Assembly: GCF_028641065.1 (NCBI RefSeq) | Contig: NW_026576313.1 | Coordinates: 1-64,000, forward strand | Length of the DNA stretch: 64,000 nucleotides | Origin: Leucoraja erinacea | Lineage: Eukaryota | Reading direction: 5' to 3' | In this document: positions 1-64,000 of the stretch, one piece after another | Layout of the letters: the number at the start of each line of letters is the position of its first letter | Position numbering within the stretch: the first letter of the stretch is position 1 | The notes under the pieces: model-generated | What the model was told of the DNA's origin: nothing | Databases searched by the model: none | The model's input: the letters and a program-made list of their open reading frames with translations, nothing else | Made by a program: the position numbers and the translations under genes

Positions 1-680
1 CTAACATACCATTCGCGTTCTTCACTACCCGCTGCATCTGCATGCCTACTTTCAATGTGTTCAAGAAGGAACTGCAGATGCTGGAAGGGTTTCGGCCCGA
101 AACGTCACCTATTTTCTTCGCTCCATAGATGCTGCTGCACCCGCTGAGTTTCTCCAGCATTTTTATGTACCTGCCTACTTTTAATGACTGGTGTACCTTG
201 ACACCCAGGTCTCGTTGTATCTCCCCTTTTCCTAATCAGCCACCATTTAGATAATAGCCTCCTTTTCTGTTTTTGCCACCAAAGTGGATAACCTCACATT
301 AATCCACATTATACTGCATCTGCCATATATGTGCCCACTCACCCAGCCTATCCAAGTCACCTTGCAGCCTCCTAGCATCCTCCTCACAGCTAACACTGCC
401 CCCCAGTTTAATGTCATCCGCAAACTTGGAGATGTTGCATTCAATTCCCTCGTCCAAATCGTTAATATATGTTGTAAATAGCTGGGGTCCCAGCTCTGAG
501 CCTTGCGGTACCCCACTAGTCACTGCCTGCCATTGTGAAAATGATCCGTTTACTCCTACTCTTTGCTTCCTGTTTGCCAGCCAGTTCTCTATCCACATCA
601 ATACTGAACCCCCAATACCGTGTGCTTTCAGTTTGTATACTAATCTCTTATGTGGGACCTTGTCGAAAGCCTTCTGAAAT
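1..680 (-). mobile_element. CR1-type LINE fragment (RT region), runs off window start
   Basis: ORF 299..712 has FQKAFDKVPH, SGVPQGSELGP and KFADD RT motifs typical of CR1 ORF2. Confidence 0.9.
58..171 (+). mobile_element. Short Penelope-derived repeat inserted in CR1, with 15-bp target duplication
   Basis: GGGTTTCGGCCCGAAACGTC core shared with other copies; flanked by TGCCTACTTT(C/T)AATG at 43-57 and 172-186. Confidence 0.75.
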
Positions 681-1289
681 TCCTTTTCGTACTTGACGTT
701 AATTATAACCATTTCTTCCCGTCAATGGCATTAGAATTTACTCTGAATTATAATCACGGTTCATCAAACTGGGCGTTCAAGTCAGGGTCACCAGATAGTT
801 TTCACTTTGTGTAATTTAAAATCAAGTCTTGTAATGCATTAAAAGAAATATTGTCTCATAGACCATAAGCAAATTTAACAGATTTACGGTGGAAATGAAA
901 AGGCTTCAAAAGTCGTTTAATGGATGCTCATCGAAAAAATTACATCCACTTTTAGATGTAGTTTTCGATCAGTAGGCAGATGGAGGCACCTACAAGCATG
1001 TCATGCTTATGAAGTCGCATGCAGAGCCAGTACCGTTTGGCGAGAGGTACAGAATAAAGCGGAGACAATACTTCAAACTATTTGAAACAACATTTTGAAG
1101 CCGTTTTTTCCCCCATTGTGGTCTAAAGTTACAATTGTCCATGACGTATAAAGGCGTATGAAGGTATGAAGCCGCCGAAAATGAATTTGTTATTTTTGTA
1201 ATTAAACTACGCAGAATCTACTGCATGGAATGAACAGTTCACATACACGAGGCATTACATTTACATGCAGTTCAATTGTCCAAAGCGTG

Positions 1290-1790
1290 CAAGGGTGAGC
1301 TGAGACCTCTGGGAACAACATCGCGGAGCTGCGGGACTGTGGAGCGGCCAGCTGCGGGCGGCGGTGCCCAACTTTACACCGGGAGCCTGGGATCTCGTGG
1401 AGCTCCATCCGGCGCGGCCTTGTCGGCTTCGGAAGCCGCGGCCTCCAGTACGGAGTCGGCGGTTCCATGGTTCCCATTCCGTTGTGAGGACTTTCCCGAC
1501 GCCGGAGCAGCACCACCCGGCGAGAACGGCCAGGACCATTGGGCCTCCGTCGAGGCAACTGTGGAGGCCTCAATAGGCCCGACTATAGGTGAACTGGTGT
1601 TGGGGACTGGACGTTGTGCCTTACCTCATGGTGGGAGCCATTGTAGGGGGATGTTCTTTGTGTTTAAGACTCTCATTGGTGTTATGTCTGTATTCTTTTT
1701 TTGTGTGCTGCAAAATGGCAAAAGCATTTCACTTCATTACACCTCGGTGTATGTGAATGTGACTAATAAAAACCTTTGAATACTTTGAAT
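1290..1790 (+). repeat. GC-rich non-autonomous interspersed repeat with LINE-like 3' tail
   Basis: Similar to the reverse complement of 55650-55800 (CTGTGGAGGCCTCA..AGGCCCGACT..GGGGACTGGAC..TGTGCCTT); ends AATAAAAACCTTTGAATACTTTGAAT. Confidence 0.55.
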
Positions 1791-1805
1791 ATACAAACTT
1801 AAAGC

Positions 1806-2047
1806 ACATGGAATCTCTGGAATTCTCTGCCACAGAAGGTAGTTGAGGCCAGTTCATTGGCTATATTTAAGAGGGAGTTAGATGTTATCCTTGTGGTTAA
1901 GGGGATCAGGGGGTATGGAGGGAAGGCAGGTACAGGATACTGAGTTGGATGACCAGCCATGATCACATTGAATGGATGTTCAGGCTCGAAGGGCCGAATG
2001 GCCTACTCATGCACCTATTTTCTATGTTTCTATGTTCTATATTTCTA
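1806..2047 (+). mobile_element. CR1 3' end with (TTTCTATG)n tail
   Basis: Near-identical to 23513-23737. Confidence 0.85.
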
Positions 2048-3139
2048 AGATGTGTGTTGATTACATTAATGGAAAGATGAAGCGTAGAAATCGTCCCACC
2101 AAGTCCACGCCATCTACCGGCCATTCACGGTATGTCTAAAAGAGAGCGCTCTCGCATGAGCTCCCTGCGCACGATGGGCAAATGACAGACGCCGATTAAC
2201 GTCTCCAGCAGCTGTGGTACACAGCCGTCCACTTGGAAAGTCAGAATTACTTAGACAAAGCCATTAGTTTTTGCAGGAGATTATGTTTGACTTTTTTTAT
2301 TTCGCTTCTCAGAGGCAATGAGATGACACAGTGTACTTGATGTGATTGGCATAGGAAAGCCTTTGTCCAGCTCCCACAGTTACAGTTAACAGAGCTGGGT
2401 GCCGCCGGATGAAGACTTCGAAAGTCCGATGCTGAATTGGCCTGGAAAATTCCGGCAACGGTTAAAACTAATTCTGGGAATGGGGAGGGGGTACAAGGAA
2501 GGAAGACAACAAGGATACTTTGTTCAATGAAGCTTTATGACAACAAATATAATTCACATGTAATCATTGTATCATCAGGTTTAAAAAAACCTGTCGGCGC
2601 TGTGAGTGATTGAACTCTGGATTCTTGCAGAGTTTTTCGCAGTAAAAACTATAAAGATCTTGAATAAACTGACGTTTGAAAAATGCGCCACTGCTCGTTG
2701 AGATGTCGTTGTGTCTCTGCCGTTCTGAGCTGTTATTGACAGGACAAGTGGGTCCCTGGTGAAAGTGAGATTCCAGGTGCAATTTCAAGAGAAATATCCC
2801 TAAAACATCTCCTTAGAGTTGATAACCGCTAATCCGGGCAGCGTTCTGACAAAAATCTCCTGCAGCTTCCTGGTTCTCTGCCTATGGTCCCTGTAATTGA
2901 ACTACCATATCTATACTCAAAACAAAAAAACAAACTGAATACCCACTACGCTTATTATTCATTCCAAAGTGCATAACCTCACAATTATCTGGATTAAATT
3001 GCATCTACCATTGCTCAGCCATTTTAACCAAATAACATATTTCAGCCAATAATTATCTTCCTCACTGTGAACAATACCATCATTTTTAGACATCTGCAGA
3101 CTTATTGGTCATATCCCACATTGCGTAAATGCAAAGCAT

Positions 3140-3245
3140 AAAATAAGATTACAGGAGAACGTACAAACTCCATAAAGATAAGCACCTGTAGTAAGGATAG
3201 AACCCTGTTCGCTGGCAGTAGCTCTACCGCTACAACACCGTATCA
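3140..3245 (-). mobile_element. tRNA-derived SINE 5' fragment
   Basis: Minus strand ACGGTGTTGTAGCGGTAGAGCTACTGCC..GGTTCTATCC resembles the head of the SINE at 4390-4719. Confidence 0.5.
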
Positions 3246-3443
3246 GCAGTGGGATAACATAGATCTAGTGTTACTACAACAGACTATTAAGCTCCCGCGT
3301 TTAAGTTTCTGTTTTACAACATTAGTGAGCCCACATTTTCTAGATTTCTTTCTGCGTATTTGAACAAATGTTCTCATTTTACCCACAGATAGCAAAACAC
3401 ATATATTGTCCCTATCCCAGTCATAATTGTTGAGATATTTCCC

Positions 3444-3802
3444 NNNNNNNNNNNNNNNNNNNNNNNNNNNNNNNNNNNNNNNNNNNNNNNNNNNNNNNNN
3501 NNNNNNNNNNNNNNNNNNNNNNNNNNNNNNNNNNNNNNNNNNNNNNNNNNNNNNNNNNNNNNNNNNNNNNNNNNNNNNNNNNNNNNNNNNNNNNNNNNNN
3601 NNNNNNNNNNNNNNNNNNNNNNNNNNNNNNNNNNNNNNNNNNNNNNNNNNNNNNNNNNNNNNNNNNNNNNNNNNNNNNNNNNNNNNNNNNNNNNNNNNNN
3701 NNNNNNNNNNNNNNNNNNNNNNNNNNNNNNNNNNNNNNNNNNNNNNNNNNNNNNNNNNNNNNNNNNNNNNNNNNNNNNNNNNNNNNNNNNNNNNNNNNNN
3801 NN
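3444..3802. other. Assembly gap (N run); further gaps at about 13714-13901, 29087-29273, 48931-49150 and 49156-49310
   Basis: Runs of N. Confidence 0.99.
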
Positions 3803-4389
3803 ACAGTATCTCAATTTTTTCTCTAAGATCTAATAGATTGTTGTCACTAACATTATGGCAGATTAATAGTTATGCTTGACTTTGAATTGGAACAAATAAC
3901 AAATAAATGTAATATATTGGAATATATTGCAGACGCCACCAAATTGCTCACGTAGAACCGAGATATTTATAATTTGTAAAGTCATGTTTTACATTTCCGT
4001 TGAAAACATAAGCAATATCTCGTCACATCCCCATCCAAGACGATCGATATACGATTATGAGATCAATGTATCTACTCTTTCAGATAATACTGTCAGACAA
4101 CGTGTTACTTGAAAGTTCATGATGCCTCAAATTAAATGTCGGACCTTACAATAAATCTTAGAGAAAAGTGCAATGTCATTACTGAATTCGCTTTCACCGA
4201 GGCCACAGCTGACAATGGCCTGTTCCCTTCATAATCGTTATTTATTTGCATATCTTTCCTTCATTTGTTCTATCTCTCCTTCCTAACATCATTCTCCCGC
4301 CTCCTTCCCTTACCCCCTGACACCCCCAGTAATCAAGAAATAACTACATAGGACTGAGGTTGCCTATAACTAATTTACTAAGCCAATAT

Positions 4390-4719
4390 TTATTGATTTC
4401 ATTTAGCCTAGTTTACAGATACAGCGCGGTAACTGGCATTTCGGCCTACCGAGCCGGTGCCGACGGTGATCCCCGCACATTAACACTATCCTGCACACAC
4501 AAGGTACAATTTTACATTTATTCATTTATACCATCCCAATTAACCTACAACCCCGTAAATCTTTGGAATATGCGAGGAAACTGGACATCCCGGAGAGAAC
4601 CCACGCAGGTTACGGGAAGAACGAACATCCGCCGTACAGGCAGCAGGCGTCGTCGGGATCGAAACCGCGTCTCTGTTTCTGTAAGGAAGCAACCTTACCG
4701 CTGCACCACCTTGGCGCCC
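4390..4719 (-). mobile_element. tRNA-derived V-SINE (HE1-like)
   Basis: Minus strand has box A GGTGCAGCGG, box B GGTTTCGATCCC, then V-domain-like TTCTTCCCGTAACCTGCGTGGGTTCTCTCCGGG..CCAGTTTCCTC..TTCCAAAGA. Confidence 0.8.
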
Positions 4720-5054
4720 TAATTCATAATTCAAATCTAAGTCACGAGGCCTCCAGGACCTTATGGAAGACTAGATCCATGTATGGAGTAAGCAGCGTCC
4801 ATCTCTATATAAATGCCTAATACATTCCCGATGATTTAGATGTGGTACAAATGAGAAAGTGAAATATGCAGTGAGATCATATAGTCGACTTGCCACATAA
4901 CGAAGATACCTGAAACAGATTAATCCGGGACTAGGTGGACGTTAACCAAATGAGGATAAGTCTATTACACGGGAACATACTGAATATAGGATAATTTTGT
5001 TGCGGGGATTGAAGGCTTTATGACAAGTTTGCATATAATGCGAAAATACACAAA

Positions 5055-5560
5055 GAGGATGCAGAAGGACTTAGACGGGTTGGGAGAGTGGGCAGAGAAA
5101 TGCCTGATGGAATACATAGCAACGTGTGCAGTCATACATTTTGGTAAAGGCGTTGACTATTTTCTAAATGGGAAGAGGGTCAAGAAATCGGAGGTGCCAA
5201 GGGACTTGGGAGTGATGGTGCATGATTCCCAAAATGTGAATTTGCAAGTCGAATCAGTAGTAAGGAAAGCAAATGCTATGCTAGCATTTATTTCAAGAGG
5301 AATGGAATAAAATAACAGGGGTGCAATGCTGAGGCTTTATAAGGCGCTGGTTACGCCGCATTTGTACTGGAGAGGGTCCACAGGATGTTCATGAAATTTG
5401 ATCCAGCAATTAGTGGGAATTATGACAAGCATCTGTCGGCACTCGGCCACTGCTAACTGGAGATTAGAAGGATGAGGGAGGCCCTCATTGAAACTTAGCG
5501 AATAGTGAAAGGCCTGGATAGAGTGGATATGAAGAGGATGTTTCCACTGGTGGAGGAGAA
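5055..5560 (+). mobile_element. Decayed CR1 fragment (post-RT region)
   Basis: QKDLDGLGEWAEK..RDLGVMVH..KANAMLAFISRG in ORF 5020..5310. Confidence 0.8.
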
Positions 5561-5872
5561 GAGGCTCATGCCGAAGATGATGCCAAAGTAAACTAATGCC
5601 ATCTGCTTGCAAGTAATCTATATTTCTCCATTCCCTGCACACCCACATACAAACTCATGCTCATCGACACGAGCGCACGTCTCCCATAAAAATCATTGAC
5701 ATCCTTTTATCATGCAGTATGTTTGTTGGGCGTGCGTGCTTAAAAGTTCATGACACACTGCATCATAATTGTCTTAAACAGTGGCAATATGCAAAAATCG
5801 CCTTTATTGTGTGGAAGTGGAACATTCTGATTATTTTGCAAGGCTCGCTATACCCTCGAGATTTATCTCAGA

Positions 5873-5880
5873 TATAAATA
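5873..5880 (+). promoter_or_regulatory. Candidate TATA box of the GPR139-like gene, now separated from exon 1 by the DIRS insertion
   Basis: TATAAATA starts about 80 bp upstream of the ATG at 10764 once the DIRS element is removed. Confidence 0.45.
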
Positions 5881-6117
5881 ACAGGTAAGCAAGAATAGTG
5901 AGATTAAACGAGTACTTACCAGTACGAAGTTTGATCTGTATTTTATGAGGAGTTACGATGAGGGATTACGTGAAGAACCCACCCAGCGCGCAGGCACGGC
6001 ATACTTCCAAGCAGCGGTGTGGAATCACAGGTAGACACAATATTGAAGTAAAGATAGTAAAGATTAATGAGACATCAGCCCAAGTTTGATCTATACAATG
6101 AGGGTGGGAGCGGAGGG

Positions 6118-6230
6118 CACGTAATCCCTCATCGTAACTCCTCATAAAATACAGATCAAACTTCGTACTGGTAAGTACTCGTTTAATCTCACTATTTTAC
6201 TTCGGAGTCACGTGAGTGACTACGTGAAGA
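6118..6230. repeat. DIRS internal complementary region (ICR)
   Basis: 6118-6196 is the reverse complement of 5894-5972; 6194-6230 is the reverse complement of 10671-10707. Confidence 0.95.
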
Positions 6231-6392
6231 CTTCAAAGGTCTGTGATTTCAAACCGTGTAACAGTTATATCACTCACTGCCGAAAGATCATCGAGGGAGG
6301 AAGTGGTATCTAAAGACCAACGAATTTGTTAGTTTTTCAAAACAAAAATGTTTATTTCACAATAACAAAAAATAGCTCCCCTGGGCTGTAAA

Positions 6393-7403
6393 TTATAAAT
6401 TTGCGGATTCTAAAATTTTCTCCGCAAAGACGTCCTTCTCCATCAGCGGTTTGTGGTAGAATTTTTGGAATGTCGATTCCCTTGACCATCCCGCTGTACC
6501 AAGGATGTGGTCTATGGGAACCTGCATCCTTGTCGCCGCTGACGTGGACGCTGCCCTGGTTGAATGGGATTTAAAAACATCTGTGTTAATCCCTGCGGTA
6601 TGTAGGACCTGTTTCAACCATCTAGATATTGTCTGGCTGGTAACCCGTCCAAAAGGCTTTTTATGGCTGACCCATAAGGCTTTCTCACTCCCTCTAAGTG
6701 GTTGGGTTGTGTCTATGTAATCATGTAGGTGGGTCACAACACAAAGCCTAGGTTCTGGAGGGTAAGCCCGGAAAATTAACGGAGTGTTGGATGTACCTGG
6801 CCTGCTCTGTTTAACCAACCCCGGTATGGTAAAAGTAATGGAATCTGGGGTGGTCACCATGTAGTCCAGTCTTAAAAGATGCAGCGACTGAACCCTCTGA
6901 GCAGAGACGAGCGCCATGAGCATGAGGGTCTTAATAGTGGACTGCTCCAGGCTCAAGGATCCCACCGGAGGCCAACCTCGAAGGTGTTGCAAAACTACAC
7001 TAACATCCCACACATGGGTGTATCTAGGTGTAGGGGGTTTGGTATTATAGATCCCTTTAAGGAGTTTGATAACCAGGGGGTGGGATCCAATACTGTGATG
7101 TCCTTGGGGCATGAGGTATGCGGACAGGGCGCTTCGTGCTGCATTGATGGCACTGTAGCTCATCTTTTGGTCATGGTGCAAGTGGCCCAGGAACTCCAGC
7201 ACGTCCGTTATCGAAGCTGTCTTGTAAGATGTCCCTGCATTGAGGCAGTACTGTTCCCATTTCCTGATGTAGGTCAAGTACTGTTTCTTGGTGGAATCTC
7301 GCAGGGATGCCGACATGGTGGTGATTGTTCGTTCTGATAACCCCAATCCCTGGTAAGGTCTGTTCAGAATCTGGAAACCAGGAGGTTCAATTTTTGATGG
7401 CAT
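6393..7403 (-). CDS. DIRS tyrosine recombinase (336 aa)
   Basis: R (AQRV), HSTR, AGWS and FQKFY catalytic signature; N-terminal SAM-like region (STKKQY..KWEQYC). Confidence 0.95.
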   Translation of the reverse strand: MPSKIEPPGFQILNRPYQGLGLSERTITTMSASLRDSTKKQYLTYIRKWEQYCLNAGTSYKTASITDVLEFLGHLHHDQKMSYSAINAARSALSAYLMPQGHHSIGSHPLVIKLLKGIYNTKPPTPRYTHVWDVSVVLQHLRGWPPVGSLSLEQSTIKTLMLMALVSAQRVQSLHLLRLDYMVTTPDSITFTIPGLVKQSRPGTSNTPLIFRAYPPEPRLCVVTHLHDYIDTTQPLRGSEKALWVSHKKPFGRVTSQTISRWLKQVLHTAGINTDVFKSHSTRAASTSAATRMQVPIDHILGTAGWSRESTFQKFYHKPLMEKDVFAEKILESANL

Positions 7404-9298
7404 GGATGGCTTATGCCAGATACCGGGTGAGTCAATAGTTGTGGGTGGCTATGAAAAACCATAGGTGACTCTACCACCATGTCGTGGAAAATTGGGAACC
7501 ATGGTTGGGTAGGCCAGTCGGGCACGACCAGAATACCTGAAGCTGAGTCAGCTTGTATTTTCTGGAGTACCCGACTGATGAGGCAGAAGGGAGGGAAAGC
7601 ATAGAAAAAGAAATTTCCCCAATCCAGCGTGAAGGCATCTACCGCTGCTGCCCCTGGGTCTGGTTCCCAAGCCACATACATGGGTAGTTGGTGATTTAGT
7701 CTAGATGCAAACAAATCTATATCTGGCGTACCGTATTGCTTGACAATTCTAGCAAATATTTTTGGGTCTAACATCCATTCGATGTTGTCATTGAATTTTC
7801 GTGACCTGGTGTCCGCCACTGAATTTAGCTTGCCTGGTAAGTAGGCAGCTGATAGCCAAATATGTCTCTCGACACACCATTGCCAGATTATAGTAGTCAA
7901 TTTGTCGCATGATACTGATTTTATACCACCCATGTGCTGGATGTAAGACACCGCCGTTGTGTTATCAATCATAACCCTGACATGTACATGCCGCATGTCG
8001 GATACATATGCTTTTAGCCCATAAAATGCGGCAAGCATCTCCAAGTAGTTTATGCCAAGTGATTGTAGTAGCGATGCCTCTGAGTTAGTCCATCTGCCAC
8101 CTGTGCTGGCTATAGAGTTAGTAGCTCCCCAGCCTAAAGCACTGGCATCCGTAGTGATGGTTATGTTAGGATTGGTGACAGCGATAGGACTGTAACTGTG
8201 CCAAATATTATCCACCCACCACTGAAGTTCTGATTTGGCTTCAGCGGGTAAATCCATTTTACGGTCATAATGCCCCCTACTTAGACGTAGTGCATATGTC
8301 CTTGCTCTTTGCAAATTTTGATAATGCAAGGGCCCAAATTGAGCAGCTGGGAATGCTGCTACTATGCTACCAATGACTCTGGCTACGTGCCGTATCCTTG
8401 GTTGCGGTTTTGCGATTAAACTGTTACAGGCTTCTGTAAGTGTAACTTTTTTATCTCTAGGCAGAGTAACAGTCATACGGATAGTGTCAATAGTGAAGCC
8501 TAGGTAATCCATGTTAGTAGTTGGCTCCAATATTGATTTATCTGGGTGTAGAATAAATCCCAATGTTTCAAGGAGTTGTTTAGTGGCTAAAACTCCTGCG
8601 ACAGCTAGTTCCCTTGTTCTCCCTAATATGAGAACATCGTCCAGATAGGCCACGACTAAATGTTTTTGCTCTCTCAATTTTTTCATGGCCACTTTAAGGA
8701 TTTTGGTAAATAATCTGGGAGCTGTTGTTAAACCATTGGGTAATGCTCTATACTGCCATAGTTGCCCCATCCAGATAAATTTCAGATATTTGAAATGATC
8801 TTTATGAATGGGTACTAGATAGTAAGCATCCTTGATATCTATGCTTGCCATGAAGTATCCCTTGGAGATCAGTTGTCTGGCAGTGACAAACGTCTCCATT
8901 TTGAAATGTTGATACTCAACAGACTGATTAAGTGATGTCAAATCAATGATAATACGACATCCACCATCTTTTTTAGTTTTTAGAAAGATGTTGGATACAA
9001 ATTCCAATGGCTCGTGTCTGGTCCTTTCTATGATGCCTTTGGCCACGAGCCTGTCTAGTTCAGCTTGTCCTTCTACCTTCTCTAAATGTGAGGGAAGGAA
9101 TACCCTTTGGGGCATGTGCTGAACTGGCGGTTCTATGCCAGATTTAAATTCAATTTTGTATCCACTGATACTGTTGAGTATAAACTCGTTGTTAGTAAGG
9201 GAGCACCAAACATGTTTGAAGAACCTCAAACGCCCTCCTGTTAATACAACACCCTTTGTCTGTGTATGTCGACAGGAACCAGACCCACCTACCTCCAT
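7364..9298 (-). CDS. DIRS reverse transcriptase / RNase H / adenine methyltransferase-like polyprotein (644 aa)
   Basis: DIKDAY, LPNGL, YLDD (RT); TTDAS, INYLEM, DNTTA, NSVAD (RNase H); DLFAS, DAF, YAFPPF (MT). Confidence 0.95.
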   Translation of the reverse strand: MEVGGSGSCRHTQTKGVVLTGGRLRFFKHVWCSLTNNEFILNSISGYKIEFKSGIEPPVQHMPQRVFLPSHLEKVEGQAELDRLVAKGIIERTRHEPLEFVSNIFLKTKKDGGCRIIIDLTSLNQSVEYQHFKMETFVTARQLISKGYFMASIDIKDAYYLVPIHKDHFKYLKFIWMGQLWQYRALPNGLTTAPRLFTKILKVAMKKLREQKHLVVAYLDDVLILGRTRELAVAGVLATKQLLETLGFILHPDKSILEPTTNMDYLGFTIDTIRMTVTLPRDKKVTLTEACNSLIAKPQPRIRHVARVIGSIVAAFPAAQFGPLHYQNLQRARTYALRLSRGHYDRKMDLPAEAKSELQWWVDNIWHSYSPIAVTNPNITITTDASALGWGATNSIASTGGRWTNSEASLLQSLGINYLEMLAAFYGLKAYVSDMRHVHVRVMIDNTTAVSYIQHMGGIKSVSCDKLTTIIWQWCVERHIWLSAAYLPGKLNSVADTRSRKFNDNIEWMLDPKIFARIVKQYGTPDIDLFASRLNHQLPMYVAWEPDPGAAAVDAFTLDWGNFFFYAFPPFCLISRVLQKIQADSASGILVVPDWPTQPWFPIFHDMVVESPMVFHSHPQLLTHPVSGISHPCHQKLNLLVSRF

Positions 9299-9300
9299 GT

Positions 9301-10527
9301 TTATTTCTGGGAGCGTTTCCGATGGGTTTGGCCCGAGGATGTTCTTGTTGGTGCTGCGGTGGGGCGGCGTATCTTCCCACGGCTCCGCCCTGGGCCCCGC
9401 TCTAAAAAAGAGCTCTGGGGGTAGTGGGAGGCGGTCACCAGGCTTTCACCAGCTCTGTACCTACTGGTGGATGCCAAGGCGTGCTGCCAACTGGGTGTCT
9501 TCACCCTGCTCGGTCCTGGCGCTGCCCTCATAAGGCCTACGGGTTTGGCCGCCTCTTCTAGTTCCTTGAGCTTTTTAGGTAGGTCTGCTCCGAATAGCAG
9601 CGCCTCCCTTTCTGGCGCCGGAGCTTTGCAGAGGCCCGCATATGTGGGGTTGAGGGCAGGCCTGATGTTTTCACGACGCAGGCTGTTGAGCTCGTACTGG
9701 GTGTTACACATTAACGCCAGCACATCCTGCTGGGGTGTAGAGAGCTCTGCGTCTCCGACGGACCGAGCAAAGGCGGTGATGGCTGCAGTGTGGAGCTTCA
9801 GGATTCGTTGCATTTTCACCTCCTGAGTCCTGATCTGCTGCCCCAGCTGGTTCCATATTTGGCCGTTTACGGTCTTTACCCGCAGCGCCTCGCAATTTTC
9901 CGGCGCTGTATAGGTGTCAAGGGCCTCCTGAACGACCTTCTCTTGCAACGGCTTGTTGGAGAGTCTGATGATACTGGCTGCCATCCTTGGTGGTAGTATC
10001 ATCCCGGTCGTCGGGCGCGCCGCGTACCGACTGACAACACCCAGTAGCTCTTCCTCTTGTAGCTCGCCCGGCATACTTGTGCTGTCGTCCGCCTGCCCTT
10101 GTGATAGGCCAGCCCAGTCCTGGCCTCCCTTGCTGCCCTCGAACAGAGAGGGTACAGAAGGGTGTGGCGACGGTATGGAGGAGGCCAAAGCCCGTCCTCC
10201 TTGGAGATGCCTAGCCTGCATCTCCTCGTCGAGCATCCGCTCAAGCAGCTGCCTCATGCAGCTGATGCGGCTGTCTCCCCGTTTCGCCGGTGGAGAGCGT
10301 TCCCGTTCCTCCGACGAGTCGGAGGTCACCGGCCGGTCAGTTTTGCGGGTTGCTTTCCTCCCTGTGCGGGGCGTCGAAATCGGCGGCACAGGGAGCGGCT
10401 CGGCTTCGGGTGTGCGGGAGCGTTGAAATAGCTCATCCGCCGCTGGTGGCTGCCGCCCAGATATTGACCCCTCCTCGGGTGGAGTTGGGCAGGCAGTCCT
10501 CCTTGCTGGTCGCTTTCGGGAAGCCAT
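9301..10527 (-). CDS. DIRS ORF1 (gag-like, 408 aa)
   Basis: Position upstream of RT; PENC..VNGQIW, ELNSLRRENIRPALN and LLFG motifs typical of DIRS ORF1. Confidence 0.85.
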   Translation of the reverse strand: MASRKRPARRTACPTPPEEGSISGRQPPAADELFQRSRTPEAEPLPVPPISTPRTGRKATRKTDRPVTSDSSEERERSPPAKRGDSRISCMRQLLERMLDEEMQARHLQGGRALASSIPSPHPSVPSLFEGSKGGQDWAGLSQGQADDSTSMPGELQEEELLGVVSRYAARPTTGMILPPRMAASIIRLSNKPLQEKVVQEALDTYTAPENCEALRVKTVNGQIWNQLGQQIRTQEVKMQRILKLHTAAITAFARSVGDAELSTPQQDVLALMCNTQYELNSLRRENIRPALNPTYAGLCKAPAPEREALLFGADLPKKLKELEEAAKPVGLMRAAPGPSRVKTPSWQHALASTSRYRAGESLVTASHYPQSSFLERGPGRSRGKIRRPTAAPTRTSSGQTHRKRSQK

Positions 10528-10763
10528 TCTTTCTCCTCCGTTTAGCGACTCTGTAACTCAAAAGACACTTACCTGAGGTCCTGTCTTTATGCTGCCGCTG
10601 GAGAGCCTGGCTCCAGCTGCTGCCGCTGTTGCACTGCTGACGTAATGCCGCGCCTGCGCGCTGGGTGGGTTCTTCACGTAGTCACTCACGTGACTCCGAA
10701 GTAAAATCAAGAAGCAAGAGATCCGTTTCTTCGACTAACTGGAAACGTCGCTTCACTTTGACG

Positions 10764-10833
10764 ATGGGATTAGCGGTCATGTTAATCGTAGAACGCATTT
10801 ACTATCCAATTCTTGTGATAATTGGTGTTCCTG
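10764..10833 (+). pseudogene. Exon 1 of GPR139-like 7TM receptor (MGLAVMLIVERIYYPILVIIGVP)
   Basis: ATG at 10764, TM1 motif IYYPIL..IGVP, donor CCTG|GTAAGC (phase 1) joins acceptor 21528 in frame (G+CT=Ala). Confidence 0.85.
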
Positions 10834-10908
10834 GTAAGCCATTTGCATGATATTATTATATGTACGCTTAATAACTCGTTATACGTTCTCCGTCATACAT
10901 ATCTATAT

Positions 10909-10990
10909 GGAGAGAATGAATGGGTGATGTTTCGGGTGGAGTCTCTGAAGAAGGGTCTCGACCCGAAACGTCACCCATTCCTTCTCTCTC
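10909..10990 (+). ncRNA. Inverted-repeat Penelope-derived element with minimal hammerhead ribozyme core (10945-10972)
   Basis: CTGAAGA-A-GGGT(CTCG)ACCC-GAAA-CGTC; left arm GGGTGATGTTTCGGGT is complementary to the right arm. Confidence 0.65.
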
Positions 10991-11100
10991 TCCCTCTCTT
11001 TTTTTTTTTTTTTTTTTCTTTTTCAAAGACTTTATTCAACACATCAAATAATACAACAGATCAAGTCATACACAAAACGAACTTACATTATATCGTGTCA

Positions 11101-11850
11101 TTATAGTACACCATTACAATCATTATTCACAATACTCTCAACCCCACGCGGTGACCAGCGCCCACGGAATACCTCCAAAGTCCCCGTGAGCACCGCATGT
11201 TCCCTCTCCAGGGTCACACGTGCACGGACGTAGGCCCGAAAGAGGGGCAAGCAGCCGACTCTTGCGTGACCATCCATCGCCTGCTGCCTGGACCCGCGTA
11301 TGGCCATCTTGGCCAGGCCCAGGAGTAGACCGACAGGTAGGTCCCACCCGCCCGCTTGACTCTCCCCACACCCTGCCTTGTGTCCAAACACAAGAATCTT
11401 AGGACTAAAATGTAACCAGAACTTTAGGAACAACCCCTTCAGATATTGATACAGGGGCAGTAGCCTCTCACACTCCATATAAATGTGGAACACGGTCTCT
11501 TCCTCGCCACAAAAAATACAGGCAGCGGACGAGTCCGTGAACCGACTCAAAAGTTTGTTACACGCCACCGCTCTGTGCAGCACTCTCCACCCCAGGTCCC
11601 CCACGTAAAGGGGGACAACTCCCTTGTAGAGGGACCCCCACTGGGGACATTCCCCGCCTTCAGGGTCCGCACTACCAGGGGAGCTTACCCCACCCTCCTG
11701 CGTGCTAACACCCTCAGTAGGCCTCTGAAACGAGGGGACCTCCTCCGACCCAGAAGACACACTCCCAGGGGAGCCAAGATCAACACACGATGAGATCCCC
11801 CCCTCGGAGGGCCCCTTAGACAAAACGACATCCCCCCGCCCAGATGACAC
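11101..11850 (-). CDS. Tx1 ORF2 C-terminal zinc-binding region with a Ser/Gly-rich leader
   Basis: PQWGSLYK..GDLGWRVLH..CIFCGEEETVFHIYMEC..LLLGLAKMAI. Confidence 0.75.
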   Translation of the reverse strand: MSSGRGDVVLSKGPSEGGISSCVDLGSPGSVSSGSEEVPSFQRPTEGVSTQEGGVSSPGSADPEGGECPQWGSLYKGVVPLYVGDLGWRVLHRAVACNKLLSRFTDSSAACIFCGEEETVFHIYMECERLLPLYQYLKGLFLKFWLHFSPKILVFGHKAGCGESQAGGWDLPVGLLLGLAKMAIRGSRQQAMDGHARVGCLPLFRAYVRARVTLEREHAVLTGTLEVFRGRWSPRGVESIVNNDCNGVL

Positions 11851-13258
11851 AACTCCAGAGGAGGTCTACCCCCTCACCTGACCCTGTGGTACCCTCGAGA
11901 GATCCCTGAGGTGGATGCTCAACCTCCAACCCAGACGACGTCATTTCCTGACCTCCAACCACATCGGTGGTGGAAGATCTGGAAAAATCCACCCACCTAA
12001 CTTTGGACTCACGTCCCTGCTCTTCCTCACCAGGCCCAATCCTCCTTTTTGTCCCACTAGCATGCGGCGGTGTGGTAACCTCCATAAGGAGAGGGTCTTC
12101 CTCCTCCACACTACCCCCCGCCTCCTTACCACCCGCGCGTTTTGCCTTCCCTACCCCCTTCAGAGCCACCTCAGCTCCTTGCTGGGCCACGGCAGTTTCA
12201 CTCTGGACCCCCCTGGAGCTGACAGGCGCCCCTTGGGTGATCTCCGCACTCGGCAGTAGCACACCCGCTTGCTTTTGACTCGCTTGGGTGGTCTTTTTCA
12301 GCTTATTCTTCTTCTTCTTCTTCTGCTGCTCCCATTTCTGCTGCTCCCATTTCTCTCCCCCCTCACCCTGTGCCTCACCTTCAGCCACCCCCTCAGGTTC
12401 AGGATGTAGGGGGCGGGGGCCCTTGCTGCCCTGGGTCCCCAAGGTTGAAACTGCAGACCCAGAAGGGCTATCCCCGCTGCCCCGGATCACCGAGGCAGAG
12501 CCGGCAGCCCCTGCCAGGTCAGCGATTCCACCCCGCCCCTCCGAGACCTGACGAGCAACCCCTGATGGGCCAGCAGTGCATTCCTGGGCCGCTGCGCGAG
12601 AAGTTCTAGCACCGACCCCTTGATTAGGCCATTCCCTTCGGAGATGTCCATAACCACCGCACGCATGACACCATGCCTTTCCCCATCTCCAACGCACGGT
12701 TCTGGGGAGACCCCTACACTCCACCTCGAAACTCCCCTCATCACCTTCCCCCTCCCCCACCTTCACGAACACCCTCCTTTTGAAACTGAGAATCCCTTTT
12801 TCCTCCGGGTCCCCCCCAGGGTGCATGAGCCTAAAGCACTTAGACCACACCTCCCCAATCTGAGACAGGTGTGGAATGAGTGTCGCATCCGGAATACATG
12901 TGGGGCAACTCCGCAGGAGAACCGGTCTCACCCTGGACACCCATGGGTCCACCTGTATATGGACCCCCCCCACTGAAATCCCCCTCTCCACCGCTATGGC
13001 CACATCCTCCCGGTTCTTCAATATCATCTCAACCTTTCCCCTCTCGAGCTCGGAAGAGACAATAGCCCCCCTACCAAGAAGGGCATTCATAGCCTTCGTA
13101 ATTGATCCCCTGGACATCTGGGGCCCAGTTTGAACCGAGATACCAAAACTGTCCCAGTCCAAGTCAACATGAGGCTCATGTTCAGATGTCCTCGCTTCCG
13201 CTGCTGATGTCACTACTGTGTAGCTCCTCGCCTTCTGCCGCGCCCCCGCCATCGCCAT
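11816..13258 (-). CDS. Tx1-type ORF1 (nucleic-acid-binding protein, degenerate Zn knuckle)
   Basis: VLLRSCPTCIPDATL..SFKRRVFV resembles Tx1 ORF1; knuckle CHACGGYGHLRREW has last Cys replaced by Trp. Confidence 0.75.
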   Translation of the reverse strand: MAMAGARQKARSYTVVTSAAEARTSEHEPHVDLDWDSFGISVQTGPQMSRGSITKAMNALLGRGAIVSSELERGKVEMILKNREDVAIAVERGISVGGVHIQVDPWVSRVRPVLLRSCPTCIPDATLIPHLSQIGEVWSKCFRLMHPGGDPEEKGILSFKRRVFVKVGEGEGDEGSFEVECRGLPRTVRWRWGKAWCHACGGYGHLRREWPNQGVGARTSRAAAQECTAGPSGVARQVSEGRGGIADLAGAAGSASVIRGSGDSPSGSAVSTLGTQGSKGPRPLHPEPEGVAEGEAQGEGGEKWEQQKWEQQKKKKKNKLKKTTQASQKQAGVLLPSAEITQGAPVSSRGVQSETAVAQQGAEVALKGVGKAKRAGGKEAGGSVEEEDPLLMEVTTPPHASGTKRRIGPGEEEQGRESKVRWVDFSRSSTTDVVGGQEMTSSGLEVEHPPQGSLEGTTGSGEGVDLLWSCVIWAGGCRFV

Positions 13259-13901
13259 CCGGACAGAGGCACAAACCAGCTCCCGGCACTCCAGCAGCTC
13301 AGCAAATCAATTCCCAGGGACAGTCACAGTCCAAAGCAATCCTCAAAAAGCAAAGTCCTCCAGCTGAAAGTAGAAAATTCTCCAATTTCAATCCACTGCC
13401 GAGAAAACCTCGCCTTGTCTTGCCAAACGCAAAAGCACCTTCTTCACATTACGCCAGGCAGCCGCACCGTGCAAAATGACTTTAGGGCAGAGAAACAGTG
13501 CCAAAAACACGACAAAGACACCGAAAACTTCATACCCTCGCACTCCAGGCACTCTTGGCAGTCCGCCAATGACAGCCGCTCCCTCGACAATGTAGAGAAA
13601 TCTCAGGGCTTTTCACACTTGTGGAGGCATTTTTAACGCACAGGAAAGTTTGAACAGTCCAACAATAAGTTAAACTATGAAGCCCCTCTGCCTCTCTTCG
13701 ATCTCCTTCCACCNNNNNNNNNNNNNNNNNNNNNNNNNNNNNNNNNNNNNNNNNNNNNNNNNNNNNNNNNNNNNNNNNNNNNNNNNNNNNNNNNNNNNNN
13801 NNNNNNNNNNNNNNNNNNNNNNNNNNNNNNNNNNNNNNNNNNNNNNNNNNNNNNNNNNNNNNNNNNNNNNNNNNNNNNNNNNNNNNNNNNNNNNNNNNNN
13901 N

Positions 13902-16231
13902 GCTACCGGTTTACCTTTCTGTGTCAGGGCGGCCCCCAGTCCCGTGTCAGATGCATCACACTGAAGTGTCAACTCCTCTTCCTTGTTGTAGTACTGTAGA
14001 ACTGGTGCTTTAGCGATTTTGTCTTTCAGTCTTTGAAACGCCCCTTCTTGGATGTCCGTCCATTCCCACAGGTTCTCCTTGCGCGTGAGTTGTCTCAGAA
14101 TCTCAGAGTCATCTGAAAGGTGGTCATAGAACTTCGACAGATAGTTGACCATCCCAACTAATCTCTGTACCCCTTTCACATCCGTTGGCCTTGGCATCTC
14201 TCTGATTGCCCGTACTTTCTCCGGGTCAACCCTCAGTCCCTTGGCCGTGAGCAGATGACCTATGTAGGGTACCTCTTTTTGTCTGAGCTTGAATTTGTCC
14301 GCGTTCAGCTTGATGTTACGCTCTCTGCACCTGGTTAGAAAGCGTCTGACTTTCTCGTCGTGGTCCTTTCCTGCCTCCTCTTGTGTTGCTCCTTCCCCCG
14401 TGATTAACACATCGTCTGCTATGACGCAGACTCCTGGGAGGCCCTCCAGGGCATGCATGAGCTTTCTTTGGAACACTTCCGGTGCTGGGCTTTTTCCCAT
14501 GGGCATCCTTAGCCAACGGAAGCGACCAAATGGGGTGGCGAATGTGGTAAGGTAGCTCGACTCTTCCTCTAGTTTGACGTGCCAGAAGCCTTGCTTCACG
14601 TCGCAGACTGTGAATACTTTTGCCTTTGACATCTCCGGCAGGATGTCATCTATAGTTGGGAGTGGATAGTGACTTCTTTTTAGTGCCCGATTCAGCGGGT
14701 TTGGGTCTATACAGATCCTCAGCTTCCCATTATGTTTTCTCACTGCGACCATGCTACTGATCCAGTCAGTGCTGCGTTCCACTGGTGTGATTATCCCTCT
14801 TCTCTCTAGATCTTTGAGTTCCTCTTGTAGAGGTGTCACCATAGCTACAGGCACTCTGCGCTTTGGCAGTTTCACTGGCGGTACTCTGTCATCTATCTCT
14901 ATTCTATATTCACCCTCCATGCAGCCATCTCCAGTGAACACATCCTCAAACTCTTCATTTATTTTGTCCATGGTCACGGATTTGCCACTTTCTCCCTTTG
15001 TCACTGGGCTCGGCTCTGTCTTCACTATGTTGTCTATAGCCAGAACATTCTCGTACTGTACTTTTATCAACTTCATTGCCTCGCTGGCTTTTCTGCCCAG
15101 TAAAGGGATTCTGCTACTCTGGTCAACCACTTGAAACTCTAGTCTGTGCAGCTTGTTGTTTCTGGGGTTTCTGACCTTGACCTTACATGTACCCAGAGGA
15201 GTCAACTTGGTCTTGTTATACATCACTAGCACTTTTTCAGTGTGCTCTAACTGTGTGTCTGGGTTTAGTAGATCGATGGGGATGATATTACAGTTGGCCC
15301 CACAGTCTATCTGGAAGTCAACTAACTTTTCCCCTATCTTCATTCCTGCAAAGAGCTGCTGGCCCTGACTGTGGCTGTTTTTAACCTGGTTTACAGTTTC
15401 ATCCTCTCTATTTGCTTCAGTTATACAGTTGACATCCTCATAAGAGACACTGTCACTAGTCTGCTCTGTAACTGCATGCACTTTCTTAGTTTTCCCACTG
15501 CTCGCTTGTCTTGATCTGCACTGAACTGCAAAATGATTTTCCTTCCCACACCTCTTACACTTTTTCCCAAAAGCTGTGCATTTTTTCTTATTCCCCTCGT
15601 GTGTTCTACCACAAAACTTGCACAGTATCTCATTGTCTTTTTGTCTCTCTTCTGCCTGTTTCAGTGCATGTACCTCCTCCACTGTCTGTCCTTGCAGTGT
15701 TCTGCTATTCTTCCTTGACAGCTCTGTAGCTCTACAAATGTGCAGGGATGTCTCAAGAGTCAGCTTCTCTTCCATGAGTAACCTCTCCCTCAGTGCTGAG
15801 CTATTTGTACCACACACAACAAGTCGGTCTCTAATCAAAGAATCTCTAATGTCCCCAAAGTTGCAACTACTAGCAAGTATTTTCAAGTCTGTTACATAGC
15901 TGTCCACGTTTTCATCCAATCCTTGGTTCCTCATGAAGAATCGGTACCTTTCCACAGTCTCGTTTACCTTTGGGTTGCAGTACTCGTCCAACTGTATGAT
16001 CATTGAACTAACTGTGGTCCTCGCTGAAGGGCTAGCACTCGACAAAGTTGCCCAAAGTTCCCTGCCTTTTTCTCCGATGAGATAGTAGAATAGCTTGACT
16101 TTTGTGGTCTCTACGGCGTCTGGCATGGTAAGGTCTATGTACAGTGTGAACTCCTCCTTCCAACTTTTCCATGACTTCGCCAAGTTGTTGGAGTCCAAAA
16201 CCAAAGTTCCAGGGGGTCTTAGTCCTTCCAT
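13902..16231 (-). CDS. Gypsy/Ty3 (Mag-like) gag-protease-RT single frame, cut by gap
   Basis: CKRCGKENHFAVQC knuckle, IDCGA protease, RMPMG/IADD RT, LQCDAS RNase H start. Confidence 0.92.
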
Positions 16232-16287
16232 CGCTAGCTAATGTTTTTTTTTTTTTTTCTTGTTAATTCATAGACAATTTTCGACGT

Positions 16288-16302
16288 CCACCGCTGCCAC
16301 CA
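16288..16302 (-). promoter_or_regulatory. Primer binding site, tRNA-Leu type
   Basis: Minus strand TGGTGGCAGCGGTGG immediately after the LTR's CA. Confidence 0.85.
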
Positions 16303-16524
16303 TGTTTCATTATGTTCTGTCTCTATCTGGACGATACATAATGGACGATTAAAGCAGCTTTGCTTACTTGAACTTTATTGGCTTTGTGCAGTTCATCTCT
16401 CTGCCTCTGTATCCTTATCTGCAACTGGGCCACGAGCCCAGTGTCACCTCTAAAACAGTCCCCCGTACAACAGTAAAACAGTCCCCCGTACAACAGTACT
16501 TAAATAAACAATCCTATTGTTACA
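16303..16524 (-). mobile_element. Gypsy LTR (222 bp), with polypurine tract at about 16525-16543
   Basis: Minus strand TGTAACA...GAAACA; internal AATAAA; preceded by GAAAAAAGAAAAAGAAAGA and followed by the PBS. Confidence 0.85.
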
Positions 16525-16730
16525 TCTTTCTTTTTCTTTTTTCAAGTTAAGTCTCTTCCCCTTAGGTATTCTAGTGCAACAAACTTGTACCATATGCTCT
16601 GCTCATTTACAACAGATCTAACAACATAAGCAATAATAAATCAACAGTTCAAAACATCAGTTTTTTCCCACAAGTGCATAAACAACACATTTTCATTTCT
16701 TTTCTTTTCCTTTCATAGTCCATTCTCTAA

Positions 16731-18621
16731 TCACTGAGTATAGTCTGTCAGGTAGCGGGGTCTGATAACTTGTCGACCTGACCTGGTGACCGTGCCTTGG
16801 TTCTCTGCTGGGCCATCTGGCGGTATGGCCGCCTCAGTCACTGTTGGTGTGGGCGTGTTTTGTGTTGGTGTGAGCGTGGTGGGATTGTGTCTGAGGTGGC
16901 GACGATTTCGTCTCAGAACACCTCCTGACTCTAACTCCACCTCATACGATCTATGGCTCACCTGTTGGACCACTCTCGCTGGTCTCCAGCCCTTGTGTGT
17001 ATCACAGGGCTGTACTCTCACACTGTCCTCTCTTTTCAGAGTGTCCATGTCTTTTGCTGTGCGGTTGTAGTACTTTTCCTGTCTCTGTCTGTTGTATTTC
17101 AGTCCCTGTTCGTCGTGTGTTACCTCTGGCTTCAGCAGAGTGTCCTTTGTGGGAAGCAGGGTCCTGTCCTCCTGCTTAGGAGTCTCTGTGCCGGGCTTGT
17201 GTTGAGGCCCTGGCTCGGTGTGTTGCGATGATCCAGCATTCCCAAGTACGGATCATGTCTCGCTGCTGCAGCCTTCAGCATCAGGCGCTTGGCTGTCTTT
17301 ATCGCTGACTCCGCCTTCCCATTACTCTGCGGGTATCCCGGCGACGATGTACGGTGTTCAAAACCCCACTTCTGGCTGAAGTGCTGAAACTCTTGTGATG
17401 CATACTGCGGTCCGTTATCCGAGATAACAATGTCCGTAATCCCCTGTCGGGCAAAGTGTGCTTTGAGTTTTTTGATCACTGTGTTGCTCTTAGTGTCAGG
17501 TAGATAATCGACCTCCCAAAAGTTTGAATAATAATCCACTGTTATCAGATAGTCTTTATTGTGAAAGGAGAAAAGGTCCGTTCCTACTTTGGCCCAGGGT
17601 CTGCTGGCCATGTCATGTGGATGTAGTGTCTCTCTTTGTTGCCTTGGGTCCACTGACCTACATATGTCACATTTGGCGATGAAGGTCTTGATCTCCTCGT
17701 TCATTCCAAGCCAGTATACACACTCCCTCGCTCGCCTCAGACATCCTTCTACTCCCATGTGAGAGGAGTGGATCCTGTGAGTGATGTCCACCCTGAGTGC
17801 GTCAGGTATCACGGCTCTGTCCCCTCGGAACACTATGCCGTCCTGGAAACTCAGTTCATCTTGGAACGTGTGGTAGTGCCTGATGTCACTTGGTAGGTTT
17901 TTTTTTCTCGTGGGCCACCCTGACAGTATTCTGTTTACCACACTCTGTAACTTTGTGTCATCTTTTGTTGCAGCCCTGATGGCACTCAGCCTCTCTGCTG
18001 AAATGGGTAGGTAGCTGACCATGTTCACAGTCTCGATATCTGTCTCACTCTCTCCCATAGTGCTCTCTGGTAAGTATGCTCTACTCAGCGTGTCTGCAAG
18101 TAGCATATCCCTGCCTGGAACATAGGTCACACTAATATCATACTGCTGCAGTCTGAGTAGCATTCTCTGCAGTCTCTTAGGTGCACTAAGTAATGGCTTT
18201 CTGTGTATATTTTCTAGAGGCTTGTGGTCGCTTTGTACTGTGAACTCTCTACCATAAGTATACTGATGGAACTTTTCCATCCCAAACACTATGGCTAAGC
18301 ATTCTTTCTCTATTTGGGCATAGCCCCTTTCAGTTGGTGTGAGTGCCCTACTACCAAATGCTACCGGTTTACCTTTCTGTGTCAGGGCGGCCCCCAGTCC
18401 CGTGTCAGATGCATCACACTGAAGTGTCAACACCTCTTCCTTGTTGTAGTACTGTAGAACTGGTGCTTTAGCGATTTTGTCTTTCAGTCTTTGAAACGCC
18501 CCTTCTTGGATGTCCGTCCATTCCCACAGGTTCTCCTTGCCCGTGAGTTGTCTCAGAATCTCAGAGTCATCTGAAAGGTGGTCATAGAATTTCGACAGAT
18601 AGTTGACCATCCCAACTAATC
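16731..18621 (-). mobile_element. Gypsy pol 3' half (RT end, RNase H, integrase), frameshift near 17160
   Basis: YAQIEKE, DHKPL, HSSH..CDIC Zn domain, D(TDLF)-D(SDNGPQ)-E(GKAESA); C-terminal RRNRRHL..TRSGR in the next frame. Confidence 0.92.
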
Positions 18622-20632
18622 GGAAATTGGACACTTGGTTCGGAAAAAGAGGGAGATCTACAATAATTATAGGCAGCATGGAGTAAATGAGGTGCTTGAG
18701 GAGTATAAAAAATGTAAAAAGAATCTTAAGAAAGAAATTAGAAAAGCTAAAAGAAGATATGAGGTTGCTTTGGCAAGTAAGGTAAAAGTAAATCCGAAGG
18801 GTTTCTACCGCTATATTAATAGCAAAAGGATAACGAGGGATAAAATTGGTCCATTAGAGAGTCAGAGTGGACAACTATCTGCAGAGCCAAAAGAGATGGG
18901 GGAGATATTGAACAGTTTCTATTCTACGGTATTCGCCAAGGAGAAGGATATTGAATTATGTGAGGCAAGGGAAACAAGTAGAGTAGCTATGGAAACTATG
19001 AGGATCAAAGAAGAGGAAGTACTGACACTTTTGAGAAATATAAAAGTGGATAAGTCTCCAGGTCCGGACAGGATATTCCCCAGGACATTGAGGGGAGTTA
19101 GTGTAGAAATAGCAGGGGCTATGACAGAAATATTTCAAATGTCATTAGAAACGGGAATAGTGCCGGAGGATTGGCGTACTGCGCATGTTGCTCCATTGTT
19201 TAAAAAGGGGTCTAAGAGTAAACCTAGCAATTATAGACCTGTTAGTTTGACGTCAGTGGTGGAAAAATTAATGGAAAGAATACTTAGAGATAATATATAT
19301 AAGCATCTGGATAAACAGGGTCTGATTAGGAACAGTCAACATGGATTTGTGCCTGGAAGGTCATGTTTAACTAATCTTCTTGAATTTTTTGAAGATGTTA
19401 CTCGGGAAATTGATGAGCGTAAAGCAGTGGATGTTGTGTATATGGACTTCAGTAAGGCCTTTGACAAGGTTCCTCATGGAAGGTTGGTTAAGAAGGTTCA
19501 ATGGTTGGGTATTAATGGTGGAGTAGCAAGATGGATTCAACAGTGGCTGAATGGGAGATGCCAGAGAGTAATGGTGGATGGTTGTTTGTCAGGTTGGAGG
19601 CCAGTGACGAGTGGGGTGCCACAGGGATCTGTGTTGGGTCCACTGTTGTTTGTCATGTACATCAATGATCTGGATGATGGTGTGGTAAATTGGATTAGTA
19701 AGTATGCAGATGATACTAAGATAGGTGGGGTTGCGGGTAATGAAGTAGAGTTTCAAAGTCTACAGAGAGATTTATGCCAGTTGGAAGAGTGAGCTGAAAG
19801 ATGGCAGATGGAGTTTAATGCTGATAAGTGTGAGGTGCTACATCTTGGCAGGACAAATCAAAATAGGACGTACATGGTAAATGGTAGGGAATTGAAGAAT
19901 GTAGATGAACAGAGGGATCTGGGAATAACTGTGCAAAGTTCCCTGAAAGTGGAATCTCGTGTAGATAGGGTGGTAAAGAAAGCTTTTGGTGTGCTGGCCT
20001 TTATAAATCAGAGCATTGAGTATAGAAGTTGGGATGTAATGTTAAAATTGTACAAGGCATTGGTGAGGCCAATGCTGGAGTATGGTGTACAATTTTGGTC
20101 GCCTAATTATAGGAAGGATGTCAACAAAATAGAGAGAGTACAGAGGAGATTTACTAGAATATTGCCTGGGTTTCAGCAACTAAGTTACAGAGAAAGGTTG
20201 AACAAGTTAGGGCTTTATTCTTTGGAGCGCAGAAGGTTAACGGGGGACTTGATAGAGGTTTTTAAAATGATGAGAGGGATAGACATAGTTGACGTGGAAA
20301 AGCTTTTCCCACTGAGAGTAGGGAAGATTCAAACAAGGGGACATGACATGAGAATTAAGGGGCTGAAGTTTAGGGGTAACATGAGGGGGAACTTCGTTAC
20401 TCAGAGAGTGGTAGCTGTGTGGAATGAGCTTCCAATGAAGGTGGTGGAGGCGGGTTCGTTTTTATCATTTAAAAATAAATTGGATAGTTATATGGGAAGG
20501 GAATGGAGGGTTATGGTCTGAGCGCAGGTATATGGGACTAGGGGAGATTATGTGTTCGGCACGGGCTAGAAGGGTCGAGATGGCCTGTTTCCGTGCTGTA
20601 ATTGTTATATGGTTATATGGTTATATGGTTAT
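18622..20632 (+). mobile_element. Young 5'-truncated CR1 LINE with (TATATGGT)n tail; one in-frame stop at 19790-19792
   Basis: ORFs 18635..19792 and 19808..20521 with YRPVSL, QHGF, DFSKAFD, YADD. Confidence 0.95.
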
Positions 20633-21528
20633 CGTAAACAGTAAGCTATCTTGAATTATTCAACGACTTCACCACGCCACCTTGCCACTAAGCGGAAGTC
20701 ATGGAATGAGCGCCAATTTAGCAATTAAACAGTCCTGATCTAATAAAATGGTTATTCACGCTTTTACCAACCGAAAACTGTTGCAACGATTTAAAAAACA
20801 AGCCAGGGCAAACAATTTGGCAGCAGCCACTTGACAACCAATCAATTTTGTGAACACAAACTTTTTAAAAGGCGAGGCAAACAATTTGGCAGCAGCCACT
20901 TGACCACCATTCATGAGATGCCTCCTGACCCACAGAATTACTCCAGCATTATGTATCTATCTTCGTTGTAAACAAGGATCTGCTGTTACTTCCTACACAT
21001 AATAATCCGGTACATTATTAGAGATATATGAACATTGGTCCATCTTCAAGTACATTCCCAATCATTTTCTTCTGATAAACGGAACGGAAGTTAAACTGAC
21101 ACTCTACAAATTATGTGGTTATCCGCAAAAGCCAATGTTTGATTCCTGTGCACTGAAATGGAGACACAATAAAGTGCATATGCTGGTAGCTTGTGCAAAA
21201 ACCAATATCGGAGTGCTGGAGGAATTCAGCCATTCAGACAGCATTCTGTGGATGAAAATGAGCAGACGACGTTTCCGGTTGGGAACTTTATTGGAACGTT
21301 GAAAAGAAGCGACCTCATGGAAACCTCGCTTGTCAATTTCCGTCCTCTGATGCTGCCTGAACGGCTGGATTCATCCGGCAATGTTTCTTTTTTCTGCTTC
21401 TTTGCTTCTTAAGCCTCGCAATGTTTCGAAAAAAAGGCGATTGATCGCTTTATGCGGGGTATTTCTCGTAAAAATAAGTTGATTAAATTGAGATAGAGTG
21501 TATAATATATATATTTTCTGTGTTACAG

Positions 21529-22427
21529 CTGACTTGGTGGCAATCATCATTCTCTGTCGGGGGAAATGTGAGCTATCCAAATGCATCACCCGTTACCTGG
21601 TGGCCATGGCAGCTGCTGACCTCATGGTCCTGATAGTCGAAATGATCCTGTATGAAATAAAGAATTGTTACTTCCCAATCTCATTCTTCAATGACACTCC
21701 CGTTTGCAGTCTAAACCTGACCCTTCTTTTTATTTCCCTTGATTGTTCCGTCTGGTTAACCGTTGCTTTCGCCGTTGATCGATGTATATCTATTTACCAA
21801 CTACGATTCCGTGCCAAGTATTGTACTGAAAAAACGGCATCTATTGTGATAGCTGTGATATGCTTTTTCAGCGTTTTTCAAAATGTGCGTACCTATTTTA
21901 CATATGAACCGCGAGACATAATCGACAACGTGTCATGGTTTTGTGCCGTAAAACCATTCTGTTTTATCTCACCTGCATGTATTGCATTCCTTTGGATTGA
22001 CACACTCCTAAACCCAATTGGGCCAATTGTGTTTATCATAGTTCTTAATTCGCTTACCATAAGGCATATTTTAGTGGCCAACAGAGTAAGACAAGGGGCT
22101 TCGACAGGCGAATAAATCAAATGGTGAAACGTATCCTGAGATTGACAATCGAAGGAAATCTATAGTTTTGTTGCTTGCAATAACTGGGAGCTTTGTACAC
22201 CTGTGGATGGTAATATTTGTTTATTTTCTATCTATACCATTTACAGACAACCAAACATTGTCGACACATTTTAATAATCCTTTCACTATTGCTAAAAAAT
22301 CTGGTTATATGTTAAGGAGTGCTTGCACGAAAACCTTCATTTATGTTGCATCACAAGCTAAATCTGCGAAGAATTAAAATGTATTGTTAGATATCCTGTA
22401 TCTCTCTTGTGTAGTTTACTGAAATAA
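21529..22427 (+). pseudogene. Exon 2 of GPR139-like receptor, frameshifts near 22097 and 22365
   Basis: TTACAG| acceptor; DLVAIIILCRGKCELSKCITRYLVAMAAADL, DCSVWLTVAFAVDRC, NRRKSIVLLLAITGSF, CTKTFIY, EELK..YP. Confidence 0.88.
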
Positions 22428-22485
22428 ATTCAACTGTTTTACAAACCGAAAGGGTAGCACATTATTGAACGATGCATTGCTTTCT

Positions 22486-25117
22486 TAACGAGGGATAAAA
22501 TTGGTCCTTTAGAGAGTCAGAAGGATAACGAGGGATAAAATTGGTCCTATAGAGAGCCAGAGTGGACAACTATCTGCAGAGCCAAAAGAGATGGGGGAGA
22601 TATTGAACAGTTTCTTTTCTTCGGTATTCACCAAGGAGAAGGATATTGAATTATGTGAGGTAAGGGAAACAAGTAGAGTAGCTATGGAAACTATGAGGAT
22701 CAAAGAAGAGGAAGTACTGACACTTTTGAGAAATATAAAAGTGGATAGGTCTCCAGGTCCGGACAGGGTATTCCCTAGGACATTGAGGGAAGTTAGTGTA
22801 GAAATAGCAGGGGCTATGGCAGAAATATTTCAAATGTCATTAGAAACGGGAATAGTGCCGGAGGATTGGCGTACTGCGCATGTTGCTCCATTGTTTAAAT
22901 AGGGGTCTAAGAGTAAACCTAGCAATTGTAGACCTGTTAGTTTGACGTTTGAGGCAAAAACAGGAAAGCAGACTATTATCTAAATGGTGGCCGATTGGGA
23001 AAGGGGGAGATGCAGCGAGACCTGGGTGTCATGGTACACCAGTTATTGAAGGTAGGCATGCAGGTGCAGCAGGCAGTAAAGAAAGCGAATGGTATGTTAG
23101 CTTTCATTGCAAAAGGATTTGAGTATAGGAGCAGAGAGGTTCTACTGCAGTTGTACATGGTCTTGGTGAGACCACACCTGGAGTATTGCGTACAGTTTTG
23201 GTCTCCAAATCTGAGGAATGACATTATTGCCATAGAGGGAGTGCAGAGAAGGTTCACCAGACTGATTCCTAGGATGTCAGGACTGTCTTATGAAGAACGA
23301 CTGGATAGACTTGGTTTATACTCTCTAGAATTTAGAAGATTGAGAGGGGATCTTATAGAAACTTACAAAATTCTTAAGGGGTTGGACAGGCTGGATGCAG
23401 GAAGATTGTTCCCGATGTTAGGGAAGTCCAGGACAAGGGGTCACAGCTTAAGGATAAAGGGGAAATCCCTTAAAACCGAGATGAGAAGAACTTTTTTCAC
23501 ACAGAGAGTGGTGAATCTCTGGAACTCTCTGCCACAGAGGGTAGTTGAGGCCAGTTCATTGGCTATATTTAAGAGGGAGTTCGATGTGGCCCTTGTGGCT
23601 AAGGGGATCAGGGGGTATGGAGAGAAGGCAGGTACGGGATACTGAGTTGGATGATCAGCCATGATCATATTGAATGGCGGTGCAGGCTCGAAGGGCCGAA
23701 TGGCCTACTCCTGCACCTAATTTCTATGTTTCTATGTCAGTGGTGGGCAAATTAATGGAAAGAATACTTAGAGATAATATATATAAGCATCTGGATAAAC
23801 AGGGTCTGATTAGGAACAGTCAACATGGATTTGTGCCTGGAAGGTCATGTTTAACTAATCTTCTTGAATTTTTTGAAGATGTTACTCGGGAAATTGATGA
23901 GGGTAAAGCAGTGGATGTTGTGTATATGGACTTCAGTAAGGCCTTTGACAAGGTTCCTCGTGGAAGGTTGGTTAAGAAGGTTCAATGGTTGGGTATTAAT
24001 GGTGGAGTAGCAAGATGGATTCAACAGTGGCTAAATGGGAGATGCCAGAGAGTAATGGTGGATGGTTGTTTGTCAGGTTGGAGGCCAGTGACGAGCGGGG
24101 TGCCACAGGGATCTGTGTTGGGTCCACTGTTGTTTGTCATGTACATCAATGATCTGGATGATAGTGTGGTAAATTGGATTAGTAAGTATGCAGATGATAC
24201 TAAGATAGGTGGGGTTGCGGGTAATGAAGTAGAGTTTCAAAGTCTACAGAGAGATTTATGCCAGTTGGAAGAGTGGGCTGAAAGATGGCAGATGGAGTTT
24301 AATGCTGATAAGTGTGAGGTGCTACATCTTGGCAGGACAAATCAAAATAGGACGTACATGGTAAATGGTAGGGAATTGAAGAATGTAGATGAACAGAGGG
24401 ATCTGGGAATAACTGTGCACATTCCCTGAAAGTGGAATCTCATGTAGATAGGGTGGTAAAGAAAGCTTTTGGTGTGCTGGCCTTTATAAATCAGAGCATT
24501 GAGTATAGAAGTTGGGATGTAATGTTAAAATTGTACAAAGCATTGGTGAGGACAATTCTGGAGTATGGTGTACAATTTTGGTCGCCTAATTATAGGAAGG
24601 GTGTCAACAAAATAGAGAGAGTACAGAGGAGATTTACTAGAATGTTGCCTGGGTTTCAGCAACTAAGTTACAGAGAAAGGTTGAACAAGTTGGGGCTTTA
24701 TTCTTTGGAGCGCAGAACGTTAAGGGGGGACTTGATAGAGGTTTTTACAATGATGAGAGGGATAGACAGAGTTGACGTGGAAAAGCTTTTCCGACTGAGA
24801 GTAGGGAAGATTCAAACAAGGGGACATGACATGAGAATTAAGGGACTGAAGTTTAGGGGTAACATGAGGGGGAACTTCTTTACTCAGAGAGTGGTAGCTG
24901 TGTGGAATGAGCTTCCAGTGAATGTGGTGGAGGCAGGTTCGTTTTTATCATTTAAAAATAAATTGGATAGTTATATGGATGGGAAGGGAATGGAGGGTTA
25001 TGGTCTGAGCGCAGGTATATGGGACTAGGGGAGATTATGTGTTCGGCACGGACTAGAAGGGTCGAGATGGCCTGTTTCCGTGCTGTAGTTGTTATATGGT
25101 TATATGGTTATATGGTT
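22486..25117 (+). mobile_element. Second copy of the same CR1 family, interrupted by another CR1
   Basis: Near-identical to 18826-20632; same (TATATGGT)n tail; short 5' tandem duplication. Confidence 0.95.
22949..23737 (+). mobile_element. Nested CR1 3' fragment of a different family
   Basis: ORF 22995..23645; (TTTCTATG)n tail; host CR1 resumes exactly at GACGT|CAGTGG. Confidence 0.92.
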
Positions 25118-25189
25118 TCTTCATTTTATATGACAATTCGTCACAGGGATTTCGAAAAGACATGTGAGATTTAAGGGTCATATTCAGAC

Positions 25190-25430
25190 CCAGATTAGAT
25201 TAGTTCATTGTCAAAGCAACCGGGTGCAATAAAATTCCTCTCGCAAGAAGCTTACAGAGTAATCTACATATCGCGGTGACGGACACAAGAATACATACAA
25301 TAGTAAAAAGGGGAAGGGGAGTCAATCTGCCCCATGACAGAAGGGGAAGGAGTTGTATAGTTTGATAGCCACAGAGAAAAAGAGTCCCCTAAGGAATTCT
25401 GCCCTGCATCTTGGTGGAACCAGTATTCCA
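25190..25430 (-). mobile_element. Rex1/Babar-like LINE 3' remnant
   Basis: Minus-strand SFSxxAIKLYNS-type end and (GATTA)n tail. Confidence 0.5.
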
Positions 25431-25459
25431 TAAATACATGCACCAACCCAAATTTCCAA

Positions 25460-28400
25460 TATAGCATCTCTGGATAGAAGGAATGGGTGAATTTTGGGGC
25501 GAGACACTTCTTCAGATTGAGAGCCAGGGGAGGGGGAGACACAGATATAAGGATGGGTAAAGTGTTTAATAACGAGATATCAAACGAGGCGAGGATCAAG
25601 GAAAATGTAGAATAGATCACTGTTCTTTAAGGGAAAGTGACAGCAAAGCAAACATAGATAACATTTCGTTCACTACTAATTTCCATCCTGCACTCAAATT
25701 CACTTGGACCATCTGCGACATGTCTCAACCGTTTATTGATCTCGCCGTCTCTATGCGAGGTTATAGAGTATCACAATTTCACAAGTTATAGGAGTAGAAT
25801 TAGACCGTTCGGTCCATCGATTCTACTCCGCCATTCAATTACGCATGATCTCCGCATCCTAATCCCATGTTCCTGCCTTCAACCAAACCCCTTGACACCC
25901 GTTCTAATCAATAACTTGTCTATCTCCCCTTAAAAATATCCACTGTCTAGGCCACCGTGATAATTCGTTCCACAGATAAATTACCCTCTGAGAAAAGAAG
26001 TTAATCCTCACCTCCTTTCTAAAAGAGCGCATTTTAATTTCGTGGGCAAAGACCTCTGGTCCTATACTCTCCCACCAGTAAAAACTTCAATTCTATCTAT
26101 GCCTTTCAATATTCTGTAAGCGTCAAACGGTCACCAGATGCTAACCCACTGATTACTGGAATCATTCTTGTAAAACTCCTCTGGATCCTCTCCAGAGTTG
26201 CACATCCTTCCTCAGATATGGTGCCGAAATTTGCTCACAGTATTCCAAATGCAGCCTGACCAGTACCATATCTAACCAAAGCATTACATCTCAGTTTTTG
26301 TATTCCAACCCTCTTGATATAAATGCTAACATTGAATTTACCTTCCTTACTGTCGATTCGACTTGAAGATTAACTATTTTGCAGTCCTGCCCCAGCACCC
26401 CAAGTCCCTTTGCACCTCGGATTTCTGAATTATCTTTCCATTTAGAAAATAATCGACCCCTTTATTCTTTTTACCAAAATGCATGACTCCGTATTTTGCT
26501 ATAAACAATCTCATCTGCCACTTCTCTGCCCACACTCAGAACCTGTCCAAGTCATTCTGCACAGTCCTTGCTTCCTCTTCACTGCCTGCCCTTCCACCTA
26601 TCTTAGCATCATGTGCAAATTTGGCCGCAAAGCATTCATAACCTTATCCAAATCATTAATATCCCACGTGAAGAGCAGCGGCCCCAGCGCCGACCTTGCG
26701 GACCTTCACTAGTCACTGACAGCCAACCGAAAAATATCTATTTTATTGCAACTCTTTGCCTTCAGTTGTCCAGCTAATCCTCTAGCCATGCTAGTATCTT
26801 CCCTTTGATGCCATGGACTTTTATCTTCCCGAGCAGCCTTACATTACCGAAGGCCTTCTGAAAATCTAGGTAAACAACATCTGCAGCCTCCCTTGTGTTT
26901 GTCCTACTATTAAATTCCCCAACGAACTCCAGCAAGTTCGTTAGGCAAGATATTTCCTTCACAAAACCATGCTGACTTTGGCCTATTTTATCGTCAACTC
27001 CTAGGTACTATGTAACCTTGGCCTTTATAATGACACTAAAATATTACTGACCATCAAAGTAAAGCGAACATGCCTATAGAGTCCACGCTTCTGCTTTGCT
27101 CCCTTCTAGTAAAGCGGGCTGTTTGTCACAATGTTCAACATTTCAGGCAGCACTCCTAGCTCTAGTGATTCTTGAAATATCATAACTAATGCCTCCAACG
27201 TCTCTGAGGCCGCCTCCTTCAGAATCCAGGGGTTCAGTCCAGCCGGTCCAGGTGACTTATCCGCACGCAGACCTTTCAATTTCCTAGAACCGTCTGCTTA
27301 ATAATCGTCACTCCACTAACCTGCACGCCTTGGCCCATTAGGATCACCTGCTGGTGTCTTCCACTGTCAAGACTGATGCAAAATGGTTATTCAATTCCTT
27401 CTGCTATTTCATGATTTCGCGTTATCACTTCTCCTGCATCATTCTCTTGATGTCCACTCTTTCCTCTTTTTTACTCTTTTTATATCCGCAGAAACTCTTG
27501 CTATCCTATGTTATATTATTGTCCAGCTTACATTCGGACTTCAACTGACACATATTATAAACCTACAGACTCCCACGGCAATCCTTCTTCCCACCCTGCC
27601 TCTTGCAAAGACTCTATCCCTTACCCCAATTCCTCCATCTACGCCATCTGAGCCCAAGCCAACCATGCTAGGACATCTGAGTCACCCCATCGGCCGTCGC
27701 GTACGGCACATAGTCTTCTTCACTTTCGCCACCTCCACCGCTAGCCAAATCTTCCCATCCCCACCCCTTTGCACTTTCCGCAGATACCGTTCCCTCACAA
27801 CTCCCTGATTAACTCGTCCCTTCCCACCCAAACCATACCCACCGAAGATATTTCCCTTGCAAACCCAAGAGATGTAACACCCGCCCCTATACGTCATCCA
27901 TCGACTCGGTACGAGGACCCCGACCGTCTTTTAGGGTGAGGCAGAGGTTCACCTTTATCCCCACCAGCCTCTTCGTCTGTGTCTGCCATTCTATGTGTGG
28001 TTACGCATATATGGGCGAGAGAAAACGCAGGCTCGCCGATCGTCTCGCCGAACACCTCCGCTTAGGTCGCCTAAACCTATCTGATCTGCCGGTTGCAAAA
28101 CACTTTAAAGGGCTTGCTGGTATCATTGACTGACGTATGTCACCGAAAAATACGCCGCGTGACGACTTATGACGCGGCGGTGACGCGGCGTGATGACGTG
28201 ACGCGGCAGTGACGGAATGATGCCCAGTGCAAATTCGAGGAACAGCCCCTCCTATTTCGCATGGACAGTTTACACACCAAACGGTGTGAATATTGACTGC
28301 TCTAACTTCGTAACCCTTGCTTTCGCCCCCCCTCCCCCACCCCCGCCCCCCCCCCCCCCTCCCCTTCCCTCTCCGACCACTATGACTGCCCGGATTAAAT

Positions 28401-28680
28401 TCTATCTCTGTTTGCTTTGTTGTCCCATTCTCCTAGCTACTAATGATGTATTCTACATTTTCCGTGAACTACTTCTCTTTTGATGTGTCTTTTTCACACA
28501 CTTTACCTTTCCTTATCTCTGTGTCTCCCTCTCCCTTGACTCTCAGCCTGAAGGAGGGTCTCGACCGAAACCGCATCCGTTCCTTCTATGCAGAAATGCT
28601 GCATGACCTTCTGAGTTTCTCCAGCATTTTTGTGCCTATCTTTGGTGTAAACCAGCATCTGTAGTTTCTTCCCACAAATT
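25460..28680 (+). mobile_element. Decayed Penelope-like element with inverted terminal copy, interrupted by CR1
   Basis: FTTNFHPALKFTWTI..PFIDL (about 25670-25750); YKPTDSH (about 27556); GIY-YIG-like YMGERKRRLADRLAEHL (27936..28133); 25460-25620 is a diverged reverse complement of 28440-28605. Confidence 0.85.
25775..27540 (-). mobile_element. Old decayed CR1 inserted in the Penelope element
   Basis: SCLTNLLEF, VYLDFQKAF remnants; CR1 3' UTR near 25790. Confidence 0.85.
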
Positions 28681-29489
28681 ACCAAGCTATTCGCCGGTGA
28701 GATTCAGTGCCGCAGAAGACAGAAGCAGAATATCAGAAAACATTAAAAAAGTTAATGTAATTATTAGTACATGTTTTAAATGGTAGATCCCTGCATGCAT
28801 TTTGTTTTCCAGCAATGTATGCGTCCCATTGAAATAGATCCGATGTCTCTTGCCCGGAGAGGCCTTGACGGTCTGGTTTTAAGTGTGCTCGTCCGCTGTT
28901 TTCAGCACATTATTCCACTGCTTAATGACTCGTTCGTTCTTCCATGAACTGAACATAAACACTGTCAATAGAGCGCCAGAACTGACTTCCGCTTTCAACA
29001 GAAAAATGCCAGAGTTTTCAAGTTATGCAATAATCTCATCGCGTTAAGGACCCGATTCTATATGGCCAGATATTATTACTCCTGTCNNNNNNNNNNNNNN
29101 NNNNNNNNNNNNNNNNNNNNNNNNNNNNNNNNNNNNNNNNNNNNNNNNNNNNNNNNNNNNNNNNNNNNNNNNNNNNNNNNNNNNNNNNNNNNNNNNNNNN
29201 NNNNNNNNNNNNNNNNNNNNNNNNNNNNNNNNNNNNNNNNNNNNNNNNNNNNNNNNNNNNNNNNNNNNNNNNNGTCTGTTCTACATCGGGTGGATCGGAT
29301 ACATCATCTCTGGTCCATAATCTCAATTATATTAGGATTTTTTTGTGAGGTACATCACGTCATTGTAAATACATAGTGGTCCCGTTCGCTGTAGTTATGC
29401 TCTTCTTTTATCAATATCCTGATACTATGCGTCGACTCCAATGAGAGAATGAAGTCCTCTCGGCTCCCCGTCCCAACTTCGTGTGCAGA

Positions 29490-30905
29490 CAGGGCATTCA
29501 TAACGCATTCAGACCCCTTCACTTTTTCCAGATTTTGTTACATTACAGTCTTATTTTAAAATGGTTGAAATGTTTAATCATCAATCTACACGCAATACCC
29601 TGGAATAAAAATGCGAAAACAGGTGTTTAGAAATTTTAAATAAATTTACTAGTGGTAAGTTAAATTGATTGGACATGGTTTGGAAAGGCACATGCCCGTC
29701 TATATAAGGTCCCATAGTTGACAGTGCATGTCAGAGCAAAAACCAAGCCATGAAGACGAAGTAATTGTCCGTAGACCTCTGAGTCAGGATTGTGTTCAGA
29801 CACATGCCCGGGGAAGGGTCTAAAACAATATCCGCAGCATTGCAGGTCCCGAAGACCACAGAGGCATCTGTCATTCTTAAATAAGAACGTTGGAATTACC
29901 AGGATTATTCATTGAACTTGCCGCCCGTCCAAACTGAGCAATCGGGGGAGTAGGGCCTTTGTCTGGGAGGTGACCAAGAACGCGATGTTCAAGCTGACAG
30001 AGCTCCAGAGTTACTATGCAGAGATGGGAGAACCTTTCCGGAAGGACAACTATATCTGCCGCACTCCACCAATCAGGCCTTTATGGTAGATTGGCTAGAC
30101 GGAAAACGCACATGACAGCCCGCTTGGATTTTGCCAAAAAGCACCTAAACCAGATTCTCTAGTCTAATGAAACCAAGATTGAACTCTTTGGCCTGAATGC
30201 AAAGCGTCACATCTGGGGGAAACCAGGCACCGATCATCACCAGCCCAATGCCATACTTCCGGTGAAGTATGGTGGTCGCAGCATCATGCTGTGGGGATGT
30301 TCTTCAGTGGCAGGAACTGGGAGACCAATTAGGATAGAGGGAAAGATGAACGGAGCAAAGTACAGAGAGATTCTTGATGAAAACTTGCTCCAGAGTGTTC
30401 TGGACCTCAGACTGGGGCAAAGCTTCACCTTCCAACAGGACAATGACCCTAAGCACACAGCCAAGCCAACGCAGGAGTGGCTTCGTGACACGTCTGTGAA
30501 TGTCCTTAAGTGGCCCAGCCAGAGGCCGGACTTGAACCCGATCGCACATCTCTGGAGGGACCTGAAAATAGCTGTGCATCGACGCTCCCCATCGAACCTG
30601 ACAGGGATTGAGAGGATCTGCGGAGAAGAATGGGATAAATTACTCAAATACAGGTCTGCCAAGCTTGTAGCGTCATACGCAAGAAGACTTGATGCTGTAA
30701 TCGCTGCCAAATATGCCACAATAAAGTACCGAGTAAATGTTCTGAATACTTATGGTAATGTGATATTCCGGTTATTTAATTTTTACTCTGGGGTATTGTG
30801 TGTAAATTGATCATAAAAAACGAATTCAATCGATTTTATAACAAGGCTGTTACGTAACAAAATGTGGCAAAGGTGAAGGGGTCTAAATACTTTCTGAATG
30901 CACTG
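29490..30905 (+). mobile_element. Decayed Tc1 (DD34E) DNA transposon
   Basis: TIRs CAGGGCATTCA..TTCAGACCCCTTCAC / GTGAAGGGGTCT..TGAATGCACTG|TA; transposase KYGGRSIMLWGC, QQDNDPKH, PDLNPIAHLW. Confidence 0.93.
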
Positions 30906-32104
30906 TAGATCATCAAGGTATCAATAGTTCTGCGATTCTCATGCTACGTTTGGTGAATTGCTCAATATTGTTTAGTGCTGAAACCGAGCCTAACGATGTA
31001 AGTGTAACATGCGGTAGGTTTTCCACGTCTTTGTCAAATTCAGAAATGACTTTATCACGTAATGTAATTGCTATTTGCTTGGTAGACTTGTTCATTACTA
31101 TGTTCCATTGCCCATATTTTCAGCGTTTTACGCTTTCACATATTCTCCCCGTTTCGTTAAATAATAATAACACAGCAATACATCTATTAAAAATGTGTTA
31201 TTTCTCTGAACAAAATCACGGTTCATCAGATTGGAAGTACGTGTCAGTGCCACTAGGACCATGCCCATTGTTTGAACGCGGATAATTTCCATGTGTACGA
31301 AGCACAATTGAATTCATGCAGGTGTTCAATTTAATTAAAACTGGGAATGAATTCATTGCTGGTGTTCAAATATGTTCAACTTGCCGTAAGGTAATCTGGC
31401 GAAAGTAGGAAGCAACGACCAGGTGGTGATGCCTGTATCTGCATGGATAGGCCCGCAGTGGCGCTATCGTGCACAGGTCCCTTTGCAACGACCGACATCC
31501 GTGAAAGTGTTTCTGCAGCCTTTACGCCTCTAACATCAATTTTAAAGATGGAATTGATAATAATCTGAGGCGATGAGGAACAACGATCTTAAGATAAATT
31601 TACCTTTATATGGCGGGTAGGAGAAGCAGCATAGTTGGGATGGGGGAAGGGTAGCAGGGCTCCCTGGTGACATTATTAACCTTCCCCGGTTGAAGAGGAA
31701 GCAGCAGGAGCCAGGAGAATCAACAGCGGAGTCAGGCCGCGTGGTTTTTGGGCCGATAGTGTGGAGGCATCCGGCAGGTAACTCGGCTTGGAACTCAGGT
31801 GAGACGCCCGGCTCTGCCTTTTGGTGGCCGAGAGAGAGAGAGGATGAGCGAAATCCGTGGCTTCGACGAAGGAGTAGCCGGAGTGCAGATCGGAGTCATC
31901 GGTGGTGTCGTCAGACACGGCCCTGGTGCGGCAGAGGAAACTGTGTAGTTCGGCATTGGTGTTATCGTCAGTAATCCCGCCCGGAGTAGCGGTGGAATTC
32001 GGTAAACCCGTCCTGAGATCGATCGAGGAAGTGACGAGGGCCGACGGCGGCGCCCGTGGCAGCTTCGGTGCACTTGGCCTCGGTATGAGACCAGTTCTAT
32101 GTTA

Positions 32105-32335
32105 GTATGAAGAACTGCAGATGCTGGATAAAAAAAAACTAAGATAGACATCAAATGCTGGAGTAATTCAGCGTGAAGGGCAGCATCTAGGGCGAGAAGG
32201 AATGGGTGACGTTTCGGGTCGATCTCCATCTTCAGACAACAGTCTGAAGAAGGGTCTCGATCCGAAACATGACCTAGTCCTTCTTTCCAGACACGCTGCC
32301 TGCCCCACTGAGTTACTCCAGCATTGTGTGTTATT
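32105..32335. mobile_element. Palindromic Penelope-derived short element (two inverted hammerhead-like cores)
   Basis: GACGTTTCGGGTC..TCTTCAGAC-AACA-GTCTGAAGAAGGGTCTCGATCCGAAAC. Confidence 0.75.
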
Positions 32336-32954
32336 TTTTATCTATGTTATTCCATTTCCTTGTGCACTATCTACAAAATAGGCGCGATTTACAGAGACCA
32401 ATAAACCACGTATTTGGGAATTGGCAGGAAACCAATCGAACCCAGGTGTCTTGCGCTGTGACGTAACACTTCTACCAGCAGCATAACTACGCCGCAAAAT
32501 TTCGCCCTGATCTTAGTCAGTGGGAAATGACCTCATTGCGGCCACCCCATCGCATCTGTAACTAATTATATAGATTGTTCAGCTTCCCCATTCGAAAAGA
32601 AAAGAGCGAAAAATCTGCCCAGTTAATACTTCCTGAAACCAAGACACTGCGGCTGCTAGCAACATTGCTGTAAATTACCACGGGTTCTACCAAATGTTTT
32701 CCTCAGCTTCGTGACCACAACTGTGGACTGCGATTTACTGCGTTTAAAAAAGGGTTCCGACTGGAAAGTCGACCCTACCAAATTCTTCAGATATGCTGTC
32801 TGACGTGCTGAATTACTCCAGCACCTTATGGTTCGTTGCTAATCAGCATCTGTAGGTCATGGTGTTAACGTGCAGTACGTTACTTACCGTCCAACTAGTT
32901 TGATATCGTTTCTAAGGAGATAGCAAGCCAGAAAATTGCTACGCTAGTTAAATA

Positions 32955-33312
32955 AGTAAGTAAGTAAGTTTATTGGTCAAGTATTCATATAAAACGCATT
33001 TGCTTTGGTGCTCAGCCCACAAGTAACAACTTGACATACAGTGACAGTTACGAATGACTCAGAAAACACTAAACATTAATAATAATAAAACATTAACGAC
33101 AAAACACCATTGATCAAGCATGTGAACCAACAAAATACCAGGTCAAAGGGAGGCTACAGATTTTTGGCTGTTGGGTGGAGCAACTACTCGTGGATAAAAA
33201 CTGTTTTTGTGTCTGGCTGTGGCAGCTTTGCCAATCCGGAGTCGCTTTCCAGAGGGAAGTGATTCAAAGAGTTTGTGGCCAGTTTGAGGGGGGTCAGAGA
33301 TGATCTTGCCCG
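32955..33312 (-). mobile_element. Rex1/Babar-like LINE 3' end with (TAAG)n tail
   Basis: Minus strand LPSGKRLR..RHKNSFYP. Confidence 0.7.
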
Positions 33313-36150
33313 ACTTCCGGTTTGAACATGGGTTGAACAGCTGTGTGTGAGCGTTGCTCCCGATTACTGCTCAAGACTACTCGTTTATCTTTGCTATATT
33401 TTTGAGATAACCCACTATTAAACGCTATGAAGGACTCAAGGCAGTATTAAGCATCTGAAACAGTAAGTAAAATGAGCCGTCGAACTAAAACCGGGGGGAA
33501 AGACAGTGAAATCTCAAGCAAGAGCGCTGCAGCTTTGGCACCGCTCCCGGAAGCTGGCCTTGAACTACCAGAGGATTTGGAGAGGCTTCGTTCAGCACTC
33601 CTTGCTGACATGACACACGACTCTGTCCTAAAAAGAGAACTTGAAGTGGCTTTGTCGCCGGTGTACACCAGTCTGGAGCAAGTTAAATCCTATCACGAAT
33701 TGCATGATGAACGCATTCGCGAGGTTGAAGATGGCCTGAATGACCACAGTGACAGACTGGCGAGCGCCGAAATTGCTATAGCTGCATTACAGAGTGAAAA
33801 CACACTCCTGAAAATGAAGTTAGATGACCTCGAGAACCGGTCGCGGAGATCCAAGGGTGGTCGGGATTCCTGAAAATATGGAAGGCTCGGACCCTGTTAA
33901 ATTTATACCTGAGTTTTTTGAAGAAGTGCTGGGGGCGGATTTCTTCTCAAGACCTCTTATGCTTTCTCGTTCCCACCGAATTGGACCTACACCAACAGAC
34001 GTCCCGAATATCAAGCCATCTAAGCCAAAGAGTGTTCCTGGTTCTCTTTCATTACTTCCAGGATAAACATCGTATCATCACCAAACGGAGACAGGAGCTG
34101 TTCTTCCGAGGGCACCGGGTGTTTTTTTTATGAAGATTTCAGCGTGAAGCTGGGGAGAAAACGTGCAACTTTTAGGGAAATAAAATCCCTGCTTTACAAT
34201 AAAGGGGTTCGGTTTGGCCTCCAGTATCCTGCCCGGCTCCAGGTCACTCGTGAAGGTAAAAAGCACTATTTCAATAAACCAGAGACTGCCAAAAAGTTTT
34301 ACTACTCGCGCTGGGGAGGTGACAGCCGTGAAGAACAATGACCTTTTAGGATATCCATGCGTTATTGGCACGGCCTCCTGCGGCGGTGATCTTTGGAAGA
34401 TGTGTTTATTCTTCAGTTTAATTTGTGGAATCCGACTGAGCTGAACTGCAATGCTACATATTTTGGTGAGTGAGTCGAGGACTTTTTGCCAGCAAAATGT
34501 AAATGTCTAAGATTACTCTTTGGGATACAATTTTCACTTCCTTCTTTCTCGTAATGCTTTGCTTGTCCGGGGTTATCTTTAGCCTATATATCTTAAAAGT
34601 AGAATAAATGACTGTACAACTTTCAAAGAAGGGAGCCACCCTCAATTGGATCAAACATTTTAGTCAGGGAACACTTCGGAAGTTTTTTGTTTTGTAATGC
34701 CTGCGGTCATCCTCAGTCGGGGAAGAAGTTCTAGGTTTTTGGGGGTTAATTTTTTTTTGTTATTATAAGGGGATGAGGGAAAGGTGTTGGGGGTAAAGGC
34801 AGCTCATTCTTTGATTGTTACAAATGCACTCGACTTTCTTTTTTTTTTTGCTTTTTTCTCTTCTCTTTTTTTTTATCTCCCCCCCCCCTCCCCCACCATT
34901 GCAGCCTTCGCGTGGTTCTGGATGGCAGACGCTGTATGTATTTTTTTAATCATATTTTGAAATATGGCTAATGGTGATATTGATGGAGGCAATCCTGTGA
35001 GGTTTATATCTTGGAATGTAAAGGGGCTCAATGGTCCGGTTAAAAGAGCTAAAGTTTTTTCTCACCTAAAACAACTAAAAACAGATATACTACTTTTACA
35101 AGATACTCACTTAAGACTGCAAGATCATAATAGACTGCGTAAAACGTGGGTTAGTCAGATTTCTCACTCCAAATTTAATAGTAGGTCCAGGGGTGTGGCA
35201 CTATTAATCAACAGAATAATACAGTTTACACCGTCTGACATAGTTTGTGACCCTAATGGCCAGTTTATTATAGTTTCCGGGTGTCTTTTTCAAAAACCTG
35301 TCGTTTTAGTGAATGTTTATGCCCCTAAATGGGATGATGTTCACTTTGCAAATAAGGTTCTGTCATTAATACCCAATCTGAACACGCACCAGCTAATTTT
35401 TTCGGGAGACCTGAACTTTGCTATTAATCCACTGCTTGATAGGTCTAGTTCTAAGGGGACACCTTCTGGTATGACAAAGACCTTCTCACTGTTTATGCAA
35501 CAAAATGGTTATGTGGACCCCTGGAGATTTCTGAACCCAACTGCTAGACAATTCTTTTTTTTTTCTCATGTTCACCATTCTTTTTCCAGAATAGACTATT
35601 TTTTTATAGACAGCCCCTTCATTCCTAGGGTTAAGAAAATTGAATATACCGCTATAGTAATATCAGATCACTCACCTGTGATACTGGACCTAGGCTTTCC
35701 TTTAAATATTAAAGAACGACCGCTTGGAAACTCAACCCCCTTTTGCTTTCCAATGAAAAATGTTGCAGTTTTGTATCAGCTAACATAGACACATTCCTTG
35801 AAATTAATACAGCTGAGTCCCTATCCTGCTCTTTAATTTGGGAAACTTTAAAAGCCTACTTAAGAGGTCAAATCATATCTTATACTTCATACGCCAATAA
35901 AGAACGCAAGAAGGAAATGGAAACCCTGTTAAAATCCATCTTGACCCTGGATAGGCAATATTCTGAAGCACCCACCACCCAATTATACAAAAGCCGTGCT
36001 GATTTACAAACGAAATGCAATCTTTTATCTACTAATCAAACAGAACAACTAATTCTCTGGACTCGTGGTCTTTATTATGAATATGATGATAAGGCTTATG
36101 GCTCACCAACTGAAGCGTCAATCCGCGTCACGGTTTATTCCTCAGATAAG
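33313..36150 (+). mobile_element. L1 LINE 5' half: 5' UTR, frameshifted ORF1 (33472-34341), APE endonuclease ORF2 start (34964)
   Basis: DDLENRSRR, LQYPARL (ORF1); SWNVKGLN, QDTH, NVYAP, GDLN, SRIDY, SDHSP, WETLKAYLRGQII (ORF2). Confidence 0.92.
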
Positions 36151-36359
36151 AGACATACACCAAGACTTATCACCTGGTTGCTACCCTTTGAAGATTATTT
36201 TAGCCTATCTAAGCTGTATGTACGCGCCGCCCCAATGAATAACGCACTGTTTTCATTTTCGCACCACAATTGGAAATGTGATATAATCTGAACACAGCAA
36301 TGTGCGTATAGCTGACCCCATCGTTCATTGAAGTTGCATAAGCATTTCTCCCATTTCTC

Positions 36360-36455
36360 ATCATCAGTCTGAAGAACGGTTTCGACCCGAAACGTCACTC
36401 ATTCCTTTACTCCAGAGATGCTGCCTGTCCCGCTGATTAACTACAGCATTTTGTT
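36360..36455 (+). ncRNA. Penelope-derived repeat with hammerhead-like core (36369-36396)
   Basis: AGT-CTGAAGA-ACGGTTTCGACCC-GAAACGTC-ACT. Confidence 0.55.
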
Positions 36456-36596
36456 TCTTCCATTTCTCGTTCCGGTATAAAAATAGAAAAGTTGACGCGT
36501 TTTGATGTGAGCCTGCTGTCCGCAATCTTTGAGGCAGGTGTTCTTCCAATCCAGATGTTCCAACGATGACTGTTGTGGGAGGCAGGCAACATTCAC

Positions 36597-38974
36597 CATA
36601 GAATAGAATAGAATAGTGTCTTTATTGTCATTGTAACATGAACCATGTACAACGAAATTTAAAATGTCAGCCAGTCAGTGCAGCATTCAAACATTTCTAA
36701 AAGCTAATGATACATACAAGGTAAAATATTAAAGATAAACAACTAAATAAATATCACGGACAAAGCACGCATACACACCCAACCCTCCATCCTTCTGTCG
36801 ATTCCACAGTTACCACAGTCCCTTAGTCTGTATCGCCCCTGCGTTCCTTGGCGGCTACATTTAGTGCTTTTATAGCAGTGGGGTAAAAACTGTTTTTTAG
36901 TCTATTTGTCCTTGTAGATCTGTACCGTCTGCCTGACGGCAACAGTTCAAACAGGGAGTGTCCGGGGTGGGAAATGTCCTTTATGATATTCTGGGATTTT
37001 TTTGGTGCAACGGGAACTGTGTAAGTCATCCAAGGTAAGGAGAGGGCAGCCGACAATCCTCTGGGCGTTGTCAATGGCCCTCTGGAGCGCTTTCCTCTGA
37101 GCCGCTGTGCAGCTGGTGTACCACACGCATACACAGTATGTTAGTATGCTCTCAATGGAGCACCGATAAAAGGACAGCAGCAGTCTCTGAGTGATGTTAT
37201 TCTTCCTGAGCACCCTCAGGAAGTGCAGTCTCTGCTGGACCTTTTTCAGCAGCGCAGTGGTGTTCACGCTCCACGTCAGGTCCTCCTCAATATGGATTCC
37301 CAGGAAGCGGAAATCCGCCACCCTCTCTACACAGTCCCCTTTGATAGTCAATGGTACCATGTCCGTTTTGTTCTTCCTGAAGTCTATTATTACTTCCTTT
37401 GTCTTTAAGGTGTTGAGGAGCAGGTTATTTTCTTCACACCACACTGTCAGCTGCTCCACCTCATCCCGGTAGGCGTACTCGTCCCCCCCGGAGATGAGTC
37501 CCACCACCGTAGTTTCATCCGCAAATTTGACAATGGTGTTGCTGTGGTGGGCGGGGGTGCAGTCATGTGTGTAGATGGTGTAGAGCAGGGAGCTCAGTAC
37601 GCAGCCCTGTGGAGAGCCGGTACTGAGGCTGAGGGCCGTGGATGTATGATGGCCCACTCTGACTCTCTGGCTGCGACCCGACAGGAAGCTATTTATCCAC
37701 GTACAGGTGGAGTGTGGAAGTCCCACGTCCCCCAGTTTGTCCACCAGTTTGTGGGGAAGGATGGTATTAAAAGCAGAGCTGTAGTCCACAAAGAGCATCC
37801 GCACGTAGCTTCCCCGCTGCTCCAGGTGAGACAGTGCAGCATGGAGAGCTGTGGCTACAGCGTCCTCTGTAGATCTATTTGCTCTGTACGCAAACTGGTG
37901 GGGGTCAAAGCTTCGGGGCAGAAGTGATGTGATATGACCCCGGACCAGTTTTTCAAAACACTTCATCACCACAGGTGTGAGTGCGACTGGCCGGTAGTCG
38001 TTGAGGCTGGAGATGTTGGTTTTTTTGGGCAAGGGGACTATGGTGGAGGACTTCAGACAGGGTGGGACAGTGGACTGGGCCAGAGACTGGTTAAAAATCC
38101 TTGTAAAGGCTCCAGCCAGCTGGTCTGTGCAGTCCTTCAACACGCGTCCAGAGACGCCGTCAGGATCAGTAGCCTTCCTTGGATTTATGGCCCGCAGAGT
38201 GCGCCTCACCTCATGCTCCTCTATCTTGAGGGTTAGGCTGCTGCGGACCATGTGCTGTGATGTGGCTGTCTCGGGTGGCTCCACTTCAAAGCGAGCAAAG
38301 AAGTGGTTCAGCTCCTCTGCCAGCGAGGCGTCACCTTCAACAGCTCCAAGGTTGGTCTTATAGTTGGTGAGATACTGGATCCCCTGCCACACCTGCCTGC
38401 TGTTATTACTGTCCAGGTGGTCCTCGATCTTCCTCCTGTAGTTTGATTTGGCCTCTCTGATGCCTCTCTTCAGGTTAGCTCGGGCCGTGCTGTTTAAAGC
38501 CCTGTTGCCAGACCTAAAAGCGGTGTTCCTCTCTTTCAACAGCCGCTGGACCTCCCGGGTCATCCAGGGCTTCTGGTTGGGGTAGACCCCGATACGTTTG
38601 TCCACTGTGACCGTGTCCATGCAGTTTTTAATGTAACACAGTACACTGTCTGTGAACACCTCCAGGTCCCGGTGTTCAAACACCTCCCAGTTGGTCCTGT
38701 CGAAACAGTCCTGCAGCTGCTGAGAAGCACCATCAGGCCAGGTTGTGATGGTCTTTGTAATAGTAGGAGCGGTTTTCCTGAGGGGGGCATATGCAGGAAT
38801 TAAGAGCAGGGACATATGGTCAGACTGGCCCAGGTGTGGTAGTGGTCTAGCCCTGTAGCCCAGCTTGATGTTGGAGTAGACCTTGTCCAGGGTGTTAGCT
38901 CCTCTTGTAGCACATTTAACATGCTGGTAGAATTTGGTCAGCATTTTCTTCAAGTCCGCGTGGTTAAAGTCCAT
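36597..38974 (-). mobile_element. 5'-truncated Rex1/Babar LINE, 675-aa open frame, (TTCTA)n tail
   Basis: [38 protein letters not shown] (second catalytic D replaced by E). Confidence 0.92.
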
Positions 38975-39084
38975 GAACCTGGCGTGATGCTAGACAAACT
39001 GTAGTCCATGAAGGGTGGCTACAATCACCGTCTCGAAAGACCTCGTGATGATGACGTCAGAGATACTTACGGTTATCATTTTAC

Positions 39085-40990
39085 TCTACTCTTACTAACA
39101 CTTTTATCTTGATCACTTCCTGTCTGGGTTGAAATTAAATTTGCTCAAAATCGATCCCGCATAGCACTACGAATTTTGGTCACCTTACTCACCATTCCCC
39201 TCTGCTACCAGTCAAATAAGTTTTGTACCGATCGTGAAATATTAGAAAAGTTATTGGTTTGTTATTCGCCATGACGGCGACGCGCCATCTTGCACCCGCT
39301 ATTAATCATCGGCCGCGAGAATAAAGCTGAAGGAGCGTAGCGAGCAGAGTGAAGCAGGATCAGTGTTCTGCGAGCGAGGGCTGTATTCTGTGTTGTGTGT
39401 TCTGTAAGGGGGGCTGTGTTCTGTTCTGTGAGCGAGGTCTGTGTTCTGAGAGCGGGGGCTGTGTTCTGCGTGCGGGGTCTGTGCTCTATTCTGCGAGCGG
39501 GGGATGGAGGCTGTGTTCTGTGTTCTGCGAGCGGGGGGGGGGGGGAGCGCACCACCCCTCCCACATCCCCTACCTCTACCCCGACAAACCCCTACTCCAC
39601 CACACCCTCCCTCCCCTAAACCCCCACTACACCACCCTACACCGCCGCTAAACCGCACTACACACCCCACACCCCCCTCCCCCACATCCCCCCTTCACCC
39701 GCCTCCCCTACATCACTCTCCCTTGCACCGCTCCTCCCCTACACCCCTCCCCAACACCACCTCCTCTACACCACCCCTCCCCAACAGCCCCTCACCTACA
39801 ACCCCCTCCCATACACCACTCTCCTCTAAACAACCTCTCCCACAGCCCCCCTCCACTTCAAACCCCCCAGCCCTACAAATGTCCTTCCCCCACAACCCCC
39901 TCCCCTACAACCCCATCTCCCATACGCCCACATCCCCTACATCACCATTTTCCTGCACCCCCTACTCTCCATACACCCCATCCCCTACTAAAACAACCCC
40001 TACAAACCTCTCTCCCCAACAACCCCCCAACCCTACACCTCCCTAACCCACAAAACCCTACCCAACAACCACCCCTCCCCTACACGCCCCCTCCCCTACA
40101 ACCCCCTCTTCTACAGCCGCCCTCACCTGCATCCGCCCCTCCCCACACCCCCGCACCCCTACTCCCCCTCCGCTATACCCCCTATCCCACACACTCCCCT
40201 CCACCACACATATCCCTTCCCACACTCCCACCACACTCACCGCTACCATACACCCCCTAACATACACGTCCCTCATCCGCACCACACATGCCCCCCCACA
40301 CGCACCGCCTCCCCTACCCCCACAACTCCCCTACCCCCACACATCCCCCAACCCCCACAACCGCCCTGCCCCAAAACACCCCTACCCCCAACATCCCCCC
40401 TACCACCACCATCCCCACTTACACCACTGCCCCTCCAACCCCCTCCCACCCCTTACCTCCACTCACACCCCCCTCCCCCACCCACTCTCTCCCCACCATC
40501 CCCACTACCCCCATCACCACCTACCCCCACCCCTACCCCCACCATCCCCCCACCCCCACCCCTACCCCCACCCCCCCGCCATCCCCACTACCCCCACCAT
40601 CCCCAGCTACTCACACCACCATACCCCCACCACCCCCACCTACCCCTACCAACCCCCCTACCCCCAACACTCCCTACTCCCACGATCCCCCTACCCCCAA
40701 CACCCCCTACCCCACCCATCTCTTACCCCCTCCCACTCCACTCTACTCCCACCAACCCCTCTCCCCCTACCACCACCCTCTCCCTACAAAACAACACCCC
40801 TCCCCCCACAAATCCCCCCCGCCACGCCTGAATTCGTCCTCCTCGACTGGGTGCAGGACGCTCCCGGCCTGAAGCCGTCCCCGTCCCCGGCCATGGCTAC
40901 TGAACGCTCCTGCCGTTGGATGAGTGGTGGAACATTGCGTTGGTGTAGCAGACCTCCCGTGTAAATGGGACCCAACGGGTCCCAATTAGT
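39085..40990 (+). mobile_element. Non-autonomous Helitron-type element with internal repeats and C-rich tract
   Basis: 5' TCTACTCTTACTAAC..TCTTGATCACTTCC; 3' hairpin TGGGACCC-AAC-GGGTCCCA (40966-40984); terminal CTAG not seen. Confidence 0.65.
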
Positions 40991-43673
40991 ATCGCAATTT
41001 ATTGAAAATGTCTTTCTTATTCTTTCACAGTCGCTCATGGTTTTATAAGAGGATATATTGCAGAAGGTATTGCAGTACGCAACAGAATTTTCAGCTGTAG
41101 TTTGAGAGATTCATTGACCCCGCCGGATATAAGTTTCTATCGTGCCAATAAGAAATTATTTTATTATGTTGTCTTATCAGTTGGCATAAACTTCCGTACA
41201 TTTGTTTGACAGTGTACCACCATGTTCGGATCAGAGACGATGAGACTTCATCTGATCCTCGTTCGAGAACTGGTCCTAAAGGGTTCCCTTTTCGTTGGAT
41301 AGCAGGCTTTATTTGTGCAAGTGGGTGCAGTTGCCGGAAAACAAGTTGAAGGATGCTGAAATATAGATAGTACGGAGGTACCTCTAAATTTAGATGTAAG
41401 TGGCATTGCAGCAGATTGACAGGGGTATAATAATTACGATTTCTGTCCAGGTATTGGGTAAAATTACACTTTTCCCCATGTACATCTATGAGTTGACCAT
41501 GCTGACTCTAGTATATAATATAGTATGTTTCTTTTCCATAATCAAACAAAAGAAAATCACATTTCTAATTGAAGTGCGCGACTATAGCAGGATGTTGAGC
41601 AGAGCACAAAGTGTCGAAGGGACGCAGCGGGCAGGCAGCTCCTGGGACAAGCGACTTTACGGATAGGGACCCTTCTTCAGCCTGGAGAACATTCCACAGT
41701 TTGAATAAGGAATCTTGCATCAGTCTGAGGTGGAGGCAGTGTAGAGGAAAGACGTCAGAACTAACAGGCGAGATTGGATATAAAATAAGACGTGTCATTC
41801 TGATTTATCTATTGCCTAAATCCATTCAATCCGGATCTTCAGTCTGAAGAGAGGGCAACGTGATAGGATGAAGATAATTATTGTCTAAGACAAGTTTCGG
41901 CAGAACCTTGAGCAAAACATTAACCGCTGGAGGAATTCAGCCGGCCAGGCAAGGGCGTAGCAGTGAGCGTTTCCGCTCGCAACATTTACTGAATGAGACG
42001 CGTCATGTTATTTATTGCGTCTACAGTGCATGTCATACATTTTACAGCCAATCCTGCGTTGTTTGGATGGCCTATTAAATGGCCGGTGTCATGTCTCTGG
42101 AAGGTCGTTAATTTGTCCCTCTGTTTACGAGAAACTGAGAAGCTAGTGCTACTTAGGGGGGGGGGGGGGGGGGGGGGAGATAGAGAGTGATGCAATGTGA
42201 TATGAATATGCATATAAATCGGCACTTTACTTGATTGTGAGAAACGTTTGATAGTCAGAACAGTTAAGTCTACTTCTGTCCCCACCGATGCTGCCTGACC
42301 TGCAAATTGCATGATGCATATGGTGTTCTTCACTTCATTTTTCAATTTTTGCTTTCTGGATTCTACCATTTTGATTATCTATCAGAATCCAGGGATTACC
42401 TATTTAAGCAGATCATTATCGGCTTCCCTGTTCTACCCCCCACCCAGCTCCCCCCCTCCCCCTCCCCCAGGGACTGCGTAAACAATAATATCCAATGTCA
42501 AAATATGTCCATCATGTCCTTTAATATGTTAGTTAATAGGAAGGTCATGAATTCGAAAATAAGACCTAAATGATTGTAAGGTGCAGGATCAGTTCATTCC
42601 AAAGAAGAAGAAAGATTCCAAGGGGCGACCGTGGCTGACAAGGGAGGTCAGGGACCGTGTACAAATAAAAGAGAAGAAGTACAACGTAGCAAAGATGAGC
42701 GGGCAGGAAGACGATTGGGTAATGTTTAAAGAGCAACAGAAGATAACCAAAAAGTCAATACGGGGGAGAAAAGATGAGGTACGAAGGTAAGCTAGCCAAG
42801 AATATAAAGCAGGATAGTAAAAGCTTCTTCAGGTATGTGATGTGGAAAAAAATAGTTAAGACCAAAGTTGGACCCTTGAGACTGAAAAAGGTGAATTTGT
42901 TAAGGGGAACAAGGAAATTGCAGATGTGTTGAACAGGTACTTTGGATCTGTCTTCACTGAGGAGGATACAAGGAATCTTCCTGATATAGCCGTGAGGATC
43001 TGCGGTGGCGGAGGAACTGTAAGGAAATCCACATTAGGCAGGAAATGGTGTTGGGTAGACTAATGGGACAGAAGGCTGATAAATCCACAGGGCCTGATGG
43101 TCGGCATCTCAGGGTACTTAACGAAGTGACTCTAGAAATCGTGGATGCCTTGGTGATCATTTTCCAATGTTCTATAGATTCAGGACCAGTTCGTGTGAAA
43201 TGGAGGGTAGCTAATGTTATCCCAATTTTTAAGAAAAGCGGGAGAGCGAAAACAGGGAATTATAGACTAGTTAGCCTGACATCGGTGGTGAGGAAGATGT
43301 TGGAGGCAATCATAAAAGTTGAAATAGCGGCACATTTGGATAGCAGTTACAGAATCGGTCCAAGTTAGCATGGATTTATGAAGGGGAAATCATGTTTGAA
43401 TAATCTTCTGGAATTTTTTGAGGATGTAACCAGGAAAATGGACAAGGGAGAGCTAGTGGATGTAGTGTACCTGGACTTTCAGAAATCATCTAATAAGGTC
43501 CCACATAGGAGATTAGTGGGTAAAATTAAGGTACATGGTTTAGGGAGTAGAGTGCTGACATGGATAGAAAATTGGTAGGCAGACTGGAAATACATAGTCC
43601 CTTAACGGGTCCCTTTCAGAATGGCAGGCGGTGACTAGTGGGGTACCGCAAGGCTCGGTGCTAGAACCGCAGC

Positions 43674-45744
43674 TCTATCTTATCTATATTACTAAAACTC
43701 TGTTCTTGACCGCTTTTGGCAATCTGTGCTGCGATATCCGAGAGAACGCCGCCATCTACGGCCGTCATTTTTGGCCACCTCGCTCAGAGCCCCCCTCCGC
43801 CGTATGTGTGCCGAGGATTTTTCCCGTCGATAAAATATGACAGAGATATTCATGATTTTACAAAATTCCACATTCTCTCTGCTGCCCCCGCTGGCATTAG
43901 GGGGGAGGGACTATAAAACCGGGAAGTGGTGTGCCTCATTCAGTCTCTTCAAGATGGTGGAAGGCAGAGGGTCACTTTTCTCTGAGCTGTGAATAACACT
44001 GAACACATCTCCACACAACTATGAGTAAGTACCCTTAATGTGGTTTGAACATGAAAATATGCTTAAAGTAAAAAAGCACTGCCTGTAAATGGTTGTGTGG
44101 GTTGAAATAAAATGCACTCTCTCTCTCTCCCCCCTCCTCCTCCTCCCCCCCTCCTCTCCCCCCTACTCTCCCCCCACCTCCTCTCTCCCCCCCTCTCCTC
44201 CTCCTCCCCTCACCTCACCCCCCTCTCAGCACACCCCTCACTCCCCCTCTCTCTCTCTCCCCCCCACTCCTCTCCCCCCTCTCCTCTCCCCACTCACCTC
44301 TCCCCCCTAACCTCTCCCCCCTCTCCTCTCTCCTCCCTCCCCCCTCTCCCCCCTCCTCCCCTCCTCCCCCCTCCTCTCCCCCTCCCCGCTCTCCTCTCCC
44401 CCTCTCCCCCTGCCCCCTCTCTCTCTCCCCTCTTTTTCTCCCCCCTCCTCCCCTCCAACCCCTCCCCCACCGTCCCACCCCTAAACCCCCCTCCCCTCCA
44501 CACACCCATACCCCCTTCCCTCCACCCTCCCTGCTCTCCACCTCTCCCCCTCCCCTCACCTCATCCCCTCAGCACACCCTCTCTCTCCCTCTCTACCCCC
44601 CCCCTCTCCCCCCCTCTCTCCTCCTCTCGCCTCCCCCTCTCACCCCCTGCCCCCTCTCTACTCCCCTCTCCCCCCCCCCCTGCCCCCTCCCCCTCTCCTC
44701 TCCCCATCTCTCCTCCCGCCCTCTCCCCCTCCCCCTCTCACCTCCCTCCTCCCCCTCCCTCCCTCTCCCCTCTCTCTCTCCTCCCCTCCTCCCTCCTCCC
44801 TCTCCCCCCCTCTCCTCTCCCCCCCTCAACCCCTCTCCTCTCCCCCCCTCCTCCCCCCCCTCCTCTCCTCCCTCCCCCCTCTCCCCCCCCTATCTCTCTC
44901 TCTCCCCTCTTTTTCTCTTCTCCCCCTCCTCCACTACATCCCCTCCCCCACCGTCCCTCCTCTAAACCCCCCTCCCCTCCAAACACCCCCCCTACCCCCT
45001 TCCCTCCACCCTCCCTCCCCCTCCCTGCTCCCCACATCTCCCCCTCCCCTCACCTCACCCCCCTCTCAGCACATCCAGCACCCCCCTCTCCCCTCTCTCC
45101 CCCGCCCTCCCCCTCCCCCCCCCTGCCCCCCTCCCCCCCCCCCCCCCTCCCCTCCCCTCTCTCCCTCCCCTCCTCCCCTGCTCCTCTCCATCTACTCCCC
45201 TCCATCCCCTCCCCCACCCTCCCTCCCCTAAACCATCTCTCCCCTCCACACCCCCTACCCTCGTTCGTTTCCACCCTCCCCCCTCCCCTCCCCCTCCCTG
45301 CTCCCCACCTTTCCCCCTCATCCCCCCCTCTCAGCACCCCCTCTCTCTCCCCCTCCCCTCACTCTCACCCTCTTTCTCTCCTCCCCTCCCTCACCCACCC
45401 TTCCTCTTCTCCTCCTCCCCACCATCCTCTCCCTCTTGCCCCTCTCTCTGTGTTTCTCTCTCTCTCTCTGTCTCTGCACCCTTCTCTCTCTGCCCTCACT
45501 CTTAGCCCCCCCCCCCCCCCCCCCCTCTGTGACTGAAAGTTGGGGGCTATGCGTCAGTAGACAGGGTGGTTATGGGGTAAAAGGAGCAAATTAATAATAT
45601 TAATATTATATCAAATGTTATTTCAAATATTATAATTAGCGTGAGTGCGGGGGGGGGTAGTTAGTGTGTGTTACGCTGCATGCCGCCTCCTCCCCCACAA
45701 ACGCACGTTGGGGGAGAGACCCAACGGGTCTGCCCTTGGTCTAG
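43674..45744 (+). mobile_element. Non-autonomous Helitron-type unit 1 with 1.4-kb C/T-rich tract
   Basis: A|TCTATATTACTAAAA at 43683; hairpin AGACCC-AAC-GGGTCT 45717-45731; ends CTAG|T. Confidence 0.8.
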
Positions 45745-46714
45745 TATATTACTACATTTCTGTTCTTGACCGCTTTTGGCCTTCTGTGCTGCGTTTTCCG
45801 AGAGAACGCCGCCACCTACGGCCGTCATTTTTACCACCTCGCTCAGAGCCCCCCTCCACCGCATATGTGCCGAGGATTTTTCCCGTCGATGAAAAATAAC
45901 AGAGATATTAATGTTTTTACAAAATCCCCCATTCTCCCTGCTGCCCCTGCTGGAGGGAAGGGAGGGACTATAAAACCAGGAAGTGGTGTGCCTCAATCAG
46001 TCTCTGCAAGTGGTGTGCCTCAATCAGTCGCTGCCAGTGGTGTGCCTCAATCAGTCTCTGCAAGTGGTGTGCCTCAATCAGAGCTCTGAATAACACTGAA
46101 CAAATGTCTCCACAGCTGTGAGTACCCATAATGTGGTTTGAAAATGAAAATATGGTTAGTTTGAGGGAAAAAAGCACTGCCTGCAAATGGTTATTTGGGT
46201 TGAAGCAAAAAGGCACCCACTCTCTCTATCCACTCTCTCTCCCCACAACTATCTCTCCCTATCCCTCTCTCTTTCACTCTATCTCTCCCCCCTGCCTCTC
46301 TCCCTTTCTCTCTCTCTGTCTCCCCTCCTCTCTCTCCCCGCTCTCGCCATCACCCCCCTCTCCTCTCCTCCCCCTCCTCTCTCCCCCCTGCTCCCTTCTC
46401 CCCCTTCCCCCCCTCCTCTCCTCCCTCCTCTCCTCTCTCCCCCTCCGCTCTCCCCCCTCTCTCCTCTCCCCTGTCCCTCCCTCTCTAACGCCGCCCCCCT
46501 CTCTCTAGATGTGACTGCAATTTGAGGGCTATGCGTCAGTAGGTGGTTAAGGGGTAAAGGAGCAAATTAATAATATTCATGTAATATCAAGGGGGTAATT
46601 ACCGGGTGTGTGGCGGGGGGTGGGGATAGTTAGTGTGTGTGACGCTGCATGCCGCCCCCCCCCCCCCTCCCCCACAACCGTACGTTGGGGGAACAGACCC
46701 AGCACTTGGTCTAG
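45745..46714 (+). mobile_element. Non-autonomous Helitron-type unit 2 (tandem paralogue), containing a 27-bp repeat at 45983-46081
   Basis: Collinear with unit 1; ends CTTGGTCTAG|T; GTGGTGTGCCTCAATCAGTCTCTGCAA about 3.7 copies. Confidence 0.8.
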
Positions 46715-47758
46715 TACAATATACATTAATGATTTGGATGAAGGGATTCAAAGTAAAATTAGCAAATTTGCAGATGACACAAAGCTGGGCGGCAGTGTCA
46801 ACTTTGAGGAGGATGCTATGAGAATGCATGGTGGCTTGGAAAGTTTGAGTGAATAGGCAGATGCATAGTTTAATGTGGATAATGTGAGGTTATCCACTTT
46901 GGTAGCAAAACCAGGAAGGCCGATTATTATCTAAATGGTCCTAATTTGGGAAAGGCACAACGGTATCTGGGGGTCCATGTTCATCAGTCAATGAAAGTAA
47001 GCATGCGGGTACAGCAGGCGGTAAACAAAGCGAATGGCATGTTGGCCTTCATAAAAAGAGGAGGTGTGTATAGGAGCTAAGAGGTCCTTCTACAGTTGTA
47101 CAGGGCCCAAGGGAGCCAAACCTGTATTGTGTGCAGTTTTGGTCCCCTAATTTGTGGAAGAACACTCTTGCTATTCAGGGAGTGCAGCGTAGCTGTACAA
47201 GGTTAATTCCCGGGATGGCGGGAATGTCATATACTGAGACAATGTAGCGGCTGGACTTGTATTGTCTGGAATTTAGAAGGATAAGCGGGGATCTTATTAA
47301 AACATATACGATTGTTAAGGGTGTGGACACGTTAGAGGCAGGATACATGTTCCCGATGTAGGGAAAGTCCAGAACTAGTGGCCACAGTTTAAGAATAAGA
47401 TGTAAGACATTTAAAACGGAAATGAGGAAAAAAAATTCACACAGAGAGTTGTGAGTGTGGAATTCTCTGCCCAGTGTAGGCCGGTTCTCTGGATACTTCC
47501 ATGGAAGAGCTAGATAGCGCTCTTAAAAATAGCGGTGTCAGGGGATATGGGGAGATGGCGGGAACGGGGTAAAGAATGGAGATGATCAGCCATGACACAT
47601 TGAATGACGATGCTGACTCGTGGCCGAATGGCCGACTCCTGCACATATTGTCTACCGGACTAAGTGAGAACCTTTGGGTCCCACGTTCACACTGGTGGGC
47701 TGGTCCCCCAACGCAATATTCCACCTCTCTAACTATTCCAATATTGGTGCCCAGTGGG

Positions 47759-47791
<33 letters not shown>

Positions 47792-47859
47792 TACTGGAGC
47801 GCTAGTATGGGTGTTGTGGGCCGAAGGGACTGGATTCCATTGTGTGCAGAATGGATTCT

Positions 47860-48110
47860 TAGGCTGGCAGCTCATTCACTCTGGCCTGGCAGATCAGTCA
47901 CTCAGGCCTGGCGTGCTGACCGTTCAGTCATTGAGGCCTGGTGGGTTGGCAGCTCAGTCATACAGGGTTGGTGGGCGGGCAGCTCAGTCACTCAGGCCTG
48001 GTGGGGTGGCAGCTCAGAAACTCAGGCCTGGTGAGCTGCCTGCTCAGTCACTCAGGCCTTGTGGGCTGGCAGCTCAGCCACTCAGGGCTGGTGGGCTGTC
48101 AGCTCAGGGA
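47860..48110 (+). repeat. 30-bp minisatellite, about 8 copies
   Basis: GGCAGCTCAGTCACTCAGGCCTGGTGGGCT variants. Confidence 0.9.
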
Positions 48111-49467
48111 CTGCCAAGAATTCTGCACAAAACAGGTGAGAGTGTGAGAGAGAAGGGAGAGAGGGTGGAGAATCAATTTGAGACATTTTGAATCTTTTTC
48201 TACAGATCACAGGAATGAAGGAGGAAAGTCTATACTGGCGTGAATGTCACAGGGGACCAATGAAGGGAGGGAGAACAATACTGGGGTGAGGTTTAATACT
48301 TACTGATTGGCCGAAGGGACCCCTTATGTGCCAATGGGCCGAAGGGACTGAAAAAAATGTGAGTGAAATCTCAGTGAAAGGCAATTTTTCTGGACATTTC
48401 CTGGCCTGGCACGGGCCTTGTGGGCCAACACGATCGTTCTGTGCTAATGCGAGCATTTGTGGCAAAAGGGACTGGTTTCTGGGCTACTAGGGGCCTTAGG
48501 GGCGAAATGAGTAGTTTCAGGTAGGCCAAAGGTGGGCTGCCTGTTGACTCACTCACTGGCGGACTGGCATTTGACTCACGGCTGGTGGACTGGCAGTTAA
48601 CTCACGGCTGGTGGGCTCACAAACACACAAACCCTCTATCACACACACACACACACCCACAACCTCCATCACACACACTCACACCTTCCCTCTCACACAC
48701 ACACACAATCCATCACAAACACACGCTCACAGTCACACACACAGACACACTTCATCACACACACACACACACACACACCATCACACACACACCCTCTATC
48801 ACACACACACACACCCACACCCTCCATCACACACACTCACACCCTCCCTCTCTCTCTCACACACACACACACACAGAAAAACACAGACTCAGAGCTGTCT
48901 CACGCTCTACTGTGCTCTCTCTCTTCCACANNNNNNNNNNNNNNNNNNNNNNNNNNNNNNNNNNNNNNNNNNNNNNNNNNNNNNNNNNNNNNNNNNNNNN
49001 NNNNNNNNNNNNNNNNNNNNNNNNNNNNNNNNNNNNNNNNNNNNNNNNNNNNNNNNNNNNNNNNNNNNNNNNNNNNNNNNNNNNNNNNNNNNNNNNNNNN
49101 NNNNNNNNNNNNNNNNNNNNNNNNNNNNNNNNNNNNNNNNNNNNNNNNNNACATANNNNNNNNNNNNNNNNNNNNNNNNNNNNNNNNNNNNNNNNNNNNN
49201 NNNNNNNNNNNNNNNNNNNNNNNNNNNNNNNNNNNNNNNNNNNNNNNNNNNNNNNNNNNNNNNNNNNNNNNNNNNNNNNNNNNNNNNNNNNNNNNNNNNN
49301 NNNNNNNNNCCATCTCACAGATACACACACATTGACTCGCACACACACTCACTCACTCACTCACACACACAACATATATATGACAGTAAAACTCTCCTGA
49401 ATCGGTAAAGTACAATCCATTGCATTTCATGTCAGGCCAAGCCCTGTGCAGAGCCAACAGTACAATC

Positions 49468-51196
49468 AGTCCGACCCCCGGCGCATGTGGCAAGGCATCC
49501 AGGCCATGACGGACTACAGACCCTCCAACATCACCCCAACATCCAGCGACGCCTCCTTCCTTGAGGAGCTTAATCACTTCTATGGCCGCTTCGACAGGGA
49601 CAATCTAGAGACAGCCATCAAGGCTGTGCTACCTGCCGATCACCAACCCCTCACACTCACCCCCTACGACGTATACGTGGCACTGAGTAGGACTAATGCA
49701 CGTAAAGCTGCTGGCCCTGACGGCATCCCCGGGCGCGTGCTCAGGGCCTGTGCTGCGCAGCTGACAGACGTCTGGACTGACATCTTCAACCTGTCACTTG
49801 CCCAAGCAGTTCTCCCCACTTGCCTTAAAACCACCTCCATCGTGCCAGTGCCAAAACATTCCACTGCGGCAAGCCTCAACGACTTCCGCCCAGTTGCACT
49901 TACCCCCCATCATCACCAAGTGCTTCGAGAGGCTGGTCCTGGCACACCTCAAAAGCTGCCTACCCCCCACACTGGATCCCTATCAGTTTGCCTACCGCAA
50001 GAACAGTAGTACGGAGGATGCCATCTCAACGGCACTTCACTCCGCCCTCTCCCACCTCGACAACAAAGACACTTACGTAAGAATGCTGTTCATCGATTAC
50101 AGTTCAGCATTCAACACCATTATACCATCAAAACTGATCACCAAACTCGGTAACCTGGGCATCGACCCCTCCCTCTGCAACTGGATACAGGACTTTCTAA
50201 CCCACAGACCCCAGTCTGTGAGGTTAGACACGCACACCTCTTCAACCCTCACCCTGAACACAGGCGTTCCACAGGGCTGTGTGCTGAGCCCCCTCCTCTA
50301 CTCCCTCTTCACCTATGACTGCACACCTGTACATGGTACTAACACCATCATCAAGTATGCAGATGATACAACGGTGATTGGCCTCATCAGCAACTACGAT
50401 GAGCTGGCCTACAGGGAGGAGGTCCAGCACTTAGCAGCATGGTGCGCTGACAACAACCTGGCCCTTAACTCCAAGAAGACCAAGGAGCTCATTGTAGACT
50501 TCAGGAAGTCCAGAGGCGGCACGCACACCCCCATCCACATTAACGGGACGGAGGTGGAACGTGTTTCTAGCTTCAGGTTCCTGGGAGTCAACATCTCCGA
50601 TGACCTCTCTTGGACCCACAATACCTCTACTCTGATCAAGAAGGCTCATCAGCGTCTCTTCTTCCTGAGGAGACTGAAGAAGGTCCATCTGTCTCCTCAG
50701 ATCCTGGTGAACTTCTACCGCTGCACCATCGAGAGCATCCTTACCAACTGCATCACAGTATGGTATGGCAACTGCTCTGTCTCAGACCGGAAGGCATTGC
50801 AGAGGGTGGTGAAAATTGCCCAACGCATCACCGGTTCCTCGCTCCCCTCCATTGAGTCTGTCCAAAGCAAGCGCTGTGTGCGGAGGGCGCTCAGCATCGC
50901 CAAGGACTGCTCTCACCCCAACCATGGACTGTTTACCCTCCTACCATCCGAGAGGCGCTATAGGTCTCTCCGTTGCCGAACCAGCAGGTCGAGGAACAGC
51001 TTCTTTCCGGCGGCTGTCACTCTACTCAACAACGTACCTCGGTGACTGCCAATCCCCCCCCCCCCCCCCCGGACACTTATTATTATTTATTCAAATCGTT
51101 TACTATGTCGCTCTTCCAGGGAGATGCTAAATGCATTTCGTTGTCTCTGTACTGTACACTGACAATGACAATTAAAATTGAATCTGAATCTGAATC
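49468..51196 (+). mobile_element. 5'-truncated Rex1/Babar LINE with (GAATCT)n tail, one frameshift near 49905
   Basis: [45 protein letters not shown]. Confidence 0.93.
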
Positions 51197-51199
51197 AAT

Positions 51200-51750
51200 T
51201 GCAAGTCAAGTCAAGCCAAGCACAGTGCAGGGCGAACAGTGGAATCCATTGCATTTCAAGTCAAGCCAAGCACAGTGCAGGGCCAACAGGACAATCCATT
51301 CCATATCAAGTCGTCAAACACAGGTCAGGACCAACAGTACAATCCATTGCATTTCATGTCAAGCCAAGCACAGTGCAGGGCCAACAGGACAATCCATTCC
51401 ATTTCAAGTCGTCAAACACAGGTCAGGACCAACAGTACAATCCATTGCATTTCATGTCAAGCCCAGCACAGTGCAGGGCCAAGAGTACAATCCATTCTAT
51501 TCAAGTCTGGCCATGCACAGTGCATGGCCAACAGTGCAATCCATTGCATTTCAAGTCGTCAAACACAGATCAGGACCAACAGTACAATCCATTACTTTCA
51601 AGTCAAGCCAAGCACAGTGCAGGGCCAATAATACAATCCATTCCATATCATGTCAAGCAAAGGACAGTGCAGGGCCAACAATACAATCAATTTTATTTCA
51701 AGTCAAACACAGTGCAGGGCCAATAATTCAATCCATTTCAAGTCAAGCAC
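51200..51750 (+). repeat. Roughly 45-50 bp minisatellite with two interspersed variants
   Basis: CAAGCCAAGCACAGTGCAGGGCCAACAG..AATCCATT and CGTCAAACACAGGTCAGGACCAACAGTACAATCCATT units; one unit also at 49410-49467. Confidence 0.9.
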
Positions 51751-54700
51751 AGGGCTTACAATTCAGTTCACTTACGGGGCAGGCACAGGTCAATTCACTC
51801 ACGAGGCATCACGGGGCAAGCACACTTCAATTGACTCACGGGGCAGGCACATTTCTGTTCACTTCACACACGGCGTAGAATCACAGTTCTGGACTCAACT
51901 CTTACTCATGGTCTTCCAGTGCGACGGACTCAAGACCGGCCTCCGGGGATTTTTTTCTCCTGGGCCCGCGGAAGTGCCGTGACCTTTATCAGGGTGACTG
52001 ACAGGCGAGAAGACCAATCATCTGATCTCACAATTTTTTAACCATTCATAAGTTTTAATTTTTTCACCGATCGGAAAAAACCTTGGGGCGGTTGGAGGAG
52101 AGGGGGGCGATGAGTAAGATAGCGAAAGAATCATAGCGATATAGGGTAGCGTTTTTTCTAAAATGGATTTACAACGTAGACAGGAAGTGGTCAAGATGAG
52201 ACTTTTAGTAATAGTATAGATTGTTTAGTGTCTATATAAATTTGCCCAGTTCTCTTTACCATTCTCTCTTGTTTAAGCGCAAAACTGTTTATCGTAATTA
52301 TTTTATTAATTGATGTACGGACGTCTAAACGTATGCGTGATGGCTAACGTTATTCAGACTTATTGAGAATGTGCGGGCGTCGGTAATGAACGCCCGCATA
52401 TTTATATGCCTGGAATATTGTGACCAAGAGATTTGTTAGAGCTGTGAATTCATGGCGGAATCGTAAATTCCACAAATTCTTATTATGACTGAATGAAATA
52501 CGCCATACTTCGGCTTGGGTAACCATTAGGAACCGTGTAAGCCTCCAAGCGCAAGACAAAAAATAAATAAAAACAAGAACATTTTAGTGGATATTTCCAC
52601 TAAATTAGGTTTACATATTTCCAAATGTCCGTTTTACAAATATGTTGCAGATTTTATCGCGAGCCACGTCCGTGTTTAGTTCCCAAAATCCTGTTAAAGG
52701 GTAGATTTAAAAATGTGGTAAACACCACAAAACCATGAATAGGTAGTCGGAATTTGCGGAATGAATTGAGAGTAATCACAAATTATTCCTTGACTCTGAT
52801 GAAAATCTACCTTGCAGATTCCACAATGCTCTACGATTGCTATTCTTTGGATGTATTTTAGAATAATATAGTACTCTCCCCCACATGGATGAATGACTAC
52901 AATCGTAGTCACATCTTTCCCCGCGTTACTATTTATAGTCTGCAAGGAAAGCACGGGGGTGGTGGGATTCAAATGAATATATTCACTAATTGTATTGCAA
53001 ATGAACCGAAACTTATTTGCCATGATAATTTAATTCTTACTTGTTACCGTCATAGACTCATAAAGACACAGTTATTCAGTACGGAAACAGATCTTTCCGC
53101 CGATTCATCCAGGTCGCAATTGGTCTACTTGCTTGCAGCTGTCCCATGTCCATTCAAAACGTTTCCATACACTATCCGTTTAAAATATATTTTAATGACG
53201 GTTACTGTTCACGCATCTGGACAGTTTTATGAAATTGGATTGTAATTTCTTAGTATCTGAATATGCTTCCAACACATTCATACCTGCAGTTTCCTGAACA
53301 TTTGGTTTGACGAAAGGGCGTGAAAATGATCAAGTAGTGCACCTCTATAAATATTGTTCAAAGGAACACGCCAGTAATATTAGAAAATCAAAACTCAAAT
53401 ATATTTACAGATTAATTCACATCAAAGTATTGGGGCACGTTGTATCAAAATAGGCGCTTACAGTGACGGATAACAATTCGATCCCTTCTCAGAGGGATCA
53501 CGTGAGTTAATGACTCGAATCGTTTTGCAGTGACATTTAAACCCTAGAGGTTTCTCTGAAATATAAATAAAATTTCCAATTGAAAGTAAGGGATCTGCAC
53601 ATCTGATCGACTCATCAAAGAGCCGCTGTAATTCGATAATGGGATTGACCATAAACTTACATAGAACGTATTTACTAGCATGTTCTTGTGATTAATGACA
53701 ATCCTGTTAAGTCAAGTTTGCGATCGTGCAATGGATATATTTAATTGTTTTTTATACTGTTTTGATTTAGATAACACAACACTAAAATGTTTTTAAAAAA
53801 AGGGTTTGGTCACATAGCAGAATGATGGTGCCTCCAAGACAATATGAACTCTCTGCTCATGTTAAAATGTCCCTTCCTCCTTCCTTGCAACGTATAATGA
53901 TCTGTTTTGTCGTTTACAGTGCGAACATGAGCAGGAGGGCCCTCCGTCCTCCGACAGTGTGCGCCTGCACCTTGGCAATATCCTAAACAACTGGATGGAA
54001 GATTGAAATCCAACGTATTGCTAATAATTCTATCGTTCATATTGTATTCCTCTGACAACCGAGCCTACCGTCACACACGTCCACACGAAAGTCCCACTGC
54101 GGTTTTGCTGCAATCTGTTGCATATTATGTCTGACCACTTGGTTCCCTTTGTACCATGTTTCGATGCCCAACGATTACATTACCATCTGTTGACAACGCC
54201 AAATGTTGCTCACTGTCTTGCGCCATAGGCTTGATGTTGAAACGTAGAAACACATTTTGCCGCATCAAGTTTCTATATTTACAATATGTCGGATGAACGA
54301 CAAAAATTCAGCCGAAGGAACATTCGCTCAAGTATTGCCGTTCTTCTCGAATTGCAATAAAAGTTATTACGTCTTCGTCCGTAAAGGGACGTATTCGTCC
54401 GTAAATGATCTTTATTCCTCGTGCAACATCGTCGAGGATATGTCGGGAGATATTTTTGCTAGGATACATTTCAGGAGACGTGTTTGAATAATTACTGATG
54501 CACGCTTTCGGTATCCTTATATGACTGCCTAAATTATTATGTATGATACTGATGTTACTTCCATTCCGACGAAATCGTTGCATTAATATCGCTTAACGAT
54601 TGAATTTAAACCATTTGTTGAAAGGAAAGAGAAGTAGAAGATAGACTATGTAAAGAGGGTGGGGGACGTGGATGAGATAACATCTTGCTAGTGAATAGTG

Positions 54701-55049
54701 CAGGCAGGTTATGAGTGGTGGATTGGTGGTTGTGCGTAACCTGTGGAATCTGATGGAAAATAAAAGTGTATTGTGTTACTAAATATGAGAGGTGGGGAGG
54801 CCACATGGGAATCATATAGGGATTTGACTCGATTCGAAGCGTACTGGGTATTGTGCATAAGGATTGGTTTGCGAACACGTGGCATGAGGAGCAGGTTTCC
54901 GGAAATTGAAGAATTCAGAGTTCATACCGTCCGGCTGTAGAATGACATCTAGCATTGAATTGTCTAGCAGCCGGGTATTCCAGGATAACATGGCGGATAG
55001 ACCAGAGGGAATCGGCAAAGCGGCCCCTTAACCTGCATTTCGTCATTTC

Positions 55050-56600
55050 TTTCTTGTTTTGTTTTTGTTTTTTAATTAAAAGCATATGTACCAATGATAA
55101 TAAACGACAAACTGGTTACAGGGTTATTGCATAGCTTCAAGTTTTAAAGTTAAAAACAATTAAAAAATAGAGAAAGATAGATATAAGAGAGACTATAAAT
55201 TAATAGAAAGGGAAAAAAGCAAGACGGAAAGGAGATTACAAATCTAAAGATTGTGGAGATAGATCCGGGAGATGTTGAGTATAGTCGTCCATCCAACCCT
55301 AAACACAAGCTGTGACTTTAATTTTGTGTTAAACCAGTTTACTTCAAAAACTATTCAATAAATGGAGACCGTATTTTAGAAAATAGTTCTTGTTTGTCAA
55401 TTAATACAAATGTTTTTTTTTTCCAAATGCAAGTTCGCGGTCATTTTCGTTATCCACATTTTAATTGTGGGGGTTACTGTTTTTTTGTTTCCAAATTTAA
55501 GTATTCATTTTCCGCACTTATTAAACTGTAATCAAGAAAGTCTCTCTGGCTTACAATACAATACAATACAATACAATACAAAGCACTTTATTTGTCCCCG
55601 AGGGACAATTCAGATGTCCCTGCAGCACACTAATAAAAATACAACATAGCTTTCAAGAAGTTTAACATTAGAACATAAAAACATCCCCCCACAATGGTTC
55701 CCACTGTGGGGGAAGGCACAAAGTCCAGTCCCCATCCTCTTGTCCACCCAAAGTCGGGCCTATGAGGCCTCCACAGTCGCCGCTACGGCCTCCACAATAG
55801 CGCTCCAGCGCCGCGCCGCCGCCAAAGCCGAGGCTCCGGCCAGGTCCCCTCAGGAAACGTCGCTCCAGGACCCGCTGGTAGGCCGCGAGGACAGGTCGAA
55901 GGTGCTGCTCGGAGGGAGGCAGCCTCCCCGACCAGGTAGGGACTTGAAAAGCAGTCCCCCCCCCCACCACCCCCCACACATAAAAGATTAGACCCCCCAA
56001 CTAAACACTTTAACGTACTAAAAATAAATAAATAATTTATAAATAATAAAAATAATAAAAAGAAGTGAAAGAAAACGGACAGCTGCAGGATAGGCGCCGT
56101 TCAGGACAGCGCCCCCACCGACCGTATGGTTTGTGGTGTATTCTGATAATCTTAATTTTATTAATTTCGGATCTGGGTCCAGTTGATTATCGATAACTTT
56201 AGATATAATTTTTAAAATTTCCGTCCAAAAAATCTGCATTTTTATACGTTACAAAAGTATGAGTATAGGCTTCTTGAAATTGACATTCATCACAGAGAGG
56301 GGAAGTACTTGGGAAGATCCTATTTAATGGTGTCTTCGAATAGTGTAATGTATGTAATATATATATATATTGTAAACTTTCATCCCATGTGCCTTTCAAT
56401 ATGGGTTGAGCCAATTGGGTTGAGCCAATTCATCTCCCCATGTTCGTCTATATGACTCTGATGACGGAATGTCAGTATCTAAAAGGGTATTATACATATA
56501 AGATATCAGTTTATTTGTATTGGGATGTCGGTTCAGACATTCATCAAGGATTTGCGTATGTAATTTTACAGTTTCCATGCTGTACTTGAGAAAAAGTAAT
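55050..56600 (-). mobile_element. Decayed L1 3' end, interrupted by a repeat at about 55550-56110
   Basis: LHYSKTPLNRIFPSTSPLCDEC..FWTEILKIISK C-terminal Zn-finger region; T-rich tail near 55050-55075. Confidence 0.7.
55550..56110 (-). mobile_element. Non-autonomous retroposon with (TATTG)n tail, related to 1290-1790
   Basis: (ACAAT)n then CTTTATTTGTCCCC; shared GC-rich body. Confidence 0.6.
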
Positions 56601-57631
56601 TATTCGTATTTGCACCATCACCGTAAATGCAGGGACGTTCATTCCTGGGCAAAATACCTCAGGGCACGGGTAAACGCGGGGAGATGTTACCCAGATAGCG
56701 ATTACACAATTGTTCGGTAGACCTAGATAGGCCTTAGCCTTGTATCATTTCTTGTGTTTGTTCAGTAAGGTATCACATGAGCAAAATTAAGCTGCGTTTA
56801 TCTAAAAGCTTTGGATACGAAGGGAATCAACACACATATTTTGTCGGAAGCTGTTGCGGCCTTCTATGACCCTCTCCTTTGTCTTTTCCTACAGCAATAC
56901 ACAACACAATGCAATGCCAAAATACAGGCAAAGTTGAACAAACGGAACACTTTCAACGAATGTCCAACCGTTGCTTTCAGTCTGTACGGACATTAAACAT
57001 TTCCATCTCCTTCACCTTCTCTGGGAACCAGATCCCTTCCGGGTCACCTTCATGGGTTTCCATAAAGAACTCTTCAACAGGACTGAATATGGACACAACA
57101 TACTGGAGTAACTCAGCCTGCAGGCAGCATCTCTGGAGAGTAGGAATGGGTGACTTTTCGGGTCGAGACCCTTCTTCTTCAACAGGGCTGACTAACTTTC
57201 AATGGGTGTGCGATCTCGGTACCGACGTAATTTACCGAAGATCTCTGTTGCTCGGGTTGAGAATCAATCTAACAACCCGCTTGCGTGCATAGAATCTTGA
57301 AAAATATTTTTGCAATGGTGTATCGTTGGTGATGGATTTTCACAGGGTACCTTTGACGGATTAATTGATGGGACTTCGGTGTCCTTGTGATGGGCTGTTG
57401 CTAGTATTATTTAGTTTCGTATATATTAGGATAAACTCTCACTTTGGGGTGGAAAAGACAAGTCTTTACCAGTACCACGATGACAACATTAATCGTTTTT
57501 AATTATTGGGAATAGAAATGCCACTGAGTTAAGAATGAATTCAATTTATAATATTACTGAATATGAACAGGATAGTGATGGAGATGAGGTCCAGACTGTG
57601 GAAAGAACAATCAGACGGAGATATTTCAACA

Positions 57632-58195
57632 TTTTAGTTTCAGTTTAGTTTATTGTCACATGTACCAATACAGAGTACAGCGTTTGTTGCGTGCTAACCA
57701 GTCAACAGAAAGACAAAACATGATTACAATCGATGCATGTACACTGTATATACGTGGTAAGGAAATGAGGTTTAGTGCAAGGTAAAGCCAGCAAAGTCCA
57801 ATCAAGGATAGTCGAGGGTCACCAAAGAGATGAGTAATAGTTTTTGCACTGCTCTCTGGTTGTGATAGGATAACAGCAGGGAAGAAACTGGCTCTAAATC
57901 TGGTGGTGTGCATTGTCATACTCCTATATATTTTGCCTAATGGGAGAGCGGAGAAGAGGTAGTGGCCAGGGTGTGACTCGCCCTTGATTATGCTGCTAAC
58001 CTTGTGGAGGCAGCGTGAGGTATAAATGAAGTCAATAAAGCGGGGTTGGTTTGTTTGATGGTCTGGGCTATGTCCACAATTTGCTACAATTTCTTACCGT
58101 CTTGAATGGAGCTGTTCCCAAACCAAGCTGTGATGCATCCTGATGAAATGCTTTCTATGGTGCATCTGTAGAAGTTCATGAGAGTTAGTGGACAT
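57632..58195 (-). mobile_element. Rex1/Babar-like LINE 3' fragment
   Basis: TTRFRASFFPAVI; (CTAAA)n tail. Confidence 0.75.
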
Positions 58196-58221
58196 TAACT
58201 TACTTTAATCTTTTTTTGTAG

Positions 58222-59070
58222 CAAATTTGCTGGCAATTGTCATTTTCTCCCGCGGAAATTGCGGACTCTCGAAATGCATCACTCGTTACCCGTTGGGCAT
58301 GGCGGTGGGCGATTTCAGGGTTCTGATAACTGAAGCATTCCTCTATGAGATAGTCAACGGCTACTTTCCATTCTCGATATTCTACCACACCACATTCTGC
58401 AGATGGTACATTGTGGCCCACTTTATTTCCATCGACTGCTCGGTTTGGCTACCCTTTGATCGGTTCAGTCCTTGCGGACCAAGTATTGCCCTGAAAATAC
58501 TGCAGCTGTGGTGATAGTTCCTTAAGCGTTATGCAGAATGCTCCATTCTACTTTATATACGAACCGCGATAAATAATTGACAATATAGAGTGGTCCTGCT
58601 GTGTAAAGTCAACCTTTTACACTTTATCCATCTGGGTAGTATTTTTGTGGTTGGAATCCGTGTTAACAACTATTTTCCATTTTGTGTTAATTTTGCTGCT
58701 CAACCTATTAACTATCAGGTACATTATCCTGGCAAATAGAGTGAGGACTCCGGCGAAACAAACAAGCTGAGAAGCACACTGATGCCGAGATGGAGAACCG
58801 AAGGAAATCAATAATTTTGCTTCTCGCTATTTCTGGCAGCTTTATTTTGTTGTGGATGGTTATTTTTATATATTACATATATGTGCAATTTACTGACACG
58901 CAGTTTTTGGAAGCAAGTTATAACGACCCTTTCACCATAATGGAACAAACTGCGGTGTTTGAGTTGTTGCACAAACAGTATATTAATGCAGTGTTCCAGA
59001 AGAAATTTAGATAGGAGTTAAGAATATGGTTAAAGCCCCTTTCATTCTCATTGCTAATTCATTCAATTAG
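58222..59070 (+). pseudogene. Exon 2 of second GPR139-like receptor, multiple deletions and stops
   Basis: TTTTGTAG| acceptor; NLLAIVIFSRGNCGLSKCITRY, DCSVWL, MENRRKSIILLLAISGSFILLWM; exon 1 not identified. Confidence 0.9.
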
Positions 59071-59385
59071 GTTCGACACAAAATCTGGAATAACTCAGTG
59101 GGCCAGGCACTATATCTGGGGAGACTGAGTGGGTAACGTTTTGGGTCGAGACCTTTCTTTGACTGGCTAAATAAACTGTATTACTGTATCGAAAATTTAC
59201 ATGAATATGTTTCTGCTGGAGTAATTCAGCTGGATAAGCAGGATCACTGGATAAAATGAATGTGTCTCGACCTGAATGGTCACCCATTCCTTCTATCCAG
59301 CCATGCTGCCTGTCCCGCTGAGTTACTCCAGGATTTTGTGTCTATCTGCGGTGTAAACAAGCATCTGCAGTTCTTTCACACACAT
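59070..59385. mobile_element. Cluster of decayed Penelope-derived short repeats (others at about 20915-21000, 21165-21400, 41600-41850, 57090-57180)
   Basis: GCTGCCTGTCCCGCTGAGTTACTCCAG..GCATCTGCAGTT signature in both orientations. Confidence 0.65.
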
Positions 59386-59539
59386 TAATAACTTTCTTGC
59401 CCAAATGGAAGATATCGCAGTAGCTGTGTACATGGCACTCCTGAGAGTGAATACAACTGACATATGTTATGCTATCGACAAATGGTTTGACCCATTACAG
59501 AACAACCCTGTACTAATAAAATATAGAATATCACAGAAA

Positions 59540-62190
59540 ATAGTGACTGAAGTATAATAGTAAGATGAGAGAAGAATAGAACCACCAGATGACCTTTGTG
59601 AGGGAGGGCACGTAGTCCCTCAACGTAACACCTCATAAAATAAAGATCAAACTTCAAACTGGTAGGTTCTCGTTCAATCTTACTATTTTACTTCGGAGTC
59701 ATGTAAGTGACTACGTGAAGATTTCAACGCTCTGTGATTTAATGCCGTGAGAAACAAGTCTACACAACCACAACTGCTCCATTGACAAATAAGGGAAAAC
59801 ATTCATAATGCATACAGTCATGACATCGATTTAAACCTGCTGATACTGTTAACTATAGTAATAATAATAGTCACATCTGTCATCCGGATGGAACCTATAA
59901 CAGAACGTCAAATAGAGTTGACAAATACCCCTGGTCTGGCAACGGGTTATTATAAAACGTTTGGAAATTCGTTCGTTCGACCATGCTGCAGCCGTTAGGA
60001 TGTGGTCCAGCGGAACGTAATTAACCCATGCTGCTACTGTTATAGCAGCCCTTGTGGCGTGAGATCTGGAATCAGTATCTACTCCTGCATAACTCAACTC
60101 CGTTTTAACACCTGGAAATGTCTGAACAGATACGTTGTTATAACGTTTCTTGTAACTATCAATCATAGTCTCGAAGGCTCTGGGTGACCTTGACGTGTTG
60201 TTGTATACGTGTGCCCTCACAAAACAAAAGGTCCCTGGGTATGCCTTGACCTATTTTGAGACCTGACACCCATACTGCTCTGCTTAAATAAATTTTAACA
60301 TAAAATACTATACATGTAAGCATCCTGTCCTGTCGCAATTATGTAGCGAGTGATCTGTTGCGCTAAACCAGCGTCAGGAGGAGAGCTACCCAATGAGATC
60401 CGGCCAAAGCTAAGAATGTAGCTGGAACCTCCTGGTGAAATAGTGTTAGCACAATGTCAACATCCCATACTGCATTGTACTTGTCCTGGGAAAACTTGTG
60501 TTAAAGATATCCTGTACTAACTCGATATCCGTGGTGAACCCAAATAAGTGGATCTCGTCTGCTGCAGGAAATCTGATGGAAAGCACCTTGACACAGTTAA
60601 TGACCCTATAACACAATATTGTCAAAGACCATTTAAAATGAACTCCAAGAGCTCAGAAATCTGCACCATTTTAAATGTAACATGAGCATTAAACAAACGC
60701 TTCCCATCTCCTGAACAAGCAAAGTACTGCTTTTTGCTACTATCCCAGCACTGTGAATACATACAAGAATAGGTGTGACAACCAAAGCCGTAGGCAGTCT
60801 ATTGAGAATCTGTAGAACATAAATTGATTTCATCATGCAACGGCTGATTTACCGAGCCACAGGCTGAACCTGCAAGTTACGTTTAAAATAACCATATAAG
60901 GTTGCATTATTATTATTCCCGACAAATCGGGAATCAAACTGCATAAGTCAATCACACAGTAGAAAATTAAAGCGGGCTCTTAATGACTGCATTTGAAGAC
61001 CCGACTGATGAAGTAAAATGGAGGAAGACATAAAAGACCACTCCTCCTGCTTGAAGCGAGAATGTATCTTTCGTCACTGTTATGCCACATATTTAGCAAG
61101 CTGTGAATTAGCATGAAAAGAGCATATCTATATTCGGTGTTGCATTGAATCAGAATTTCATAAATACGGTGTGGTCCAACACCCATTCTGTGTTGTCATC
61201 GATCTGTACTTGATGCTACTCCAGTGGCAAATGAGATTAAGTACCTATTACAGGGTTATTTTACTAGATTGCACCCACGTGATTATCATATGCCACCACC
61301 ATAGTGTATCAACAAGAAGTTGAGCATGCAGATATGAATATTCGCTCAATCACTCTTTAACCCATAACATGCACGTAGGGTCTATAGATAGTTGATACCA
61401 ATAACTGCAGAGTTAATAACTCATGCAAATCTCCTCCACCTCCAACTAGAGATGACATTCGCAATTTCCAACCTGAGGCCATTAGCATCATTTTGCAATA
61501 TAATTATATATTTATTGATCAAACTACTGGAGCAATGCTGAATACTGTTTGTCCGTCATAGTGACTTTAGTAGCTTCACCTGGTAATAGCAAAGGTGTAT
61601 TATCGATTATCTTCATGGCACTTTAGAGTTTGCTATTTAGCATGCTGTCAGTTCTCCCACTTGCACAGCTGCATCACATCTATTACATTGCCAATTAGTC
61701 TAATGAATAGAAAGCTGCTTGATAACAACAAGGCTGTTCCATATTTCTATAGACTCCAATCTGTTGCCCAGGGCGGAGTCACAGGCCAACTATCCATTTG
61801 ATAACAACTTAATTTTAACTGGATAGAGGAGAACAATTTCTCAATAGCTTGAGACTGAAACAGTGGATATTAGCCAAAGACAGCGTCAACATATAATCCA
61901 GACAATACATAACAAGTGTTTTTTGAACTCTGAGTAGTCCTTTGAATGATTTATTGTCATCATACTGTTAAATTGCCTCATCATAGCAATGCCTCCAAAT
62001 ATCTCTGATGATCACTATAAATGGAAACACCCTATGAAACCAGTTTAATCAGCCATCTTTCATATTGAACAGGCCACGCCTGTCATCATTTCGTGTCTGC
62101 CCTGAACGGCAACTCTGGCCCGGTTACCGATAAGTCTCACATGTCCCAAGCCAACTCTTGCCATAATTCTGACCCTGCCTTGAAATAGAT
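59540..62190 (-). mobile_element. Second, heavily decayed DIRS1-type element
   Basis: ICR homologue at 59609-59721; YR remnant SHATRAA..VPLDHILTAAAWS (59849..60220); right boundary approximate. Confidence 0.75.
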
Positions 62191-62195
62191 TAATT

Positions 62196-62400
62196 AAGCA
62201 GCCCTATTACAAGGCGCTGCTGGCGCGGCCTCTCCCATAGGCCGACACTGCCATAGACTCGGCATCCCCATTAAGCAGCCGTGTTACAAGGCGCTGCTGG
62301 CGCGGGCTCTTCCATATGCCCAGCACTGCCATACGCTCGGCATCCCCTTTAAACAGCCCTGTCCAAGGCGCAGCTGGCGCGGGCTTTCCCATAGTCACGC
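62196..62400 (+). repeat. 77-78 bp tandem repeat, about 2.6 copies
   Basis: AAGCAGCC..CAAGGCGCTGCTGGCGCGG unit starts at 62196, 62273 and 62351. Confidence 0.9.
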
Positions 62401-62489
62401 GCTGCCACAACTCTTGCTGTTGGAGTGTATCTAGATGGAGCCTCCTCTCCATTAGGGGCTCCATCCTGGCCAACCTCACAAATGTTCTC

Positions 62490-63090
62490 ATTACCGGAAG
62501 GGAACCCTCCCGGCACCAGGGCTGGCCATTTTGGTCGGTTTACCCCATTTCTTGGGAACCTCTGCGGTCTAGGCACCGCATTGCTGCTGGATTTCCCTTC
62601 CCCGGGAATCCAAACGTCCGTATGTATTACCGGAAGGGAGAAAAACCCTACCGGCACCAGGGCTGACCGTTGCGGTCCATTTAACCCCTATCCTGGGGTC
62701 CCCTGCGACCCTAGAGCTGCATTACTGCTGGATTTCCCCTTCCCGGGAACCCCAGCATCTACACCTATATTGGGTGTAAAACTCTCCCGATACCCGGTCT
62801 GCTGGCTGTCCCCTCCCCGGGAACACCAGCATCTATATTCATATTGGAGGGAAACCCTCCCGGCACCCGGTGTGCTGGCTGTCCCCTCCCCGGGAACCCC
62901 AGCATCTATATTCATATTGGGGGTAAAACCCTCCCGATACCCGGTGTGCTGGAGGTCCCCTCCCCGGGAACCCCAGCATCTATATTCATATTGGGGGTAA
63001 ACCCTTCCCGATACCCGGTCTGCTGGCTGTGCCCTCCCCGGGAACCCCAGCGTCTACATGCATATCGGACGGAAACCTTCCCGGCATCCG
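62490..63090 (+). repeat. 74-bp tandem repeat (about 5 copies) preceded by two longer (about 140 bp) related units
   Basis: CCGGGAACCCCAGCATCTATATTCATATTGG unit recurs at 62752, 62826, 62899, 62973 and 63047. Confidence 0.9.
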
Positions 63091-63329
63091 GAGCGCCTGA
63101 AAGTCACTGGCCACATTGTCAACGACCGACCTCGCGAAACCCGACATTCCCCAGCTATCCACTTCCGCGGCGAGAACCGGGGTTACCCCTCAGCCCATAG
63201 CTGGTTCCCCCGTCGGTCCTCGCGAATCATCCGGCAGGAAACCTCTGGAACAAAGAAACAAACCAGGTAAGAAATGCAAACTTACAGCAAAGACTGCAGA
63301 ATATATTTCTCGGCATTGTAATGCACCAG

Positions 63330-63790
63330 TGCCAGAGACAAAGTCCAGTGTGTACAATGGGGATGAGGTGAACCCTAGCATAAGGGAGGACTGTTCAGAA
63401 ACCTGATAGCATATGGGAGCAAACAGTTACTGAGTCTGGTGGTACACGTTTTGAAGCGTACGTACCTTCTGCTGGATGGAAGCAGGAAGAAGAAGGAATG
63501 ACCTGAGCGGGACGAATCTTTGATTATGTTGCCTGCTTTCCTGAACCTGTTGAAACACAGATGGAGTCAATGGTGGGGAATCATGTTTGTGTGATCGATT
63601 GTGCTACATCTCCACCTCTCTGCAATTTCTAGCGGTCTTGGGCAGAACTCTTTCCAAACGAAGTTGTGATGCAACCTGTCAGTATGCGTTCTATGGTACA
63701 TTTGTACAAGTTTGTAAGGGACATTGGAGACATGCCGCATTTTCTCAGTCTCCTGAGGCAGTTGAGGAACCAGAAGCTCTCAACCTTTTT
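63330..63790 (-). mobile_element. Rex1/Babar-like LINE 3' fragment
   Basis: LRRLRKCGMS..NLYKCTIERILTGCIT in ORF 63629..63916. Confidence 0.75.
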
Positions 63791-64000
63791 CCACGTCAGC
63801 ACCATTGAGCAAATATAAATAGTATATTTATGGGTTAAGCATTTGATATTCAACACCAGTAATACGTGGATGGATTGGATAATCTGATTTTTGGGCTGGC
63901 TTGAGGGAGAACCCATTAGTTTATTTATAGCCTGATCACCTTGAAATGAGACCCTGATTTAAGCTGGTTGATGGAGACCATGATGTATTCCCTCAGTAAT

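What the first reader, a model, noticed from the sequence alone, without database searches (positions are those of the whole stretch)
10909..59385. Dispersed short Penelope-derived elements carrying a minimal hammerhead ribozyme core, often as inverted pairs
Seen: the motif CTGAAGA-A-GGGT(CTCG)ACCC-GAAA-CGTC is intact at 10945-10972. Variants lie at about 81-106, 28548-28572, 32244-32271 and 36369-36396 on +, and at about 25487-25515, 32208-32235, 57152-57180 and 59134-59162 on -. Several form tail-to-tail palindromes (10909-10990, 32105-32335), and one has a 15-bp target duplication (58-171). Established: CUGANGA/GAAA/NUH is the hammerhead core, and Penelope-like elements carry minimal hammerheads with a tiny palindromic helix III that can act as dimers. 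Inference: this is a high-copy, non-coding, ribozyme-bearing retroelement family mobilised by the Penelope machinery. It has an extra A before helix II and only a 2-3 bp helix I, so activity is uncertain.
Basis: partly seen in the sequence, partly recalled or inferred. Interest (0 to 1): 0.7.

Follow-up and report, generated by a model that had tools for sequence, protein, structure and literature searches.

The report
Penelope leader stubs with minimal hammerhead
These short repeats are the ribozyme-motif end of a known kind of jumping gene (Penelope-like), present in an estimated million mostly decayed copies, and they are likely by-products made when the element's enzyme copies the uncut front of its own RNA rather than a separate ribozyme-driven family.

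Summary
The motif is real and matches the published minimal hammerhead of Penelope-like elements (PLEs), including the 'extra A'. It is the pseudo-LTR of Neptune-type PLEs: it follows the RT/GIY-YIG ORF and, in five partial tandems, precedes the next ORF. A 1.2-Mb sample gives about 1.0 million arms genome-wide. Corrections: pairs are head-to-head, not tail-to-tail (96 of 155 vs 9 of 139 close pairs); one window copy passes a hammerhead descriptor, with 1-bp helix I; 25463-28680 is one insertion with RT/endonuclease remnants. Copies decay neutrally: no helix II covariation (odds ratio 1.07); 21 of 167 intact. Short and long copies share subtypes and ages. 3' ends are bimodal; 175 of 236 copies reaching the motif's front stop there, 2 of 407 at the cut site; 55 of 68 pairs have exactly one tail. 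Likely mechanism: run-off cDNAs of uncut RNA from two internal start sites. Cleavage untested. This scan noted the same before on other DNA.

The parts
10944..10988 (+). pLTR stub, columns 4-48; the only window copy with intact core, helix II and ACGU; helix I 1 bp; 3' part cut off by a pyrimidine tract
10908..10941 (-). inverted (head-to-head) arm, columns 17-50, no CUGA box
57..85 (-). inverted 'tail' (about columns 107-135 of the leader) at the 5' side of the 84-171 stub
84..171 (+). stub from helix II onward (CUGA box missing), 93% identical to the young gamma subtype; flanked by 15-bp TSD 42-56/172-186 inside a LINE
20915..20997 (+). stub, columns 51-133, no hammerhead
21214..21292 (-). 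old diverged stub
25463..25666 (-). inverted arm (3' UTR + decayed hammerhead) at the 5' end of the compound insertion 25463-28680
25669..28368 (+). remnants of the PLE ORF (RT thumb, linker, GIY-YIG), split by a later 1.8-kb insertion at about 25768-27536
28369..28680 (+). 3' UTR, decayed hammerhead (28548) and tail of the same insertion; possible 11-bp TSD (1 mismatch) at both outer ends
32105..32237 (-). head-to-head arm with tail (columns 3-132); helix II damaged
32240..32337 (+). head-to-head arm without tail (columns 1-99); cleavage triplet lost; 9-bp TSD-like repeat outside the pair
32747..32858 (+). old diverged stub
36365..36458 (+). solo stub, columns 1-94, G10.1 changed; about 11-bp TSD
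41601..41684 (-). old diverged stub
57082..57177 (-). solo stub, columns 7-103 (CUGA box missing); about 15-bp TSD
59075..59165 (-). decayed arm without tail
59214..59261 (-). short inverted arm, columns 37-84
59264..59387 (+). arm with tail, columns 15-128+, no CUGA box

Best explanation
These repeats are the pseudo-LTR end of Neptune-type Penelope-like retrotransposons, and the short copies are likely dead by-products made when the element's reverse transcriptase starts at one of two internal sites about 98 and 131 bases into its uncut RNA and runs off the RNA's front end, just before the hammerhead motif. Shown: link to RT + CxxC linker + GIY-YIG ORFs; position of the same sequence as 5' leader of partial tandems (ATG at column 169); two 3' end classes; 5' pile-up at columns -6 to +6 and none at the cut site; head-to-head pairs with one tailed and one tail-less arm; neutral decay of copies. 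Inferred: the pile-up marks the transcription start (TCAGT, initiator-like by recalled consensus); the endonuclease nicks both strands 9-16 bp apart, each nick primes a cDNA at one of the two sites, and the two cDNAs are joined head to head. Inferred: in source elements the motif is a weak dimer- or protein-dependent ribozyme kept by selection, not needed to make these inserts.
For: Motif 106 nt after the stop of a 658-aa frame with RVT_1 and GIY-YIG hits; six distinct 3' UTR families carry the same motif (five with visible endonuclease coding upstream); five partial tandems pLTR-ORF-pLTR. 3' ends cluster at columns 92-100 and 127-133, the PLE 'tail' and the two RT start sites of anole PAc (PMC11167929). 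175 of 236 copies that reach column 6 end at -6..+6; per-base stop rate 0.05-0.16 vs 0.003-0.010 upstream; mode column 2; 2 of 407 start at column 33. 68 of 181 non-inverted, non-pyrimidine-flanked copies start at -1..+6. 55 of 68 informative pairs have one tail, 2 have two (12.8 expected, p=1e-4). Short-solo, short-inverted and long copies share subtypes at equal identity (alpha 0.89-0.91, beta 0.93-0.94, gamma 0.96). TSDs abut 20 of 107 solo stubs vs 3 of 107 in a shifted control. PAc uses unprocessed RNA and cuts both strands.
Against: No direct evidence for a transcription start: RNA reads of a related organism show no place where many molecules begin or end (swamped by read-through copies). 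The peak is 8 or more bases wide, not one base. An extra cap-derived G was not seen (2 of 12 starts at column 2 preceded by G). Pyrimidine tract + CAG also reads as a 3' splice site, as in D. virilis; 7 of 60 solo stubs had their best repeat more than 6 nt upstream (score 10 or more; control 0). Copies of subfamilies without an upstream reference can be miscalled as ending at column 1 (14 of 73 ending at -6..+1 have pyrimidine-rich flanks). 11 of 68 pairs had no tail on either arm. None of the five tandems checked has an unbroken ATG-to-endonuclease frame. Pfam hits are below curated cut-offs.
Confidence: 0.6

Rival explanations
1. Ordinary 5'-truncated 3' ends: RT starts at the 3' pLTR of a long RNA and falls off at the front of the motif because of a block there (protein on the pyrimidine tract, a splice junction, or microhomology at the CAG-T-CTG quasi-palindrome), not because the RNA begins there.
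For: The 3' and 5' pLTR are the same sequence, so origin cannot be read from the stub. 51 of 407 copies run 25 nt or more upstream. U-rich + AG just before helix I is a real intron end in D. virilis. Four perfect palindromes centre on column 4.
Against: Pile-up persists in non-inverted copies (68 of 181); no shared first-exon sequence found upstream of 126 such copies; no splice joint into column 4 among the joints listed (15 of 203 and 15 of 78 shown); PAc needs RNA beyond the tail to work, which a 3' pLTR copy lacks unless in tandem.
Confidence: 0.25
2. One reading: a self-propagating non-autonomous, SINE-like family in which solo stubs are transcribed from their own internal promoter and re-copied in trans.
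For: About 85% of copies carry no UTR or coding sequence; they have TSDs; D. virilis Penelope has an internal promoter (PMC2377424 passages); tandem non-autonomous PLE derivatives (retrozymes) exist in vertebrates.
Against: Same three subtypes and same ages in short and long copies; no compensatory excess among copies; tandem neighbours are a minority (33 of 163 within 50 nt). No tree of copies was built, so a hidden short-only clade is not excluded.
Confidence: 0.12
3. The motif is no longer a ribozyme even in source elements and is kept as promoter or protein-binding sequence.
For: Helix I is 2 bp (38 of 55 descriptor hits); predicted folds do not give the hammerhead, and in the leader the purine run pairs with a downstream CCUUC instead; downstream sequence is almost as conserved between subfamilies (0.92) as the motif (0.95); no copies from cut RNA.
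Against: All catalytic bases are fixed across seven subfamily consensuses whose upstream 40 nt are only 0.66 identical, and the four subfamily changes in the motif keep the fold (loop, two A-U to G-U, GUC to GUU); the PAc motif cleaves only with its protein.
Confidence: 0.2

Closest known systems
Minimal type I hammerheads in pLTRs of metazoan PLEs (Cervera and De la Pena 2014, PMC4209133; read: parts 1-2 of 4 of the text, parts 1-2 of 3 of supplement file 2; file 1 not searchable)
   Same: CUGANGAH, G10.1-C11.1, unpaired base 9/10.1, palindromic ACGU in place of helix III, U-rich 5' flank, place in pLTR, mostly solo copies 'probably related to truncated PLEs', opposite-strand pairs.
   Different: Helix I is 2 bp (paper: 4-5 bp typical, 2 bp in Drosophila); no shark or skate entry in the searched supplement; copy number is far higher (paper: 4,000-9,000 motifs in coelacanth and frog); little sequence variety among source families.
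EN+ PLEs of the Neptune type (Craig et al. 2021, PMC8557442, passages; Arkhipova et al. 2013, PMC3846280, passages)
   Same: RT, C-x4-C-x2-C linker, C-terminal GIY-YIG, partial tandems, heavy 5' truncation, adjacent inverted copy head to head, 30-40-bp tail on one end, 8-10-bp-range TSDs.
   Different: Long proline-rich N-terminal region; extreme share of leader-only stubs with a sharp 5' pile-up, not described in the passages read. Clade placement rests on the linker motif, no tree was built.
PAc (Poseidon) of the green anole (Frangieh et al. 2024, PMC11167929; read: parts 1-2 of 4)
   Same: Two internal RT start sites that define the tail; both strands cut and extended; uncut RNA used as template; no reads ending at the cleavage site.
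   Different: In PAc the ORF starts inside the hammerhead; here the long ORF starts at column 169. PAc is Poseidon clade. The biochemistry was not tested for this element.
Non-LTR retrozymes (Li, Clavereau, Pollet 2026, bioRxiv 10.64898/2026.07.22.740005; read: parts 1-3 of 5)
   Same: Type I hammerhead sequence derived from pLTRs, non-coding, present in one chondrichthyan genome in that survey.
   Different: Retrozymes are defined as tandem repeats with a hammerhead in each unit; these copies are solo or head-to-head and end at PLE tail sites.

Membership tests
PLE minimal hammerhead | Core CUGANGA / GAAA / NUH with helix II closed by G10.1-C11.1 | tested here: met
   55 descriptor hits in 1.2 Mb vs 0-1 in 5 shuffles; matches consensus
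PLE minimal hammerhead | Unpaired base between 9 and 10.1; palindromic 15.1-16.1 segment | tested here: met
   53 of 55 and 54 of 55 hits
PLE minimal hammerhead | Helix I | tested here: inconclusive
   2 bp in 38 of 55 hits, 3 bp in 3; third pair is A-C in 118 of 130 copies; shorter than the 4-5 bp typical
PLE minimal hammerhead | Covariation in helices | tested here: inconclusive
   None among genomic copies (143x262/193x181 = 1.07), as expected for dead copies; between subfamilies only one-sided A-U to G-U changes
PLE minimal hammerhead | Self-cleavage after NUH as dimer or with protein | not testable with these tools
   No read pile-up at the site in four raw RNA runs of a related organism; not a sensitive test
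EN+ PLE, Neptune type | RT followed by C-terminal GIY-YIG in one frame | tested here: met
   658- and 755-aa frames; RVT_1 E 8e-7, GIY-YIG E 1e-3, both under curated cut-off
EN+ PLE, Neptune type | CX2-5CxxC linker | tested here: met
   Seen in the translation; definition
EN+ PLE, Neptune type | Partial tandems with pLTRs; inverted 5' copy; optional 30-40-nt tail; TSD | tested here: met
EN+ PLE, Neptune type | Phylogenetic placement of RT in the Neptune clade | not tested
   No reference PLE sequences held; no tree built
Non-LTR retrozyme | Tandem arrays with a hammerhead in each unit | tested here: not met
   33 of 163 same-strand neighbours within 50 nt; 5 of 272 motif-bearing copies follow another copy
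Non-LTR retrozyme | Abundant circular RNA | tested here: inconclusive
   Only low-count 33-34-nt go-back joints (up to 51 reads per run) among thousands of reads, which genomic duplications could give
Independent non-autonomous SINE-like family | Own lineage distinct from the autonomous partner | tested here: not met
   Same subtypes and identities in short and long copies; coarse three-type test, no tree

The most novel reading that the evidence does not exclude
About a million insertions are a genomic record of a PLE 'strong-stop' step: the RNA starts at the first base of hammerhead helix I, and one RNP primes two cDNAs from two fixed internal sites on the two nicked DNA strands, which run off the capped end and join head to head; this would fix the start site and explain tails, inverted pLTRs and why the ribozyme must stay uncut during copying.
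Probability: 0.45. Interest if true: 0.55.

Novelty: new member of a known kind. Interest (0 to 1): 0.27.

Why it matters
As a ribozyme or element type it is known since 2014. Its value is as a very large natural data set on PLE transposition, which is poorly understood: the two 3' ends, the 5' pile-up and the one-tail rule give exact, testable predictions for transcription start, priming and joining. It also shows that an Alu-scale repeat (about 4% of sampled DNA) can likely arise without an independent SINE lineage. The dead copies are unlikely to cut host RNA; head-to-head pairs would rather form double-stranded hairpins in introns and UTRs (inference).

Tried and rejected
Rfam scan: no hammerhead hit, 3 chance matches. 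First descriptor script returned nothing through a loop-size bug; fixed. Cleaved RNA as template: rejected, 2 of 407 starts at column 33. Extra cap G (lead from e1-8159767): not seen in a small sample. Spliced templates: no shared upstream exon, no listed splice joint, not excluded. Covariation among copies: none. Thermodynamic folding did not give the hammerhead fold for monomer or homodimer. No run on record as RNA holds the stretch in the index (no RNA holder listed); raw RNA runs added by species label were laid instead; they come from an organism whose indexed runs hold 0.56-0.67 of the words, so possibly a relative. PDB sequence search found nothing. Lunse et al. 2016 is not held; only a review's passages on it were read (PMC6765202). 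One search was a wrong-frame translation, redone. Cluster F7 (3 copies beside LINE tails) was dropped from the references. Literature searches showed no paper on this family or on a 5' pile-up at the hammerhead; only listings were seen for papers not named above, subscription papers and Repbase/Dfam were not searchable, and bioRxiv supplements (one chondrichthyan retrozyme table) are closed.
Full report
Columns below count from the C of CAGT just before the motif: C3 of the hammerhead is column 5, the predicted cut lies between columns 32 and 33.

Observation. The motif is at 10945-10972 and the other cited places hold related copies. A profile built from 30 exact-motif loci finds 17 hits in the window. 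The exact 29-mer occurs 6,141 + 6,118 times in the 2.19-Gb genome, reversed control 0. In 120 evenly spaced 10-kb stretches of large contigs the profile finds 567 hits, 0 in the reversed sample: about 1.04 million arms (bootstrap 0.89-1.19 million), 4.2% of sampled bases (small contigs not sampled). The duplication around 58-171 is real, with one mismatch, and an uninterrupted homolog of the host LINE has one copy. The pairs are head-to-head: 96 of 155 such neighbours lie within 50 nt, against 9 of 139 tail-to-tail and 33 of 163 tandem. Only the 10945 copy passes a minimal-hammerhead descriptor in the window (0 in 50 shuffles), with a 1-bp helix I; the other cited copies have lost the CUGA box or carry core, helix or cleavage-triplet changes. 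Rfam has no hit.

What it is. Four of the first 30 loci (L005, L009, L019, L024) show the C-terminus of a GIY-YIG-like frame about 100 nt upstream of the motif, and a fifth (L021) further up. A protein search gave 150 scored matches out of 120,430 candidates. L061 holds a 658-aa frame with RVT_1 (E 8e-7) and GIY-YIG (E 1e-3), both below curated cut-offs, and a C-x4-C-x2-C linker, with the motif 106 nt after the stop. A search with the RT N-terminal part lists open frames up to 1,085 aa. Five of 20 fetched regions are partial tandems in which the motif also stands about 1.9 kb before the RT region; the long frame starts at column 169, though in each of the five the ATG frame ends after 95-468 aa. 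Seven upstream clusters (six distinct UTRs; F5 shows no clear coding sequence) all end in the same motif. In the window, 25669-25767 and 27537-28368 match consecutive parts of the full-length element, so the 25487 and 28548 copies are the two ends of one insertion. This is the anatomy given for EN+ PLEs (PMC8557442 and PMC3846280, passages); the linker points to Neptune, untested by tree. That the host is a cartilaginous fish is my recollection from the repeat and gene content, not a call result.

The ribozyme motif. It matches the published consensus for PLE minimal hammerheads, including the unpaired base between 9 and 10.1 and the palindromic core (PMC4209133). The sample has 55 descriptor hits (0-1 in 5 shuffles; 2 of the 55 look unrelated to the family): 53 with the extra base, helix I of 2 bp in 38 and 3 bp in 3. 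Between six subfamily consensuses, identity is 0.66 in the 40 nt upstream, 0.95 in columns 2-35 and 0.92 in columns 36-95; the four changes inside the motif keep the fold. Genomic copies decay: 21 of 167 spanning copies, found with a downstream-only profile, are fully intact; G12 is changed in 36% of alpha copies, like other CpG guanines (23-30%); non-CpG core divergence is 0.069 vs 0.089 downstream (p=0.036, open to alignment bias). Compensatory double changes in helix II number 143 and 262, non-compensatory 193 and 181, an odds ratio of 1.07 (95% about 0.80-1.43, my arithmetic). Folding predicts helix II only, and in the longer leader a competing helix between the purine run and a downstream CCUUC. 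Cleavage is untested. Published minimal motifs cleave weakly as dimers and the anole motif only with its protein.

How the stubs arise. 3' ends of 466 copies cluster at columns 92-100 and 127-133, the PLE tail, which PMC11167929 ties to two internal RT start sites. 5' ends of 407 copies: 175 of the 236 that reach column 6 end between -6 and +6 (0.05-0.16 per base, against 0.003-0.010 upstream and 0.004-0.02 at columns 7-46); the mode is column 2; 2 start at column 33. Without inverted, tandem or pyrimidine-flanked copies, 68 of 181 still start at -1..+6. Of 85 close head-to-head pairs, 68 could be classed: 55 have one tail, 11 none, 2 two (12.8 expected; p=1e-4). Short and long copies share three subtypes at equal identity (this count adds L001-L030 to the random sample). 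TSDs of 9-16 bp abut 20 of 107 solo stubs (control 3 of 107); a wider scan of 60 found 8 abutting and 7 distant repeats at score 10 or more (control 0 and 0). I infer run-off copying of uncut RNA that starts at an initiator-like TCAGT (consensus recalled; an Inr-like TCACT in a rotifer pLTR is), with two cDNAs primed on opposite strands for the pairs.

Against this. Raw RNA reads from three runs plus one contig set and four runs cover the element, the motif far more than the ORF 5' region, but show no place where many molecules begin or end; these reads come mostly from read-through copies and perhaps a related species, so they neither support nor refute a start or a cut. The pyrimidine tract plus CAG could be a splice acceptor as in D. 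virilis; no splice joint was among those listed (15 of 203, 15 of 78 shown). No extra G was seen. A hidden short-only lineage is not excluded.

Earlier notes. After I had formed this reading (note), look-ups showed 755 notes with these words in at least 47 genomes and 119 in this genome, several with the same strong-stop idea. They are not independent evidence.

Verdict. Interest 0.27.

Noticed in passing
window 5894-10707 (-): DIRS-type retrotransposon: tyrosine recombinase frame 6396-7448, RT frame 7367-9445, a 418-aa frame 9304-10557, and split inverted repeats at 5894-6230 and 10645-10707; a further end fragment at 59603-59749.
   Followed up: partly
window 10764-10840 and 21492-22112 (+): A short ATG-started hydrophobic exon followed by a GT donor, and a 7tm_1 exon (E 1e-8); likely one GPCR gene, which would put the 10909-10990 pair about 75 nt into its first intron. 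A paralogous exon lies near 58227-58900.
   Followed up: partly
window 13902-18853: LTR-element remnant: RNase H/integrase frame 17135-18853 (-) and a 262-bp direct repeat, 98.9% identical, at 13902-14163 and 18360-18621.
   Followed up: no
window 18823-20630 and 22518-25117: Two 96-98% identical LINE RT copies, one interrupted by an older LINE piece.
   Followed up: no
L246:3682-3736 (RNA lays): Recurrent go-back joints of 33-34 nt in the motif region in RNA reads, the same length as the tail; genomic duplication or small circles not told apart.
   Followed up: no
leader columns 54 onward, L246:3733-3777: A short upstream ATG frame lies in the leader before the long ORF in the subtypes seen (read); may be chance.
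   Followed up: no
cluster F7: Three stubs sit directly after the repeat tail of a CR1-like LINE; possible target preference.
   Followed up: no
L246:3812-5240: The full-length element has a 442-aa N-terminal frame with no Pfam hit and a long proline-rich, internally repeated stretch before the RT.
   Followed up: no
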